Below are positions 1 through 64,000 of a DNA stretch of 64,000 bases, one piece after another. Position 1 is the first letter of the stretch. The number at the start of each line of letters is the position of its first letter. The position numbers were made by a program, and so were the translations under genes. The notes below the pieces were generated by a model. The model saw only the letters and a program-made list of their open reading frames with translations. It was not told the origin of the DNA and searched no databases. This DNA is from a virus (Duplodnaviria > Caudoviricetes), in IMG/VR virus record IMGVR_UViG_2904150443_000004, positions 82,368 through 146,367 of that record; one strand, 5' to 3'.

Positions 1-202
1 ATATAATTTGAATACAATTAAAACAGTAGAACGCAGAACAGAATACTTTTCATTCATTGAAAGACAGGAATTCATTAAAGAGTATTATCGACTTAAAAAG
101 GCATGGTACGCAAGTGATGTTAAAGCATATTATGCAGAGTTGAAAGAGATGATCGATGTCAATCAAATGTTGACTTCGATTTAGAAAATTATAAAAAGGA
201 GA

Positions 203-952
203 ATGTTCATGCCTAGATCAAGAACGTATAAGCTGTTTCATTCGTGTGAGGAAGAAGAGAGTAAAATCTATTTTAAAACTACTATGAAAGATGAATACTT
301 GATAAAGCTTATTAAAATCTGGTTGCTGCGTCTTTCAAATATTGTCCAAGAATATGACTTCGGAACAGATGAGATGATGAAAATCCTTGAGACATTCAAT
401 TGTGTGCAGGTTAATGAAAAAGATGTTAGAACTTACTATGAGGCCAATTTGTATGATATCTGGGAGTATGCGAACACATGGTATTCTGATGAGGAGGTTT
501 ACAGTCCTGAGTTTACTAATCCAGAAGCAGAGAAAGTATTTAAGCTAGTAGTTAAACGCAATGAAGAATGGTATGGAAAGCTTAGATGTGAAGAAAATAA
601 TTCAACACGCAAAAAATTGTGGGAAGAATTATGGAAAGATATTTGTACTAATGAAGATGGCACATTAAATCTTGAGCAGATTCAACGAGAGCTTGCCGAT
701 TTACATTATATGATAGAGCATGTTCCTAAAGTATACAGTGCAGTAACAGGGGACACATTATCTAAGCCAACTTATGCCTCAAAAACGGTTATTAGATTCT
801 ATGAAAATCACTTAAATGAAGTGGTAAAAGATAGGTTTGATGAGGTAATTACTGCTCTTGAAGAAAAGTGGAATAACGCAGATTTAGATGGTGAGGATGG
901 AATTGCTGAAGGGCTTACGTATGCTATTGACTTGATTGAAAATTATAAATGA
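203..952 (+). CDS. hypothetical phage protein
   Basis: 249-aa ORF with AAGGGAG RBS; no recognised motif. Confidence 0.7.
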   Translation: MFMPRSRTYKLFHSCEEEESKIYFKTTMKDEYLIKLIKIWLLRLSNIVQEYDFGTDEMMKILETFNCVQVNEKDVRTYYEANLYDIWEYANTWYSDEEVYSPEFTNPEAEKVFKLVVKRNEEWYGKLRCEENNSTRKKLWEELWKDICTNEDGTLNLEQIQRELADLHYMIEHVPKVYSAVTGDTLSKPTYASKTVIRFYENHLNEVVKDRFDEVITALEEKWNNADLDGEDGIAEGLTYAIDLIENYK

Positions 953-964
953 TAAGAGGAGCGT

Positions 965-1909
965 GTGGAATTATTGAAAAGAGGCTCAAAAGAATATCCT
1001 AGACATGTTTGTGGTTTAAGTGGAGGCAAGGACTCTACGGCGATGGTTATATACATTAAGGAAAACTATCCAGAAATATTTGATAAACTTGAACTATTCT
1101 TCACAGATACGGGAAGCGAACTACCTGAAATTTATACATATCTTGATAGGCTAGAGAAGCATCTAGGAAAGCCCATTCTACGGATTAAAGCTGCTCCAAA
1201 AACAACTGAAAAATTTAAAGTTGTAAGTGGGATAGATGAATCGAATCCTTTCGAGGAACTATTGGAACAATATAACGGTTTTCTTCCAGCACCAAATGCA
1301 AGATGGTGTACCAGAACAATGAAAATTGTCCCTTTAGAACAGTGGATTGGTAAAGACCATTGTGTAAGTTATATTGGGATTAGAGCTGATGAAGAAAGAG
1401 AAGGCTATAACAGCTCAAAAAGCAAGAGTAAAAACATTAAATCTAGATTCTTGTTTCAAGAGGATGGATTAGTACTTAAAGATATTTATCAAATTCTTGA
1501 AAATTCTATTGGACTTCCCGAATATTATAAATGGAGAACAAGATCAGGATGCTATTTTTGTTTTTATCAACGTCGTGTTGAATGGGCTATCTTATATAAT
1601 CTACATCCAGAATGGTATGAGGAATCTAAAAAATATGAAACTCAACATTCTGACGGGAGATTATATACATGGGTGAAAGATAAACCTCTTGAGTATATTG
1701 AACAAAATTCAGTTGAAATAATAATTAGATACATAAAAAAACAATATAAAAAAGCAATAAATAAAAATGTGTTCACCTTCAAAGAGGATGAAATGATAGA
1801 GCTGATTAAAAGTGGGGAACTGAAGAAGCTGCTAGATAGTTGGGACATGAAAAAACTGCATGATATTGATGGCGAAAATAAAGATGGTTGTACAATATGT
1901 GCTATATAG
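965..1909 (+). CDS. phosphoadenosine phosphosulfate (PAPS) reductase family protein
   Basis: SGGKDS PP-loop, FTDTG, RWCT, GIRADE, SGCYFCFYQ, C-terminal CxxC. Confidence 0.85.
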   Translation: MELLKRGSKEYPRHVCGLSGGKDSTAMVIYIKENYPEIFDKLELFFTDTGSELPEIYTYLDRLEKHLGKPILRIKAAPKTTEKFKVVSGIDESNPFEELLEQYNGFLPAPNARWCTRTMKIVPLEQWIGKDHCVSYIGIRADEEREGYNSSKSKSKNIKSRFLFQEDGLVLKDIYQILENSIGLPEYYKWRTRSGCYFCFYQRRVEWAILYNLHPEWYEESKKYETQHSDGRLYTWVKDKPLEYIEQNSVEIIIRYIKKQYKKAINKNVFTFKEDEMIELIKSGELKKLLDSWDMKKLHDIDGENKDGCTICAI

Positions 1910-1924
1910 GGACGGTGCTTCTGA

Positions 1925-2515
1925 TTGGACTGGAAACTTTATCGCGCTAATGGAGAATTTCTTCAGGAGGTGAATTGTCAGTACGATTCACTTGATATCG
2001 CCGTAATGATGTATGATGCTACTAAAATTGAAGTTGATTTCATCAATAAGGAAGCTAGAATACTTGTAATTGGAAATATTACAGAAGTAGAAGAGCTAAA
2101 GAGTAGGCTTCTTAATGTGGGAGCTTGGAAAAGAGAAGGTAGAAAAGCTCCTCATAAACCTTTATTATTATTGTTCTCATTAAGCAAACTACTTAAAGAG
2201 AATAGAAAAACTCTAAAGTTTGATGAAATAAAAAATGAATTCAAGAAAATCCTTCTTAAATTCGGCGGAACAAAGCGACCACATCCTGAGTATCCATTTA
2301 TATATCTTAAAAACGATGGGATTTGGAAGCTTAATGCCGACATTAATGGTAAGCATATGAACAGTGAACAATTGAGTATGCTTGTTGGTGGATTTAATGA
2401 TGATATTTGCTCAATCTTGGAGAATAATCATGAACTAATTGAAGATTTGATTGACATGATATTAGAAGAGTTCTTCCCTAAAGAAGTGCATTGTAGTTTA
2501 TTAGAAGCTATATAA
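1925..2515 (+). CDS. protein with ScoMcrA-like DNA sulfur-binding domain (SBD), no HNH nuclease
   Basis: RKAPHKPLLLL and HPEYPFIYLKNDGIWKL match SBD motifs of phosphorothioate-dependent endonucleases; the ORF ends with no HNH domain. Confidence 0.72.
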   Translation: MDWKLYRANGEFLQEVNCQYDSLDIAVMMYDATKIEVDFINKEARILVIGNITEVEELKSRLLNVGAWKREGRKAPHKPLLLLFSLSKLLKENRKTLKFDEIKNEFKKILLKFGGTKRPHPEYPFIYLKNDGIWKLNADINGKHMNSEQLSMLVGGFNDDICSILENNHELIEDLIDMILEEFFPKEVHCSLLEAI

Positions 2516-2539
2516 GGAATACAATAAAAACAATATTTC

Positions 2540-2857
2540 ATGAGCCAATCACGAAAGGTGGGGTTTGGAGAAATGAAAATCCATGGAGATGCTAGTGATA
2601 ATGAAATAAGTATTGAAATTGGAGATATTATTTCCATAGGAAGCAGTTACTATCTAATTGCTTGGAACTTAAAAGAGTTCCAAAGTGTAAATGGATATCA
2701 TCATGACGGAATTCGATTAGTTAATTTATCTACTAGTACAGTAACAGAGCAGCGTTACGGCAGTATTAGTGAGCTAAAAAGTATCTTGCTTCGTGAAGAT
2801 AGAAAAGTTGTGATATATGATGGTGAGAGTGTAGAAATGATTTTATCTAGAAAATAA
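2540..2857 (+). CDS. hypothetical protein (start probably ATG 2573)
   Basis: ORF bracketed by motif copies 2525 and 2884; GGAG RBS before 2573. Confidence 0.6.
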   Translation: MSQSRKVGFGEMKIHGDASDNEISIEIGDIISIGSSYYLIAWNLKEFQSVNGYHHDGIRLVNLSTSTVTEQRYGSISELKSILLREDRKVVIYDGESVEMILSRK

Positions 2858-2911
2858 AAAGTTAAAACTATACATATAAATGATGAAATATAGATTTTAA
2901 AGGGTGATACT

Positions 2912-3331
2912 ATGAATTTCAATAATAAGATGAATAAACTCAGGGAAGAAATTGAGTTGAAACAGCGTGAGTTAGATATATTGGAAAAGGATAATTTTAA
3001 TCCATTAGGAAAGTGGAGAATTAGCACCGAGGGAGATTGTGAAGGTCGTTCTAAGAAACAGCTTGGGGATTATACAGGTAATTTACTTGATATTGTAAAA
3101 CAATTGAGTAATCAAGCATTCTATTCTCTAGACTGTGAGAGAGTTGAGTATTTACATACAGAACATAAAAAGGAGAGTAAGGAGGTTCATTTTAGGGTTA
3201 TAGATAAAAGCATAAAACTGTTTGATAAAGATGAGCAATTACGTAAGTTGTTACCACATGTTTCCGAAGGTCATTCTTTAAGTCATGGTTATTATTTTGG
3301 CGCTGTGAAGTTGGAATGGGAAGAAAAGTGA
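2912..3331 (+). CDS. hypothetical phage protein
   Basis: 139-aa ORF with RBS; TEGDCEGR motif. Confidence 0.65.
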   Translation: MNFNNKMNKLREEIELKQRELDILEKDNFNPLGKWRISTEGDCEGRSKKQLGDYTGNLLDIVKQLSNQAFYSLDCERVEYLHTEHKKESKEVHFRVIDKSIKLFDKDEQLRKLLPHVSEGHSLSHGYYFGAVKLEWEEK

Positions 3332-3356
3332 AACCTAATCTATTCTAAAAGGAGAA

Positions 3357-3608
3357 GTGATAATTATCGGTAAAACTATTTGTAAGTTTATTGCTTATAC
3401 ATTAATTGGCGTTATTCTTTATTTCTCGATATTCATGCCTGAACTATCAATTACTTTAACTGGTGGTTTTGCATGGGCTGCTGTTCTATTATCTTATGGT
3501 TTTGGATTTATTCTTGTCTACATTGGTTTGTTTGGAGGAGAGTTCACTTACAGCTCTAAAGGTATTAAGGGTTGGATTAAGGAAATGAGAAAAAGAAACC
3601 AAAAATAA
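3357..3608 (+). CDS. small membrane protein
   Basis: two hydrophobic segments, AAGGAG RBS. Confidence 0.6.
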   Translation: MIIIGKTICKFIAYTLIGVILYFSIFMPELSITLTGGFAWAAVLLSYGFGFILVYIGLFGGEFTYSSKGIKGWIKEMRKRNQK

Positions 3609-3638
3609 ATAATAAAAACATGTAAGGGGATTTATGAA

Positions 3639-3998
3639 ATGAATAAACGAGATCTTGATATTGATCTTGTAATATGCAATGCTGCAACTCCTTTGCCATG
3701 GTTTGTACACAACACTCAGCTTGGAAGATGCCATACGTACACCAGCATTGACGGTGTATTAACGATGGTAGCAGAAGATGCTCATACAGCAGATGCAATA
3801 TTCATTGCGGCAGCACGCGAAGGTTGGCCTGAAGCCATTAGCAGAGCAATATCAGCTGAAAGAGAGGTAGATAGGCTCCAAAAGGCATTACATGAGATCA
3901 ACGATCATATAAGAGGCACATCTAATCCAATATCATATATTGTAGAAACACTACATCAGACATTGCCAGAATACATAGAAAAAGCACCTGAATTTTAA
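3639..3998 (+). CDS. phage protein (Ead/Ea22-like ATP.PW / FIAAAR motif)
   Basis: ATPLPW ... DAIFIAAAREGWP. Confidence 0.55.
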   Translation: MNKRDLDIDLVICNAATPLPWFVHNTQLGRCHTYTSIDGVLTMVAEDAHTADAIFIAAAREGWPEAISRAISAEREVDRLQKALHEINDHIRGTSNPISYIVETLHQTLPEYIEKAPEF

Positions 3999-4032
3999 CA
4001 TGTAATGAAAGCATCCTTTCATGGGATAGGAG

Positions 4033-4689
4033 GTGAATGGAATAGCACTTAAATTACCGACTGTTGAAGAAATTAAACAATCAAGACTTAGGTGTAAAGA
4101 GGAGGGACAGCTTGAGCGTGTAACATGTGGATTTACTGGACATAGACCAAGTAAGTTAGGTGGTTGCTACAGTTTAAAGCATCCTGAATCTCTTAGAATT
4201 GTGGAGACTCTTAAGCCAATACTTGAGCAACTAATTAATGAAGAAGGAATCAGACAGTTCATTTCAGGTGGAGCTATTGGATTTGATCAAATTGCATTCT
4301 GGACTGTTCAGTCATTGAAAAAGCAATATCCTGAACTTGTAAATATTGTAGCGGTTCCTTTTAAAAATCAACCGTGCAAATGGACAGATAAGGAGACTCT
4401 TCACTGGTATAACAAAATGCTTCAGGTGGCAGATGAGGTTATTTATGTTGACACTCTCGACAAATACAGTGTTGATGGAACAAAAGTTGAAGAATATCAT
4501 GTAGCAAAAATGCAGAAGAGAAATGAATTCATGGTTGATAAGAGTAGAGTAATGATTGCCTGTTATGATGGGTCAAGAGGTGGTACTGGAAATTGCGTAG
4601 CTTATCTAACAAAGAAGGGAAAAACACTATATCAAATCAATCCAAATTATAATTATAAACTGGAAGTGAGATATGGAATATTCCATTGA
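4033..4689 (+). CDS. SLOG superfamily protein (DUF1273/YspA-like)
   Basis: FTGHRP, SGGAIGFDQ, RNEFMVD, GGTGNCV. Confidence 0.8.
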   Translation: MNGIALKLPTVEEIKQSRLRCKEEGQLERVTCGFTGHRPSKLGGCYSLKHPESLRIVETLKPILEQLINEEGIRQFISGGAIGFDQIAFWTVQSLKKQYPELVNIVAVPFKNQPCKWTDKETLHWYNKMLQVADEVIYVDTLDKYSVDGTKVEEYHVAKMQKRNEFMVDKSRVMIACYDGSRGGTGNCVAYLTKKGKTLYQINPNYNYKLEVRYGIFH

Positions 4690-5497
4690 GGAGGATGAAA
4701 GAATGTCAAAAAAATATAAATATTATCAAATAGGGTTTGCCGAAAGAGAGTCTGATATAAAATTAATTGATGACATTGTAACTTTCTTTGGAAGTGTTGA
4801 AGTAATAAAAGAAATTGAAAACTCAGGTAGACAGAATCTTTGGTCAACATCGAAATTTTATCATCTCGCTTACTCTCTATTTTTCTTTTCGATTAGGGAA
4901 AGGTATTGCGATGCAGCAAGACATAAAGAAGCTGTAAAATATAAAAAATCAAGTGAACTTGAGAATTTACCAATATTAATAGTATAGGATCATAGTGGAT
5001 AGGAGATGGAAATGACAATTAACATTAATAAACCAAGTTGCTACGAATTAAAGTTATTCATTACAAAAGGCACATTACTTATTGCTAATACAAGCGAGTT
5101 CGATTTAACAGAGGGTAGGATATATGCAGCCATGAGAAACCAAGGAGATAGCACTTTCGGTGATTGCATCTTCATTAAGAATAACAAGGGTAATGTAGAA
5201 GATTATACATTAGAGAACTTTTGTCTATACGAAGGGGAAATAGTATCACAATAACTTCAAAAATATCTAAACTACTTCTATCAACGGAATAAAACATATC
5301 TTTCATGCAGTGATTAAAATATTTGAGCTAATCTTCATGATGATGCTAATCATTGCTAGGGGAGTATGTTGATGAAAAATTTTAAAAGTAAAAGATGATA
5401 CAAAGACGTTCGAGCATAATTGGAATCGAAGAAAGATGCAAATAGAGTTTGGGATAAGGTTGATGATTGGTTAGACATCTTACAGTAAAAATAAAAT

Positions 5498-5519
5498 AGA
5501 CCGTCACAATGGACGGTCT
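5498..5519 (-). terminator. intrinsic terminator of the minus-strand gene
   Basis: AGACCGTC/GACGGTCT stem next to an A-tract (U-tract on minus strand). Confidence 0.7.
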
Positions 5520-5527
5520 GCCCTGAA

Positions 5528-5830
5528 TTAGATGACTTTGATATGCCATGTCCAGATATGAACGCCATTCTTATATCCGTAAATAACAGCATTTCCATAA
5601 CCTTTAGTCACAACTTTAAGTGTTGGTCTTATTTCTACCACCGAGAAACCAGATACTACTTCAAAACGAAGATCATCTCTAGGAAGCGGATAAGCGCCAC
5701 CATAATACAGTTCTACGTATGTGTCTCCTGCTGCTGCTTCAACAGATGTTGCGGGTGTTAAGGTGATTCCAACAATTGTGCTCAAAGCCAGTGATGTACA
5801 AAGAAGAATTTTTTGAAGTGATATTTTCAA
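5528..5830 (-). CDS. small secreted protein (moron)
   Basis: N-terminal signal peptide ending near VEAA, GGAGG RBS on minus strand, own terminator. Confidence 0.75.
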   Translation of the reverse strand: MKISLQKILLCTSLALSTIVGITLTPATSVEAAAGDTYVELYYGGAYPLPRDDLRFEVVSGFSVVEIRPTLKVVTKGYGNAVIYGYKNGVHIWTWHIKVI

Positions 5831-7189
5831 GAAAATAACCTCCTTTTACTGGTATACGTTCAATAGCAGTCTAACATACTATAAAAAGGAAATCAATGAA
5901 ATAATAGACATCTATGGGGTTCCTTACTTCTTAATCACATGTGGAGAATAAAGAGTAGAGAGAGTTTAAAAGATTGGTCATTTAGGGGAGTTATTATTAG
6001 CTAGAATAAAATCAAATCAAATTTTTATGAGGTGATATTAAATGAACTTTGATCTTGTGTATCTTGAACCGCTTAGTATTCATGCTTATAGAAGACCTGA
6101 TTGTGGAATTCCACTGGTTACAGGAGTGTACTTTATTGAACCAGATGAACACCTTGAAGGTAGACTGTGTTATGAAGTAACCTATGAAGATGGATACAAA
6201 GATTATGTAACTAAGAGTGATGTAGATGAGGGGAAATACAGATTTTTAGTTAAATAAAATATATATAACTACTATATATTATACTTATGGAGGAAAAAAT
6301 TGAAAAAATTTATTTGTGAAGTAGTTAAAAAAGATAGGTATGAAATTGAAATCGATGATCAAATGTTAGATGAGGACTGGATGGAGCGTTTTAATTTCTG
6401 TAATAGGCTTGAATACGACTGTCTTGAAGAACATGCAGTACGCATCTCTAAACATATGTCAAAAAGTTATGACAGTTATATTGATGGATATGGATACCCT
6501 CTTATCAATGGGCATAAGCACTATGCTGCGTTTGATTATCAAGTTGAATCTGGTATAAATATCAAGATTCTCAATGATGAGGATGATATTGAAGTAGATG
6601 TTTTTGAGATATAAAATTACGTTTTTATCATACATAAGGAGGAATCTGTTATGGGGATTATTGATAAATTTAAGGGTTGGTTTGGTAAGAAGGAGATGGA
6701 GAGTGCTATTGATAGCATCAATATGGAAAAAGCGAAACAAGATATCAGTGATGCTGCAAGCAGACTTATTGAAGCGTTCGGAACTCTTTCAAAGAGTATG
6801 GAATATCAAATGAATAACAAAGATATTTGTGAACATGGAAATGAAATTGAACGCTTGACTAAGATTATGAGCAACACAAAAAACAAAAGAATTAAAAAGA
6901 AATTGTTGAAGAGAATCGAGATTCTTAAAGAAAGTGGGTTCTAAAAAAGTGAATAATATAAATATTGAAAAGGTGTTTGTAAATCAGTTTGGCTCGAAAA
7001 AATGGTTCGAAGTTCATTTTAAGTATGATGAACAAACTATCAGTATTAATCTTGACCTTGAGGAAATGAAAAAGCTAGGAGTAACAAAGTCTTTGAATGG
7101 TACAAAAAAGCTAAGAGAATGGCTAATGTCTGATAAAGGCTATGACTATATTAAACGCAGTATGAAATAACTATTTCAAAGGAGATTAA

Positions 7190-7291
7190 ATGCAATTTTA
7201 TATACCATTATGGGCAATTCCAGTTATTGGCACTGTTATTATTGTTGGGATTATTTCAATTTGGAAGGTGCTAAGAAAACCTTTAGGTTAA
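7190..7291 (+). CDS. 33-aa single-TM peptide MQFYIPLWAIPVIGTVIIVGIISIWKVLRKPLG
   Basis: AAGGAG RBS immediately after motif copy 7163; below the ORF-track cutoff. Confidence 0.55.
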   Translation: MQFYIPLWAIPVIGTVIIVGIISIWKVLRKPLG

Positions 7292-7553
7292 ATTATATGA
7301 AATTAAATAAAATAAATATATGAGGTGATAAAATGAGTATGCAATATGGAGCTGACGATAAGAGCAAAGTTGGAGAGTTAGTTCAAAAATTATTGGATTC
7401 ATGGCCTTATGATGATGAATACTTGAAGATTCGAGTACATTATTCGGATGGATCTTGGTTTGTAACACGAGACCATAAATAAGTAGGTTATAAATTCTTG
7501 ATTTTATAAAAAAGACAGCCTCACCGTAGCAAGACCGCCTTAACCAAATCTAT

Positions 7554-7793
7554 TTAATTGATAAGCAATGACCATTGCCACTCGAAGTCAAAGTGATTGC
7601 GAAGAATCCACTTATTTGTATCTTCGAGATCGCCTGAACAACTATTACCTGAACTACATAAAAAATAAACAGGTTTATCAAACTGCTCTGAGATCGAGTT
7701 TCTAATAATAAAGTAACTATCAGGATTTTTTTCAAGCTTCCAAGATAACATTACTACTACAAATTCTTTTTTCACAAAGTATTTAAATTGCAT
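7554..7793 (-). CDS. hypothetical protein (minus-strand moron)
   Basis: strong AAAGGAGTGA RBS on minus strand. Confidence 0.6.
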   Translation of the reverse strand: MQFKYFVKKEFVVVMLSWKLEKNPDSYFIIRNSISEQFDKPVYFLCSSGNSCSGDLEDTNKWILRNHFDFEWQWSLLIN

Positions 7794-7927
7794 AATATCA
7801 CTCCTTTCAAGAATTATTTTAAGAGGGCTCTCCTCTTTAAGCTAATTATGCAGAAAAATATGAGATTAAAGTAAGAAAATCGGTTCTACCTTGTTCAATA
7901 AAATTTTAAAAAAGGAGATTCAAAATT

Positions 7928-8215
7928 ATGAATGAAATCAAAATCAAACGTGAACTGCTAGAAAAGTATGGGCTACCTGATTGTGGAATCAATGGAGTGA
8001 AACTTATTAGAGATGATATTACAGACAATTCAAGATGGTCAATTCACCATGAAATAATTTTCAAGTGGACTGATGGGAAATTCTATAGAGCGTATTATTC
8101 TGTAGGTGCAACAGAATCACAAGATGAGGCTCCATGGGAATACGAGGATGAAGTCGAATGTGTAGAGGTGTATCAAGTTGAGAAGATGGTCAAAGTTTGG
8201 GAAGATGTTTTATAA
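7928..8215 (+). CDS. conserved phage hypothetical protein
   Basis: RWSIHHEIIF...GATESQDE motif; AAGGAG RBS. Confidence 0.65.
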   Translation: MNEIKIKRELLEKYGLPDCGINGVKLIRDDITDNSRWSIHHEIIFKWTDGKFYRAYYSVGATESQDEAPWEYEDEVECVEVYQVEKMVKVWEDVL

Positions 8216-8243
8216 ATATCTAATGAAATAGGAATTTGATAAG

Positions 8244-8569
8244 GTGAGTGTAATTAATATGAACGAACATAAGATTGATCACATAGAAAAAGCTCTTAAT
8301 GCTACTCTTACTGGTCAACAAAGGATGAGTTTATTATCTGATGAAGATGTGTTCTGTGTAGGTGGAAGAGGAAGTGGACGGACTTTTGTACACTGTATCA
8401 AACTTGCCTTATCAGATGGAAACCCCTTGATATAAGGAAGTCAGAAAAATTCTCTGACAGTAGTGATAGTGAAGTACTGTATGCTCGTGGATATTATAAA
8501 AGAATGTTTATGGAGGTTTGGCATAGTCTCCGTGATTATGGATTCAAGGTGAGAGAAGTGAAATCTTGA
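8244..8569 (+). pseudogene. probable frameshifted small P-loop-like gene
   Basis: GGRGSGRT ORF stops at 8435 while a coding-like frame continues to TGA at 8569. Confidence 0.4.
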
Positions 8570-8585
8570 GAACGTCTTCCAGTTT

Positions 8586-8633
8586 ACAGAACGTTTGTTT
8601 GGTGTATAATAAGAATGCAAACAAACGTTCTGT
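8586..8633 (+). promoter_or_regulatory. two inverted LexA (DinR) boxes flanking the -10 of the uvrX promoter
   Basis: AGAACGTTTGTTTG (8588) and CAAACAAACGTTCT (8618) resemble Bacillota CGAAC-N4-GTTCG; TG-n-TATAAT at 8605. Confidence 0.8.
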
Positions 8634-8649
8634 ATGAGGTGGAGTTGAA

Positions 8650-9885
8650 ATGAAGAAGCGGATTATTATGCTTGTGGATATGCAATCATTTTACGCAAGT
8701 GTTGAAAAGGCGATGCAACCACAATATAAGGACATGCCATTAATTGTTGCAGGAGATCCAGCTAGAAGATCTGGAATTGTTCTTGCTGCATGTCCAATAG
8801 CAAAGAGCTACGGAATTTCAACCGCAGATAGACTTTGGGAGGCACTTAATAAGTGTCCTGACGTTGTAGTTATTCAACCTCATCTGCAACAATATATAGA
8901 CGTTTCCATGCAAATTACGACGATCCTAGAAACGTACACTGATTTGGTGGAACCGTATTCGATAGATGAACAGTTCATTGATGTAACGAACTCCATTCAT
9001 CTCTTTAATATGACTCCCGAAGAATTGGCTGCTGACATTCAGCAACAGATACTACATCAGACAGGAGTATGGGCTAGAGCAGGAATCGGAGAAAACAAGA
9101 TCATCGCTAAAATGTGTTGTGACATGCTGGCGAAGAAAAATAAATCAGGAATCTTCACTTTAAGAAAAGACGAGTTAGACAAGCATCTCTGGCAAAAGCC
9201 AGTTGAAGATATGTGGGGCGTAGGCTCCCGAATGAAACGGCACTTTTATCGTATGGGAATTAGAACGATAGGAGATTTAGCCAGAACCCCACTCCCTAAG
9301 TTAACGAAAAAATGGGGCGTTAACGGTCAAGTTTTATGGCAGTGTTCGAATGGAATCGATAATTCTCCCGTTACAAAGGATTCACATAGTGGGCAAAAGG
9401 TTATTGGTAATGGTATGACTCTTCCAAGAGATTACGCTGAGGTTTGGGAAATAAACGTGGTAATCATGGATATGGTTAATCAAGTTTGCAGAAGGTGCAG
9501 ACAAAAGAAGGTAAGAGGTTCTGTCTTAAATGTGAGCTGCATGGGAGCTGATTGGGATCATCCAACAGGATTCAATCGACAGATTAAACTAATGGATGCC
9601 ACCAATGTAACTACAACAGTATATAAAGCAGCGGTTGACTTATTCCATAAATTTTGGGATGGTGAACCAATTAGACGGATTGGAGTATCAATGTCTGGAT
9701 TAGAAAGTGATGAAGTATATCAATTAACACTTTTCGATGATCAGGTTAAAAATAGAAAGATTGATCAAGTTATGGATGCGGTAAGAGATAAGTTTGGAGA
9801 GACATCAATAGCATGGGCAAGCACATTTACCTCAGCAGGACAGACAATGGATCGTGCATCTAAGATTGGGGGTCATTATAAATGA
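8650..9885 (+). CDS. uvrX: Y-family translesion DNA polymerase (UvrX/DinB/UmuC-like)
   Basis: VDMQSFYASVE, YSIDEQF, WGVG, C-terminal QLTLF clamp motif. Confidence 0.93.
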   Translation: MKKRIIMLVDMQSFYASVEKAMQPQYKDMPLIVAGDPARRSGIVLAACPIAKSYGISTADRLWEALNKCPDVVVIQPHLQQYIDVSMQITTILETYTDLVEPYSIDEQFIDVTNSIHLFNMTPEELAADIQQQILHQTGVWARAGIGENKIIAKMCCDMLAKKNKSGIFTLRKDELDKHLWQKPVEDMWGVGSRMKRHFYRMGIRTIGDLARTPLPKLTKKWGVNGQVLWQCSNGIDNSPVTKDSHSGQKVIGNGMTLPRDYAEVWEINVVIMDMVNQVCRRCRQKKVRGSVLNVSCMGADWDHPTGFNRQIKLMDATNVTTTVYKAAVDLFHKFWDGEPIRRIGVSMSGLESDEVYQLTLFDDQVKNRKIDQVMDAVRDKFGETSIAWASTFTSAGQTMDRASKIGGHYK

Positions 9886-10211
9886 GAGGAAAGTTAAGCG
9901 GAAATATTATGTGGGAGGCGAGTAGAATGATGTTGCCTGAACATAAGGAGGCAATTAAACAACATAGCCATGTTAAAGGTGAATACAAGAAACCAGAGCT
10001 ATGTGAGGAAAGAATTGAAGAGATAATGCTAACGATTAGAGAAGCCTTCGAACAGCAAGCAGATATCAGTGTTGAATTTTATCAAAAACAAGGTAACAGA
10101 AAAGTTCAGGGCAAAGTGGCCAAGTTTGATCAATTCGGGAAAAAGATTCGGATTGATTTTAATATGGGATATGAGTGGATAGATCTTGCTAAAATAGTAT
10201 CAGCTACATAG
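9882..10211 (+). CDS. yolD: YolD-like protein
   Basis: W..SRMMLPEH motif; coupled to the Y-family polymerase. Confidence 0.88.
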   Translation: MRGKLSGNIMWEASRMMLPEHKEAIKQHSHVKGEYKKPELCEERIEEIMLTIREAFEQQADISVEFYQKQGNRKVQGKVAKFDQFGKKIRIDFNMGYEWIDLAKIVSAT

Positions 10212-10234
10212 GGCACTAAATTGTGCTCTTTCTT
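10211..10234 (+). terminator. intrinsic terminator
   Basis: GGGCAC/GTGCTC stem followed by a T-rich tract. Confidence 0.55.
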
Positions 10235-10253
10235 ATTTTATATAAATAAAATA

Positions 10254-10283
10254 TTGACTGTTTCATATTGATAATGATATTCT
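10254..10283 (+). promoter_or_regulatory. sigmaA-type promoter with upstream A-tract
   Basis: TTGACT-18-(TGn)TATTCT. Confidence 0.55.
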
Positions 10284-10761
10284 TTGAATAGATAAATGTT
10301 GGAAATATGTGAGTGGAGTATAAGCATAAATCTTTCATTTATCTTTCTTTAATTGTTTGGTTAATTCTGTGAATTGGAGATATAATTACAATAGAGTAAA
10401 AAGCCATTTCACAGGAGGTTGATAGAGTGTATAACAATATGATAGTTACATCGATTTATATTGAAGCACCACCTGTATTAACTGTTTCTACAAACGAACC
10501 AAATAAGAAACAAATCGTACATTTAATAGGACGCATTGCTGATAAAAGAGAAATTGATGGTGAAACAAAATATATAAGCTATGAAGATCTCAAAAATGGA
10601 GATAAGTTATATAAGTTTACAGTTGGTGATAAACAAGTAATGGTAGTAGTGGAAAGACTCCCGATACTTACTTTCGCTAAGAACTCAGATGAGTATACAT
10701 TTGATCCTGTAGAAATTCGTAGTTAGCATCATAATATATTCACAAATAGGAGGATGTTTAT

Positions 10762-11277
10762 ATGAGCCAAAGTCCATTGTATAAAAAGATGATTTCTCTT
10801 ACTCCAGCTTTAAATGGTGTTATTGAAGTTGCTTCTGAAGTAAAGCAAGCTAGAGAGGATTTTAATAGAAGGTATCCCAAGGTGACTGGTCACATCGCAG
10901 AACATCTAGATGAATATATAAAGGATGAAGATATCCGTATTGCTAAGGAAAAATTCATATCTTATATGAACCGACTATCTTACGATGACGTGGTTATTAT
11001 AGATGCAATAATGCTTGTGGGCAGACAAGAGAAAGATCCTGAAGAATATATTCAGGCCAAAGTTGAAACTGAAAAAGAAGGATACGAATGGCTTGAGCCG
11101 GAAGAAGGTGTTTTTGATTCACCTCAGAAAAAGGTATTTGATTATTTAAAGTACATAAAGAGCTTAAATACAACTAAAACGGAAATTATCTTCTCGATGA
11201 TGGAGAAAGCGCCTTTAATCGATTTCTTACAGCGAGGAATGCATATTCTCGATATTCAAGACAAGACCAGAGTTTAA
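10762..11277 (+). CDS. hypothetical protein (possible DUF3775-like)
   Basis: AIMLVGR motif; strong AGGAGG RBS. Confidence 0.5.
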   Translation: MSQSPLYKKMISLTPALNGVIEVASEVKQAREDFNRRYPKVTGHIAEHLDEYIKDEDIRIAKEKFISYMNRLSYDDVVIIDAIMLVGRQEKDPEEYIQAKVETEKEGYEWLEPEEGVFDSPQKKVFDYLKYIKSLNTTKTEIIFSMMEKAPLIDFLQRGMHILDIQDKTRV

Positions 11278-11794
11278 AGGGGTGAATCCAATGAAAATTA
11301 TATGTAAAGGTCAAATAAAAGGTTCGTTTCGGGGCTGGAAAAATAGAGACACGGAATATCAATTTGTAAGCGGCGAGAAGTGGAGGCAAGAAGAATACCA
11401 TTATCATTATCACTATTCTTACTATCCAAATGCGAAGGTAATTCAAACAGCAAGAGGTTTCGAAATGCATGTTGATGGATTGAATTTTGGAATGCTTGTT
11501 AAGAGAGTGTATTGAAATATCGTTTTTATGGGGAGAGGTAAAGGTTGAATTGGATATCTAATTCACCAATACAAGACAGAAATGAGCATGGAAAAGATTT
11601 GAGGGTTGAAATATTTGATGATCGTTCTGAATTCCCTGAAGTTGGAGAGGAATACGTCATTTACTGTGAACGTGGATATTTTGAAATTGAACCTACAAGG
11701 TATATTTGGGGAGAATTTCAAGGGGAAAAGATGTATCTCCTTTTGCATAAAGGTGTATTATGATAAAATTGGCATTTTATAAGGAGAAATATAT

Positions 11795-12070
11795 ATGACT
11801 TACAGCAAACCAAAATGTCACTGTGGTACAGAGCTGGTACACAGTTTGGAGTATATTTATCGTGAGGATAGAAGAATATCGTTAAATGGACAACCACTGA
11901 AAAATAAATGCAACAAACCATTAGAAGATCTTGTTCCATACGATGATCCTCATGAGTATTTACGATGTCCAGAATGCTATTTCCGATATGAAATGGATTA
12001 TGATGAGCAAGGAAGGATCATAACAATCGGAGGTATTAAGCCGCATCCGAATGATACTGGATTAGGATAG
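11795..12070 (+). CDS. small zinc-ribbon protein
   Basis: PKCHCG...CPEC. Confidence 0.65.
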   Translation: MTYSKPKCHCGTELVHSLEYIYREDRRISLNGQPLKNKCNKPLEDLVPYDDPHEYLRCPECYFRYEMDYDEQGRIITIGGIKPHPNDTGLG

Positions 12071-12080
12071 GAGAATACAT

Positions 12081-12326
12081 ATGAACTATAAAATACCTAC
12101 ATGTACATGCGGTAGTGAACTAATGTTAAGAATGCAGCCAGCATTTGAGATTGAGCTTAAACCATTAAAAAACGGAAGATATCCAAATATCAAAAAGAAG
12201 GATATCAATCTTTCTAAGATAATTCCTGATAACTATCCAGAATGGCTTCAGTGTCCAAATTGCGACACCGAATACGAGTTTATTCAAGACGAAAAGGGCA
12301 TGGTAAAAGATATTTGGAAAAGATAA
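12081..12326 (+). CDS. small zinc-ribbon protein, paralog of the upstream gene
   Basis: PTCTCG...CPNC; same layout as 11795..12070. Confidence 0.65.
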   Translation: MNYKIPTCTCGSELMLRMQPAFEIELKPLKNGRYPNIKKKDINLSKIIPDNYPEWLQCPNCDTEYEFIQDEKGMVKDIWKR

Positions 12327-12376
12327 TAAAATGGGGATTTGATGAAGCTCATAGTTCTAAAGGAGAGATCATATTA

Positions 12377-12889
12377 ATGCCAGAGTTCTTTTCGGAATTA
12401 TTTTCAACAGAAAATATAATTAAAATGATAACGACAGGACTTCCCACATTGCTAATTGCTCTACTAGTTCCCTTATATTCTGTAAGGGTTGCCTTAAAGC
12501 AATTTTATAGTCAGAAATGGTGGGAAACAAAAGCTAAAGCATATTTTGAAATCATTGAAAATTTATCTACTTTAGAATATATCTACGGAGAGTATTTTGA
12601 ACATTATGTGATGAACAGTATTAAATTTTCAGACGAAAAAATAAACAGTTTCTATGAGATACAAGTTAAGGCTCTTTCTGAAATAAAAAAGTATTCGGCT
12701 ATGGGTAATTACATTATCTCCAATGAAGTGTCTGAGGTATTGAAAAATCTATTGAGAGAGCTAGATTATAGACACAAAGAAGGTAACTGGTTTGAAGACA
12801 TAGAACATCATCATGGAGCCATTATTGAATGTTTAAAACTGACAAAAGAGAGCGCTAAAAGTGATTTGAATAGAAGAAAGATGAAATAA
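12377..12889 (+). CDS. membrane-anchored hypothetical protein
   Basis: AAGGAG RBS before ATG 12377, N-terminal TM, KWWETK..AY motif; bracketed by motifs 12327 and 12882. Confidence 0.65.
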   Translation: MPEFFSELFSTENIIKMITTGLPTLLIALLVPLYSVRVALKQFYSQKWWETKAKAYFEIIENLSTLEYIYGEYFEHYVMNSIKFSDEKINSFYEIQVKALSEIKKYSAMGNYIISNEVSEVLKNLLRELDYRHKEGNWFEDIEHHHGAIIECLKLTKESAKSDLNRRKMK

Positions 12890-13397
12890 TACTTTTATAA
12901 CCGAAAGGGGACGAGCAAAGTGAATGTTTTTGAGGCATTTAATTTGATGAATGCAGGTCACATAGTAAAGGATGACTATGGTTATTGGTTTAAAAAAGAT
13001 GATAATCAACTAATTGATTCTATAGATGAAGGAAAGACATGGCACCCAACGGAAGAATTTAAGTATGGTTACATTAATCAAAAATGGCATTTAGTTAAAT
13101 GAAGATAAAACAATTCATTTATTTGGAGGTGTTATGAAAAATGGACGGTCTCGAATCATGTAGTTATTGTAAACCGAAAAACGCGAAAACATTGCTTGCA
13201 GGTAAAGCAGCGTATATGTCAGCATGGGTACAAATTTATACTAATGATAGTGATGTAAGATTGGGATTGAGCGCAAAAGGAGAAAGTGATATTGGAAATT
13301 CAGTTGAGATTTTTTACTGTCCAATGTGCGGTAGAAAATTAAGTGGCAAGAACAAAACGAAATGAGTATTTTATTTGAACTGAGGGAGGAATGTGAA

Positions 13398-13757
13398 GTG
13401 AAGCGAGACATGGAACTTATCATTGAAATTTTAAAGGTAGTTGAATCAAAAACAGAACCATTTATTATGAGTATTGAAGGTAAAGATTATGGACTGGTTC
13501 AGTACAATGTAGGCCTCGCGGTTGAACATGGATTGATTGTTGCTTCATCTAAAATTATTGAGTGCGTGCCAACATATCTGATTAGCGGTCTAACTTGGGA
13601 TGGTCATGAGTTCTTAGATTCAGTGAAAAATGAAGGAGTCTTGGAAAAAGCGAAATCATTAGCCAAGGAGAAAGGAAGCAAACTTTATGATCTTCCTTTC
13701 GAAATTTTAAAGGGTGTTTTTGTTAAAGCTGCAACGTTATATTATCTAGGATCATGA
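13398..13757 (+). CDS. DUF2513 family protein
   Basis: KRDMELIIEIL ... LTWDGHEFLD; GGAGG RBS before GTG 13398. Confidence 0.75.
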   Translation: MKRDMELIIEILKVVESKTEPFIMSIEGKDYGLVQYNVGLAVEHGLIVASSKIIECVPTYLISGLTWDGHEFLDSVKNEGVLEKAKSLAKEKGSKLYDLPFEILKGVFVKAATLYYLGS

Positions 13758-13790
13758 AATTAGACCTTTATACAGAATAGGAGATTAGGA

Positions 13791-14291
13791 ATGAATATAG
13801 ACCTTATAAATAAGCTATTAACAATCGCATTCCCTGCTTCTATAGTAACAGCGATTTTAGCAAGTATTTTCAATAAAATAACCAATGATAAAAATCAATC
13901 GTTAAAATATGTAACTGACGAGAGAGCAAAGTGGAGAAATTTTGTAAAAGATAGTGCATCAAAAATTTACTCAAGAGAATATGAAAATGAAAGTAAAAAA
14001 GTGGTCATAACTAAGTTGATATTGAGTCTAAACCCATTAAGTAAACAAGGAGAAATTGACCATACTATAATCTTGCTAATACATAAAATTGAAAAAGGAA
14101 CTTCTAATGAGCATACCTTGGAACAACTACGATTCTGCATTAGTATGTTATTGAAGCATGACTGGGAGAGGTCAAAAAATGAAACAATGTGGGTTCTAAA
14201 AAGAATTGTCAATTATCGAAGAGAAAGAAATGTAATAAAAGAATATAAGAAATGGTACGCAAACGAAGTAGACCAAAGAAAGTTTTCGTAA
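13791..14291 (+). CDS. membrane-anchored hypothetical protein
   Basis: N-terminal TM; VTDERAKWR, LNP and LLKHDWER motifs. Confidence 0.65.
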   Translation: MNIDLINKLLTIAFPASIVTAILASIFNKITNDKNQSLKYVTDERAKWRNFVKDSASKIYSREYENESKKVVITKLILSLNPLSKQGEIDHTIILLIHKIEKGTSNEHTLEQLRFCISMLLKHDWERSKNETMWVLKRIVNYRRERNVIKEYKKWYANEVDQRKFS

Positions 14292-15872
14292 ATCTAAATA
14301 AATGGGAGGAGTATCTGAATATATAATTTGGTGATAAAGTATTGTATCGGGTAAATGAAAATATAGTGGAGGTAAAACATGGATTGTGACCATAGAGAGA
14401 TTATAATAGGCAATACAGAGGGCGCAAAGCTTGGAAGCGGAGTATACGAAGTAGATTTTGTGATTAGTTGTAATGTTTGCGAGAAAGAGTTATTTCGTAT
14501 AAGTGAGTGTAAAAGAATAATTAATAATATTTCAAAACATTGAATAAAACGAATCTTTTATTGGAGGTGGATTATATGTTCATTGAGGTAGCACTGATTG
14601 GTAAACACAAGGATATAATCATTAATATCAACAACATTGTCAAGATTGAAGCTCTTGAAGAAAAGCAGCATGTCGATGGCCTAGATTGGTATGCTACTCG
14701 GATTGATTTGTCTGAATCAGATTTTGTTCTGGTTAGAGAAACACATCGCCAAATTAAAGATAAAATTAAAGCTGCTGGCGGTAAGGTGGATTAACAATAA
14801 CATGTGAGTTTGATCGGGGCAAATGTGGTTTATTGTTGAAATAGTAATATCATAAATTTATCTGGAGGGATGTAGCATGGACAAAAAGACATTCGATATT
14901 ATCAATGGCTATAATAACATTACTAATGAGCTTTATTTCAAACTGGAAAAGATAGTAGGCATGGATAAAGCTGAAGAACTTTTAAGAGAGATTGATGAGC
15001 ACACTTCAAAACTTTTGAAGCTTGGCAAATACACAGATGAGTCAAGTATAGTTGAAGAAGAAGGGTTTTTAAAGAAAGAATACGAGGGCATTCCAATGTA
15101 TACAAAGGTGATAGTACTTTATAGATATGATAGTGGCTATTCTTTGTGTGAAACTACGACAGATTTAACAGTGTTTATTCCAACTGATCTTATATGTCAT
15201 GAGACAGAATAATTAATGTGTACATAACTAATAAGGACGTGAATTAGTATGGGAAAATTCAATGAAATGCTTTCTACAATTGACAAAGAACAAATCGAAT
15301 CTATTCAAAATATCGATTATGATTTATGGAATTATTCTTTACAACAATACCCACAGGCATTATTTGATATGCTATGTTTAGACTCAAGGGAACTAGATGA
15401 GGATGAGCGTAGAGAACGGATAGTTGCATTAGACGCTGCTTACGTCTATCTTCAATCAACTATGGAAGAAATAAGCAAGGAACTTAGAAAAAAATACTCA
15501 ACTGATAGATTGAATTATTAGAAAACGGAAGGAGAACAAGGAGATGCGTGAATTTAGAGATTGTCTAACTTGTGGTAACTCGCTTAGTGCTGATGGAGAA
15601 AATGGTGAACATATCTTATATTGTGTAGTTCATGATAAATTTGTTGATGAAGAAGAAACATGTGAAGATTATGGATAAGCCTATTAATTAAAGAGTATAA
15701 AATATGACTTTTATATAGTTTTATATGTATAGTAATTATTTTTATCAGTTGGGTATTAGAATGAAAACTAAAATCTATCACTGTGACGAACAAGAATTGG
15801 TTAAGATTAAGGGGGAATTCAAGTATCTTGAATCAAAAGATGTAAGAATATATTCATATAGAGGTGTCATAA

Positions 15873-17099
15873 GTGGAAAAGACTGTCCTGAATAATGGAT
15901 TTACTATAATCACAAATAAAGTTTCGACATCTAAACTTGTAGCACTAGAATATGTTGTAAAAGTAGGCTCATTTTACGAAGATGAATATCCTATCGGTAT
16001 TTCTCATTTTTTAGAACATATGATGTTATCTGGCACGAAAAAAAGAAGCAACGAAGATATTAATAATGACATTAAATATTTCGGTGGATATATTAATGGA
16101 GGCACTAGTTTTTATCGCACAAGTTTCGATTGTACAATTATGAAGGAATACTGGAGAGAAGGACTGGAAATTCTTTCTGATGTTGTTTGGAATGCAACTT
16201 TACCTGAAGATCGTATAGATAAAGAAAGAAATGTGATCAAACAAGAAATTGGTCTTCTTTATGATGACGCTATGATTCATTTAAGAGATCACATCTTTAG
16301 TGGTTTATTAAAAGATGGAAAATCGGATAAGTATACTGTAATAGGCACAACAGATTCAATTGGTGCTATCAATAAGCAGAATCTTGATGAATACATGCAT
16401 AAATTTTACACACCAAACCGAACAACTCTTTTTGTTTCTGGAGATGTTGATCATCATGAAATTATTTCATTCTTTAATGATTTTCACATTGAAACTTCAA
16501 ACACTCATATTGAAGATCTAAAGATTGAAGAGTTTAGAAAATTAGATTCAGTAACTCATTCATTTAATAGTAAATTTGACCGAGGGTATTTTTGTTGTTC
16601 GATGTTTGCTCCATCCAAAAAAAGTGAATGTTATTATACTTTTGAGCTTATAATTAACCTACTATCAACAGGTCTTTCTTCGAGACTTTACAGGAAGTTG
16701 AGAGAAGAACTTGGATTATTGTACGGCTTAGGAATGGATCATATTGATCTTAAAGAAAGAGGATTGAGTATATTTACTGCAATAAGCGATCCGGAGAATT
16801 TTTCACAAATAAAGATATCCTTTCTTGAGGAACTGAATAAATTAAAAGAGGAATTGGTTAGTGAACGGGAACTGCAAGAAGTTAAGAATTCAGTAATGTA
16901 TCATCTATATAGAGAATCAGAGACGGTTTCTAACATTAACACAAAGGCTATTGAACACTACTTCCATGGTAATTCAGAGGATGTTAAAACCATTGTCGAT
17001 AAGATTTCAGGTATCACTCCCAATGATATAATGCGTTGTGCAAAAGAGTTTTTTATTGAAAGTAATTATATGTATATTGAAGTGACACCAAATAAATAA
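15873..17099 (+). CDS. M16 family (pitrilysin/insulinase) zinc peptidase
   Basis: GISHFLEHM inverted zinc motif; SSRLYRKLREELGLLY C-domain motif. Confidence 0.9.
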   Translation: MEKTVLNNGFTIITNKVSTSKLVALEYVVKVGSFYEDEYPIGISHFLEHMMLSGTKKRSNEDINNDIKYFGGYINGGTSFYRTSFDCTIMKEYWREGLEILSDVVWNATLPEDRIDKERNVIKQEIGLLYDDAMIHLRDHIFSGLLKDGKSDKYTVIGTTDSIGAINKQNLDEYMHKFYTPNRTTLFVSGDVDHHEIISFFNDFHIETSNTHIEDLKIEEFRKLDSVTHSFNSKFDRGYFCCSMFAPSKKSECYYTFELIINLLSTGLSSRLYRKLREELGLLYGLGMDHIDLKERGLSIFTAISDPENFSQIKISFLEELNKLKEELVSERELQEVKNSVMYHLYRESETVSNINTKAIEHYFHGNSEDVKTIVDKISGITPNDIMRCAKEFFIESNYMYIEVTPNK

Positions 17100-17495
17100 T
17101 TAAGCAAGAGCCAGCTAAAAAATAGAGTAAATGCATCCATACTCTGTTTGCTGATTACTGGCTTTTGTATAGAAATACAAACCAGAGATTTATGAAATGC
17201 GAATTTTATATTGACTACATGTTTGGAGGATAGTAATATGATTTTAGCTTGTTATGGTATGATGGTGGTGCATTTAATACCGCAACAGGGCATTATGAAC
17301 CATTCTTTGTTTTCTTTGGTCGGAAAACAAAGGAAGCCGCCATATAGGATTAGTTCTGAAAGTGGCGGTTTTAATATAGGTATAAATATAAAATATGATA
17401 CAATACATTATTAATTAATGAATATCAAGCAATATAATACACTAAAAATCTCTATTTTTAAATGAAAGTTTAGGATATGAAAAGGAGGAATAGTA

Positions 17496-17918
17496 ATGTC
17501 AAGTTTAACAGGTGCAATTATAATTGCTGCAAAAGCACATCTAGGCCAAGTTGATAAAGGAGGAAATCCATACATACTCCATCCCCTTCGTGTAATGGAT
17601 AAGGTTCAAGGGGAAGAAGCAAAAATAGTTGCAGTTTTACACGATGTTGTTGAAGATACATATGTAACTGCCGAAGATCTTTTAATTATTGGGTTCTCAA
17701 AAGAGATTCTTACTTCAATTGACTGCTTAACAAGAAAAAAAGATGAGTCATATATGGAGTTTATTCGTCGAGCGAAATTAGATCTAATCGCTAGACAGGT
17801 TAAAATTGCAGACATTGAAGACAATATGGACCTATCAAGACTTAAAAAAGTGACTGAGGAAGATATTAAAAGGAATAAAAAATATGAAAAATCATTAAAA
17901 ATATTGACTTTAGATTGA
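17496..17918 (+). CDS. HD-domain small alarmone hydrolase-like protein (Mesh1/SpoT-HD family)
   Basis: AHLGQVDK..PYILHP, LHDVVED, VKIADIEDN. Confidence 0.8.
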   Translation: MSSLTGAIIIAAKAHLGQVDKGGNPYILHPLRVMDKVQGEEAKIVAVLHDVVEDTYVTAEDLLIIGFSKEILTSIDCLTRKKDESYMEFIRRAKLDLIARQVKIADIEDNMDLSRLKKVTEEDIKRNKKYEKSLKILTLD

Positions 17919-18874
17919 TAAAAACTGTATGATGTAGAAAAGGATGAGAGTTAAATATGGAAAAAGTGTTTAAAAACATCAATAAATTTGATCTGTATAA
18001 CTTACAAGGTAAAACTCTGACATTTAAGCTCACCAAAGATGTTATGGAGGATGGTGTTTATGAATGTATGGTTGGAATTGATTTAAGTAATAAGAGTGCA
18101 TACATATTTGATACACGATATCAAAAAAATGAAATGTAATAAAACAGACATTTCAATGGAGGTGATTCGATGAATATGAAATTAGAAACAGAAAAGCGAC
18201 TTAAAGAATTACGTAAAAGGAAACTAGAGTATAAATATCTAGAGAAAAAACTATCTGAAATTAACAAAGAAATTAAGTACTACTCGAATGTATTGGCTCT
18301 ATTAAATAAAGTATCAATACAGGAATTAATGAAAACTATGTAATTCGTCTATGAGATACATGAAGTAAGAATCAATGTTTTATCAGGATAGAAAAGGAGG
18401 GTAGAGTATTCAAAATGGAACGAAAAAAGATTGAGTTTTGGACATATGGGTATGAGAATGGGAGTATTGTTATCTGTTTTGATAAAGGACAGAAATATAT
18501 TGAACTAAGTCCTAAAGATGTTAAGTCAATGGCATCTTGGATTATGATGGAGAATGGCACATACATACCTAACTGGAATGCTGATTTAATCAATTAAGAA
18601 ATAATGAGGTAATTATAAGTGTCAGTATACATAGGTAACGATGAAGACCTAGGAAAGGCTTATACATATTCAAGTTTAGATTGTCGTATCTTACGAATTA
18701 GAGTTCAAAAGGTAAATAAAAAGAAACATCAATGCGAGTTCTGCGGAACTGAAATCAACGAGAATGATGGTTCTGCATATTACTCAGGTATGAACTTAGG
18801 GAAGTTTTATTGTTTTCATTCATGTATGAAGTGTCATAATCAATAATATAAAATAATAAGGAGTAATTCAAGAT

Positions 18875-19387
18875 ATGAGTAAACTTTATGAATTAGCAAG
18901 TAAGTATAGAAAACTTAATGAGTATGTAGAAGCAGCATGGGATAGTGAGGAACTGACTGAAGATGATCTTGAGATGTTTATTGAAACGCTGGATAGCATT
19001 CAAGATTCAATTGAAATCAAAGTAGAAAACACTGTAAAATTCCTGAAGAACATTGAGGGCGACATTAAGGCTTTTAAGGAAGAGGAACAGAGACTCAGTA
19101 AGCGCAGAAAATACCTCGAAAACAAATTCGACGGCCTTAAGGAATACATGCGAGGCACTCTTGAGAATTACGGTATTGAGAAAGTAAAAGCAGGGACATT
19201 TAACGTAGCTCTACAAAAGAATAATCCTTCTGTATTCATTAAAGATGAAAAACTGATTCCTGATAAATATCGTCAACCTCAACCAGATAAGATTCTAAAC
19301 AACGAAATTCTAATAGCTTTAAAGAATAAGGAAATAGTTGAGGGAGCAGATTTCGCACCTGAGAAAAAACATTTGAGAATTCGTTAA
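18875..19387 (+). CDS. siphovirus Gp157 family protein
   Basis: KLYEL start, coiled coil, QKNNPSV, C-terminal LRIR. Confidence 0.8.
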   Translation: MSKLYELASKYRKLNEYVEAAWDSEELTEDDLEMFIETLDSIQDSIEIKVENTVKFLKNIEGDIKAFKEEEQRLSKRRKYLENKFDGLKEYMRGTLENYGIEKVKAGTFNVALQKNNPSVFIKDEKLIPDKYRQPQPDKILNNEILIALKNKEIVEGADFAPEKKHLRIR

Positions 19388-19419
19388 TAAATAAATTAAT
19401 GTAAAATACATATTTAATA

Positions 19420-19449
19420 TTGATACATATCAAACGAATGTGCTACACT
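19420..19449 (+). promoter_or_regulatory. sigmaA-type promoter
   Basis: TTGATA-18-(TGn)TACACT with AT-rich upstream tract. Confidence 0.5.
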
Positions 19450-19998
19450 TGATTCATATACATAGGACAGTGTTGCACATTCGTACATAATGTCGAATAT
19501 GGACTAATACTGCGATTACCTGAGAAATAATTCGGAGGAGAAAATGAAATTATCTGTTACAGCTCAATTATATTATAATGCCTGTTATATGGATGGTGAT
19601 GCTGTTTGTATTCAGCCTCGTTTCACTGAAAAGAGTAGGAAGAACGAGCATGCATTTACAGAAGAGATATTAAATGAACTTCTAGAAACAGGAGATATTA
19701 GGGTTACATACAAAGATTCGAAATACGCTAATATTTGCGGAAGAAATAAAAAATAGAGGTGTGCATATGATAGTTGAAACTAAACTAAGTGACGACTTTG
19801 AAGTTGATTTTATTCGAGAAACTAACAATAGAAATAGTGAATGTATGGTTATTGGCACAGAAGCAAATCTAATTTACATACACATGACTGAAGAACGCTT
19901 CAAGAGTTTCATACAAACAGCAAATAATGCGCTAATTGAATATCAGAAGCAGCATACTAAGAGGATATAAAACTTAAATTTCATTAGGGGGTAATGAT

Positions 19999-20565
19999 AT
20001 GAATACTTCGTTAGAATACCGCCTTATGTGCATGAAAGCTACAGAAATACAGGATTTATGGGAACCTCAAGTTGGAGACTATTTAGTATCTAAGGCAAGT
20101 TATTGCTACAATGGAATTTGTGAACCAGCGTCACCTTGTAATGAATGCCTTGAAATGTCAAACGTATATGTCGTCTCTGGCAAATATGACTTTCATGAAT
20201 CAATAGGGGGAACTCATTGGTATTATGGTGGTCATTCATGTGGGCGAGGCCACGGCTCACTTATAAATTCAACAGGGTGCTATGTTATGAATAGATCTGG
20301 ACATAACTCATCTCAGGAACTTGATTATGAGATTTCAGCAGTTTCAGAGCATTTATGGCTGCCTAGACTAGATCAAATCCAAGAAATGTTATTTAAGGGT
20401 TCCAATTGTTATGAAAAGACAATGTACTTTGTGAGATGGATAGATACAAATAAATACTATATGAGTGACGAATCACCTGAAGAATTATGGTTAAAATATC
20501 TTATGGAAAAACAATACAATAAGAAGTGGAGAAATGAAGGTAAGCACAAATTTTGGGAGGAGTGA
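19999..20565 (+). CDS. hypothetical phage protein
   Basis: Cys cluster; WLPRLDQ motif. Confidence 0.6.
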   Translation: MNTSLEYRLMCMKATEIQDLWEPQVGDYLVSKASYCYNGICEPASPCNECLEMSNVYVVSGKYDFHESIGGTHWYYGGHSCGRGHGSLINSTGCYVMNRSGHNSSQELDYEISAVSEHLWLPRLDQIQEMLFKGSNCYEKTMYFVRWIDTNKYYMSDESPEELWLKYLMEKQYNKKWRNEGKHKFWEE

Positions 20566-22595
20566 AATATAAAATCATGGATTCTTGCCATTCTAATGCA
20601 AATCCTTACGAAAAGGCTCAAATGTCAGACGGATTATCATCAATAGAATTAGTACCAGACATTGAGCGAGATGCTTGGTTCTTTCGAGAGTTGGAAAGTA
20701 GAGGAGTTAGGCTCAACAAAGGCCAGATTGAATTAGTTAGACATAAAAATGGCACAGCTCTGGTTAATGCAGTAGCAGGTGCAGGAAAGTCTTCATCTAT
20801 TGTGTCTAGATTGTCTTATCTGGATCAAGTTCATGGTATTGATATCTCAAAGGTACTACTCATAACCTTCACCAAGAAGGCAGCTGATGAGATGATTTCT
20901 AAGGCAGTCAACCTTGGAATGACGAGCAAGGAAAAATTAAAACAAGTGACTGCTGGAACATTCCACTCAGTATTTCTAAAGGTATTAAGAAATAATGGTG
21001 ACAATAGAGATATCCTATCTAGTGATAAAAGTAAGCAAATCACTATAAAGATGATCATAAGAGCACTTGGTATTGATGATAAGCGCTATAGACCAGAAGA
21101 CATTCTGGCACAAATATCACATTATAAAAATAATATTATTGATATTGATGATTACTATCACAGCGATGAGTTTGATAGAGAGTTCTACAACATATGGTCA
21201 AGGTATGAAAGACACAAACAAGAAAAAATGTTGATTGATTTTGATGATATGTTGTTGCTAACTTATCAATTACTGATTAACAATAATGAAATATTGAAAT
21301 CAATAAGAGAAGATTATCAATATATAATGGTAGACGAGTATCAGGACACTAATTACTTACAAAGTAAAATTATCGAATTGATTGCATCACCTCTAAGAAA
21401 CATATTAGTGGTGGGGGACAGCGATCAGTCAATATTTTCATTCAATGGGGCAAAGATTGAAAATATCTTAAACTTTACTAATACATATCCAGAAACAATA
21501 ATAATTACTTTAGATACAAATTATCGGTGTACTAATACTATCCTTGGCATGGCTAATCATGCAATCAAAAAGAATAAGCTTCGTATTGAAAAAGAATCAA
21601 AAGCAGTTAAACCTTCAAGTATATATCCATGCATCGGTAAATATGTCTCTACAGAAGATGAAGCAGCTAATATTGTTAATCACATTACAAGTGAAGTTAG
21701 GCAAGGAGATAGGAAGTATTCGGACTTCGCAGTTCTCTATAGGACTAACGCTAATTCAAGATCTATTTTTGATGAATTACTTTTAAGGGAGATCCCTTTC
21801 ACTTCATATGGGAGTGAAGACGTATTCTATATTAACTCTACAGTAAAGCCACTGTTAGGGTATTTACGAGTTATGGTTGATCCATATGATTTCAGTGCAA
21901 TAGGCGATATTTTACCTACGCTCTATATTGCTAAAGATAAAGTAAAACAGATAGGTTCATTACAGCAAAGATATCCAATTGCTAATCCAATTGAGCATGT
22001 TACTGAACTTGTATCATCTTCATACCAGCAAACAAAGATCCGAGATAAAATTGATCAGATGAAACGTATTACTTCTCATCGCCCAATAGTTGTACTGAAG
22101 ACTTTACGAGAGGATTATGAGAAATATCTGATTGGGGAAGATGAATCTGAATCAACGACATTACATAGGGAAATTGTGAAAGAAATGCTTGATGAACTTG
22201 AGAATAGCTCAAAAAAATTCAGTACGGTGAAAGAGTACATACTATTTATTGATCGTGTAATTAAAAACGCAAAACTTCAAAAAGAACAAAAAAAGAAAAA
22301 CAATGCTGATACAGTTAAGATTATGACAATACATAAGAGTAAAGGATTAGAGTTTCCAGTAGTCTTTACTATTATGAATAATGAAGGTGTATTACCTCAC
22401 AAGTCAGCTTTTGAGGTTTGTACAGATGTTATCAATAATGGGATTAATGAAGCTCTGGAAGAAGAAAACAGACTCTTCTATGTGGCTGTAACTCGTGCTG
22501 AAGATGAATTGTATTTAAGCTATGTTGATAGTCACAGGGGTAGAGACATGCATCCTTCACGCTTCATTGAGGATTATATCGAGGCGGTGATTTAA
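20553..22595 (+). CDS. UvrD/PcrA-family SF1 helicase
   Basis: AVAGAGKS, VDEYQD, GDSDQSI, TIHKSKGLEF, YVAVTRA. Confidence 0.93.
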   Translation: MGGVKYKIMDSCHSNANPYEKAQMSDGLSSIELVPDIERDAWFFRELESRGVRLNKGQIELVRHKNGTALVNAVAGAGKSSSIVSRLSYLDQVHGIDISKVLLITFTKKAADEMISKAVNLGMTSKEKLKQVTAGTFHSVFLKVLRNNGDNRDILSSDKSKQITIKMIIRALGIDDKRYRPEDILAQISHYKNNIIDIDDYYHSDEFDREFYNIWSRYERHKQEKMLIDFDDMLLLTYQLLINNNEILKSIREDYQYIMVDEYQDTNYLQSKIIELIASPLRNILVVGDSDQSIFSFNGAKIENILNFTNTYPETIIITLDTNYRCTNTILGMANHAIKKNKLRIEKESKAVKPSSIYPCIGKYVSTEDEAANIVNHITSEVRQGDRKYSDFAVLYRTNANSRSIFDELLLREIPFTSYGSEDVFYINSTVKPLLGYLRVMVDPYDFSAIGDILPTLYIAKDKVKQIGSLQQRYPIANPIEHVTELVSSSYQQTKIRDKIDQMKRITSHRPIVVLKTLREDYEKYLIGEDESESTTLHREIVKEMLDELENSSKKFSTVKEYILFIDRVIKNAKLQKEQKKKNNADTVKIMTIHKSKGLEFPVVFTIMNNEGVLPHKSAFEVCTDVINNGINEALEEENRLFYVAVTRAEDELYLSYVDSHRGRDMHPSRFIEDYIEAVI

Positions 22596-23195
22596 ATGGC
22601 CTCACCAAGACAGGTTAAATGTGCATGGTGTGAACGCAAAGATTCAAAAGAACTTATGATACAGGAGTCTAACAGAAAGTATTATCATCACAATGAATGT
22701 TACTCAGCATATTTAAGTGAGAAAAATTTTAAACAAAAAGAGCGTATCGAGTTAGATCACCTAACAGATACCATAGTACAAGTACATAAATTAAAATTTA
22801 GAGGAAGTATTCCTAGTTCATTTTATCCATACATAAACGATCTTAGAAATGATTCTGTATTATTTGGGAAAATGCAGAAGAGATATAAAGAAGGAATATC
22901 ATATGTATTATTGGCAAATACTTATCAATTTTGTGAAGAGAAAATTGCTTGGGCGAAAGCTAATAAACAATTTAAAAATACGCTGTCAGAATTAAAGTAT
23001 TGTTTAGCCATTGTTAAAAATAACATAGAAAACTCATTAAAAGAAAATATTAAGAAGAATATAGAACTAAACAAGTTTAAAAAGCTACAGGAAGAACACG
23101 AGAGTATTAACGCAGTCAAAGAACGCCTAAAAAACTTAACGATAGAAGAGTCTGCTCCAAGTGAGGAAATTAATGTGGAAACGCTTTTTGATTAA
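22596..23195 (+). CDS. replication-associated protein (possible helicase loader/initiator)
   Basis: N-terminal CxxC; lies directly upstream of the DnaB-like gene. Confidence 0.5.
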   Translation: MASPRQVKCAWCERKDSKELMIQESNRKYYHHNECYSAYLSEKNFKQKERIELDHLTDTIVQVHKLKFRGSIPSSFYPYINDLRNDSVLFGKMQKRYKEGISYVLLANTYQFCEEKIAWAKANKQFKNTLSELKYCLAIVKNNIENSLKENIKKNIELNKFKKLQEEHESINAVKERLKNLTIEESAPSEEINVETLFD

Positions 23196-23209
23196 GGAGA
23201 TGAAAAGAA

Positions 23210-24778
23210 ATAGATACACTAATTACTTCTGAGATTAAAGACCCTCATACTGAAGTTTTAGTTGTGGGAAGTCTATATAGGAATCCTGATTTGCTTTTGG
23301 ATTTTGGAGAATTAATAATTCCTAAGTATGATTTTGCTTATGATACAACAAACTTTTTGTTCAATTCGCTTTATGAAATGTATCAATTTCAAATAAAGGG
23401 CGAGCTAACCGAATCTAAGATAAATATTTTCATGCACCAAGACACTGAGAGGAAGAAGCAATATGAGAAGATAAAGGGTTATCAATACATAAGACGTATT
23501 ATGGCAGCAGCCGATTTAGATGAATTCCAAACATACTATAATAACTTAAAGAAATATTCACTACTTAGAGAATTGGAGCTAAAAGGATTTCCTGCTAAAA
23601 AGATATTCGAAAAAAATAATTTTAGTAAGGTTACTCCAGAGAATATTTTGCATGGTATGGAAATGCAAATTATAAACATAGGTACAGTTATTGGTGGAGC
23701 ACAAGATAGTGTAATTCTCGGAAGAAAGATGACTGAAAGGGTGAAAGAATGGAAGAAGAAGCCTGATTTTGGTTTAGAGATTCCTTTTGAGTTGATTAAT
23801 ATGCTTTTAAGGGGACTAAGAAAAAAGAAACTCACATTAACAGGAATGCACTCAGGATGTGGAAAATCGCGTCTTACATCCAAAGTTGCATGTTATCTTG
23901 GGATATTTAAAGGTGTGAATATACTTGTAGCTGCTAACGAGCAAGATGAAGATGAATGGGATGCAATGGTTATTAGTTGTATTGTTAACAATCCAGAATT
24001 TCATTATAAACCTAATAGTAATGAACTGAATGAAGTAGGTAAAATCATTAATGAAAAAGGGTATCAATATAAGGGCATTGATGAAACTAAAATCGTCACA
24101 GGTACTTTGACTGAAGAAGAGGACGAGATTGTGATGGTGGCAGCAGAATACATAGAAGTGCACAGCAAGATTCATTTTTTAGAGTTGTCTAAATACGATG
24201 AAGTATCTCTCAAAAGACACTTTAAAAAGCATAAAATTAAGAAATGTGAGTTAATTATATATGATACCCTGAAAGCACCTGATCATGATTGGATGTCATT
24301 TGTTAAGACTGGTGACATGCTTAAGGAGCAAGCAAAAGAACTAGAAATCTCCTTCTGGGCAACTTTTCAGTTAACAGATGATAGTTTATTCAATGAAATA
24401 TTGAACTCAACCGCGATTGCAAATGGTAAGCATATAAAACATATTGCTGATGGTTTGATGATGTTTAGACCGCTTTTTCCAGATGACTACGATAAATATG
24501 TAATTTACAATCCTAGTTCTAAGCCTTTTGTGGAGGAGAGAAGAAGGTTAGACCGAAGTCAGACATATTATATGGGAGTTATTGATAAAAATCGCGGCGG
24601 GAAAGATAAGGATCTAATTTGTTTTAGAGTTGATAAGGGCAAGAATATCTGGATAGAGGAAGGTTATCTAATTTTATCTGATATCGAAAAAGACTTTATT
24701 AAAACAAAGAAAGAATATAATAAACTTAAAAAGGAACAACAGGTTCATGAATTGAAAGAAAAGCTAGGTAAGGCATAG
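23210..24778 (+). CDS. DnaB-like replicative helicase (probable ATA start at 23210)
   Basis: GMHSGCGKS Walker A, IYDTLK, DKNRGG; frame open from 23204, AAGGAG RBS before ATA. Confidence 0.85.
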   Translation: MDTLITSEIKDPHTEVLVVGSLYRNPDLLLDFGELIIPKYDFAYDTTNFLFNSLYEMYQFQIKGELTESKINIFMHQDTERKKQYEKIKGYQYIRRIMAAADLDEFQTYYNNLKKYSLLRELELKGFPAKKIFEKNNFSKVTPENILHGMEMQIINIGTVIGGAQDSVILGRKMTERVKEWKKKPDFGLEIPFELINMLLRGLRKKKLTLTGMHSGCGKSRLTSKVACYLGIFKGVNILVAANEQDEDEWDAMVISCIVNNPEFHYKPNSNELNEVGKIINEKGYQYKGIDETKIVTGTLTEEEDEIVMVAAEYIEVHSKIHFLELSKYDEVSLKRHFKKHKIKKCELIIYDTLKAPDHDWMSFVKTGDMLKEQAKELEISFWATFQLTDDSLFNEILNSTAIANGKHIKHIADGLMMFRPLFPDDYDKYVIYNPSSKPFVEERRRLDRSQTYYMGVIDKNRGGKDKDLICFRVDKGKNIWIEEGYLILSDIEKDFIKTKKEYNKLKKEQQVHELKEKLGKA

Positions 24779-24791
24779 GATGTGATTTAAA

Positions 24792-25820
24792 ATAAATGCT
24801 TCTGACCTGAAGGATAAAATAATTCAAGATGATAAAGTTAAGGATATAGTCAACGCATTGGGCTGCTCTAATTTTAGAAAAGGAACTAGTTATTATACAT
24901 GCTCCAATCCAGATGGAGATGCAAGAGCAGCCATAAATATCAATATTGAAAATCTTAGTGTTATGAATCACACTCGAAATGATTTTCCAAAAGAACGTGC
25001 AGATATTATTACCTTAGTTGAATACATAAAAGATTTCTACTTTACAAAAGCAATGAATTGGATCTGTGAGGTATGTGGGTACGATTATTATCATGGAGAT
25101 TTTGAAAAAGAAAAAATTGATGATCCCTGTTTATTAGCGCTCGATGTTATAGAGTCAAAAACACTAGACAAGGAAATTGAATTAAGAAAATTAGATGATA
25201 GGATATTATTTGAGTATGTGCAGTATCCTCACATTCTTTTTTTGCAAGAGGGAATATCATTAGATGTACAAAAATTATTTGAGGTTGGTTACTCAGTTAG
25301 AGATAGTTGCATAACAATTCCTATCAGGGACGAGTTAGGAAGTTTGGTTGGTGTTAAAGGGCGAACCACACTTGATTATGAGAAGTTGAAAATGTCTAAA
25401 TATTGGTTCCCTTACGCAACTCCCAAATCACAAATACTCTATGGGCTAGATAAATCGTATCAGTTCATAAAGGATTCAGGCAAAGTATTAGTTTATGAAG
25501 CTGAAAAAAGTGTTCAAAAAAGCTTCTCTTACAATATAAAAAATTGTGTCAGTATAGGTGGACATATACTTAGTGAAACACAGGTTATGAAGCTAGAGAA
25601 GTTAGGAGTAGATGTAATCCTCGCCTTCGACAAGAATGTGACTGCTGAAGAAATAAAGGATGAGGCAAGGAAATTTATTATTCCAGAAAAAGTTTATACG
25701 ATTTTTGAGCAAAAGAATAAACTTCTCGACGAAAAGGATGCTCCAGTTGATAAGGGAAGAGATATATTTATCCAACTGCTTACAACAGAAACATATAGAG
25801 CACTAAAGCAAGGGGAATGA
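24792..25820 (+). CDS. DNA primase (TOPRIM) (probable ATA start at 24792)
   Basis: IPIRDE.G..VG.KGR, VYEAEKS, LAFDK; follows the helicase. Confidence 0.85.
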   Translation: MNASDLKDKIIQDDKVKDIVNALGCSNFRKGTSYYTCSNPDGDARAAININIENLSVMNHTRNDFPKERADIITLVEYIKDFYFTKAMNWICEVCGYDYYHGDFEKEKIDDPCLLALDVIESKTLDKEIELRKLDDRILFEYVQYPHILFLQEGISLDVQKLFEVGYSVRDSCITIPIRDELGSLVGVKGRTTLDYEKLKMSKYWFPYATPKSQILYGLDKSYQFIKDSGKVLVYEAEKSVQKSFSYNIKNCVSIGGHILSETQVMKLEKLGVDVILAFDKNVTAEEIKDEARKFIIPEKVYTIFEQKNKLLDEKDAPVDKGRDIFIQLLTTETYRALKQGE

Positions 25821-25883
25821 AACTACTCTTTCATAGCCAATGATCCAATAAGATAAAATATATAAATACATATAAAATATCTG

Positions 25884-25913
25884 TTGACTGATCATTGGCT
25901 ATTCTGATACAGT
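25884..25913 (+). promoter_or_regulatory. sigmaA-type promoter
   Basis: TTGACT-18-(TGn)TACAGT with upstream A-tracts. Confidence 0.5.
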
Positions 25914-26256
25914 AAAGATGAAGGTAAAGGAAAAGAATAGGAGATGATATTAAATATGAAAATTGACCAAAAGGCTATTGAGCAGTACCAAGAACTTTGT
26001 CATTTAAGTGCTATGAAATGCGAGACGTTGTTTGATATCGAGTATAAGATTGAACGAGCAATAGCACTAGGACAACTGATTGAAATGACTTCAGAAACAA
26101 AGATGTACCGCTATTACAATCTTAACTTTGTTGTAAAAAACAATAAGGTAGTGCGTATTTACCGAAGTAGATCTATCCCTGAAGTATTTATAAACGAAAA
26201 AATCAAATTTCAATATGATAGAATACATAGAAAGATCTTGGTTTGAGGCAATATAT

Positions 26257-27369
26257 ATGAGTAAGTATGAACTTAGTTTATCCAGAGATTACGTTCCTGA
26301 TTGGACACTTGTTGATGCAATTCGTGAGTTGTTCCAAAACGCATTAGATCAACAAACTACAATGCCAGATAATGAAATGTTCTTTAGCTATAAAGAGGAT
26401 GAAAAGAAATTATACATAGGTAATAAATCATCGGTATTAAGCGTGAAGTCACTACTCCTTGGGAAGTCAACTAAGAGAAATGAGCCAAATACAATCGGGA
26501 AGTTCGGTGAGGGGTATAAAGTAGCTACTCTAGTCCTTACACGATTGAATAAATGCGTAACATTCTTCAATTATGGGGCGAGAGAAGTGTGGAGGCCGAG
26601 ATTTGTTAATTCTCGTAGATATGGATGTGAAATACTAACCTTCTTCATAGACAAGAAATACATCTGGCAGAGGGTTCCTGATATGAACTTGACAATAGAA
26701 ATTGATAACATTTCACCTGAAGAATATTCGGATATCGTAGCGTCAAATCTACACTGTCAAGACGTTGGTAAAGTAACACATAGTGAATGTGGTCGCATCC
26801 TTCATGAGAGTAGATACAAAGGCAAGGTATTTGTAAACGGATTGTTTGTTTGTGATTACATTAAATATGAAGAAGGATATGATTTTAGACCTCAATATTT
26901 AAGACTTGATAGAGATAGAAAACTTGCTGATAATTTCGAGCTTGAGTGGTTGTCATCAAGAATGTGGAGAGGAGCGCAAGCGGAAAAAGCTGTTGAATTA
27001 ATTAAAAGAGGCTGTGCTGATGTCGCTTATTTTTCAAGTGTTAGTTTTTATAGTCCATCTTCTACGGTAATTGACGATATTGTATTTGAGGATTTCAAAA
27101 AGGAACATGGTGAAAATGCTATTCCAGTTACGACACAGGATGAATATGTTGAGATAAACTCTTCTCCTGAGTATAGGCCAGTGATAGTGTCACAATCCTA
27201 CTGTAATGTTATTAAATCAAGTAGTAAGTATGAGCCACCTGTATTAAGAAAGATTGATATTGAGACTTCAAAAGCGAAAATTGAGAAGTGGTTAGAAAAA
27301 CATAAGCAGTCACTGTCTAAAAAAGCAATTCTTGAGTTACAAAATATTATTGAAGAAGTTAGTTGTTAA
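26257..27369 (+). CDS. GHKL (HATPase) domain protein
   Basis: AIRELFQNALD, LLLGKSTK, IGKFGEGYK. Confidence 0.8.
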   Translation: MSKYELSLSRDYVPDWTLVDAIRELFQNALDQQTTMPDNEMFFSYKEDEKKLYIGNKSSVLSVKSLLLGKSTKRNEPNTIGKFGEGYKVATLVLTRLNKCVTFFNYGAREVWRPRFVNSRRYGCEILTFFIDKKYIWQRVPDMNLTIEIDNISPEEYSDIVASNLHCQDVGKVTHSECGRILHESRYKGKVFVNGLFVCDYIKYEEGYDFRPQYLRLDRDRKLADNFELEWLSSRMWRGAQAEKAVELIKRGCADVAYFSSVSFYSPSSTVIDDIVFEDFKKEHGENAIPVTTQDEYVEINSSPEYRPVIVSQSYCNVIKSSSKYEPPVLRKIDIETSKAKIEKWLEKHKQSLSKKAILELQNIIEEVSC

Positions 27370-30300
27370 GATTGGAGACGGTATATGAATAGTTTAAAAC
27401 GGATGCTTCAGTTGTATCTTCAACTAGAAGAGATTGAAAACGAAATTGCGGAATGTGAATCAAATCTCCTTGGATCAGAAATTAAGTATGGGGAATATGG
27501 GCTCTGCACGATTATTTTTATTGATGGGAATTATGCAACTTTAGCCTGTGAATCAGATGATGACGATGATGATGATGATGATCGTCATGAAATTGAGGTT
27601 TCATTAGAGGAACTAGTTAAATAAAATTATCAAAGGACTGATGCAAAAATGTTTAATTTACGTAACAGTGATGATATCAGATTAATAAAAAGTATTACAG
27701 GGGAGGCATATTATCTTCGCAAGTCACCGTATGGATTTTTTGAACAATACACTTTCTATGATGAGAACGGCAATGAAATAGAAACTTTCGCTCCATATAA
27801 TTCTGATGGTGAAATAATCGGTTTTTATGTTTATGATTTAGGAGAAAAGGTTTTATTTGAAGGTGTAATAATAAATGCAGAATTTTCAGAGACTGAGTTC
27901 TATGATTCCGAACACTATAATTAGTCGAGTAGGTGCAGAGGCATTACAACGATAGAAAAGGAGGCTCTACGAGGAAGGTTATGTTGTTTAAATCAACACA
28001 AGACATCATTGATTATTACAAAAGTCAAAACAATAACAAGGAGGAAACAAAGTGTTCAAAGTAATCTATCTTGATCTGAAGACTGACTTCATTAGGGAAA
28101 AGAGCTTTGACATGGAAGATGAAGCAAAAGAATATTTCTTTAATCATAAAACAGGTTCAGGCTATATGAGTTTGAGCCTAACAAGTCCTGAAGACATACT
28201 GCTTTATGATAAGTGGGATGCTTGGTTGTTTCATCAATAAACTTTAAAGTGAGGGTATATATGAAAGATAAGAAAACAAAATCATTTCTATCAGCATTAG
28301 ATTTATTATCTAAGAAGTATGGAATATACATAGATCTTCATTCGTGCGAGGAAATTGTGTTGGTTGATGAGATTGGAAATGTTTTAGGTGAAGATTTTCA
28401 TTATGACAACGCACTTGGATATAAGTGTTACTGAGATTTAAGGGAGCATGAAACACGAATTTCATGAGGAGATGATTGAGTGTATCAGGTAACTGTAAAC
28501 TTAGAGCAACGCGTAACCATCGATAAAAATCAAATTGCTGAAATATTAGTTCGTGAACAATCGAATCTGTTAGGTGGCTCAAATCGTTGGATTCAGCAAG
28601 GAGAAGTATGGGAGAAGTATAGTTATCATAGAGACTATGAGATGAAGGAGAAAGTAAGAGATGCTTCAGATGAAGAAGTTGTAGCTTATGATGCATTAAA
28701 TACTGTTATTGATTATTTTAAGAAACTTTAAATTGTAAATAACAAGGGCTGATATAAATGAAAAATAAAGATATTATAGTAAAAATTAAATTCGATACTC
28801 ATACCATGCTATTCGGTAATTCACACAAGCCATGGAAAATGCAATTTGAAGAATACCTCATAGATCTATACCGTAATGGCATGTATCCAAATAACATTGA
28901 AGAAGTATTGGTCTCTGATGAACCTTGGGTCAAATGGGGCGGTTTGAAATGGTGTACTGAGACGCGTTTTCAAAATCAGTTGAATCGTGAAGGGTGCCAA
29001 GGTAATGATCCAGACAATCCAAATCCAAGACAGTATTCCGATATGGAGTTCTATAAGAGTGGGGTTGTGACTAAGAAAGTGATATCAATTTTCGCGAATG
29101 TACGTAAGGGGATTTATTAATACTAGAGCAAGAGGGGGGAATATTGAGTGATAGACATCAAAAAGTGTATAGGGTGTTCAGAGTTTGCTCATATGGACGA
29201 CATGTGCCAATGTGAAAAGACGGGATTTTGGATATGTTCCAATTGTGATCATCTACTTAAAGTTACAGTGAATACTGAAGGTGAGCATGTGTATATATTG
29301 AAAGATTAGTATTACGAATTCATCTTAGAGAAATGAAGTCCCTATAAAGTAGTGATTTCATTTTGAATAAAGATAAATATACATATGAGGATGATTGGAA
29401 AATGAATCTCGATAACTTAATTATTTCAACTAGTCCATTAACTGGACAGATATATGCTGGATACAGCAAAGATAACGGAAAATCATTCAGTCACAAGGTT
29501 GACGTAACTCAACAAGTTATTAGTGCGATGTGTGCGCACATGTACATCACTGGAATTGAGTACGAGTGTCAGGCTGGTGAATTGATCTTCAAGCCAAAGG
29601 AGAGCGAACAGAATGAGTAGACATCGAGATACACCGTCGCTTAAGCAAGGCGATGCGGTTGTTATGCATACGTGTATCGAAGCAATGAATCCAGAATACT
29701 ACGGTAAGATATGGTACTGTAAGACTGATGAATTCACAACAGGAAAAGGTGTTTATAAGCAACAACTAGTCTTCTTGGATGGATTCAGTGGTTCATTCTT
29801 AACTGAATTTCTTCAAAAAGTTAATGTGAACGATGAGACAAAACATCTCACCAGTGAAGTTGAACGGCTAAAGATACTTTATAAGGATTACTTAGACATG
29901 TACACCTCGACTGTGAGTGAAAAAAATAAACTGAAAGGCAAGCTCCAAGACGCACTAAATACACTTGAACGTATCGTTACCATGCCATATACATTGCCAG
30001 ATGTGTGTAAGGATGTTGCACAGTTACTATCTAAAGAGACAATACAACGCATACAGGAGGGGAAGTAGATGCAATACGGACAATTAGAAATTGCTGAAGA
30101 AAATGGATTGAAAGATGTAAAGGTATTTCAAATTTGTGAATGTGATGCAGTAGCAGCATATACGGTTGAGGAAGCAAAAGCTTGGTACAAAGAATTAACA
30201 GGTGTGACGGATGACGAATTATATCCAGATGAAGAAATTGAGATTGTGCCGATTGATTCCAAAGTTTATGAGAGTGAAGATTCTACCAAGCTGATTACTG

Positions 30301-30985
30301 TTCAAGAAATCATAGAAACGTATTTTAACGGTGAGCCATTCATTGCATTGTCGACTGAAGGCTAAGGGGGAGATATAGTCATGAAGGGAGTACAAGAAAT
30401 CATTGACTTCTTTGAATGTGGAGAAGGATATGAGAAAAATGAAATAATCGAAAACCTTCTAGGTGAAATTAAGTCTCTTAATGGATATTCAGCAGATGAA
30501 ATAGGCCTTGAATGGGACGGGAAAACACTTATGGTTTTAGATGACTTTACAAATGCGTTTTATGACAAGTTGATTGCAAGTGTATGTAATGTCATTAGAA
30601 GTTTTGAGGACAAGGAGGAGGAAGAGTCATGAAACATACAAGAGAGAAACTGGAAAGCTTCGATAATGCAAAGATTGATTTTATAGCAGGTAAATTATCA
30701 GGCAAAGAAATAGGATCGATCATAGATAACAAATGCTTTGTTTACATGGAAGAATGGGAAGATCCTACTTTGTTTCAACCAACTCAAAAGGTGTACATGA
30801 CAGAAGTAATTAGTCAGAGAGCATTGGAACTAAATCCAATAGAGTATGTACGGCAGTTGGATGGGCTAATGTGGCCTAGTGGGTATGCAAAAGCCCATGA
30901 ATATGCCCTGAGAAACGTCATCAAAATGCTACAAGCTACACCACGCCAGCGCACCATAGCATCCATACTCACCCTACAGGGGCAG

Positions 30986-31232
30986 GGAGGTACAGGGGAA
31001 TGAAAGTATGGCATAGCTTATCGATCGAATCTAAACCTTGCATGTTATGTGGAAAGAAAACCGCCCACTACAAGGTGTATGAACAATCGAATCTGGCATT
31101 GAGAGTGCCATTGTGTGATGACGAAACTGAAGATTGCTGCTATAGAAAAGTAGATGTAAAGAGCCTTGTAACGCGGCAAATGATCGATTTGAAAAAGGAA
31201 ATCATCCGGTCAGGAGGTACAGGGGAATGAAA
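30986..31232 (+). repeat. 20-bp direct repeat GGAGGTACAGGGGAATGAAA at gene junctions (30986, 31213; variant at 31494)
   Basis: exact copies; each encodes GGTGE-stop plus the RBS and overlapping ATG of the next gene. Confidence 0.85.
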
Positions 31233-31506
31233 TGTGAACGATGTGGGAGCAACTTTGTCAAGCAAACAGATGATGATGTATGTGATGTTTGCTTGACGGA
31301 ATTGGAACTTGAGTATAACGGAGAACTTGATATCAACGCTAAGGCGTTTCGTGAAGCCTTGAATCGGAAATCTTGGGATATTAAGACGAAAATGATATCT
31401 GCTCAACGCTATGAAAAGGCGCGGCTTGAAGGACAATATGAGCTATTACAGTGGGTATGGGAATACACAGGCGGCGATAGAGTCATTGACTCAGGAGGCA
31501 TAGGGG

Positions 31507-31797
31507 ATGAGTAAATATAGAAAGAAGCCAGTTGTGATTGACGCGATCCAGTGGAATCCATTTGAAATGACTCGCGCAGATGTATTGTATCATTTCGCTT
31601 TGGATAATAAGACAGAATTTATCAATTATAGCTACAGGTATGCTGGGTGTTTAGAGATATCGACTTTAGAAGGAAATATGACTGTAAGTGAGGGTGATTA
31701 CATTATTAGAGGCGTAAAAGGTGAGTATTACCCTTGTAAATCATATATTTTCGAAGCCACATACGAGCCTGTAGAGGAGGGAGTAGAAGATGAGTAG
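31507..31797 (+). CDS. conserved phage protein (KYRKKPVVIDA family)
   Basis: TLEG.M..GDYII.G..GE.YPCK motif. Confidence 0.75.
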   Translation: MSKYRKKPVVIDAIQWNPFEMTRADVLYHFALDNKTEFINYSYRYAGCLEISTLEGNMTVSEGDYIIRGVKGEYYPCKSYIFEATYEPVEEGVEDE

Positions 31798-32221
31798 ACA
31801 AATCAAATTTCGTGGTAAGCGTCTAGATAATGGCGAGTTGGTGTACGGAAGCTTAATTCGTAGATACGATAGACCGCATAAAGTGTACATCCCCTTTGGA
31901 TATTGGATATATGTAAATGAAAATACTTGTCACGAAGTCGATCCTGAAACAGTAGGGCAATACTTCGGGCGGCTTGACGGCAACAGTAAAGAGATATATA
32001 AGGGAGATATTATTGAATATTCATACGTGTACAACGGGGAAACTCGCAAATTCACCGCGTACGTAGATTGGAGCGATGAACTCCTAGGCTATTGCCTAAG
32101 AAATATGGATGGTACGTGGAAATCAGAAGCTCATTCGTATGACTTTGAAGCAAATTCGGTCATCATAGGCAACATATACGAGAATCCAAAGCTTTGGGAA
32201 GGAGATATTAAGGATGAATGA
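31790..32221 (+). CDS. YopX family protein
   Basis: IKFRG, TVGQY, EIYKGDI, IGNIYENP. Confidence 0.88.
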   Translation: MSRQIKFRGKRLDNGELVYGSLIRRYDRPHKVYIPFGYWIYVNENTCHEVDPETVGQYFGRLDGNSKEIYKGDIIEYSYVYNGETRKFTAYVDWSDELLGYCLRNMDGTWKSEAHSYDFEANSVIIGNIYENPKLWEGDIKDE

Positions 32222-32909
32222 TATAGAACGTGTCATGCGTAAGATTTGTGAAACACAGGACGATAGTTGGAATGGTGAATGCTCCTGTCTGGATTGTTAT
32301 TGGAATATGAACCATCCAACGAAACGACCGGACGATAAACAGTGTGTTTCAGAGGATTTAGCTGATACTCGAATGATTCCGAATACGGTAGAGTGCCCAT
32401 CTTATTGGTCATTTACTTTCGCATGCGGGGTTTCAAAGGAAGGAGATAGTAATGATGCCTGAAACGATACAGCAGTCGGCAAGAGACTGGCAAGAAGACT
32501 GGAAGCAAGTTGAAGCACACAGACACGCCAAGAATTTATTCAACTGTCCTATCCGTAAATTGCATACGATGCATGGAATGATAGAGATTGAAAACGATAC
32601 GGAACGATTAGCCTACTGGATGCAGGAGTATAAGAATTTACAGGAAAGTTATGAATCACTTGAGTTGATGCATAAAGAACAGAAAAATCGAGCTGACTCT
32701 CTTTTAATGTTGATAAAGGACGTGTCTGAATTGATATCATGGAAACATAGGATTCAAAAAGATGGAGTTGAAGAGGCACTAAAGTTAATTTATAAATGGC
32801 TAATTGATAATCCAGTTAATAAAGCTGTCACAACAGAAAAAAACTAGTAATAAAAGAATAATTTCATAATATAAATAAAATATCACTATCAATACATATA
32901 AATAAGTGG

Positions 32910-32960
32910 TATAATCTCCTTGTATAAATTGTAATACATATTATTACAAGGAGTGATTAT
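32910..32960 (+). promoter_or_regulatory. parM promoter with nested inverted repeats (candidate operator/centromere)
   Basis: TGG-TATAAT at 32910; CTCCTTGTA (32916)/TACAAGGAG (32945) and TTGTAAT (32929)/ATTACAA (32943). Confidence 0.55.
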
Positions 32961-32963
32961 ATA

Positions 32964-33905
32964 ATGCTTGATATCTGTTCAATTGAACTGGGATTTGGTT
33001 GGACAAAGGGAACATTCAAGAATAGGGTGTTTAGGCAGCCATCAATAACAGGTGAATCTAAACCAATGTTTGATTACAAGAAGGATGATTTTGTATTCAA
33101 TGAGCAATACTTTGTGGGCGACTTAGCACTTAGACAAAGTGACATTAAGTATTTTTCAATGAAAGATAACAAAGCAAGTGAGATTGATGTTACTGACACC
33201 TTACTTCAGACAGGGATAGGATACTTAACACGTTCTGCCCCTTGTAATGTAATTAGTACATTACCCATCAAGTTTTATTTCAACCAGAAGGAAGAACTAG
33301 AAAATAAAATATTGGATTTAAACAACATCGAACCATATAATATAAGATGTGGACTAAGAAATTCTTTCTCGGTAACACCCAATATTCATGAGATTAAAAT
33401 CACACCCCAAGGACAAGGGATAGCAATGGACTTCCTTCTAGATAATGAAGGTAAGATTGCAAAGAGAGAATTTGCAAAGAAGAGAATCCTTGTCTTGGAT
33501 TTAGGCTTCTACACATTAAATATATTGGGCTTAGATAAGTTAGAAATTATGCCTCTTTCAACCACACTTCTGCTCGGTGTGGATACAGCATATAAATTAC
33601 TTCAGCGTTATATTCAAGAGAAAGTTGGGAAGTCTCCAGCACGATACGAGTTAGATCAATACGTTATCTCTGGAAGATATGAGGGATATGACATTAGGCC
33701 ACTGATTAAGCGAGCATTTAAAGCCTTAGCGATTCAAATTCAAAATGAAGTTGAAGGGTTGAATGTAAGTTTTGATGTTTGTTTAATTGGTGGAGGAGCA
33801 GCACATCAAATTTTCGAATTTATTAGTTTTGAGGAGAAATATTTATTTGACCAGTTAGCCCAAGTAAGAGGTAATGAGAAGATAGGTATGAGAACATGGA
33901 AGTGA
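32964..33905 (+). CDS. ParM/StbA-family actin-like ATPase
   Basis: IELGFGWTK, PQG, VLDLGFYT and IGGGA actin-fold motifs. Confidence 0.85.
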   Translation: MLDICSIELGFGWTKGTFKNRVFRQPSITGESKPMFDYKKDDFVFNEQYFVGDLALRQSDIKYFSMKDNKASEIDVTDTLLQTGIGYLTRSAPCNVISTLPIKFYFNQKEELENKILDLNNIEPYNIRCGLRNSFSVTPNIHEIKITPQGQGIAMDFLLDNEGKIAKREFAKKRILVLDLGFYTLNILGLDKLEIMPLSTTLLLGVDTAYKLLQRYIQEKVGKSPARYELDQYVISGRYEGYDIRPLIKRAFKALAIQIQNEVEGLNVSFDVCLIGGGAAHQIFEFISFEEKYLFDQLAQVRGNEKIGMRTWK

Positions 33906-34162
33906 AAGTGATTCAAGCACGACTCAGACCAAAAAGAGATGATGATTTGAAGAAAGCCTTTATGGAACTTCCTGATCATGTAGATAAAGCAGACATAATA
34001 AGAGAGGCTATGAGACAGTATTTCTTTGGTGGTGGTTTGAAAAACAATGCAGTCAATAATATTAAACTTGTTAATGATGATAGTTCATCAATAATGATCA
34101 ATAAAGTTGAAGACTCAGATGACGACTTGGACGCAAAATTGGATTTTACGTTAGATATATAA
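33896..34162 (+). CDS. ParR-like ribbon-helix-helix adaptor
   Basis: beta-strand then DIIREAMRQY, acidic tail; overlaps parM. Confidence 0.65.
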   Translation: MEVKVIQARLRPKRDDDLKKAFMELPDHVDKADIIREAMRQYFFGGGLKNNAVNNIKLVNDDSSSIMINKVEDSDDDLDAKLDFTLDI

Positions 34163-34673
34163 ATAAAATATGTAGGTACATAATTGTATCTACAATACAT
34201 AGATATTAAGGGTGAAGTAAATAATGTTTATAGAATGCTACGGAGATTATACAATTGTTGGTAGAATTAGTGATGTGTTTTATATAGAAGGGGTAGAATC
34301 TTTAGAAGAGCTTCAGGAGATTATAAAGAGCAAGACACCAATTGAATGTTGGGAACCAACAATGTATGACAAAGGACGTATTGCATATTCAGAAGGTTTG
34401 AGAAAAAGAATTGTTTATCTAAATAACTACATGAAAATTAAACAAAGACACTTTTATCTTCTAGATCAAAATGAAAGAAAAGAAATTGAAAATAAAGTTT
34501 GTAAAACATGTAAATGTAATGATGGTTCTTTTACTGGAGCACTAAGCTGTAACTATCATGCCAGTTCAAATGAGGGCTGTTTGAATTACGAAAAATCGCT
34601 ATATGCATCTGCAATAAGTTGGCTAAAAGGTGGAAAATCAGGTGATAAAACATGAGTTTCATAGGGGGCAACA

Positions 34674-35813
34674 ATGAATAAAGAGGCAAGCATTAATTGT
34701 TATGACACTTCAATAAGGGTTTGGCAAGATGAAGAATATTCTCATCCAACACTTAAAAAGGTTTTTGCATTGCTTAAATCCAGAGGTTTTACTATTGCTA
34801 ACGATACTGATGTAAGTAAGATTATTCGCAGAAATTATTTCATTGGGTATAAAGGCGACTTAAAATTCTATTCTCGTAAATATCCAGCAGGATTTGAAAT
34901 TGAATTCTACCAAGAAGTAAATTATGAAAATAGAAATGGTGGACGATATGACTCTAATAAGTATAAAAAGATGCCATACTTGATTAAAAAGCAATTCGAA
35001 TTAGAAAAACGGAAAATTATATGCTTGCTTAAGGAAAATGGATACCAAGACAAATCTAAAGAGAAAAGAAAAAATGCTCACGAGCAGGTTATGCTACATA
35101 TAAATGATCCTGATAGACATTGGTCTTCTGAAAAGATACCAGACTATAACGCTTTAGATAAAGATAAGCGTAGAATTAATAATGGTGATGTAAAGTATTT
35201 TAGGGATTACAAAGGGGTTCTACAGAGAGGTACTGTGTATCACAATATTAATAACATGTGGTGGGTAGTAATTAATAAGAATGAATATAGCAACATAGCA
35301 TGTTTTTATCTGTTTGATCTGGATTCAGTTGAAGAGAATAAAATACATAAATTAATTAAGAGATCAGGACACCACAATCCAAAGTCACGTTATCAGCCAA
35401 GTGAACAGGAATTTGCACAATTCGCAAAAAAGGCGAGACTTTTGAAACGAGCAGGTAGAGTTAATGAAATCAACCTAATACTTGAATATCTTTATGATAA
35501 TAATTGGATGTCTAGGAAGTTTGAGTTCTTCAAGAAGCCGAACAGTAGGTTAGGCTTAAAAGAATACGAAGGAAGACCGTTTGGACTGTACAGAAAGTTT
35601 GACGAACCATGCTATATTAGCTTAGATAAGAGAGATCTTCCAATGTCATCAACAGAGTCAGGATGGATTAGAAGTTTAGAAAAGTATATTAGAAACGGAA
35701 AACCATCAGTTGGTAATTGGTTTTGTGCAGACAGCAATGGTGAAGGAAGTATGGCATATATTTGGCCTGAAGTGCGAATGAAGCTTCTCAGTATTGGTGC
35801 TATGGGCAAATAA
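34674..35813 (+). CDS. hypothetical phage protein
   Basis: 379-aa ORF after motif 34646; NRNGGRYD and HNINNMWWV motifs. Confidence 0.65.
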   Translation: MNKEASINCYDTSIRVWQDEEYSHPTLKKVFALLKSRGFTIANDTDVSKIIRRNYFIGYKGDLKFYSRKYPAGFEIEFYQEVNYENRNGGRYDSNKYKKMPYLIKKQFELEKRKIICLLKENGYQDKSKEKRKNAHEQVMLHINDPDRHWSSEKIPDYNALDKDKRRINNGDVKYFRDYKGVLQRGTVYHNINNMWWVVINKNEYSNIACFYLFDLDSVEENKIHKLIKRSGHHNPKSRYQPSEQEFAQFAKKARLLKRAGRVNEINLILEYLYDNNWMSRKFEFFKKPNSRLGLKEYEGRPFGLYRKFDEPCYISLDKRDLPMSSTESGWIRSLEKYIRNGKPSVGNWFCADSNGEGSMAYIWPEVRMKLLSIGAMGK

Positions 35814-35832
35814 AAATTGGAGGGGAATAGTA

Positions 35833-36372
35833 TTGAATAATGTTTGGTTCATATCAGACCCACATTTTGGACACAAGAATATCATAAAATATGAAAATCG
35901 TCCTTTTGTAGATGTGGAGCATATGGATAATGTAATTATTGAAAACTATAATAAAACTGTTAATGATGGAGATATGGTATTCTGGTTGGGAGATATGTTT
36001 TTTTGCAACGCTAAAAGAATCGATTACATCTCAAATCGCCTTAAAAGCACAAGAAACATATTAATTAGAGGTAACCATGACAAGGGGATTACTGATGGGA
36101 AATTTAAAAAGCTTGGCTTCATGCCGTATAAAATGTATCAGTGGGGAAATTGTATCTTGACACATGAACCACTTTCCGAAGTGAATTTGAACTATTTAAA
36201 AGATATCGGAATCTGGCTAAACATACATGGACATACCCATTCAGAAAATCAGCACCTAGATCCCAAAAAATACTTTTGTGCATCGGTTGAGAATACAGAT
36301 TATAGGCCTATTAATGCAACAGAGATTGAAATAAAAGTTATTTCGGCTTCTAAACGTAAAAGAATGCAATAA
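35833..36372 (+). CDS. calcineurin-like metallophosphoesterase
   Basis: SDPHFGH, LGD, RGNHD, HGHTH. Confidence 0.88.
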   Translation: MNNVWFISDPHFGHKNIIKYENRPFVDVEHMDNVIIENYNKTVNDGDMVFWLGDMFFCNAKRIDYISNRLKSTRNILIRGNHDKGITDGKFKKLGFMPYKMYQWGNCILTHEPLSEVNLNYLKDIGIWLNIHGHTHSENQHLDPKKYFCASVENTDYRPINATEIEIKVISASKRKRMQ

Positions 36373-36776
36373 AAGATTCATTTTAAGAGGTGTCGATTTT
36401 GAGTATCAAAATGTTGCATATAACTTTGCAATTAAAAAACATAAGTAAAGGGGAGTAAAACAATGTCACTTTCTTTAAAACAAGAACAACCTGAAGTCAT
36501 AACTGTTGGCAATATGAAATTTACTGAGTCACAACTAAAGGCGCTTCATTCTGGAGTACTTAAGGTTTTTAGTGCTGTACATGACCTGGACAATCCTTTA
36601 GTTTTTACGCCTTCAGAAACAGCAGTATGGGGTAAGGTTATGTTTGATATTGAAAGAGCTGGAATAGTAAATACATATAAATAAAAAATAATAAATATAA
36701 ATAAAAATATTGATTTATGTTAATTAAAACTGTTATGATAATCTCATCAAATCAGAAAGGAATGAACAAGTAAAAA

Positions 36777-38465
36777 TTGCAATGGAGACAAAAGAAACCT
36801 AAGACATCTTATCTAGATAGTGATCCAATCATCAACAAGCTTGCAGCAATCAATGGTATAAGTAACCTAAGGGAATTTATTAAACCAAGCAGGGATCATT
36901 TTCATAGTCCATATCTTCTACGAAACATTGTACCTGCGAGTAAACGAATCATTCAAGCCATACAGAACGGCGAGAACATCTCTATACATATTGATATTGA
37001 CGCAGACGGTGTTACGTCTGGTGGAATTAAATATAATCACTTAAGAAAATTCACTGATAAAGTTAAATACTTTCATGCTCAGAGATCCGACGGACATGGA
37101 GTATACCATATGAAAGATAAGATACCAGAGGGAACAAGCTTGCTAATCATCGTGGACAGTAGCTCAAATGAGGTACAAACGTGTAAGGAAATTAGCGAGC
37201 GTGGAATAGATATTATCATTATTGACCATCACATTATCAGCGATGAGAATCCATACTGTATCCTTATTAATGATAAACACAGGGATTGCCAGTACCCAAA
37301 CAAAGACACATCTGGAGCACTATTAGCTTGGAAAGTATGTCAGGTTATTGATGATATGTTAGGTGTAAATTATTCAAACGATCTTATAGATTTAGCTGGA
37401 CTTGGGCTGCACGGAGATCAAATGTCTATGATTCAAATGGAGAATCGAGCTCTTGTAAATGAATCTTTGAATAACATCAAAAATAATGGCCTTAAAGCTA
37501 TTTTAAAGATTGCGAAGAAAGACATTGATAAGCTGAACGCTAGTGATTTTGCCTTTACCATAACACCATTTATAAACGCAGCAACAAGACTTGATAAGAT
37601 TGAGTTAGCATTTGAAATGTTAATCGCAGAGACTGAAAAAGAGGCTCTAAGTTTAGCCAAGAAACTACATAGTCTTAATAGTCAAAGAAAGCTTACACAA
37701 AAAGAAGCAATTGAAAGAATTATACCGACTTTAGATTTAAGCAATCAATGTTTAGTGGTAGTTGATAGTTCATTAGGTAAAAACATGAATGGCCTTGTTG
37801 CTTCTGACTTGGCGAATAGATATCAACGTCCTGTAGTTGTTTTAGGTAAAGCAAAGGACAATGATGATGAATATCATGGTAGCTTTCGTTCAATCGGTTT
37901 CTTCAAGTTCCTAGATTTTGTTGAGAATATACCTGAAGTACTCTTTAGTGGGGGTCACCAAGCTGCTGGTGGTGTTGGAATTAAAATCTGTGACTTGGAG
38001 AAATTCCAGAAATCACTAAATAATGGTCTTAAAAATGAAACATTTGAACAAGTCGTATATTATGATTTGGAACTTGATGTTGAAAACATTGATGAGAATC
38101 TAATTGCTGCTGTAGAAGAGTTTAGTAGATTAAGTGGCAATCAATTCAAAGAACCAAAGTTTCTGATTAAAGGGCTGTACTCACTCAAGAAGGAACCAAT
38201 AGGTGAAAATAAAGATACTCTCAGAGTATCAGGATGTCCAGAATCATCTACATGGTTCGTAAATGATGAGGATATTGAAGGAATAAAGCCAAGCATCCTT
38301 GCTATGAAGTTCAGAACAAGCAATGAGTTTATTGATGACTTTCCTGAGAAGAGAGCGGTTGATATAGTAGGCAGCTTGAATCTGAATGAATGGGTAAGAT
38401 ACAAGCCTCGCTATCAAGTAGTAAGAACTATGCAAATTTTTATTGAAGATTACAAAATAAGATAG
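36777..38465 (+). CDS. recJ: RecJ-like ssDNA exonuclease (DHH)
   Basis: DIDADG, IDHH, PFINAATR, GGHQAAGG. Confidence 0.9.
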   Translation: MQWRQKKPKTSYLDSDPIINKLAAINGISNLREFIKPSRDHFHSPYLLRNIVPASKRIIQAIQNGENISIHIDIDADGVTSGGIKYNHLRKFTDKVKYFHAQRSDGHGVYHMKDKIPEGTSLLIIVDSSSNEVQTCKEISERGIDIIIIDHHIISDENPYCILINDKHRDCQYPNKDTSGALLAWKVCQVIDDMLGVNYSNDLIDLAGLGLHGDQMSMIQMENRALVNESLNNIKNNGLKAILKIAKKDIDKLNASDFAFTITPFINAATRLDKIELAFEMLIAETEKEALSLAKKLHSLNSQRKLTQKEAIERIIPTLDLSNQCLVVVDSSLGKNMNGLVASDLANRYQRPVVVLGKAKDNDDEYHGSFRSIGFFKFLDFVENIPEVLFSGGHQAAGGVGIKICDLEKFQKSLNNGLKNETFEQVVYYDLELDVENIDENLIAAVEEFSRLSGNQFKEPKFLIKGLYSLKKEPIGENKDTLRVSGCPESSTWFVNDEDIEGIKPSILAMKFRTSNEFIDDFPEKRAVDIVGSLNLNEWVRYKPRYQVVRTMQIFIEDYKIR

Positions 38466-41195
38466 GAGAGATATCCATGGGACACTTCTTTCAAATTGGT
38501 GATATGGTCGAAATTTACTCACAAAGTCACAATCTATATGGTAAAATCGGTTCTGTTTTAGAGACAAAGAACTGGAAATTATCAGGTCAAATGAAACAAG
38601 ATATTAAAATACGTATTAATGGAATGGATATTTGGACTCCTTCAGAGGATTGTTTGATTTATTAATAAGAGAATAAAATTTGAATTTTATGAGGAAAGGT
38701 ATGAAACTAAATCTTGACGAATTCAGAAATTATTAATTTATGGATTAATGAGCAAATTGAAGCAGGTAAAACAGATAAGGATATAGACGGAACAACATTC
38801 TACGATAAAAGTGATGTGTATACAATTAAGAAAACTAAACGTAAACATATCTTTGATTTGAAGTGTACACTTGGTGGGGGTATCGACCTCAATTCATTGA
38901 AGAATATCTATGTTAACATCGAAAAAAAATAAATCTTAATTGGAAGATCATGAAAACTATCTTCAAAGGAGATTGACTATGGATAAGATTATGGTATCTA
39001 TCACAAAGGCTGAATACGAAAGTTTGCTTGATGATAGTAACAAGTTAGGCTGCTTAGAGGCTTATGGTGTTGATAATTGGCAGGGGTACAGCTATGCAAT
39101 GGAGATGTATGAAGAGATGAAAGTGGAATGATGAAGATGGAGTTTAATCTGAGAGTTGGAGACGATGGTATGCCTTGTATTCATGCATCAGTGGTAGGAA
39201 GTGGAGTTGTTTACCCAAGGGGAGATCATCGATTTGAATATTCAAAGCAAAATATGTATATGAGTGAATACAAAATAAAAGGTTGCCAAGATCAGAGACG
39301 ATTTATCATTTCCATAAGACTAGATGGAATAGATGGGAAATGCAAACTAACACAAATGAACTTTCGTCATGATGACATGTTGGAACTTAGGAACAAAATT
39401 GATGAATTACTCAGGTATAAGGCGACACGATGAAAGAAGAGTTTTATGGAGAAAGAGGTGAGAAATATTCCAGAGTTTATCTATGAAACTAAAAACGGTA
39501 AATACTCATTTGAAGACACAGGAAGTTGTATCGTTATTTGGAGGAATGGTAGGAAATGGGGATCACCACCGATGGATGGTGCACTAAGATCAGTAATCAA
39601 TGATTTAATTGAACTTAGAGAAGAAAACTGTAGGCTTAAAGAAGAGTTGAGTGACTATACGAGAAAACTGATTAATGCTCGATCATCAACTGCTATACCG
39701 TTTCATAAGATGAGCGAGAAGGCTCGACGAGAGACGGTCGAAGCAATGCTTGATGAATAATTTTTGAAAGAGGATTTTCATGAGGGAAGGAGATTATAAA
39801 TGGCTGAAGGTGTAGTAAGAGCAGTACCCAAGGAACCGTTAATCGGTGAAGAGATAGCTTCAAAGCATGGCTATGAGATCAATAATGCACTATGGCAGCT
39901 AAAAGCATTCCATACTGAACACGGAGGAAGTCCAGTAATTACAGGAGTTGTTACTTTGGATGCAACAATTAGATCTAGAACTGTTCCCAGATATAAGCTG
40001 CTTTTCCCGGATGGGTTTATTGACTACGCAAAAGTTGATAATTTTGATACGTTCTACATTTTAGTTCCAGAATCATTTTAACCAAAACTGCGAGTATAAA
40101 ATTATGGGGAGATAATTGTATATGAGTGATAAACTATATTTTAAGATAAAGCAAGGGACTAAATATGATAAAGCAGTAAAAGAGCACTTCAAACTCAGAA
40201 AACTTTGGACTAATGTCTTTCCTTTAGTGAGTGAGTTATTAAGTGAGCAGATTACAAGAATCGCACGTCATCCAGATGATTTATACATAGATACTTCAGA
40301 AATAAAAAATGAAGAGAATAAAAAACTATTTAACCGAGAAGGAAAGCTGAAATCGAACACAAAGAGAGCAAAAGAGATCCATGAAGAATATAAGAGAATT
40401 ATTCAAAAAGTTGGATTAACTGAATTTAGAGATCTAGGTACGATTAACTTTATCTATGGTGTAATGAGACTTTCAGGAGAGCACTTAAAGAGTTACCGTA
40501 CAAGTGATGATGATATTTATTACGAATGTGATTTTGATCTTGAAAAGCGTTCTAATGGATTAGTTGTGCCAATTACTGAGATCGAATATCAAGAAAAGTA
40601 TCTTGAAGAGCTAAAGAAGTAAAAGGAGGAAGACGAATGAAAGCAGATAATGCGTTTTTATCAGCCTTAATCAATAAGCTTCAGGAAATAAGTGATAATA
40701 CATGTGATCTAAATACCCAAACTGAGATAGATGAATTGATTGAAGCTGCTGTTAACTCATTAGAATAAAATAACCATTTCAAAGGAGGAAAGACAATATG
40801 CATATCGTTGAATTTACCACAGAAGAACTATGGGATATTGTGAATGGAAAGCATGAGTTTGCTCATATTGTACAAGAAAATACACACCGTGAAGGATGGT
40901 ATATCTACTATGAGGTAATCTTCCAGTCTAATGGAGTTATGTATTCATTCGGCTACAAAGAGCACACTTCACCAAACGTTGCAGAGCGTGAAATCGTTAA
41001 AGAGTCAAAACCGCTTGATGTGCAGCCTGTACACGTAAACCCTGATGAAGAGGCGCGGTTTATCTGGAAAGAGTTAATGAAGAGTAATAAAGGATACATA
41101 GGTGTTGAGGATATAAAAGAAATTATTGAATTACAAGGAAAATATTTAGAGAGTATTAATATTTTCATTTAAAAAATCGAAAGGGAGTATATAAC

Positions 41196-41642
41196 ATGGT
41201 ATTTTGGACAATTGTATTTTTTACCATAAGTTTACTTGCTGTTTTCAACAAGGGAATATTCTTTGAAACAATCAATAAATTGAATTTACTAAAAATCGAA
41301 AAAGCTGAAGGAATGAGTGAAGACGAATTCAATGAAAAGTCAGTCAAGCAGGGATGTGTTCCACTCGCTTTAGCTATTATCTTACTTATCATTGAAGTAT
41401 ATTATTTAATTCAAGCCATTAATTATGATACGTACAAATATCCAACTGTGACAGCTATTTTTCTAATCATTATCGGGTTATTAGCCAATAAGAAGATTAA
41501 AAAGGTAGAAGATATGAGCGAGAACGAGAGAATTGTTTATAAGGCTGAAATACTTGCAAATAAACGCACACTATGGAGCTTAGTTAAATCAATTTTTTGG
41601 ACTGTGTACTTTGGCTATATGTTTTATATTCTAGTATTTTGA
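41196..41642 (+). CDS. membrane protein
   Basis: about 4 hydrophobic segments. Confidence 0.65.
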   Translation: MVFWTIVFFTISLLAVFNKGIFFETINKLNLLKIEKAEGMSEDEFNEKSVKQGCVPLALAIILLIIEVYYLIQAINYDTYKYPTVTAIFLIIIGLLANKKIKKVEDMSENERIVYKAEILANKRTLWSLVKSIFWTVYFGYMFYILVF

Positions 41643-42076
41643 AGGAGGGATTGGCTAATGAAAGCAAAGTTTCATGGTATTGAAGTAGAAGGAACAGTAG
41701 AGGAAATTGTAAAACTGAAGAGCATTCTTGATGGACAAAGGAAAAAGGATACCGTTATTTATCATACAGTAACTTTACAAAATTCAAAAGAATGTGATTC
41801 TCTAGTTAAAGCTATTCAAGAATCACTTTCACAGCATATGAATTCCTTTAAAAAGCAGAATACTCATAGTTCTATGAAATGTTCTTGCAATGTGTTAGAT
41901 GACATTGAAAAACTAAAAGAAGAATTCAATCTTTTAAAGAATGAGCTCGGTAACAAAGCAGATAAAGGGCATACTCATTCGGTATCCATTAATAATCACA
42001 ATCATGGGAATCCACAAAATCTACAAGGTGGTGGAGGAACGTATATTACTTCTGTAGATCAGGTTTAGTTAATAAG

Positions 42077-42529
42077 ATAACAGTTTTTGATGTTGCAAAT
42101 TTCTTCATACATAGATCACATTCTACTCGTAGGCCAATTGATGTACTGAAGTTACAATGCCTTTGCTATTACGCTCAAGCTTGGAGCTTGGTGTTTAATA
42201 ATAAGCAGCTCTTTACTAGCACTTTTCAAGCAACAGAAAGTGGTGTGCTAAATATGGAGCTGTATAAAAAGTACAGACATTTTGGATGGAATGGAATACC
42301 AGATGTAGAATGTGTGAGCGATATTTATACTGATGATGAATTATGCTTACTTTACGAGGTATGGGATGTATACGGTAAAGAGGATCGAATGTTCTTGAAA
42401 AACTTTGTTCAAACTGAAGCTCCTTGGCTTAAGGCTGTACGAAATAAACATGGCGAGAGGATTATTAATGAGTATGACATGACGAAGTATTATGGCTCAT
42501 TAGTAAACAAAATAATAGAGGTTGATTAA
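42077..42529 (+). CDS. Panacea/SocA-like (DUF4065, GepA-like) antitoxin-domain protein, start codon unclear
   Basis: extended frame reads VFDVANFF...LKLQCLCYYAQAWSL...LF...EAPW. Confidence 0.7.
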   Translation: MTVFDVANFFIHRSHSTRRPIDVLKLQCLCYYAQAWSLVFNNKQLFTSTFQATESGVLNMELYKKYRHFGWNGIPDVECVSDIYTDDELCLLYEVWDVYGKEDRMFLKNFVQTEAPWLKAVRNKHGERIINEYDMTKYYGSLVNKIIEVD

Positions 42530-42754
42530 TGTGGGATACATTGAAGCGATAGCTAATGTTGATTCATTAAGGAGAAGCATTAGAGAACTTTCGCAAATCT
42601 CTTGGGATGAAGTCTTATCACACGTCCCTGAGTCATATGATTTGTTAAATGAGGTTCAGCAGTATATTAAAAGTATCGATGACTCGTCCAAAGAACTTGA
42701 GCTGTTTTTCAAATGAAATCATGTTTCTATTTTATTAATGAAAGGGAAATTAGA

Positions 42755-43534
42755 TTGAATAGTCCAATTAAATGGGTTGGTGGAAAGTCAAGAATGGTTA
42801 AAAAGATGATTCCACTAATTCCTAATCATAAAGGGTATGTTGAAGTTTTTGGAGGAGCAGCATATTTACTATTCGGCAAGGATAGATCTAACTGGGAGAT
42901 TGTTAATGATTTAGATAATGGTCTAATGAACTTTTGGTTTGTAGTTAAGAATGCAAAAGAAGAATTTCTAAATAGCTTCAAGTACACATTAATCAGCCGA
43001 GAGACATTCAATGATTATAAAAAGAAATGGAAAACTGGTAATATTCATGATTCAATTGAAAGAGCACATGTATTCTATTATCTAGTAAATGCAGGCTTTG
43101 GGGCTGATATGAAGAATCCTGTTTTCGGGACAAAAAAAGATAAATTTCCATTGCAGCTAGATAAAATTCATCGAGATATTGATGAAGCCTATGAAAGAAT
43201 TAAAACTGTGGTAATTGAACAATTAGATTTTAGAAAATGCATAGAAAAGTACGACAGCGACGACACTTTCTTTTATATCGATAGCCCATATAGAAACACT
43301 AAAGAGTATGCTGTGGGAAAGTTTACAGACAATGATTATGAAGATTTATATCGTATTTGTAAAAACTGCAAGGGAAAGTGGCTTTATACAATAAACAATG
43401 ATGAATACATAAGAGATTTATTCAAAGAATTCAACATAATTAATCATGAAGTTTATTATAGCGTTTGTAAAACAAACAGCGGAAGACAGGAATTTAAAGA
43501 GTTAATTATTACTAACTATGATATAACAGAATAA
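42755..43534 (+). CDS. DNA adenine methyltransferase (D12/Dam class)
   Basis: PIKWVGGKS, YVEVFGG, NDLD, FYIDSPY (DPPY variant), ELIITNY. Confidence 0.88.
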   Translation: MNSPIKWVGGKSRMVKKMIPLIPNHKGYVEVFGGAAYLLFGKDRSNWEIVNDLDNGLMNFWFVVKNAKEEFLNSFKYTLISRETFNDYKKKWKTGNIHDSIERAHVFYYLVNAGFGADMKNPVFGTKKDKFPLQLDKIHRDIDEAYERIKTVVIEQLDFRKCIEKYDSDDTFFYIDSPYRNTKEYAVGKFTDNDYEDLYRICKNCKGKWLYTINNDEYIRDLFKEFNIINHEVYYSVCKTNSGRQEFKELIITNYDITE

Positions 43535-44471
43535 AATTAATCTTTTATTAGTTAATAAAAATATAAGGAGAATGGTTATGGACAATAAAACTCTAAATGC
43601 AAATAACATTGAGGATGCAAAAGCAAAGATTTCTGATATCGAAGTGTATGGTAATGGAGATACGTTTGAACTGTTGTGCAAGGCAAGCTCTGAATCTCAG
43701 GGCTGGATGAAATCGACAAAGGTATGTAATTTGCCGAATGGATGCTTAGTGCAAGTATCAACCCAACAAAAAAATGTAGACGGTAGTTATAGTGTGGCTG
43801 AGGCAATAACATTTGTCCCTGATGTGAAGATGATTCACTTTGATGGTTGTAATCCTCGCCTTGTTTCTTTGCAGTGAAGCAGAAGTAAATAAGGAGGGTA
43901 ATAGAATAGTGGTGTCAAGAACGAATTAGAACTGATTAGGGAACACGATATTTATATTAACCGATAAAAAAGGAGCTGTTTGGGATTATGGAAAAATTGA
44001 TAGTTAGTGAACTGAACAGATTGCAAGATGATTATTTTGACGCTCAGGAAGAACTATTTTATCACAAAAATAAGTACAATGAATATCGTGATGAGTGTGT
44101 AAAAATTATAGAAGAAATTCGTAAAAACCTAATACGATTGCATGATATTAATCCAGCCAATGAATATGAGATTGAATCTGAAATTATCCTTTAGTCAAAA
44201 TGATACTTGGCTTATATGATAATGAAACAGTTCTTTTATAAGGGGGTGATACTACTGAATAAGTGTAAATTTGAGGTGGGGCACAATTATGGAAACTTGG
44301 ATAACTCAATTGATTACTACAAAGAAAACCATGAGAGTGACATTATTTTTATTAAAGATACATCCGGAGCGATAGTTTCATTTAATCTTGATGAGGCCAA
44401 GAGTGTGATTCAGCGACTAGATGAACTTATTTATGACGTAATGAGAGGTGTGCAACAGGAGGGACGCTAAA

Positions 44472-44825
44472 CTGCTAATAGTGTGGGATTCAAAGACAGG
44501 TAATGTAGAAAGATTCATTAATAAGTTAAGCGTAAGCAATATAAGAATACATAGTGAGTTAATAGTGGATGAACCGTTTGCTCTAGTAACATACACCACT
44601 AAATTCGGAGAAGTTCCAGGCACCACTTTGCAATTTCTAAAGAGTAACTACATGAACCTAAAAGGAGTTGCATCAAGTGGAAACAAAGCATGGGGAAATT
44701 ACTATGGCATGGCTGCTAGTAAAATAGCCGAGATGTACAGTGTACCAATCGTATTAAAGTTTGAGTTAAGTGGAACTAAATCAGATGTTGAATTATTTTT
44801 AATGGAGGCTAAAAAGATTGTCTAA
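44472..44825 (+). CDS. nrdI: ribonucleotide reductase flavodoxin NrdI (probable CTG start)
   Basis: DSKTGNVERF, SSGNKAWG, KFELSG. Confidence 0.9.
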   Translation: MLIVWDSKTGNVERFINKLSVSNIRIHSELIVDEPFALVTYTTKFGEVPGTTLQFLKSNYMNLKGVASSGNKAWGNYYGMAASKIAEMYSVPIVLKFELSGTKSDVELFLMEAKKIV

Positions 44826-47800
44826 CATTCCTAAGTATATTTCTTTAAACAATGAAATCATGATTCAAAAAGAAGGTAGATTCCAATTTGAAAAAGACAA
44901 AGAAGCAGCAAAGAGCTACTTTGTAGATCATGTTAATCAAAATACGGTATTTTTCCATGATCTAAAAGAGAAACTTGATTACCTTGTGGAAAATGACTAT
45001 TACGAAAAAGAGTTCCTTGATAAATATACGTTTGAACAGATCAAAGAGGTTTTTAATATCACATACAGTAAGAAGTTCAGATTTTCATCTTACATGAGTG
45101 CGTTTAAGTTCTATAATGATTATGCATTGAAAACGAATGATAAAAGTAAAATACTTGAAAGATATGAAGATAGACTATCTATTATGGCTCTATATTTGGC
45201 AGATGGTGACTTTAATAAGGCCAAGGATTTCATACATATTTTTATTGGTCAGGAGTATCAACCAGCAACGCCAACAACGTTGAATGCAGGGAAGAAGAGA
45301 AGAGGAGAACTTGTTAGTTGCTTCTTACTGGAGTGTAACGATTCACTGAACGATATTTCTAAGACGGTTGATATTGCGATGCAGCTATCAAAAATTGGTG
45401 GAGGCGTATCAATTAACCTGTCCAAGATTCGAGCTAAGGGAGAGGCAATAAAGGATATTGAGAATGCCACCAAAGGCGTTGTCGGTGTCATGAAGTTATT
45501 TGATCATGCCTTTAGATATGCAGATCAGATGGGGCAAAGGCAAGGATCTGGTGCTGTATACTTAAACGTATTTCATCGTGATATTATTGATTTCCTCGAT
45601 ACGAAAAAAATAAATGCAGACGAGGATTTTCGAGTTAAAACATTATCTATTGGAGTCGTCATTCCCGATAAGATGATTGAACTAGCACGAGAAGATAAAG
45701 ACATGTATACATTCTATCCTCATACTGTTTATAAAGAGTACGGATTACATCTTGATGAGATGGATATGTCTATCATGTATGATGCGTTAATCAATAATGA
45801 TAAGGTAAGGAAAGTTAAGATTAATCCACGTAAATTACTTGAACAGATTGCTGTAACACGGTTCGAATCAGGATACCCATATATTATGTTTCAAGATAAT
45901 GTAAACAAAGTTCATGCGCTTGATGAAAAGGTGAAATTCAGTAATCTTTGTGTTACTGGTGATACGAAACTTCTTACTGAAGATGGCTACGTTGAAGCTA
46001 GAGAACTGTACAAGGAAGGTCATGAACTAATAGTAGTAATTGATAATCGAACAATAAATTATGATAAAAATCAAAAAGGTGTAACCAGTATAGATGCAAT
46101 TCCAATGCAATTAACAGCCAAAAATGCAGAAGTGTTTAAACTTGAAACTAAAGAAGGATTTGAGCTCAAGGCCACCAAGTGGCACAAGATGTATGTACAA
46201 AGAGAAGGAGAAATCATCAAGATTCCTTTGAAAGACGTAAAGGAAGGAGATAAAATACTTGTTCAATCTGGGGCAGGTTCTTTCGGGAAAATTCACTATC
46301 CTGAGCTCGCTTATGTTGCTGGATTAATTGCAGGTGATGGATGTTTGACAGAAAATCAAGCTATTATTTATCTATATGGAGAAAAAGGAAGTCTTTCAAA
46401 AATAGTTGAAGATAAAGTAAAATACATAATCGATAAATCTTTAGATAGAAGTATTGAATACAAGCATAATGCTGATTATGCACCAACATTTAATGTTAAT
46501 CTTGAACAGAATAGAAAGACGTTACACAGCGGCCTGTTGCTGAAAATAATGAAAGAGTATGGTATACGTTCTGAAACAAAAACGAAAATTCCAGATTTCG
46601 TTTTTTATGGCGATAAAGAAACACAAGCAGCATATCTTAGTGGTATTTACCAAATGGATGGCACGGTTAACTGTAATGCTAAATATAAAGCAGGAACAAT
46701 TGAACTTGTTCAAACAAATGAAAAATTCCTACAAGAAATTCAAATGATGTTACTCAACATGGGAATTTACAGCACAATCTATTCTGCCCATAAAGAAGGT
46801 AACCGTATTATGCCTGATGGAAATGGAGGAACTAAAGAATATTACTGTAAACAAACATATAAAATCAGTGTACAAGATAGAACATCGAGAGAATTGTTTA
46901 ATGAAATTATTGATTTAAAACCAAACGACAAACAAAAGCTTGTTGACTTTACAGCTACACTGCAACCAGTCTCACGACAACCAAAGCATAACTATCAAGC
47001 TACAGTCACATCAATTGATTTCTATGGTATAGAAGACGTATATGATACAACACAAGAAGATTATCATTCATTGATATTTAACGGGATAGTTACTGGAAAC
47101 TGTTCTGAGATTCTTCAAAAGTCAGAAGTCTCTACCTATGCTGACTACGGTCATGAAGATTTCATAGGTCAAGATATTTCATGTAACTTAGGTTCAATAA
47201 ACATAGCTAATGTAATGGATAATAAATCGATAGAAAAAGCAGTTAAATTGGCTATCGATGCCTTAACTTTTGTGTCTGATTCAACTGATATTAAAAATGC
47301 TCCTGCCGTAAGGAAGGCAAATGAATTAATGCATTCTGTTGGTCTTGGAGCAATGAATTTGCACGGTTTCTTAGCAAAAAACAGAATTCAATACCAAAGT
47401 GAAATTGCACGAGATTTTGCTAATACATTTTTCATGATGGTGAATTACTATTCACTTGTGCGTTCTATGGAAATAGCAAAAGAACGTGGCGAAACGTTCA
47501 ATGGATTTGATAAATCTAAATACGCAACAGGTGAATACTTTGAACAGTATCTAGAAACAGATTTTTCACCAACCACCGATAAAGTAGAACAACTATTCGA
47601 TGGTATATATATTCCTACAATTAACGATTGGAATTGGTTGAAAGAACAGGTTATGAAACATGGATTATATCATGCATATCGCTTGGCAATTGCACCAACA
47701 GGAAGTATTTCGTATGTTCAGTCAAGCACTGCTGGAGTTATGCCAATCACGGAACGCATTGAAGAGCGCACATATGGAAACTCAAAAACATATTATCCAA

Positions 47801-48060
47801 TGCCATTTCTAAACGAAAGTAACTGGTTCTACTATACTGAAGCTTATGACATGAATATGTTTGATGTTGTTGATATGATATCTAGCATTCAAAAGCATGT
47901 CGATCAGGGTATCTCATTTACATTGTTTTTGAAAGATACGATGACAACACGGGATCTAACAAAAATTGATCTATATGCACATCATAAAGGGATTAAAACA
48001 ATCTATTACGCAAGAACAAAGAGAACTAAGCAAGACGAATGTTTGTCCTGTACAGTATAG
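44818..48060 (+). CDS. nrdE: class Ib ribonucleotide reductase alpha subunit with intein
   Basis: QPATPT, SCFL, SNLC|...|CSEI, APTGSISY, C-terminal ECLSCTV. Confidence 0.96.
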   Translation: MSNIPKYISLNNEIMIQKEGRFQFEKDKEAAKSYFVDHVNQNTVFFHDLKEKLDYLVENDYYEKEFLDKYTFEQIKEVFNITYSKKFRFSSYMSAFKFYNDYALKTNDKSKILERYEDRLSIMALYLADGDFNKAKDFIHIFIGQEYQPATPTTLNAGKKRRGELVSCFLLECNDSLNDISKTVDIAMQLSKIGGGVSINLSKIRAKGEAIKDIENATKGVVGVMKLFDHAFRYADQMGQRQGSGAVYLNVFHRDIIDFLDTKKINADEDFRVKTLSIGVVIPDKMIELAREDKDMYTFYPHTVYKEYGLHLDEMDMSIMYDALINNDKVRKVKINPRKLLEQIAVTRFESGYPYIMFQDNVNKVHALDEKVKFSNLCVTGDTKLLTEDGYVEARELYKEGHELIVVIDNRTINYDKNQKGVTSIDAIPMQLTAKNAEVFKLETKEGFELKATKWHKMYVQREGEIIKIPLKDVKEGDKILVQSGAGSFGKIHYPELAYVAGLIAGDGCLTENQAIIYLYGEKGSLSKIVEDKVKYIIDKSLDRSIEYKHNADYAPTFNVNLEQNRKTLHSGLLLKIMKEYGIRSETKTKIPDFVFYGDKETQAAYLSGIYQMDGTVNCNAKYKAGTIELVQTNEKFLQEIQMMLLNMGIYSTIYSAHKEGNRIMPDGNGGTKEYYCKQTYKISVQDRTSRELFNEIIDLKPNDKQKLVDFTATLQPVSRQPKHNYQATVTSIDFYGIEDVYDTTQEDYHSLIFNGIVTGNCSEILQKSEVSTYADYGHEDFIGQDISCNLGSINIANVMDNKSIEKAVKLAIDALTFVSDSTDIKNAPAVRKANELMHSVGLGAMNLHGFLAKNRIQYQSEIARDFANTFFMMVNYYSLVRSMEIAKERGETFNGFDKSKYATGEYFEQYLETDFSPTTDKVEQLFDGIYIPTINDWNWLKEQVMKHGLYHAYRLAIAPTGSISYVQSSTAGVMPITERIEERTYGNSKTYYPMPFLNESNWFYYTEAYDMNMFDVVDMISSIQKHVDQGISFTLFLKDTMTTRDLTKIDLYAHHKGIKTIYYARTKRTKQDECLSCTV
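45949..47100 (+). mobile_element. intein (384 aa) with LAGLIDADG homing endonuclease in NrdE
   Basis: starts CVTGDT, ends IVTGN before the catalytic C(SEI); VAGLIAGDG and LSGIYQMDG blocks. Confidence 0.93.
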
Positions 48061-48075
48061 ATTAGGAGGAATACA

Positions 48076-49032
48076 GTGATTTACGATGCAGCCAATTGGT
48101 CAACAGCCGATGATGATTTCACACAGATGTTTTACGATCAGAACGTTAAACAGTTCTGGTTACCGGAAGAAATAAGTCTCAATGGTGATTTGCTAACTTG
48201 GAAATCAATGTCCCAAGATGAGAAAGATACATACAAAAAAGCCCTAGCAGGACTTACCTTGCTCGATACTGAACAAGGGAATACTGGAATGCCGCAAATA
48301 ATGAACTTTGTAAAAGGTCATCAACGCAAGGCCGTACTAAGCTTCATGGGTATGATGGAGAACGCAGTTCATGCTAAATCTTACTCAAACATTTTTATTA
48401 CACTTGCCTCACAAGAAGAAATTCGTGATTTGTTTGAATGGGTTAAAGAAAATAAACATCTACAGAAAAAAGCAAATATAATCGTAGACTTATATAAGAA
48501 TATTAATGATGATATTTCTCTATATAAAGCAATGGTTGGCTCAGTCTTTCTTGAGAGTTTTCTTTTCTATAGCGGTTTTTATTATCCATTACTGTGCTAT
48601 GGTCAGGGAAGAATGATGCAAAGTGGAGAAATTATAAATTTAATCATTCGAGATGAAGCCATTCATGGTGTTTACATTGGTCTCCTAGCGCAAGAACTAT
48701 TGAATAAACAAGATGAAGAGAAAAAAGAAGAACTTAAAAAGTGGACATATAATCTTCTTGTTAGACTGTATGAAAATGAAATTGATTATACAGCAGAGGT
48801 TTATGGACAGGTTGGGTTAGATCATGATGTTAAGAAGTTTGTGCGATACAATGCAAATAAGGCTCTTCAGAATTTAGGTTTAGAAACATACTTTGAGGAA
48901 GAAGAAATTAATCCAGTTGTACTAAATGGGTTAAATACAAAAACAAAATCTTTTGATTTCTTTAGTATGAAGGGGAACTCGTATCAGAAAGCGACAATTG
49001 AACCAATTAAAGATGAAGATTTCTATTTTTAA
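48076..49032 (+). CDS. nrdF: class Ib ribonucleotide reductase beta subunit
   Basis: FWLPEE, GLTLLD, VHAKSY, RDEAIHG. Confidence 0.96.
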
Positions 49033-49064
49033 TAACTAAAATACTGCATATGGAGTGATTAATA

Positions 49065-49568
49065 TTGAATATTATGACCCAATTTGATAAGGTTAGAGAG
49101 TTTCAAAAGGCATTTAATTGCCCTGCGCCAGATCAACCAACATTGCTTAGTGAAGATCAGGTTCTTAATAGAACATCGTGGATCGGTGAAGAGATTGTAG
49201 AAATATTATTTGAGCACTCAAACAATGATGCTGAATTTGAACGTTTTTATGATTATTTGATGGATAAAATGTTTGATACATTTATGCGTCAGAAAACAGA
49301 AAAAACTCGTTCAAAAAACAAACTGATGGGAATTTGCGATGGATTTATCGATATCCTCTATTTCGCTAACGGGGGGATGGTTGAGGCTGGTGTAGATCCT
49401 AATCCTCTATTCGATATCGTCCATAAAGCTAATATGGCTAAACTGTGGGAAGACGGGAAGCCTAAATACAATGATGTCGGTAAGGTTATTAAGCCCCCAC
49501 ATTGGGTTGCGCCAGATGGGGTTCTAGAACAGGAAATTGAGCGTCAAATTAAAGCTGCTGCACAATAG
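49065..49568 (+). CDS. MazG-like/PRA-PH nucleotide pyrophosphohydrolase
   Basis: VREFQKAF, EE..E, D...D.LY, VHKANMAK, GKVIKP. Confidence 0.75.
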   Translation: MNIMTQFDKVREFQKAFNCPAPDQPTLLSEDQVLNRTSWIGEEIVEILFEHSNNDAEFERFYDYLMDKMFDTFMRQKTEKTRSKNKLMGICDGFIDILYFANGGMVEAGVDPNPLFDIVHKANMAKLWEDGKPKYNDVGKVIKPPHWVAPDGVLEQEIERQIKAAAQ

Positions 49569-49581
49569 CAATTGGTTCAGA

Positions 49582-49612
49582 GGGGAGGGATCAATCCTCC
49601 CTTTATTTCTTT
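49582..49612 (+). terminator. intrinsic terminator
   Basis: GGGAGG/CCTCCC stem followed by a T-rich tract. Confidence 0.55.
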
Positions 49613-49636
49613 CATACGTAAAGGAGACTAATAAAA

Positions 49637-50326
49637 ATGGAAAATATCAAACATGTTTTAGATAAGGGATATGTACGTCTTGTTGATGTAATGGGGAGTG
49701 ATCTTTCTGTCGTAAATGCTGCTAGAGTGTCTTATGACAAAGAGTCGAAGGAGTTAACAGATCGAGACAGAAAACTAATCAAATTCCTTGCTCGTGAAGG
49801 CCACACGTCACCGTTTCGTCATGCGTTTATACAATTTGAGATCTATGCACCACTTATGGTTGCTAGACAGTGGTGGAAATATATCGTAGGTTCTGACCAC
49901 ACAATGGACGCTTGGAATGAGTCCAGTAGACGGTATATTACTGAAGATCCGGCTTTTTATATTCCATCAGCAGAGCAATGGAGAGCAGCACCTATGAATT
50001 CAAAACAGGGGAGTGGTGAGCCAATAGCCACTTCAAAAGGAGAGAAATTCACCTATTTCCTTAACAATTACATTGAACAAGGTGAGATTCTTTATAATCA
50101 AGCATTGGAAGCTGGAGTATGTGCTGAACAGGCCAGACTTTTCCTCCCTGCGTATGGTATGTATGTACGTTGGTACTGGTCTACTTCATTGCAATCAGTT
50201 TGCCATTTTCTAAACCAACGATTGGAGCATGATGCCCAAAAAGAAATTCAGGAATATGCTAACGCTGTTCTAGAATTCATTAAAGAACATTTTCCTGTAA
50301 GCAGTGAAGAGATTTGTGTAAAATAA
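49637..50326 (+). CDS. thyX: flavin-dependent thymidylate synthase
   Basis: AARVSY, HTSPFRH, NESSRRY, ARLFLP, AQKEI. Confidence 0.92.
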   Translation: MENIKHVLDKGYVRLVDVMGSDLSVVNAARVSYDKESKELTDRDRKLIKFLAREGHTSPFRHAFIQFEIYAPLMVARQWWKYIVGSDHTMDAWNESSRRYITEDPAFYIPSAEQWRAAPMNSKQGSGEPIATSKGEKFTYFLNNYIEQGEILYNQALEAGVCAEQARLFLPAYGMYVRWYWSTSLQSVCHFLNQRLEHDAQKEIQEYANAVLEFIKEHFPVSSEEICVK

Positions 50327-50339
50327 TAAAAAAAGTATA

Positions 50340-50368
50340 TTGACGATATGAGAGTGTGGTGCTATGAT
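50340..50368 (+). promoter_or_regulatory. sigmaA-type promoter
   Basis: TTGACG-17-(TGn)TATGAT with upstream A-tract. Confidence 0.65.
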
Positions 50369-50757
50369 TGGGTTATCTTAGGAAATAGGATAATCCAATT
50401 TTTATTTTAAAGAGGAGGGAGAAGGACTTGTATTATTCATTACAGTATGTGACTGACAGTATTTATGAATTGAAAGTGAAAAAGGAAGAGCTAACAAAAT
50501 GGATATCTCAATATGATAAAGGGCTTTCTGAAGCATATCATAGAGTGGAACTAGAAGAGTATGACACACAATCATCTGTTTCATTTGTTAAAGAACTGCA
50601 AGACTTAACAAGAAAACGAAGAAAAGTAAAATTTGAACTGATACAAGTAAACACATTGATTCAAGAGCTAAACAACGCTAAACAAAAATTAGAATCAAAA
50701 GAGTTCAAATATTTTTACAATAATGATAATTATAAAGAATACATATATGATTAGCAG

Positions 50758-51369
50758 GTGGAAAGTATAAATAAAGTATATAAACGATACATAGTAATTA
50801 CGGTATTTATTTTATTATTCATACTATCAATTGCTACACAATCACCATACATGAATCTTGTCTCTGCACCTCTGATGATAACTATAACAGTATTAGCATT
50901 CAAAAATGAGTTACGAGTAATAAACTTCAATAAATTAGTCTTCAATAAGGCGATATATGAAAAAGCATATATAGGAATGCTCTTATCAATTGCAGGTCAA
51001 GGTATATTAAATACGATATCATTTAGCATACTTGGTATTACAACTGAAGCATCAGTTTTAACAACACTACCTGTAATACCTTTGTACACGATATTATTTG
51101 CTCCGGTAGTGGAAGAAGTAATATTTAGATATATCATATTTGGATACATACAAAAACGTTCGAAAAAGTTTTCCTTCATAGCAGCCATTAGTAGCTCAAT
51201 ACTATTTGCGGCAGGACATATGAGCTTAAGTTTGTTTTTTGGTTATTTCTTTGTTGGGCTGGTTCTTTGTTTTTACTACTATAAAACAGAGACATTGTAC
51301 ACTAGCATACTTATACATATCACACTAAACTTCATAGTTCTGTTTTATCAGTCAGCTCACCTTATCTAA
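50758..51369 (+). CDS. CPBP (CAAX/Abi) family intramembrane metalloprotease
   Basis: EEVIFR, FAAGH, IHITLN; multiple TM segments. Confidence 0.85.
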   Translation: MESINKVYKRYIVITVFILLFILSIATQSPYMNLVSAPLMITITVLAFKNELRVINFNKLVFNKAIYEKAYIGMLLSIAGQGILNTISFSILGITTEASVLTTLPVIPLYTILFAPVVEEVIFRYIIFGYIQKRSKKFSFIAAISSSILFAAGHMSLSLFFGYFFVGLVLCFYYYKTETLYTSILIHITLNFIVLFYQSAHLI

Positions 51370-51606
51370 TTTTTATGAGTAGAGGTGAATTCATGGGTTG
51401 GTATAGATTTGTAGATGCAATGGAGAAGTTAGAACAATTGACTAAGGATGGATGGTCATTCAAGTTTTCTAATGAAAAAGTAGAAGTGCTCTATAATACA
51501 TCCCATGTAAGATGGATAAGCAACTCAGATGAACTTACAGCATTTATTGATGATACATATTATTAAAATAACACTTTTATAGTGGAAAAATGAGGGGTGT
51601 AAGAAA

Positions 51607-51990
51607 ATGTTGATAGAAAATATTTTATCTATTAAGACTGGTAGGGAACTGGATGCTATAGCAGCAGAGAAAGTAATGTCATGGAAGAGTGGGGTTGATT
51701 TCGATATTGTAGATGATATGGAATTTGGCGTAGCCAGATATGAACCATTTAGTATGGATGTCAGAACGTTTTCTCCGTCAACAGATATTAGTTCAGCTTG
51801 GGAATTGGTTAACAAACTGAAAGAAACCGATTGGATGCTGTATAAATTAAACCACGAAGAATCTAATGATATGAGAACTATAAATTATAGATGCGTCTTG
51901 TTAAATGTGGTTAATGGGAAATCAATCGAAGTAACAAAAGAAGAAGCTCCAGAAGCAATTTGTAAGGCTACTGTTTTGGCTATGCTATAA
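51607..51990 (+). CDS. phage ABA-sandwich (BC1872-like) protein
   Basis: GRELD, FSPSTDISSAW, APEAICKA. Confidence 0.7.
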   Translation: MLIENILSIKTGRELDAIAAEKVMSWKSGVDFDIVDDMEFGVARYEPFSMDVRTFSPSTDISSAWELVNKLKETDWMLYKLNHEESNDMRTINYRCVLLNVVNGKSIEVTKEEAPEAICKATVLAML

Positions 51991-53659
51991 AAGATGTATT
52001 TTATAATATAAAAATAAGAAAGAGGGTAAATATTTTACGAGTAGAAGTAGTCTGTTCGAGATCGATCAAAATTATAATGGGATAGTAAGTGAAGAATATA
52101 CTAATTCTTGGTGGTTTAGTCCTATTATATGGGATGTGCTCCTTGATAAATATTTGCACAATGAGATTCTAACACCTTATGGCTATAAGAAAAGCTTAAT
52201 TGGACTTGATGGAGATAAGCTACAGCGTCAATTAAATGAAATTATAAATAATTGTAATAATATTTCTGATCGAATCTGTTGGGAGATTTCGATGCAACAA
52301 ATATTCTTTACTAAAGACAAGGATATCGTTGTACGAGGGATTAAAGATTTCCTCGTGAATAATAAAGAGTATCATTTAAACGACGATGGAGTTTCTTGTT
52401 TAGAATATGAGCATATTGCTGAAAGATTTAATCAAATTGCTGACAACATATCAGATATCGATGAGAAAAAATCTCCGTACTTCGTCTTTAAAAATACAAG
52501 TGTGGATGATGGAGTTGAGTATTGGTTTGAACAATATGATGAGGAGACGGAAGAGTATAAAGAAAAATCTTTAAAAGATTGGGATAAGTTAATAGCTGAA
52601 TTTGTAAAGATCGAAGACGGTCAAATAAGCTTTATTAACAACCTTGATTATTTCAAGCAGATCAATAACTAGGGGGATGTGATCAATTCAATGGAAAAAG
52701 GTAGGACTAACAGAGGGTTCACTGTCATTAATTTTACCGATTTATACGATGTAAAATGCTCTCTTCAGAAATCATCATTAGCAACAGAAGATGCGGTTTG
52801 GTTAGGGGTTGACTATGTTGATCCGAAGATATTGGCGAGTAAGACACCTCAAGGTGGAACTGGATGGGTTCCCTACGAAATTCCAGAAGATGTACTTTTA
52901 ACAACAAGAATGCATCTAAATAGAGAACAGGCGAAAGAATTAGTTAGTGCTTTAAATGTGTTTATTGAGACTGGAGACTTGTAGGCCACAATAAAAGCTA
53001 CATTTCATTCTAAAGGAGAGGATAAGTATCAATATGTGGGACAGACTTGAGCAACGTGGTAGATTAGAGTTAGGTTTAAATGATGAATGGTACTTATATG
53101 CTGCTGATCTGAATGAAAGTGATTGTGCTGATTTAATGTTCGCTCGGAAAAATGAGAACATATTCTTAGCAAAAAATACTGTATCATGCAGTGTTACGTA
53201 CTTTGATCTACGTGATTGATTGTGAAATGTGATTTTTATAGGATCATATCACAGATAAGGGAGAATAAGTGATTATGGGGGAAATATCCGAATATTATAT
53301 AGACAAATTAATATTTAACGAACCAAGGAGATGCAAACCTCAAAAAGTTGTATGGACAACAAGTGATGGGGTAGTTCATGAACCTAGAGATATGTCTAAT
53401 AGACATCTAATGAATGTACTTCATGTTTGTGAACGAAGAGAAGGTTATAAAGGTGTTAGATTCTTAAATAATGCCCCAACATATAGAACAATAGTATTAG
53501 AGTTGATCAACAGAGGCGTACTCAGTAATAATTATTTTGATTTAACAATTGAAAACAGATTAAAAATCAGATTGGATTAAGTATTCAAAGCGAGAAATAT
53601 ATAAATATGCTTATCTAAGAAGTATAATTCTAAAATATATATAACAAAGGAGATATTAA

Positions 53660-54955
53660 ATGAAACAAGAATTAGTTAAAGGAATTGAAGAAGTCATTAA
53701 ATCGTACAATAAAAAGCAGAATACAAATCAATATCAGTTTGAAAAGAAAAAACTCTATGCTCACTTAGGTTTATCCTTAGTTCAATTATTGACGAAGTAC
53801 GAGTGCTACATTGCTGGTGGAACTATTACAAGTCTTATGTGTAATCGAGAGATTAATGACATCGATATTTATTTTAGAGATGAAAAATCATTAATCGGCT
53901 TTGTTGAAGAAGTATGGGGTGACGGTTGGGTTATTTCACAAACCGATAAGGCTCTATTAATCAAGTATCAAAAAACAATTGATACCCAATTAATTTACTT
54001 CAAGTATTTTAGTAACCCAGAAGAGATTTTTGAAACATTTGATTTTACAGTTTGTATGGGATGCTTTGACTTTAAGACAGAAGAATTTATCCTACATGAA
54101 GACTTCTTTAAACATAATTCACAGCGGCTGCTAAAGTTCAACCCTAAAACTGCATACCCAATCATTTCTCTCATGCGAACATGGAAATATAAAGAGAAAC
54201 AATATAAGATATCAAAGGCAGAGATGATTCGAATTATTCTGACATGTATGCAACTTAACATCACCTCGCTAACTGAGTTAAAAGAGCAGCTTGGTGGTAT
54301 GTACGGCAATAATTTTGATAAGTTACTTAAAGATGAAGAAGGCAACGAAAAAGAGTTAGACATGAATGAAGTGATTGAATACATATCTGAATTATCTATG
54401 GAAGATAAATACTTTGAAACTCCATCTAATTTAAAACGTGAGTTTGGAAATATGCAGGATTTTCTAGACGATTTAATTAAGTCAGAAGTTGAATACATTG
54501 TCATAAACAAAAATAGTGAAGATGAAGAAATATATCGAATTTATAATGGTAAGCTACACCATTCAGAGAGTAAGCCAAAGATCGGAAAAGAATTAGATCC
54601 AGTTGAATACTTCAAAAACAAAAAATATTATAAATTCGTCAAAAAGAATAAAGAGGGTAAATACTTTAGTTTTTATGATTCAAATTTCGAGTACATTATT
54701 GGAGTTATAGCCATTGCTAAGGAAAATGGATACTATCATACTCCTGCACTGTATTTTAATGAGTTACGAGATATTAATAAGTCGACTTATTCTAGCGAAC
54801 AAGAAAAAGCTCTGCTTGAAGTTACTGTTGACAGTGAAGAGCTTGTTGATGTTGATGGTGATACGATTAAATTTAAAAAGTGTCATGTAGTTCGTGAAGT
54901 TCCCAAAGAGGAGTATGCTTCCTTATTGGGTAAAGAAGACGATGATTGGATTTAA
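53660..54955 (+). CDS. phage nucleotidyltransferase-like protein (polA/CCA-type head)
   Basis: YIAGG....INDIDIYF and FDFTVC motifs. Confidence 0.7.
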   Translation: MKQELVKGIEEVIKSYNKKQNTNQYQFEKKKLYAHLGLSLVQLLTKYECYIAGGTITSLMCNREINDIDIYFRDEKSLIGFVEEVWGDGWVISQTDKALLIKYQKTIDTQLIYFKYFSNPEEIFETFDFTVCMGCFDFKTEEFILHEDFFKHNSQRLLKFNPKTAYPIISLMRTWKYKEKQYKISKAEMIRIILTCMQLNITSLTELKEQLGGMYGNNFDKLLKDEEGNEKELDMNEVIEYISELSMEDKYFETPSNLKREFGNMQDFLDDLIKSEVEYIVINKNSEDEEIYRIYNGKLHHSESKPKIGKELDPVEYFKNKKYYKFVKKNKEGKYFSFYDSNFEYIIGVIAIAKENGYYHTPALYFNELRDINKSTYSSEQEKALLEVTVDSEELVDVDGDTIKFKKCHVVREVPKEEYASLLGKEDDDWI

Positions 54956-55268
54956 GGGGGAATAAAAGGACAATTTCATAGGTATTAATTATTGAAATAT
55001 ACATAAAAGGAATGAGTATATGACTGAATATAAATTGTATCGTTACTCATCTGGTGATGATGAAAAACTCATTATGCAAAGTAGTGACATTGACTTTAGT
55101 ATTATGGTAGCCAAAGAAATGTCTTACGATTTTTACACTTGTCGATTAGAGACTTGGGTTGATGATAAACAGGAATATGGTTTTAGGTACTTTAGTAAAG
55201 GAGAGGAGATTACAGAACAAATTATTGCAGCTATCTTGGCTGAGTATGTGGAATAACATATGAAGTAG

Positions 55269-58200
55269 GTGAAACCAATTAATCAAGAATACATAGGTTG
55301 CCATTGTCACACCAGTAGAGGAAGTAACATCAGATTAGTAGATAGTATCAATAAAACTAAAGATCTAATCAAAACAGCAGTTGATCTTGGTTATAAAGGA
55401 ATGGCGATTACTGACCATGAATGTTTATCAGCTCACGTAGAAGCAATTCAAATAATTAAAGAATTAAAATCAAATGGTAAAATGAATGAAGATTTCAAGC
55501 TGATTCTAGGGAATGAGATTTATCTTGTTGATTCCATAGAAGAAGTACGTGATAACTACAAAAGTGGAATAACTAAGTTTCCTCACTTTATTTTACTAGC
55601 TTGTGATACTATCGGTCATGAACAATTAAGAGAGTTATCGTCGATTGCTTGGAGTCAAAGTTTTGTAACTGGTCTAATGGAAAGATGTCCTACTGAGAAA
55701 CATGTACTTGCTGAGATTATTAATAAGAACAAGGGACACTTGATAGCAACTAGTGCTTGTCTTGGCTCTGAACTCGCAATTAACACTCTAAATCTTATTG
55801 AAGCTGAGAAAGTGGGCAACAAAGAACAGATTATATCCTACAAAACCAAAATAGATGAGTTTATTAAATGGTGTATTGACGTTTTTGGAAGAGACAGGTT
55901 TTTTATCGAGTTACAACCTGCACTTTCTCAAGAACAGATTCAATTCAATAAACGTGCTGTAACAATTGCAAAGTTCTATGACCTGAAAACAATTGTGGCT
56001 ACAGATGCTCACTTCCTAAGACCTGAAGATTTAAAAATACATAAGGCGTTCCTAAACTCCAAGGATGGAGACAGAGAAACAGAAAGTTTTTATGCTTCAT
56101 GTTTCGTTCAATCAAAGGATGAGATTATCGAACGACTTGGTGTTGAAGACAATTTAACTCTTGAACAAATTAATGAGGCTATGTCTAACACACTTTTAAT
56201 TGGCTCTATGGTTGAGGAGTATGATTTGTTTCATACACCGACGATTCCTAAGATTGAACTACCTGAGTTTAGTGTTCGTCATTTATTTAAACCAGCATAT
56301 GACAAGTATGAATACATAGAAAAAATGGCTCATTCTGAAGAAGACCAAGATAGGTATCTAATTAAATTAATTGAAGATGGATTCAATGAGAAGTTCCCAA
56401 GAAATGTTCTAACAAAAGAGTATCTTCATCAGATCCTAGCTCGTATCAATATTGAACTAGGAGAGTTATGGAACATTACAGAATCGATGCAACAGGCAAT
56501 GAGTAGTTACTATGTAACCGTCCGTGAGTTGATTAATATCATTTGGGACGACTGCGGGGGAAATAGCTTAGTTGGTGTTGCACGGGGTTCTGCTGCTGGA
56601 TTTATTATTAATTATCTATTAGGTATTACACAGTTCAATCCAATGGACTATAATTTACCTCACTGGAGACACATCCATGCTAGTAGACCGGATTTACCAG
56701 ATATCGACATAGATACGGAAGGTTCAAAACGTAAAACAATTCTACGAGCATTTAAAGAGCGATTTGGTGAGAGAAGAGTATTAAATATTGCAACGTTTGG
56801 TACTGAGGGATCTAAGAGTGCTATTCTAACAGCTTGTCGAGGCTTAGGAATTGATAATGATATTGGACAACATATTGCATCATTAATTCCCTTTGAACGA
56901 GGAAGTAACTGGACATTATGCGATTGCTTGTTCGGTAATGAAGAAAAACAACGAAAACCTGTGACCGAGTTTATTAATGAAATTGAAAAGTATGAAGATC
57001 TTAAGGAAGTCGCGCTTAAAATCGAGGGGATTGAAAATAAGAGAAGTATTCATGCTGGTGGGATATACATATTCAATGATGATTTTGTGAAGTCAAATGC
57101 TATGATGAAAGCCCCAAATGGTCAATGGATTACGCAATTCTCAATGGGCGATAGTGAATACATGGGCAATGTGAAATATGACCTGCTCACAATTGAAGCA
57201 CTCGATAAGATACGTGAAACTATGAATCTATTAATTGAATACGGAGAAATCGAGTGGCAGGGAAGCTTACGAGGCACTTATAACAAGTACTTTCATCCAG
57301 ATAAACTTGAATTCAACAACCCAGAAATGTGGAAGAAACTTGGTCAAGGTGAAGTAATCGATCTATTCCAATTCAATACGCAAATAGGCATTGAGACAGC
57401 TAAAAAAGTAAAGCCAGAGAATCTACTTGAAACTGCTGTTGCAAACTCTCTTATGCGTCTGATGAGCGATGGTGGAAGTGAGCAGCCAGTAGATCAATAT
57501 GTAAAGTTTAAGAATGATATATCCCTTTGGTATGACGAAATGGATGAGTATGATTTATCACCTGAAGAAGTTCAAGTGATGGAGAAGTACCTAAAAGACA
57601 TCTATGGAGTAGCTGACACACAAGAAGTTGTAATGCAGATGGTTATGGACGAGAGAGTGGCTGCTTTTGATGTTAAACTCTCCAATAAATTAAGAAAAGC
57701 TATTGCAAAAAAATCGGAAGAAGCTATGAAAGAAGTTAAAGAAATTTTCTTTCGAATGGGTGAAGCAATAGGAACATCTCAAAAAATCCTTCATTATATA
57801 TGGGATGTTCAAATAAAGAGGCAGCTTGGATATTCGTTCTCGTTGTTGCACACCTTGGCCTATAGTCTTATTGCTCTACAAGAACTGAATATCTATTTTC
57901 GATACAACCCATTGTACTGGAACACTGCCGTGTTAACAGTAAACTCAGCAAGTTATGACGATTCAGATGATTCTGATAGTGAGGAAAAGAAAGATAATAA
58001 GTCAACGAACTATGGCAAAGTTGCATCTGCAATCGGGATGATGAAACAACATGGAGTAAAGATTGGCTTACCAGATATAAATAAAGCAAACTTTGGTTTT
58101 AAGCCAGATTTAGAGAATAATCAAATCATCTATGGAATAAAGGGTTTGGTTGGTATCGGAGATGATGCTGTACAAGAGATCATTTCAAATAGACCATATA

Positions 58201-59225
58201 ATTCATTTGAAGATTTTGTTGAACGAATGTTTGACACTTCAAAAATAACTAAATCGCAGCTAACACAACTTATAAAAGCAGGATGCTTTGATTCATTCGA
58301 AGACAGAGAAAGTATCATGAAGAAACACATAGATAGATTATTTACACCAAAAGAAAAATTAAATATGCAAAATTTCAATATGCTAGTAGAAATGAACTTG
58401 ATTCCTGAAGAATACAAATATTACGCAACAACTTTTAAGTTCAGAAAATATGTCACGAAAAACGTACATAGAACTGAGGGGAAAGATAAGTTTTATTTGC
58501 TTGATGACATATCAACCAAGTTTTTCGATGAGTATTTCAGTGATGCCTCAGTGGTAGATTACATAAAAGGTAGACCATTAATCTCTGAGAAAGAGTTTAA
58601 AAAAGAGTATGACAAGAAAATGAATGGTATCAGGGATTGGCTAAGTGACCATTCCACCTTAAACATGGTTAATAAGAGTTTATATATAAATGAATGGAAC
58701 GAGATTGCATACGGGAATATCAGCAAATGGGAAATGGATTCTTTATCGTTCTATTACAATTCGCACGAACTCTCTGATATTGATAAAGAGAAGTATTCGA
58801 TTAGTGAGTTTAGTAAGATGAGTGAAGAACCTGTAATAGTAGGCACTTATGTATCGAAGGGTCGAGAAAGACCAAAGTTCAAGATTGATGCTATCGTTGG
58901 AACGGTATTAGATCGAGACAAGAACAAGCATACAGTTACTTTACTTACACCAGATGGAGTAATAACAGTAAAGTATTATGATGGTGCATTTGCTCATTAC
59001 AATAAGCAGATCTCAAAGCCATTACCTAATGGGAAAAAGCAAATACTTGAGAAGAGTTGGTTCACTAGAGGAAATAAGTTATTTATCTGCGGATACAGAA
59101 GAGGATCACAGTTTAAACCATATAGATATTTTGACACGTTTCAATTCCCACATACGACAATGCTCATTACCGATGTAGGTGATGATGGAACAATTCAAGT
59201 AAAACAAGAAAGAACAAAAATATAA
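55269..59225 (+). CDS. dnaE: DNA polymerase III alpha subunit (phage DnaE); start may be ATT 55278
   Basis: PHP HCHT/AITDH, RGSAAG, PDIDID, HAGG, YSFS..H..AY. Confidence 0.95.
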   Translation: MKPINQEYIGCHCHTSRGSNIRLVDSINKTKDLIKTAVDLGYKGMAITDHECLSAHVEAIQIIKELKSNGKMNEDFKLILGNEIYLVDSIEEVRDNYKSGITKFPHFILLACDTIGHEQLRELSSIAWSQSFVTGLMERCPTEKHVLAEIINKNKGHLIATSACLGSELAINTLNLIEAEKVGNKEQIISYKTKIDEFIKWCIDVFGRDRFFIELQPALSQEQIQFNKRAVTIAKFYDLKTIVATDAHFLRPEDLKIHKAFLNSKDGDRETESFYASCFVQSKDEIIERLGVEDNLTLEQINEAMSNTLLIGSMVEEYDLFHTPTIPKIELPEFSVRHLFKPAYDKYEYIEKMAHSEEDQDRYLIKLIEDGFNEKFPRNVLTKEYLHQILARINIELGELWNITESMQQAMSSYYVTVRELINIIWDDCGGNSLVGVARGSAAGFIINYLLGITQFNPMDYNLPHWRHIHASRPDLPDIDIDTEGSKRKTILRAFKERFGERRVLNIATFGTEGSKSAILTACRGLGIDNDIGQHIASLIPFERGSNWTLCDCLFGNEEKQRKPVTEFINEIEKYEDLKEVALKIEGIENKRSIHAGGIYIFNDDFVKSNAMMKAPNGQWITQFSMGDSEYMGNVKYDLLTIEALDKIRETMNLLIEYGEIEWQGSLRGTYNKYFHPDKLEFNNPEMWKKLGQGEVIDLFQFNTQIGIETAKKVKPENLLETAVANSLMRLMSDGGSEQPVDQYVKFKNDISLWYDEMDEYDLSPEEVQVMEKYLKDIYGVADTQEVVMQMVMDERVAAFDVKLSNKLRKAIAKKSEEAMKEVKEIFFRMGEAIGTSQKILHYIWDVQIKRQLGYSFSLLHTLAYSLIALQELNIYFRYNPLYWNTAVLTVNSASYDDSDDSDSEEKKDNKSTNYGKVASAIGMMKQHGVKIGLPDINKANFGFKPDLENNQIIYGIKGLVGIGDDAVQEIISNRPYNSFEDFVERMFDTSKITKSQLTQLIKAGCFDSFEDRESIMKKHIDRLFTPKEKLNMQNFNMLVEMNLIPEEYKYYATTFKFRKYVTKNVHRTEGKDKFYLLDDISTKFFDEYFSDASVVDYIKGRPLISEKEFKKEYDKKMNGIRDWLSDHSTLNMVNKSLYINEWNEIAYGNISKWEMDSLSFYYNSHELSDIDKEKYSISEFSKMSEEPVIVGTYVSKGRERPKFKIDAIVGTVLDRDKNKHTVTLLTPDGVITVKYYDGAFAHYNKQISKPLPNGKKQILEKSWFTRGNKLFICGYRRGSQFKPYRYFDTFQFPHTTMLITDVGDDGTIQVKQERTKI

Positions 59226-59693
59226 GAGGTGTGATTATCATATGTATAAAACAAAAAAAAAATAAGAAGCCCAACAAAGACACCAAAATGTTTGTAACTT
59301 ATCTCGAACCAAACGACAATGAAATTACCCTTTCATTCCGTAACAGTAAAGCGAAAGAAGAATTTGAGCAATTAAATAAATTATTGAAACTAGAAAGGAT
59401 TCAATTTAAAAGTCCAATGTCTCAAAAATCAGCAATTGATTGCAGCGTTAGTGCGATCAAAAGCGCCCTTACATATACACTTAATTAGAGGTGAACTAAT
59501 TGGATAGATTTGAGTTCGGTGTTCCTGATATCAATGAAGCAAAGGTGTTGCTTAAGTGTTCAGAATCTGGCTATGAAATTTATGAAGGTAATACATACAT
59601 AGAAACACCTGAAGGCGAAGCAATCATAGATGATTTAGAAATTGTGATGAGAAAGTACGGTCTTATCCGAAAAACAGCAGGAGAGATAAATAA

Positions 59694-60335
59694 TTGAGCA
59701 AAAGTAAAACGAACGAAGGGAAGGTCTTTGAAAAGAATTGGGCAGAAAGTTATGCTAAATTACCAATCTACTATCTAAGACTTGTAGATGCTGTTAAATG
59801 GACTAGGGGTGGAGATTCTTCCTTCACTCCATCCAATCCATTTGATGCACTACAATTTAAATCTCCATTCTTGTTTCTTCTTGAACTTAAAAGTACATCT
59901 GGTACTAGTATGAGTTTTAATCCCAATAAGCCAGATGAGAAACCAGAGAATAATAAATCACAATTGATGTTGAAGCCACATCAAGTTAAGGCGCTTATGA
60001 AAGCAATCGAAACTGAAGGGATAATATCTGGCTTCATTATTAACTTTCGTGAGAAGAAAATGAAGACAATTCATCATCCACATGAAACGTACTTTATACA
60101 TATCAATGACTTTATGAAGTTTGCTATTGAATCAGGGAGATCAAGTATAAGTCGAGAAGGTTGCAGAGAGATTGGATTGTATATCGGCGCAACACTTAAA
60201 AAGGTAAACTATAAATATCATGTTGATGAGTTTATAAATGAAGCCCTAATAAAGTATGTTAAAGCAGGTTATATAAGCGAAGAGTTTCTTACTAGAACAC
60301 ATCAGCAAATTGAGGAGTTATTAATTCATGTTTAA
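59694..60335 (+). CDS. RecU-like Holliday junction resolvase
   Basis: GKVFE, PFD, LELKST, PHQ PD-(D/E)xK motifs. Confidence 0.75.
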   Translation: MSKSKTNEGKVFEKNWAESYAKLPIYYLRLVDAVKWTRGGDSSFTPSNPFDALQFKSPFLFLLELKSTSGTSMSFNPNKPDEKPENNKSQLMLKPHQVKALMKAIETEGIISGFIINFREKKMKTIHHPHETYFIHINDFMKFAIESGRSSISREGCREIGLYIGATLKKVNYKYHVDEFINEALIKYVKAGYISEEFLTRTHQQIEELLIHV

Positions 60336-60350
60336 TATGAAGGAGATCCT

Positions 60351-60518
60351 ATGGCAGTATCAATAAATGATTATACTCTCGGTAAAGTGTCGTTTTTAAC
60401 GCAAGAAGATGATGACTTTGTACCAGACACTGTTTGTAATGATAAAATAACCGGTTGGATAGATGAAATGATAAATATAGTAATGTTAAAGGAAAATGAT
60501 GCTATAAATACAAAGTAA
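60351..60518 (+). CDS. 55-aa acidic protein upstream of the integrase
   Basis: AAGGAG RBS, ATG 60351, TAA 60518; below the ORF-track cutoff. Confidence 0.55.
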   Translation: MAVSINDYTLGKVSFLTQEDDDFVPDTVCNDKITGWIDEMINIVMLKENDAINTK

Positions 60519-60569
60519 GAAATGCTATAATACAAAATATATAAAATATATAAAAACAGGTGATTTAAT

Positions 60570-62243
60570 GTGGTTACTCTAAGAGGAAGTGAAAAATTAA
60601 ATAAAGAAATGTTTTTAGCCTTGATCGATTTGGTCAAGGTTATTATTTATGTGCGCGTATCAACTGATGACCAAGCAAAACACGGTTATTCATTGGAGTC
60701 ACAAATAGAACGGTGTGCTGAGCACCAAAAACAGAAATACAATGCCGACGATGATGAAATCTTGGTTATCGTGGAAGAAGGGGAATCTGGAGATAATCCA
60801 GACAGACCTGCATTGAACTATTTATTGTATCTTGTAGAAGAAGGTATGGGGAGAGTCGTATATGTTCTTCACCCAGACAGATTAAGTAGATTTCTTCATC
60901 TGCAAACTAATGTATCGATGAGAATCTGGAACGCAGGATGCGATCTACAATTTGTTGAGTTTGATTTGGATAAAGATAATCCTGAATCAATGCTTATGTA
61001 CAATATTCAGGGCTCTATCTCTCAGTACAATAAAGCTAAAATATTGGCAAACAGTAAACGAGGTAAAAGGCAAAAAGCCAAGAAGGGAAAGTTAAATGGA
61101 GGGAAACGATTTTACGGTTATATATACGATAAAGAAACAAGTAATCTGAGCGTGAATGAATTTGAAAAAGAGATATACTTGAGAATGGTGTCAATGCTAT
61201 TAGAAGAGGATTGTTCTTGCTCAGACATTGCGAGACAACTAGCAGAGGATAATGTAGCTGCACCAAGCGGAAACTACTGGTATCAATCCACAGTAACAAG
61301 AATACTTAGGAATGAGTTGTATACTGGCATATCATATTATGGAAAAACTGAAGTAATTCAAACTCAAGGTAAGAAGAAGCAGGTCAAAAGAAAGCAAGAA
61401 GATTGGATACCAGTTGCTGTTCCTGCTTACATAACGAATGAAACTTATCTCGATATTCAAAAGAAAATTGATAGCCTAAGTAAAGTAAAAAGTGGAAGGC
61501 CAACACAATCTTATTTGCTTAAGGGGCTAAGCAGATGTGGAAGATGTGGAGCTGCTGCATCAAGTGGTATAACTTCAGTTACTAAAAGAGGAATACTAAA
61601 GTATTACACATGCAATAACAAAAGTAAGAAAGAGTTTGAAGTGGGAACGGGAAGAGTAAGGAAGAAATGTAGGGGGCGTAATTGGCGAGTCGACCATATC
61701 GACAATTTTGTGTGGGAGTATATACTGAGTTTAATATATGACCCAGTTCCTTATATAGAGACAATTATTAAGAAAAAAACGAACATCAGCAATAATGAGG
61801 TAATAAACAAAAGATTGAAAAAGTTAGAAAAAGCAATGAAGGAACAGGAGTTTGCAAAGGAACGCTACATCGACTTATATGCATGTGGCATGATCAAGAG
61901 CAAAGAAGACCTAGAAAAGAAGACAAAACCTATTGAAGAAAAGATCAAAGATATGAGCTCTCAAATTTCGATATTAAATGAAGAAAAAAAATTATATGAA
62001 AACAAAAATAATGAAATTGATCAAATGAAAACGATGCTAGAACATTATTCAAAGATAATTGATCCAGAAAACGTACCTTTTGAAATGAAGCGAAAGTTGG
62101 TCAAAGCACTTATTCATAGCGTAACCCTAAACGACAACATGACTATAGACGTAGTGCTTAAGGTTTCAGACTCAATTGGTGCAATTTCTTCTGTAAATAA
62201 ACATAGAAACCAAAGCACTAGCCAAAGCCATGGAGGATCATAA
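60570..62243 (+). CDS. large serine recombinase (prophage integrase)
   Basis: YVRVST catalytic motif, DRLSR, recombinase domain, CGRCG zinc ribbon, coiled coil. Confidence 0.95.
   Translation: MVTLRGSEKLNKEMFLALIDLVKVIIYVRVSTDDQAKHGYSLESQIERCAEHQKQKYNADDDEILVIVEEGESGDNPDRPALNYLLYLVEEGMGRVVYVLHPDRLSRFLHLQTNVSMRIWNAGCDLQFVEFDLDKDNPESMLMYNIQGSISQYNKAKILANSKRGKRQKAKKGKLNGGKRFYGYIYDKETSNLSVNEFEKEIYLRMVSMLLEEDCSCSDIARQLAEDNVAAPSGNYWYQSTVTRILRNELYTGISYYGKTEVIQTQGKKKQVKRKQEDWIPVAVPAYITNETYLDIQKKIDSLSKVKSGRPTQSYLLKGLSRCGRCGAAASSGITSVTKRGILKYYTCNNKSKKEFEVGTGRVRKKCRGRNWRVDHIDNFVWEYILSLIYDPVPYIETIIKKKTNISNNEVINKRLKKLEKAMKEQEFAKERYIDLYACGMIKSKEDLEKKTKPIEEKIKDMSSQISILNEEKKLYENKNNEIDQMKTMLEHYSKIIDPENVPFEMKRKLVKALIHSVTLNDNMTIDVVLKVSDSIGAISSVNKHRNQSTSQSHGGS
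62215..62240. other. attR junction (approximate)
   Basis: the host spoVK frame begins at about AAA GCC ATG GAG GAT (K-A-M-E-D); the integrase stop lies on the host side. Confidence 0.7.
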
Positions 62244-62631
62244 AAATCAATTTATCCTCATATTGGCAGGGTATTCGGATGAGATGGATTGGTTAATGCA
62301 GACGAACTCTGGGCTGCCTTCGCGATTCCCAATACAAGTGGAATTCCCTGATTATTCGGTAGATGAACTTCTGCATATCGCAGAATCTATGGCAAAGGAT
62401 CATGATTATGTACTAATGCCAACTACACAGGCGCAGTTAAAACAGGTGATTTTGGATGAGAAAATTCTTGCCCCTAATCTGTTCAGTAATGCGCGCTTTG
62501 TTCGAAATGTAATGGAAAAGGCGATGCGTAATCAAGCGGTTCGCCTCCTTCAGCTATATCCGCAGCAATCTCCGGGCAAGCTGGAATTAATGACATTGAA
62601 GCCAGAGGATTTAAAATGGGAGCGAAAATGA
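62224..62631 (+). pseudogene. spoVK: 3' half of stage V sporulation AAA+ ATPase SpoVK, split by the prophage
   Basis: MED....ILILAGY..EM......N.GL.SRFP...FPDY and FSNARFVRN; Walker A/B half absent; lies upstream of hflX as in Bacillales. Confidence 0.88.
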
Positions 62632-62713
62632 GGTATACTGTACAACGTATATGGTCAATGATCATAGTTCGATGGAAATATGGATGATGAACCGATAAGG
62701 AGAATGTACGCGA

Positions 62714-64000
62714 ATGCGAAAAGAGCCTCACCAAACGAATCAAAATATACCCGATCGAGCGGTGCTCGTGACTTTAATAACAGATGATGTCAAGCGGAGC
62801 GGGGTTGATCCTCAATATTCGCTTGACGAGCTGGTGCAGCTGGCGGAAACGGCTGGCGTTGAGGTGTTGACCACGATGACACAGCAGCGTGAATTCCGTG
62901 ATCCTAGATGGTTCATAGGGAAAGGCAAGGTACAAGAACTCAAGGCGGTCATTGATGAGATGGGTGCAACGACCGCTATTTTTGATCAAGAGCTGTCTGG
63001 CGCTCAAGTCCGCAACCTGGAACAAGCGTTGGATGTGAAGATTGTAGACCGTACTCAGCTCATTCTCGATATTTTCGCACAACGAGCAAAAACAAGAGAA
63101 GGTATCATTCAGGTGGAGCTGGCACAATTGTCATATCTGCTCCCTCGTCTATCCGGACACGGGAAGAACCTGTCGCGTCAAGGCGGTGGTATCGGCACAA
63201 GAGGGCCCGGGGAATCCCAATTGGAAACGGATCGCCGCCATATTCGAGGACGTATAACTGACTTGAAGCGTCACCTGCATGAAGTCGTTCGCAACCGCAA
63301 TCTGCATCGAGAGCGCCGCAAGAAGACAGGAGCGTACCAGGTTGCGCTTGTCGGCTATACGAATGCGGGGAAGTCAACGCTGCTGCGACAACTGACTCAG
63401 GCGGATGTGTATGTGGAGAACCAATTGTTTGCGACGCTGGATCCGACTTCTCGCCAGTGGGAGCTTCCTAGCGGCAAGGAAGTGGTCTTAACGGATACGG
63501 TTGGCTTTATTCAAAATTTGCCTCATGATCTTGTAGCGGCTTTTCGTGCGACATTAGAGGAAGTGAATGAGGCCGATCTCATTTTGCATGTGATGGACGC
63601 ATCTTCGCAGATGCGAGAGGATCATATGCGGGTCGTAGAGGATATTTTGCAGCAATTAGGAGCGGGAGCTAAGCCGCAAATTGTTCTCTATAATAAGAAG
63701 GATCTATGCACCCCAGAACAACGACAGATGCTGCCGCATGATAAAGATCACTTTATTATAAGCGCTTATGATGAAGGGGATCTGGAGCGTATTCGGCAGG
63801 CAGTGCAAGATCAATTGTCCGGCCAAACGGTTACCTACCGAATATCCGCGGATCGTGGGGATTTGATTGCCTTGATCTATCGATTGGGAGAGGTTCTGGA
63901 GCAGGAGATCGACGAGAATGATCTGCTGCTTAAGGTTCGGTTGGATCGGCTAGCCGCTGAGCAGCATGGATATAAGTTGAATGATTACATCAATAAATAA
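62714..64000 (+). CDS. hflX: ribosome-splitting GTPase HflX (host)
   Basis: GIGTRGPGE, GYTNAGKS, LFATLDPT, DTVGF, NKKD. Confidence 0.97.
   Translation: MRKEPHQTNQNIPDRAVLVTLITDDVKRSGVDPQYSLDELVQLAETAGVEVLTTMTQQREFRDPRWFIGKGKVQELKAVIDEMGATTAIFDQELSGAQVRNLEQALDVKIVDRTQLILDIFAQRAKTREGIIQVELAQLSYLLPRLSGHGKNLSRQGGGIGTRGPGESQLETDRRHIRGRITDLKRHLHEVVRNRNLHRERRKKTGAYQVALVGYTNAGKSTLLRQLTQADVYVENQLFATLDPTSRQWELPSGKEVVLTDTVGFIQNLPHDLVAAFRATLEEVNEADLILHVMDASSQMREDHMRVVEDILQQLGAGAKPQIVLYNKKDLCTPEQRQMLPHDKDHFIISAYDEGDLERIRQAVQDQLSGQTVTYRISADRGDLIALIYRLGEVLEQEIDENDLLLKVRLDRLAAEQHGYKLNDYINK

Follow-up and report, generated by a model that had tools for sequence, protein, structure and literature searches.

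To our knowledge, the established systems of DNA phosphorothioation (Dnd, Ssp, BREX type 4 and Tdp) are all cellular. Within SspABCD(-SspE/FGH), SspD is reported to act as an ATP pyrophosphatase, to form complexes with SspA and to be the probable acceptor of the SspA sulfur (PMC7188994). In BREX type 4, a phosphorothioate (PT) writer gene of the PAPS-reductase type adjoins mcrA, in the order brxP-mcrA-brxC; mcrA takes its name from the PT-dependent restriction enzyme of S. coelicolor and is reported as unneeded for PT synthesis (PMC12914056). The Tdp system of thermophiles includes TdpC, a single-gene PT writer that resembles the locus analyzed here by analogy only, one gene being said to be enough (PMC12914056). 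On the side of PT recognition, the closest described proteins are the SBD-HNH type IV enzymes (ScoMcrA, SprMcrA, EcoWI; NF045808), in which a sulfur-binding domain (SBD) is joined to an HNH nuclease. A likeness of proposed logic can also be drawn with the orphan DNA methyltransferases of phages, modification enzymes without a cognate restriction partner, although these methylate bases whereas backbone sulfur is proposed here.

The analyzed DNA, hereafter the window, is a stretch of 64,000 nucleotides (positions 82,368 to 146,367 of IMG/VR record IMGVR_UViG_2904150443_000004) from a large prophage (146-kb provirus), which also encodes an orphan Dam-like methyltransferase (42713-43534). Two open reading frames, ORF1 (965-1909) and ORF2 (1925-2515), were located where the original prediction had placed them, with 15 nt between the end of the first and the start of the second. 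The family identity of the three parts that they encode, an SspD-family enzyme, a protein of approximately 50 aa and an SBD, was established. Three features are new here: an SspD of a separate "phage-type" clade without sspB and sspC, a conserved acidic protein of approximately 50 aa with one cysteine that follows it, and a natural fusion of this small protein with an SBD in ORF2. A phage-borne solitary SspD, the small protein and an HNH-less SBD fusion were all found to be undescribed in the papers searched, with the limitation that examples may be listed in the neighbourhood tables of PMC12914056 and PMC7461809.

Composition of the module

ORF1 (965..1909, + strand; 314 aa, or 311 aa as in databases when read from an alternative TTG start at 974) is predicted to encode a solitary phage-type PP-loop ATP pyrophosphatase/sulfurtransferase of the SspD family, based on PADLOC and Pfam profiles. 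The match to the PADLOC SspD profile (PDLC02782) had an E value of 5.5e-90 and extended over residues 13-313 and profile positions 1-276 of 277, while that to Pfam PAPS_reduct was 5.3e-12; matches to the DndC, BrxP or MnmA profiles were far weaker (E 1e-6 to 0.02). The PP-loop SGGKDS (nt 1019-1036) and five conserved cysteines (C115, C196, C199, C309 and C312) were recognized, of which the loop, C115, C196 and C199 were identical in 78/78 canonical SspD and C309/C312 in 76/78. The likeness to the SspD of SspABCD(-SspE/FGH) therefore comprises a full-length profile match, the same loop and five cysteines, and 45-54% identity to homologues of approximately 270 aa from other sources. By its sequence, ORF1 is a true SspD-family PP-loop enzyme, and the generic label of the original prediction, correct at the level of the PAPS-reductase family, can be narrowed to a solitary SspD-like protein.

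In the phylogenetic tree, ORF1 fell within a clade of 16 phage-type rows (SH-aLRT 98), well supported as sister to the canonical proteins and not nested in an SBD-linked canonical clade. Phage-type proteins came from prophages of Paenibacillus and Bacillus, and shared 55-76% identity over 28 sequences, with 70 invariant positions. They differ from the SspD of the cellular system in forming this separate clade of approximately 311-aa proteins, always followed by the small protein, and also in their genomic context. The provirus carried no sspA or cysteine desulfurase gene, and no ORF for SspB or SspC was found along its 146 kb, unlike 78/80 genome loci of SspD relatives, where sspB or sspC was present. 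The DUF4007 domain of SspB was detected in none of four records (G000, two Paenibacillus host genomes and G003), while the same search recovered it in 3/3 canonical genomes; hence SspB was missing from the two host genomes as well. DndC was absent from the three host (lysogen) genomes. With neither sspB nor sspC, the module of the window falls outside SspABCD as a system. It differs from BREX type 4 too, where BrxP, an SspD-SspB fusion, works together with BrxC, whereas the module has neither DUF4007 nor BrxC/SspC and its reader lacks a nuclease.

ORF2 (196 aa) was found to be composite. Residues 56-196 (2090..2515, + strand) correspond to a sulfur-binding domain of the ScoMcrA/SprMcrA type without HNH, as indicated by NF045808, Foldseek and alignment. 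The hallmark motifs that had suggested this domain in the first place were confirmed, APHKPLLLL at residues 75-83 (nt 2147-2173) and PEYPF..L..DG.W at residues 121-134 (nt 2285-2326). They include the pocket residues H77 and K78 (APHKP, nt 2147-2161) and Y123 and P124 (PEYPF, nt 2285-2299), as well as W134, and positions A75, P76, H77, K78, Y123 and P124 were invariant in an alignment of 24 sequences. The ScoMcrA counterparts of H77, K78, Y123 and P124 are H116, R117(K), Y164 and P165 (PMC6224610). The match to NF045808 ('phosphorothioated DNA-binding restriction endonuclease') had an E value of 1.5e-31 (residues 57-195, profile 2-149 of 284), and phmmer against the solved SprMcrA SBD chains (7ccj) gave 7e-4. 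Both family assignments of the original prediction were upheld. ORF2 had no SBD match in Pfam, though PF26340 is precomputed for its relatives. Structural comparison, one of the checks that had been proposed, agreed with this assignment: using an AlphaFold model (pLDDT 84.2), the top-ranked matches of Foldseek in the PDB were all solved SBDs, those of SprMcrA, ScoMcrA and Hga (7ccj, 5zmo, 8h0l; probability 1.00), with TM values on target of 0.64-0.72 for isolated SBDs. Fourteen matches were obtained at E <= 0.001; a protein other than an SBD first appeared among the rows listed at E 1.9e-3 and probability 0.30.

The absence of the nuclease was likewise corroborated, since ORF2 ends at the SBD/HNH domain boundary in an alignment with 22 SBD relatives and a tblastn search of the 146-kb provirus, using the nuclease half of the closest SBD-HNH, revealed no HNH remnant (best E 0.09). 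Sequence and model thus show a ScoMcrA-type SBD with an intact sulfur pocket and no nuclease; the catalytic residues of ORF1 and the pocket residues of ORF2 are alike intact. While ORF2 resembles the type IV enzymes in the sequence, fold and pocket of its SBD, it lies outside the NF045808 enzyme class, given the missing HNH, a score (109.6 bits) under the curated cut-off of 180 and a foreign N-terminus fused to the domain.

This N-terminus, residues 1-50 (1925..2074, + strand), was assigned by tblastn, alignment and AF2 to a family of small acidic proteins with a beta-beta-alpha-beta-beta arrangement, and is connected to the SBD by a linker of residues 51-55 (2075..2089, + strand), delimited by comparison with a Paenibacillus prophage (L003). 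Since a member of this family makes up the first approximately 50 residues, ORF2 is a natural fusion, which the public gene call (169 aa, start ATG 2006) hides. The description of ORF2 as an SBD protein consequently stands for residues 56-196, and not for the first approximately 50, a separate module.

Only 12 clusters among 1.84 billion representatives belonged to the family, which had 14 stand-alone homologues of 48-74 aa and was uniformly acidic (pI 4.05-4.79 in 17/17 members). Its alignment had the invariant residues W3, K4, L5, N17, C18, Q19, Y20, D21, D24, A32 and F39, among which the motif NCQYD contains the single invariant cysteine, Cys18 (nt 1976-1978 in the window), placed at the start of a predicted helix (AF2 pLDDT 96.6). 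No Pfam family was matched, hhalign probabilities against the SspB, SspC and SspD profiles were <=0.25%, and the model returned nothing at E <= 0.001 in Foldseek; the best structural matches were generic beta-beta-alpha-beta-beta folds such as GB1 (Z 4.7), and one unnamed ESM Atlas cluster at 0.75 is a lead only. Known small sulfur carriers have a C-terminal Gly-Gly, as in ThiS/MoaD, or a cysteine motif, as in TusA. A Gly-Gly C-terminus was present in no member of the family, and similarity to known sulfur carriers was not detectable in sequence, profile and fold searches.

Recurrence of the module and association of SspD with SBD genes

The small protein was found by tblastn directly after phage-type SspD in the six loci with DNA (the window, L002, L003, L097, L088 and L277) and not in canonical ssp loci. 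The SBD was present at only two of these six. The pairing of SspD and SBD recurs in L003, at the DNA level, and probably in P. ottowii, from protein evidence (P0028 and P0164), the two proteins being taken as neighbours because their longest contigs have the same length of 1,266,271. Linkage of SspD, small protein and SBD is therefore recurrent and the fusion in ORF2 is established; the pair that the original prediction had put forward as a two-gene module was borne out by its recurrence in the Paenibacillus prophage, whereas the notion of two parts only has to be amended to include the small protein. L003 represents the unfused form, in which the small ORF (10944-11096) is separated from an SBD-HNH starting at 11161 by a stop codon and approximately 65 nt of intergenic sequence, in contrast to the continuous frame of the window. 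This SBD-HNH, the nearest relative of the ORF2 SBD, is a full NF045808 member (278.5 bits; cut-off 180).

The three phage-module SBDs formed one clade (SH-aLRT 98), within which the two HNH-less fusions were sisters (86). The second fusion (Paenibacillus; P. ottowii) was only 48% identical to ORF2 and kept the pocket residues, which points to an old, retained fusion without nuclease. The sspD gene was broken at two of the six loci with DNA, by frameshifts in L088 and in L277 by an insertion carrying a 451-aa ORF, a putative transposase; the enzyme is therefore dispensable in lysogens. Phage-type loci were infrequent: a whole-genome search with ORF1 recovered one in 1/401 Bacilli, and the small-protein profile was found in 3/401 Bacilli genomes (1/7, 1/136 and 1/93 in whole genomes, counting the seed genome). 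The metagenome scan contributed one phage-type locus among the matches listed.

Gene neighbourhoods were surveyed, as had also been proposed. An SBD gene lay directly downstream of sspD in 10/78 canonical sspBCD loci, and an SBD followed sspD in 11/80 genome loci and 5/80 metagenome loci, compared with none of 84 loci around viral PAPS-reductase relatives. Pairing of sspD and SBD is thus non-random, and the caveat that it might be coincidental was not sustained. Generic PAPS reductases are common in phages. SBDs fused to many effector types adjoin canonical sspD, including sspD-SBD-HNH junctions, and since such SBD-effector genes are regular neighbours, the phage pair looks derived from an Ssp-SBD-HNH arrangement and not invented from scratch. 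The survey presents the SBD as a common sensor module beside sspD, carried on several effectors, which contrasts with the rarity of links in a neighbourhood analysis made from the SBD-HNH side (<3.6% near dnd; PMC7461809).

Among viral sequences, an IMG/VR scan with ORF2 alone gave 14 pattern matches, none of them confirmed, while a scan with the SBD alignment gave 16 loci (14 full SBD-HNH and 2 fragments), with no SspD next to the SBD at any of the 16. In GenBank/INPHARED phages, neither positions 900-2900 at the DNA level nor ORF2 by tblastn had a match; seven records matched ORF1, all at <=41.5% identity. A scan of positions 1-5000 resulted in 20 promoter-like sites against 21.7 expected, and no terminators.

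Possible functions of the module

Our tentative preference, held at somewhat less than even chances, is that the module is a stripped-down phage derivative of the Ssp machinery, acting as a minimal PT writer to which a reader or shield of PT sites is tethered. During phage development, SspD would draw sulfur from a host cysteine desulfurase, with the small protein perhaps relaying a persulfide or serving as an adaptor that binds SspD. The enzyme would then activate the DNA backbone phosphate with ATP and install PT without SspB or SspC, as reported for TdpC, and the SBD, which the small protein would link to the writer, would bind PT sites without cutting them. Being unable to cut, the SBD would either shield these sites from SBD-HNH nucleases and PT-sensing effectors or hold the writer near marked sites. 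Overall, this would amount to self-marking and anti-restriction, an effect like that of the orphan methyltransferase of the same phage.

Writing is favoured by the SspD identity, its solitary state, the small protein at six of six loci, the intact SBD, the linkage and the rationale of self-marking; tdpC alone is said to be sufficient for PT synthesis (PMC12914056), and PT modification of a phage reportedly relieves SspE restriction (PMC7461809, citing Xiong 2020). Against it, brxC is reported to be required for PT in BREX type 4, brxC without brxP giving none (PMC12914056), and both Ssp and BREX type 4 need DNA-binding and ATPase partners that a solitary SspD lacks. Moreover, a reader of the product fused to the partner of the writer is no obvious aid to writing, the full SBD-HNH of L003 should cut PT-DNA, a difficulty for a self-marking phage, the SBD and an unbroken sspD are missing from four and two of the six loci, respectively, and the small protein is unlike known sulfur carriers. 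It is decidedly unlikely that SspD and the 50-aa cysteine cofactor form a self-sufficient viral PT system without SspB/SspC, in which the fused reader keeps or spreads marks near existing PT sites; such a system would be the backbone counterpart of reader-guided maintenance methylation and the first phage PT writer known. Should the solitary SspD write PT, phages would use backbone sulfur as a self-mark, and a minimal two-protein writer would be useful for engineering.

Pure counter-defence without writing is, in our estimate, unlikely. The SBD would coat host PT sites and blind SspE, SBD-effectors and DndI-type proteins, and might poison SBD-HNH dimers, while SspD and the small protein, in hosts that possess an Ssp complex, would disturb it or turn it to phage use. 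All members of the small-protein family are acidic (pI 4.05-4.79), a trait shared by many anti-restriction proteins; HNH was lost cleanly, a state kept in two diverged fusions; the SBD-effector fusions beside canonical sspD imply that host SBD sensors exist to be competed with; and SspE is reported to act only with PT in host DNA (PMC9646914). However, there was nothing to counter in the examined lysogens (DndC 0/3, SspB 0/2), SspD keeps every catalytic residue, needless in a mere decoy subunit, and the SBD-HNH of L003 appears active and no decoy. Should no PT be written, the SBD without nuclease would instead represent a naturally occurring binder of PT sites or an anti-restriction protein, and with it a new class of counter-defence to immunity based on PT. 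In both cases, the natural fusion points to joint action of the small protein, SspD and SBD.

A rather unlikely explanation is that of a defence remnant carried by the prophage, in which an ancestral Ssp-linked, PT-dependent SBD-HNH guarded the lysogen against PT-modified invaders, the window copy having lost its nuclease and being in decay, with its SspD a leftover of the donor ssp locus. The full SBD-HNH that L003 keeps beside the same SspD and small protein would fit this history, as would the SBD-HNH of 14 other IMG/VR proviral contigs, the pseudogenised sspD of L088 and L277 and the sspD-SBD-HNH junction of canonical loci. Nevertheless, phage-type SspD is a conserved clade, sister to the canonical proteins and not nested among those linked to SBDs, the small protein is kept at every locus, and the HNH-less fusion, found twice at 48% identity with its pocket kept, is unlike a decaying gene.

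A module unrelated to DNA phosphorothioation, with an SspD-like enzyme that thiolates tRNA, a nucleotide or a cofactor, or with an SBD that is a generic winged-helix DNA binder, is improbable. PP-loop enzymes of this superfamily are reported to thiolate RNA too (PMC12914056), the SBD is a winged-helix domain (PMC10853773), and generic PAPS reductases are frequent in phages; yet ORF1 is much closer to SspD than to DndC, BrxP and MnmA, the sulfur-pocket residues are invariant, and SBD genes adjoin SspD and not viral PAPS-reductase relatives. Finally, a PT eraser, in which the SBD brings the PP-loop enzyme to PT and the sulfur is adenylated and hydrolysed to a normal phosphate, stripping the host self mark, is highly improbable, for although a tethered reader would fit substrate targeting better than product binding, and the reaction would formally invert the route through an adenylated intermediate that the Tdp paper has in its title (as cited in PMC12914056), a precedent was absent from the literature searched, the sulfur is enclosed within the pocket of the SBD (PMC6224610), which would thus hide the substrate, four of the six phage-type loci have no SBD, and the examined lysogen hosts have no PT writer of their own.

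A DndB-family protein encoded 10 kb upstream (G000:72521-73858) was considered and is not part of the module; it is a YopQ homologue, also present in SPbeta-like phages without SspD.

Identity of ORF1 and ORF2

ORF1 (965-1909, 314 aa), assigned in the original prediction to the PAPS-reductase family, could be placed more specifically as SspD: it matched the PADLOC SspD profile over its whole length (E = 5.5e-90), whereas its matches to DndC and BrxP were far weaker (1e-6 to 1e-9). Its PP-loop SGGKDS and residues C115, C196 and C199 are common to all 78 canonical SspD sequences collected, and C309/C312 are present in 76 of them. SspD is described in PMC7188994 as an ATP pyrophosphatase complexed with the cysteine desulfurase SspA, and the PADLOC "SspD" matches given for Sinorhizobium prophages in the text of PMC12429752 are weak (1e-11 to 1e-15).

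ORF2 (1925-2515, 196 aa) matched the NCBIfam model of phosphorothioate (PT)-dependent SBD-HNH enzymes (E = 1.5e-31; profile positions 2-149 of 284) in the sulfur-binding domain (SBD) half only, scoring 109.6 bits vs. a cut-off of 180. The frame ends exactly at the point where aligned relatives run on into the HNH domain, bearing out the prediction of an SBD protein that stops without its nuclease, and no HNH remnant was detected anywhere in the provirus. Solved SprMcrA SBD chains were matched at the sequence level (E = 7e-4), and the predicted ScoMcrA-type structure was confirmed by a Foldseek search with the AlphaFold model of ORF2 (pLDDT 84.2), in which all top-ranked matches were the SprMcrA, ScoMcrA and Hga SBDs (probability 1.00; 14 matches at E ≤ 0.001). 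Residues A75 P76 H77 K78 and Y123 P124 were invariant in a 24-sequence alignment, and the H77, K78, Y123, P124 region corresponds to the ScoMcrA sulfur pocket, given in the text of PMC6224610 as H116, R117 (lysine in most homologues), Y164 and P165.

Genomic linkage of sspD and SBD genes

The co-occurrence of the two genes, which the original prediction had allowed might be coincidental, was surveyed in 80 genome loci and at least 80 metagenome loci around SspD relatives, as well as in 87 IMG/VR loci around PAPS-reductase relatives, by scanning every ORF with SBD, SspB, SspC and SspD profiles. Among the genome loci, sspB or sspC was found in 78/80, and an SBD gene started within 400 nt after sspD in 11/80 (ten canonical loci plus L003, from Paenibacillus sp. 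HGH0039). Among the metagenome matches listed, 72/80 loci carried sspB or sspC and 5/80 had an SBD directly downstream; the eight lacking sspB and sspC comprised one phage-type locus, six starting at a contig end, and L138. By contrast, no SBD lay downstream of the PAPS reductase in any of the 84 IMG/VR loci where this enzyme scored at least 150 bits on the broadened profile, those reductases sharing mostly 27-37% identity with ORF1. The SBDs downstream of sspD were fused to HNH, DUF4007, STAND NTPases, a NERD-kinase-STAND protein or a NOV_C domain, and SBD-effector fusions lay directly 3' of canonical sspD in loci including six with different effectors (L136:6822-8162, L167:6809-9127, L044:10776-13127, L014:10817-15331, L081:10846-11925 and L030:11039-12358). 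Together, the locus counts and this variety of effectors indicate that the sspD-SBD junction recurs in Ssp islands and that chance does not account for the pairing in the phage; in these islands the SBD seems to serve as a general PT-sensor module. Among its partners, DUF4007 is SspB-like, and NERD is a nuclease, joined with a protein kinase and STAND.

Unlike canonical Ssp loci, in which sspB and sspC lie beside sspD, the provirus SspD stands without them: neither SspB, SspC nor a cysteine desulfurase is encoded in the provirus. DUF4007 was absent from all four records searched (the provirus, two Paenibacillus genomes and a second provirus), while the positive control recovered it in 3/3 genomes with canonical loci; DndC was absent from the three lysogen genomes. 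Among the matches listed, the only SspD relatives of at least 60% identity lacking sspB and sspC were those of the window, L002 (Paenibacillus medicaginis), L003, L097 (a short metagenome contig) and L088 (a 128.7-kb provirus). Database relatives of about 311 aa (55-76% identity) came from Paenibacillus, Bacillus subtilis, B. velezensis, B. halotolerans and B. infantis. In the SspD tree, obtained by a quick search with five generic viral PAPS reductases as a long-branched outgroup, the 16 phage-type rows formed one clade (SH-aLRT 98); its sister group was the full set of 84 canonical rows (94), and it was not nested within any SBD-linked canonical group. The clade is rare: the ORF1 search retrieved 1/401 Bacilli genomes, and no close copy was found in GenBank phages. 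In addition, L138, a metagenome contig with a canonical-type SspD (5899-6834, 39% identity to ORF1), showed no SspB or SspC match in the locus despite 6 kb of upstream sequence, and may be a further solitary or rearranged case.

The small-protein family and its fusion to the SBD

Residues 1-58 of ORF2 corresponded, by tblastn, to a separate small ORF after phage-type sspD in L002, L003, L097 and L088, and the same ORF was present in L277 (G576:C1:219000-235000, reverse strand 4516-8034), so that, counting the window, it accompanied phage-type sspD in 6/6 loci for which DNA was available. In L088 sspD is broken by frameshifts and stops (9992-10500, IMG/VR provirus), and in L277 it is split by about 2.7 kb of inserted DNA, in which a 451-aa ORF encodes a putative transposase; the adjoining small gene is still intact in both. 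This constancy of gene order points to joint action of SspD and the small protein. The family is tiny but strongly conserved: a collection of 5.8 billion proteins contained 14 stand-alone members (48-74 aa), and 1.84 billion representatives gave 12 clusters. Residues W3, K4, L5, N17, C18, Q19, Y20, D21, D24, A32 and F39 are invariant, and the pI is acidic (4.05-4.79) in 17/17 members. The predicted fold (pLDDT 96.6) is a beta-hairpin, a helix and a second beta-hairpin, with the sole cysteine at the helix start. Structure searches yielded generic matches only (GB1, Z 4.7), Foldseek returned nothing at E ≤ 0.001, and no similarity to SspB, SspC or SspD was detectable. The public gene call starts ORF2 at ATG 2006 (169 aa); since small-protein homologues begin M-D/E-W-K-L, TTG 1925 is favoured, and the automatic annotation, by omitting 1925-2005, thus conceals the small-protein module.

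In ORF2, therefore, the small protein is joined in frame to the extreme N-terminus of an SBD that has lost its HNH domain, which argues that small protein and SBD act together. The same architecture, with 48% full-length identity, is seen in one of the 12 clusters, P0164 from Paenibacillus sp. CMAA1739 / P. ottowii (197 aa). P. ottowii also has an SspD-like protein, P0028, that shares 73% identity with ORF1, and the longest contigs of P0164 and P0028 are equal in length (1,266,271). L003 retains the order sspD, small ORF (50 aa) and complete SBD-HNH (278.5 bits). The SBD tree placed P0164 and L003 in one clade with the SBD of the window (SH-aLRT 98), the two fusions being sisters (86). These data are most simply read as a single ancestral sspD-small-SBD-HNH module that, in one old event, lost its nuclease and had the small gene joined to the SBD, giving a nuclease-free reader that has since been maintained.

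Candidate function and provirus setting

Beyond the points established here (which families the parts belong to, how they are linked and fused, that catalytic and pocket residues are intact and that the usual partners are absent), we tentatively propose, as a possibility somewhat short of even, a minimal PT writer (SspD plus small protein) with a tethered, non-cutting SBD as shield or anchor. SspD and the small protein would make PT for the phage on host sulfur supply, and the SBD would bind PT sites without cutting, either shielding them from PT-dependent nucleases and sensors or holding the writer at marked DNA. DndA/SspA can be replaced by housekeeping desulfurases (PMC12914056, PMC12839542), PT synthesis in the Tdp system is stated to need no gene other than tdpC (PMC12914056), and PT modification of a phage is said to relieve SspE restriction (PMC7461809). 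Three observations weigh against a simple writer-plus-shield reading: L003 has a full SBD-HNH, 4/6 phage-type loci lack an SBD, and sspD is broken in 2/6. Because of these, four alternatives are retained, in which the module would act purely as a decoy, be a defence remnant in decay, work on a substrate other than DNA, or erase PT. The components themselves are known families; in the literature passages searched, as distinct from supplementary tables that might list such neighbourhoods, no description was found of a phage-borne solitary SspD clade, of its small partner protein or of an HNH-less SBD fusion.

The window forms the final 64 kb of a 146,367-bp IMG/VR provirus, and its gene content is that of a large SPbeta-like temperate phage, including DNA polymerase III alpha, ThyX and a UvrD helicase. 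The class I ribonucleotide reductase large subunit (44818-48060) is split by a LAGLIDADG-domain intein, and the left arm contains a second intein-bearing ORF of 1040 aa (G000:C1:26960-30082). ORF1 and ORF2 sit within a dense co-directional gene run (gaps of 12, 15 and 24 nt), and a scan of positions 1-5000 gave no promoter or terminator signal above chance. Their early-gene array also holds a YpsA/SLOG-family protein (4033-4689), a Y-family (ImpB/UmuC-type) polymerase (8650-9885) and an actin-like ALP protein (32964-33905). Further self-marking enzymes are an orphan Dam-like D12 methyltransferase (42713-43534; PADLOC MTase_II, E = 4e-46) and a methyltransferase-domain protein of 755 aa (G000:C1:49101-51368). 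At the prophage end, a large serine recombinase (60570-62243) is followed by the host hflX GTPase (from 62714), and a rise in G+C from about 0.34 to 0.46 at 60570-64000 marks the attachment region. To the left of the window, a 445-aa DndB-family protein (Pfam DndB, E = 1.8e-15) adjoins an MrpR-type repressor (G000:C1:72521-74869; L278:10154-12502); being the homologue of YopQ (26% identity, 97% coverage) that SPbeta-like phages carry, it probably does not belong to the SspD module. The presence of a DndB-fold protein inside a lysogeny-control region is nonetheless curious.

Follow-up and report, generated by a model that had tools for sequence, protein, structure and literature searches.

Why would a phage genome carry dozens of copies of one short interrupted palindrome between its genes? 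In the window (the whole analysed stretch of 64,000 nucleotides, part of the 146-kb contig of an SPbeta-like provirus), five-base inverted arms surround a six-base centre that differs from copy to copy, TRAAA-N6-TTTYA. The initial annotation of this DNA read the sites as recombination joints of an integron-like cassette system, with operators of a dimeric phage regulator as the alternative. It proposed shuffled controls, a comparison of breakpoints between related phages and a search for tyrosine recombinases outside the window.

Occurrence of the motif

We found 34 exact copies in the window (Table 1) compared with 2.19 expected (sd 1.52) from dinucleotide shuffles; the maximum among 100 shuffles was 9 copies and none reached 34. 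The whole contig holds 62. When the spacing between the arms was scanned from 0 to 15 along the contig, spacing 6 gave these 62 copies and each other spacing gave 1-7, while reversed and direct arrangements of the arms gave no peak in the same scan. The array is real, and the examples first quoted for it (11764, 28449 and 36370) were all recovered. An early count of 30 exact and about 10 near copies stood up for the exact ones only. Sites with at most one mismatch number 77 against 42.6 expected, but the one-mismatch copies alone (~43 against ~40 expected) are at chance level as a class, so that the near-copy claim holds only for individual copies at gene junctions. One base can be added to each side of the motif, with A at -1 in 30/34 and T at +16 in 29/34 window copies, which gives arms of A-TRAAA / TTTYA-T and a strict form of 18 bp.

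With a genome of 34% G+C, and with one-mismatch copies no more frequent than chance, it might be thought that the motif is a by-product of A/T-rich intergenic DNA, in which stop codons are followed by runs of A and of T. This is refuted by the shuffle count and by the peak at spacing 6 only. SPbeta (36 copies), phi3T (34 copies) and 35 of the 41 related loci from Paenibacillus phages show the same pattern, and we regard a compositional origin as negligible. The motif is prophage-specific: one complete Paenibacillus genome of 7.2 Mb, which harbours a related prophage, has 18 strict 18-bp sites, 10 of them within a single prophage region of 148 kb. Our literature searches found no description of the TRAAA-N6-TTTYA motif.

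Placement of the sites relative to genes

Gene positions were taken from a rough gene caller that called 81% of the contig coding; by this measure 51 of the 62 contig sites lie outside coding sequences, in agreement with the first impression that most sit between genes. The TRA of the left arm is itself a stop codon in 17/62 contig sites. Twelve such cases had been listed in the window; ten are exact sites (Table 1), and 13755 and 42714 are one-mismatch copies, each also ending an ORF. The core gene blocks had been described as free of sites. This is correct for exact sites between 19984 and 25817 (helicase-primase) and between 44239 and 51563 (nrd); one site, 59320, lies directly past dnaE and within an ORF. 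Sites 9233, 27588 and 41659 also lie within ORFs or at an ORF edge.

Table 1. Exact motif copies in the window (n = 34), with strand given as '.'
Position	Strand	Context
2525..2540	.	between genes
2884..2899	.	start codon 12 nt downstream
4006..4021	.	intergenic; RBS directly after
5290..5305	.	between genes
6612..6627	.	left arm is stop codon of ORF 6300-6614
7163..7178	.	at end of ORF 6934-7170
9233..9248	.	within Y-family polymerase ORF 8650-9885; possibly a chance copy
11513..11528	.	left arm is stop codon of ORF 11282-11515
11764..11779	.	stop 1 nt upstream, start 15 nt downstream
12882..12897	.	overlaps 3' end of ORF 12242-12889
14545..14560	.	stop 2 nt upstream, start 15 nt downstream
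15698..15713	.	between genes
17193..17208	.	intergenic; stop 94 nt upstream
18140..18155	.	stop 1 nt upstream, start 14 nt downstream
19968..19983	.	left arm is stop codon of ORF 19761-19970
25818..25833	.	left arm is stop codon of primase-like ORF 24858-25820; then A/T-rich promoter-like repeat
27588..27603	.	within ORF 27385-27624; X2-relative block end 24 nt downstream
28449..28464	.	between ORFs 28213-28434 and 28480-28731; X2-relative homology stops within site (28462)
32851..32866	.	stop 4 nt upstream; then promoter-like repeat
34646..34661	.	X2-relative homology restarts 6 nt upstream (34640)
36370..36385	.	left arm is stop codon; centre GATTCA; X2-relative homology restarts 2 nt upstream
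38674..38689	.	centre TTTGAA; X2-relative homology stops 9 nt upstream
39431..39446	.	left arm is stop codon; centre GAAGAG
39765..39780	.	X2-relative homology restarts 9 nt downstream (39789)
40766..40781	.	left arm is stop codon, ending a short ORF; start 16 nt downstream
41659..41674	.	at 5' start of ORF 41658-42068
43532..43547	.	left arm is stop codon of ORF 42713-43534
44223..44238	.	precedes nrd block; centre CAGTTC; X2-relative homology restarts 4 nt upstream
51564..51579	.	left arm is stop codon of ORF 51375-51566
51988..52003	.	left arm is stop codon of ORF 51607-51990
52992..53007	.	stop 8 nt upstream
53223..53238	.	stop 4 nt upstream
54963..54978	.	stop 8 nt upstream; then promoter-like repeat ahead of dnaE block
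59320..59335	.	within ORF 59231-59488, past dnaE; possibly a chance copy

The RBS starts 1-3 nt past the right arm in roughly half of the copies in the window, and sites lie within operons. This might point to an element acting in the polycistronic mRNA, a hairpin or protein-binding site 5' of the RBS for processing, stability or translation control. However, the distance between site and RBS is variable in SPbeta, sites in long intergenic gaps adjoin the upstream stop instead of the RBS, and the same palindrome also serves genes on the minus strand. Furthermore, no covariation links the degenerate positions R and Y: the contig has G/C 15, G/T 13, A/C 18 and A/T 9 (Fisher p 0.41), with the mismatched A/C pair as the commonest class (18/55), and G/T (55) and A/C (53) are about equally frequent in 31 other loci. 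Hence an RNA hairpin was rejected, and an RNA-level role of any kind seems very improbable to us. Judged by the missing covariation, the sites are recognised as double-stranded DNA by a dimeric protein.

Along the contig, 7 sites fall in 1-45 kb and 55 in 45-146 kb; the dense part comprises the early small-gene arms and the sparse part is the late region. Such a concentration would suit an array of operators, where a dimeric phage regulator (a silencer or roadblock, similar to stoperators) binds all sites and recombination is a by-product, as general or phage homologous recombination makes use of their 16-18 bp of microhomology. The half-sites are independent and symmetric, and their 5-6-5 geometry is one that helix-turn-helix dimer operators typically have. 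A count of sigma-70-like promoters at window positions 1-20000 showed no enrichment (92, with 99.1 expected), and the contig encodes a tandem HTH_3 regulator and an MrpR-like protein. Known stoperators are asymmetric and oriented with respect to transcription, with a single consensus, a monomeric repressor and no variable conserved centre, whereas the sites studied here are palindromic with such a centre. Cluster A mycobacteriophages, which are temperate, are described as carrying dozens of these short repressor sites in short intergenic gaps (PMC9283540, PMC6550527), and the position of our sites just past stops and ahead of RBSs within long operons is like that of the stoperators presented in PMC9283540. 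In the same phage family as ours, SPBRE elements are likewise repeated and intergenic and are bound by a protein of tyrosine-recombinase fold, the SPbeta master repressor MrpR, for which PMC10516654 gives ten ChAP-seq peaks, at SPBRE promoters. The SPBRE core is TATGTATATAATA-like in 9 of 10 listed promoters; it is a different sequence and not a palindrome, and identity of our sites with SPBRE/MrpR operators was rejected for this reason. That the peaks of the known master repressor lie at these other elements also counts against the operator array.

Mosaic boundaries in related phages

Homology blocks among 16 related loci have 590 unique ends, of which 180 are no more than 30 bp from a site centre (21.9 for random positions), and the blocks end at the outer edges of the motif. 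Between SPbeta and phi3T, 11 of 64 block ends are as close as this to a site (0.97 for random positions). A relative from a metagenome (run X2), roughly 90% identical to this phage, also has homology ending at the motif: compared with the window, 6 of 28 listed joint ends are at most 10 nt from an exact site, where simple arithmetic predicts ~0.6. By these alignments, the ends of mosaic blocks coincide with the sites. Junctions with an exact motif were broken in 260/337 comparisons and those with a near motif in 95/120 (77-79%), while motif-less junctions were broken in 268/528 and 105/212 (~50%). As motif-less junctions break in about half of the comparisons, mosaicism does not depend on the motif; that they recombine too is expected from an operator array. 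Motif junctions may also be just the boundaries of independent accessory genes, which counts against joints.

The piling up of block ends at motif edges could also arise if a phage nuclease or nickase cut the palindrome and crossovers were then placed alongside by repair with DNA of a co-resident phage. Palindromic arms imply a dimeric DNA enzyme, and recombination genes exist (a RecJ-like ORF here; in the SPbeta record, Sak4 and resolvase genes of SPbeta type). However, no candidate nuclease is linked to the motif, and break-induced repair neither needs nor preserves a specific 6-bp centre, so that we find cutting hot spots quite improbable.

Conserved centres at equivalent positions

Where homology spans the site (84 pairs), mismatches amount to 3.8% in the centre, 2.5% at the fixed arm positions, 15.5% at R/Y and 15-16% in the flanks. 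Relative to the flanks, the centre evolves about four times more slowly and R/Y drift at the same rate. At the level of clusters, 4 of 42 centre columns vary compared with 147 of 511 flank columns, in a test that comprises 7 clusters and with site pairs and loci that are phylogenetically non-independent. Measured in this way, centres are conserved above the level of their flanks. They are also kept where homology covers one side only, being identical in 59/69 site pairs that share the upstream flank alone and in 35/46 that share the downstream flank alone.

Across about 20 loci, 25 centres recur with their order kept. Including the window, GATTCA (36370) occurs 7 times (6 related loci), TTTGAA (38674) 16 times (15 loci), GAAGAG (39431) 11 times (10 loci) and CAGTTC (44223) 10 times (9 loci). 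The DNA flanks of these four sites show no similarity to those in the related loci, and neither do the flanking proteins of 38674, 39431 and 44223 (best blastp E 0.38); 36370 was left out of the protein comparison, its flanking ORFs not being found in related loci. Near the RecJ-like gene, 4 of 13 window sites have common centres, where simulation gave a mean of 0.18 and none of 20000 draws reached 4. SPbeta and phi3T have 24 of 36 centres in common, all collinear, and among these 24 neither flank is homologous in 5 and one flank only in 8. Going by these comparisons, phages whose flanking sequences are unrelated still have collinear centres. Exceptions to the order of addresses exist: the GATTCA joint of the window precedes the RecJ-like gene and TTTGAA and GAAGAG follow it, whereas in the related group all three precede it.

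A regulator that tolerates 62 centres would give no reason for a centre as conserved as the arms, or for its outlasting the replacement of both neighbour genes. We therefore consider the operator array rather unlikely; as the main rival, it may still be the primary function of the sites. Because each centre is conserved and position-specific, the copies are probably numbered joints at which genes are swapped between related phages while their order stays intact. The Tn916-like tolerance of mismatched overlaps that had been invoked is not supported, since conserved, position-specific and collinear centres point to like-with-like exchange at equivalent positions. None of 178 distinct 6-bp centres is self-complementary (3.9 expected), as an orienting overlap would behave.

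Candidate recombinases and a possible mechanism

Cre, Flp, lambda Int and XerCD all require identity of the overlap for strand exchange. In a similar way the arms might be the shared recognition element, bound by protein on double-stranded DNA between genes, and the centre the position-specific address. A joint would recombine with the same-centre joint of another genome, strand exchange across the centre requiring identity, and a gene with two different addresses around it could be exchanged as a cassette between co-resident genomes. SPbeta-like relatives could then trade gene modules, with the genes on either side replaceable and the order retained.

As had been noted before, no tyrosine recombinase is encoded in the window; the search of the rest of the contig found three Phage_integrase-fold ORFs. 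The agent might be the product of the YopP-like gene, whose HxLR and GH align with IntI4, or of the YomM-like gene (63% identity to SPbeta YomM). The YopP-like gene is present in 5/5 near-complete (93-100%) motif-bearing relatives, while 2 of these 5 have no close YomM homologue (identity only 27-30%). For the family of the MrpR-like protein, loss of recombinase function is reported (PMC10516654). Whether the sites are heterospecific joints exchanged by a phage protein of the tyrosine-recombinase family is, in our judgement, evenly balanced. Against it, the YomM-like protein and SPbeta YopP have, by eye, HxxK instead of the family HxxR, a conserved arm of 5-6 bp is short for most tyrosine-recombinase sites, selection for address compatibility between phages would be second-order, and the evidence is wholly comparative.

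Comparison with known systems

Heterospecific lox and FRT sites, used in recombinase-mediated cassette exchange, are engineered, with 13-bp arms and one or few site types. As proposed here, they have common inverted arms and a short centre that decides recombination partners, and two different centres around a gene lead to cassette exchange without deletion or inversion. Here, in contrast, dozens of natural centre variants would stand in fixed order along a phage genome, with a candidate recombinase only. In integrons, IntI recombines attC sites, which are long and imperfectly palindromic, as folded single strands at one attI. Promoterless single genes between recombination sites are common to both systems, but neither an attC-like folded site nor a single attI capture point was seen here, and integron identity was rejected. 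What survives of the initial annotation is an evolutionary joint, supported by mosaic ends, tyrosine-recombinase core-site geometry and SPbeta-type genes of tyrosine-recombinase fold outside the window.

Among pdif sites we know of no conserved order of centres. In Acinetobacter plasmids, many of these recombinase-type sites with 6-bp centres bound accessory modules that shuffle between replicons, although they are described as 28-bp asymmetric XerC-XerD sites that use host enzymes on plasmid modules (PMC6449649, PMC13141974). The difH site of Helicobacter and Campylobacter also has few palindromic arm positions around a 6-bp centre; PMC3325230 describes six always-palindromic positions per arm (TGAAAA / TTTTCA), a unique central region, and a single tyrosine recombinase, XerH, with arm mutations abolishing recombination. 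Unlike our sites, difH occurs once per chromosome, serves FtsK-dependent dimer resolution, has conserved outer positions, and its arm is one A longer, so that the spacing from TGAAA to TTTCA is 8 and not 6 (PMC3325230). The PeSL of T4-type phages share with our array a repeated intergenic motif, hyperplastic small-gene regions and modular shuffling between relatives, but are presented as promoter-plus-terminator cassettes that act by homologous recombination and mini-circles (PMC2839356, PMC4122927). The element in this phage, by comparison, is an 18-bp palindrome with a position-specific centre, without promoter or terminator.

The motif and its placement

The sites share the form TRAAA-N6-TTTYA, in which two inverted arms enclose a centre of 6 bp. 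The claim of the initial annotation that they form an array beyond chance was borne out: the window, which makes up the right-hand 64 kb of one provirus record of 146,367 bp, holds 34 copies where 2.19 were expected, and the contig as a whole holds 62. A chance or compositional origin was rejected on this excess together with the peak at N6 only. When the spacing between the arms was scanned from 0 to 15 over the contig, N6 gave the 62 copies and every other spacing gave between 1 and 7, and reversed and direct arm arrangements showed no peak in the same scan. The motif reaches one base further on each side (A-TRAAA-N6-TTTYA-T), with positions -1 to 4 and 11 to 16 the only conserved ones. As had been proposed, this geometry, in which inverted arms of 5-6 bp flank a centre of exactly 6 bp, is that of a tyrosine-recombinase core site. 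The arms are shorter than the 9-13 bp that are usual in such sites, which counts against reading the sites as recombination joints. One-mismatch copies had been counted as part of the array; as a class they showed no excess over chance.

Coding sequence takes up 81% of the contig, yet 51 of its 62 sites lie outside it, according to gene calls made by a crude script. The TRA of the left arm is itself the stop codon of the preceding gene in 17 of the 62 sites, the ribosome-binding site begins 1-3 nt past the right arm in many copies, and in long intergenic gaps the site adjoins the upstream stop. One exact copy, outside the window, stands a few bases upstream of what resembles the start of a tRNA gene (Table).

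The motif across the phage family

The same palindrome was found in the Bacillus phages SPbeta (36 copies, about 3.8 expected) and phi3T (34 copies), where nearly all copies read TAAAA-N6-TTTTA and the peak is again at N6 only. The gene for a RecJ-like protein served as the anchor around which 41 related loci from Paenibacillus genomes and viral contigs were gathered. The N6 peak is present in 35 of them and missing from six, the more distant ones; the N6 total is 363 copies, and the totals at other spacings range from 13 to 35. A complete Paenibacillus genome of 7.2 Mb that carries a related prophage has 10 of its 18 strict sites inside one region of 148 kb. The conservation of the arms from Bacillus to Paenibacillus phages implies a conserved protein.

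Ends of homology blocks at the sites

The window carries SPbeta-type replication and nucleotide-metabolism genes and includes the right end of the prophage (Table). Its NrdE-like ORF encodes 1080 aa, including an insert that resembles an intein; in the SPbeta record, bnrdE is annotated with both an intein and an intron. Paenibacillus genomes and uncultivated viral contigs both contain homologues of the RecJ-like protein, with 60% as the highest identity. Among deposited phages, megablast returned no close relative at the DNA level (at most 5% coverage at 74-75% identity), and a scan of viral contigs with a single protein gave no match to a close relative. The sole close kin that we found came from X2, a metagenome run of 2023, whose contigs of 85 kb and 31 kb derive from a phage about 85-92% identical to this one over the pieces compared. 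These pieces, at window positions 27000-46900, differ in about 8-15% of their letters. These contigs are the only source of base-level breakpoints for the window phage, and the two runs used consist of assembled contigs, a data type that is blind to excised circles and rare joints.

Between the blocks that the X2 relative and the window have in common, entire genes are replaced. Six of the 28 listed X2 joint ends are no more than 10 nt away from an exact site (Table), about 0.6 being expected by our own arithmetic, and other ends are at gene borders without the motif. Several X2 contigs also end or jump at a one-mismatch copy just upstream of the RecJ-like gene. In the 16 of the 41 related loci that entered the count, 180 of 590 unique ends of homology blocks fall at most 30 bp from a site centre, against 21.9 for random positions, and the blocks pass through the motif and halt at its outer edge. 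When SPbeta is compared with phi3T, 11 of 64 block ends have a site no more than 30 bp away, against 0.97 for random positions.

At junctions with an exact motif, 260 of 337 informative comparisons show a break, as do 95 of 120 at near-copy junctions; at the control junctions, which have no motif, the figures are 268 of 528 and 105 of 212. The gene calls behind this comparison also came from a crude script. The motif enriches for breaks, yet mosaicism does not require it. The proposal that genes are gained and lost with breakpoints at the motif is upheld in so far as block ends pile up at the sites, and has to be qualified by the breaks at junctions that lack it. Judged from these comparisons, the sites behave as mosaic joints. 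A nuclease hot spot at the sites would account for the breakpoints too; it does not account for the centres described below, and we regard it as quite improbable.

Table. Coordinates of features in the window and elsewhere in the contig.
Feature	Coordinates	Strand	Remarks
Serine integrase gene, 557 aa	window 60570-62243		Followed by an ORF of 133 aa and a host GTPase gene of the hflX type; prophage right end, 60570-64000
NrdE-like ORF	window 44818-48060		
X2 joint ends near exact sites	window 28462, 34640, 36368, 38665, 39789, 44219		Within 10 nt of a site
One-mismatch copy upstream of RecJ-like gene	window 36702-36717		X2 contigs: loose ends 36707-36710, joint 36707 -> 45139
A/T-rich repeats	window 25834-25880, 32867-32900, 54979-55010		
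YomM-like protein gene	contig 16160-17173 (locus L045, 1459-2472)	minus	Late region; tyrosine-recombinase fold; 63% identical to SPbeta YomM
MrpR-like protein gene	contig 73892-74869 (locus L047, 1147-2124)		Outside the window; repressor family
Frame with tandem HTH_3 domains, 149 aa	contig 65825-66211 (loci L048, L049)		
Exact motif copy by tRNA-like sequence	contig 77380-77395		Outside the window

Centres as proposed addresses

The centre is identical in 59 of 69 site pairs that have only the upstream flank in common and in 35 of 46 that have only the downstream flank in common (site pairs are not independent, and the statistics reuse related genomes). As these fractions add up to more than one, the same centre would already have been present in both parents of most exchanges. 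Where homology spans a site pair (84 pairs), 15-16% of flank positions and 15.5% of the degenerate arm positions R and Y are mismatched, against 2.5% of the fixed arm positions and 3.8% of the centre, and in seven clusters 4 of 42 columns vary in the centre against 147 of 511 in the flank. We found 25 centres that recur in the same order across about 20 loci, so that a centre may be called an address; R and Y vary within a single address. None of 178 centres is self-complementary (3.9 expected). These analyses (flank-sharing, recurrent order, 84-pair mismatch, seven clusters, and simulation with self-complementarity) were run with duplicate loci (L015, L016, L027 or L011, L040) and motif-less loci (L010, L012, L041-L044) set aside.

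SPbeta and phi3T have 24 of 36 centres in common, and these are collinear; by flank homology, 11 of the 24 agree in both flanks, eight in one and five in neither. Near the RecJ-like gene the window has 13 sites, of which four (36370, 38674, 39431 and 44223) bear recurrent centres; the simulated mean is 0.18, and none of 20000 draws reached four. The flanks of these four sites have no DNA similarity to the related loci. The protein comparison covered the ORFs flanking 38674, 39431 and 44223, no flanking ORFs having been called for 36370 in the related loci, and gave no similarity either (best E 0.38). One deviation in address order counts against reading the sites as joints: the joints GATTCA, TTTGAA and GAAGAG all lie before the RecJ-like gene in the related group, but in the window only GATTCA does, and the other two lie after the gene.

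Site-specific recombination by Cre, Flp, lambda Int and XerCD requires identity of the overlap. Conserved, non-palindromic and position-specific centres are to be expected where recombination makes this demand, and the centres found here would fit a need for overlap identity between partner sites. In the mechanism that we propose, common arms and a separate conserved 6-bp centre at each gene junction would make up dozens of heterospecific sites, on which a phage protein of the tyrosine-recombinase family would act. Co-resident phages would then swap genes only between joints of the same address, and such exchange would keep synteny. That SPbeta-like phages of Bacillus and Paenibacillus possess a natural cassette-exchange system of this kind is a tentative reading, possible rather than probable. 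The joint behaviour is seen by comparison only, and the enzyme and the chemistry are inferred. The position and the symmetry of the sites could also be accounted for by an operator array, at which recombination occurs as a by-product of microhomology. Such an array leaves unexplained why each centre is conserved and why a centre survives the replacement of both its neighbours, and we consider it rather unlikely.

How phage genomes can be mosaic and yet keep their gene order is a long-standing question. If true, sequence-addressed joints would provide a concrete mechanism for order-preserving exchange of modules, and they would explain the one-at-a-time turnover of accessory, defence and counter-defence genes in large temperate phages. 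Should a recombinase be involved, nature would have supplied a collection of recombination sites that are mutually exclusive. SPbeta and phi3T share both the motif and the address behaviour and are genetically tractable in Bacillus subtilis, hence the idea is directly testable.

Comparison with known systems

The nearest natural site in form is difH, which according to PMC3325230 has six always-palindromic positions per arm and a unique 6-bp centre and is acted on by one Xer-type recombinase. The nearest concepts are dif modules bounded by pdif sites, PeSL cassettes and engineered exchange between heterospecific lox or FRT sites. In a literature search that included the literal motif strings, and whose scope ended before the supplementary tables on recombination sites of phi3T-SPbeta hybrids (10.1101/2020.05.06.055103) and on ChAP-seq peaks (PMC10516654), we found no description of the palindrome in SPbeta-like phages. 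The sole literal match to a motif string was in an unrelated paper on an archaeal regulator (PMC5397151).

Several known elements were considered and rejected. An RNA hairpin, which would tolerate G-U and avoid A-C on the sense strand, is not compatible with R and Y positions that lack covariation: the contig has the combinations G/C 15, G/T 13, A/C 18 (of 55) and A/T 9 times, and the relatives have 53 A/C against 55 G/T. The half-sites are therefore read independently on double-stranded DNA, as by a protein dimer. Integrons combine attC sites, long and imperfect palindromes folding as single strands, with IntI, attI and a Pc promoter. The integron-like system suggested in the initial annotation was given up, since the sites are 16-18 bp long without selection for a hairpin of the attC type, there is no single capture site, and the YopP-like protein of the contig matches IntI4 with an E value of only 0.22. 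Stoperators are asymmetric, oriented with transcription and follow a single consensus to which the immunity repressor binds, whereas these sites are symmetric with site-specific centres. A PeSL cassette has a strong sigma-70-like promoter together with a terminator stem-loop. Such a cassette or a host promoter was rejected for want of any excess of promoters or terminators in window positions 1-20000, where a scan gave 92 sigma-70-like promoters against 99.1 in shuffles and 6 terminator-like sites against 5.7. The YonO promoter was rejected because most copies of the motif are in the early arms. The motif is also distinct from SPBRE, the 15-bp MrpR operator at about ten promoters of SPbeta (PMC10516654): the common core of ten MrpR-bound SPbeta promoters, seen in nine of them, is a different sequence, and the palindrome lies upstream of only three of ten MrpR-bound SPbeta genes. 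After three motif copies with long gaps, the window has an A/T-rich repeat with a ATACATATAAA-like core (Table), which resembles the SPBRE promoter boxes of SPbeta in position and style and may be the MrpR-type operator and promoter of the window phage.

Candidate proteins

The window encodes no tyrosine recombinase, as had been noted from the start. Three ORFs of the contig have the Phage_integrase fold, all outside the window, and resemble the SPbeta proteins YomM, YopP and MrpR. The 63% identity of the YomM-like protein to its SPbeta counterpart far exceeds that of the RecJ-like protein to phage relatives (34-39%); by eye, YomM has HxxK in both the window phage and SPbeta where the family has HxxR. 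The YopP-like ORF is 30% identical to YopP and keeps HxLR and GH in its weak alignment to IntI4. The MrpR-like protein matches PDB entries 9rd5/9rgl ('Core-binding (CB) domain-containing protein') with E 6.8e-34, better than SPbeta MrpR (8a0a, E 5.4e-28), and upstream of its gene, in the yopQ position, lies a gene for a DndB-family protein. Two of the three candidates look odd as catalysts or fall within a family of repressors, which counts against the reading of the sites as joints.

Among five motif-bearing records, the YomM-like protein is close in three and distant in the other two, and the YopP-like protein is present in all five. The latter is absent from all three motif-poor viral fragments, which are 53-87% complete, and has weak matches in two bacterial genomes. 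This co-occurrence of YomM and YopP is confounded with general kinship, so we name no enzyme from it. The contig further contains a frame with two tandem HTH_3 domains (Table), whose product is a possible single-chain reader of an operator with two half-sites.
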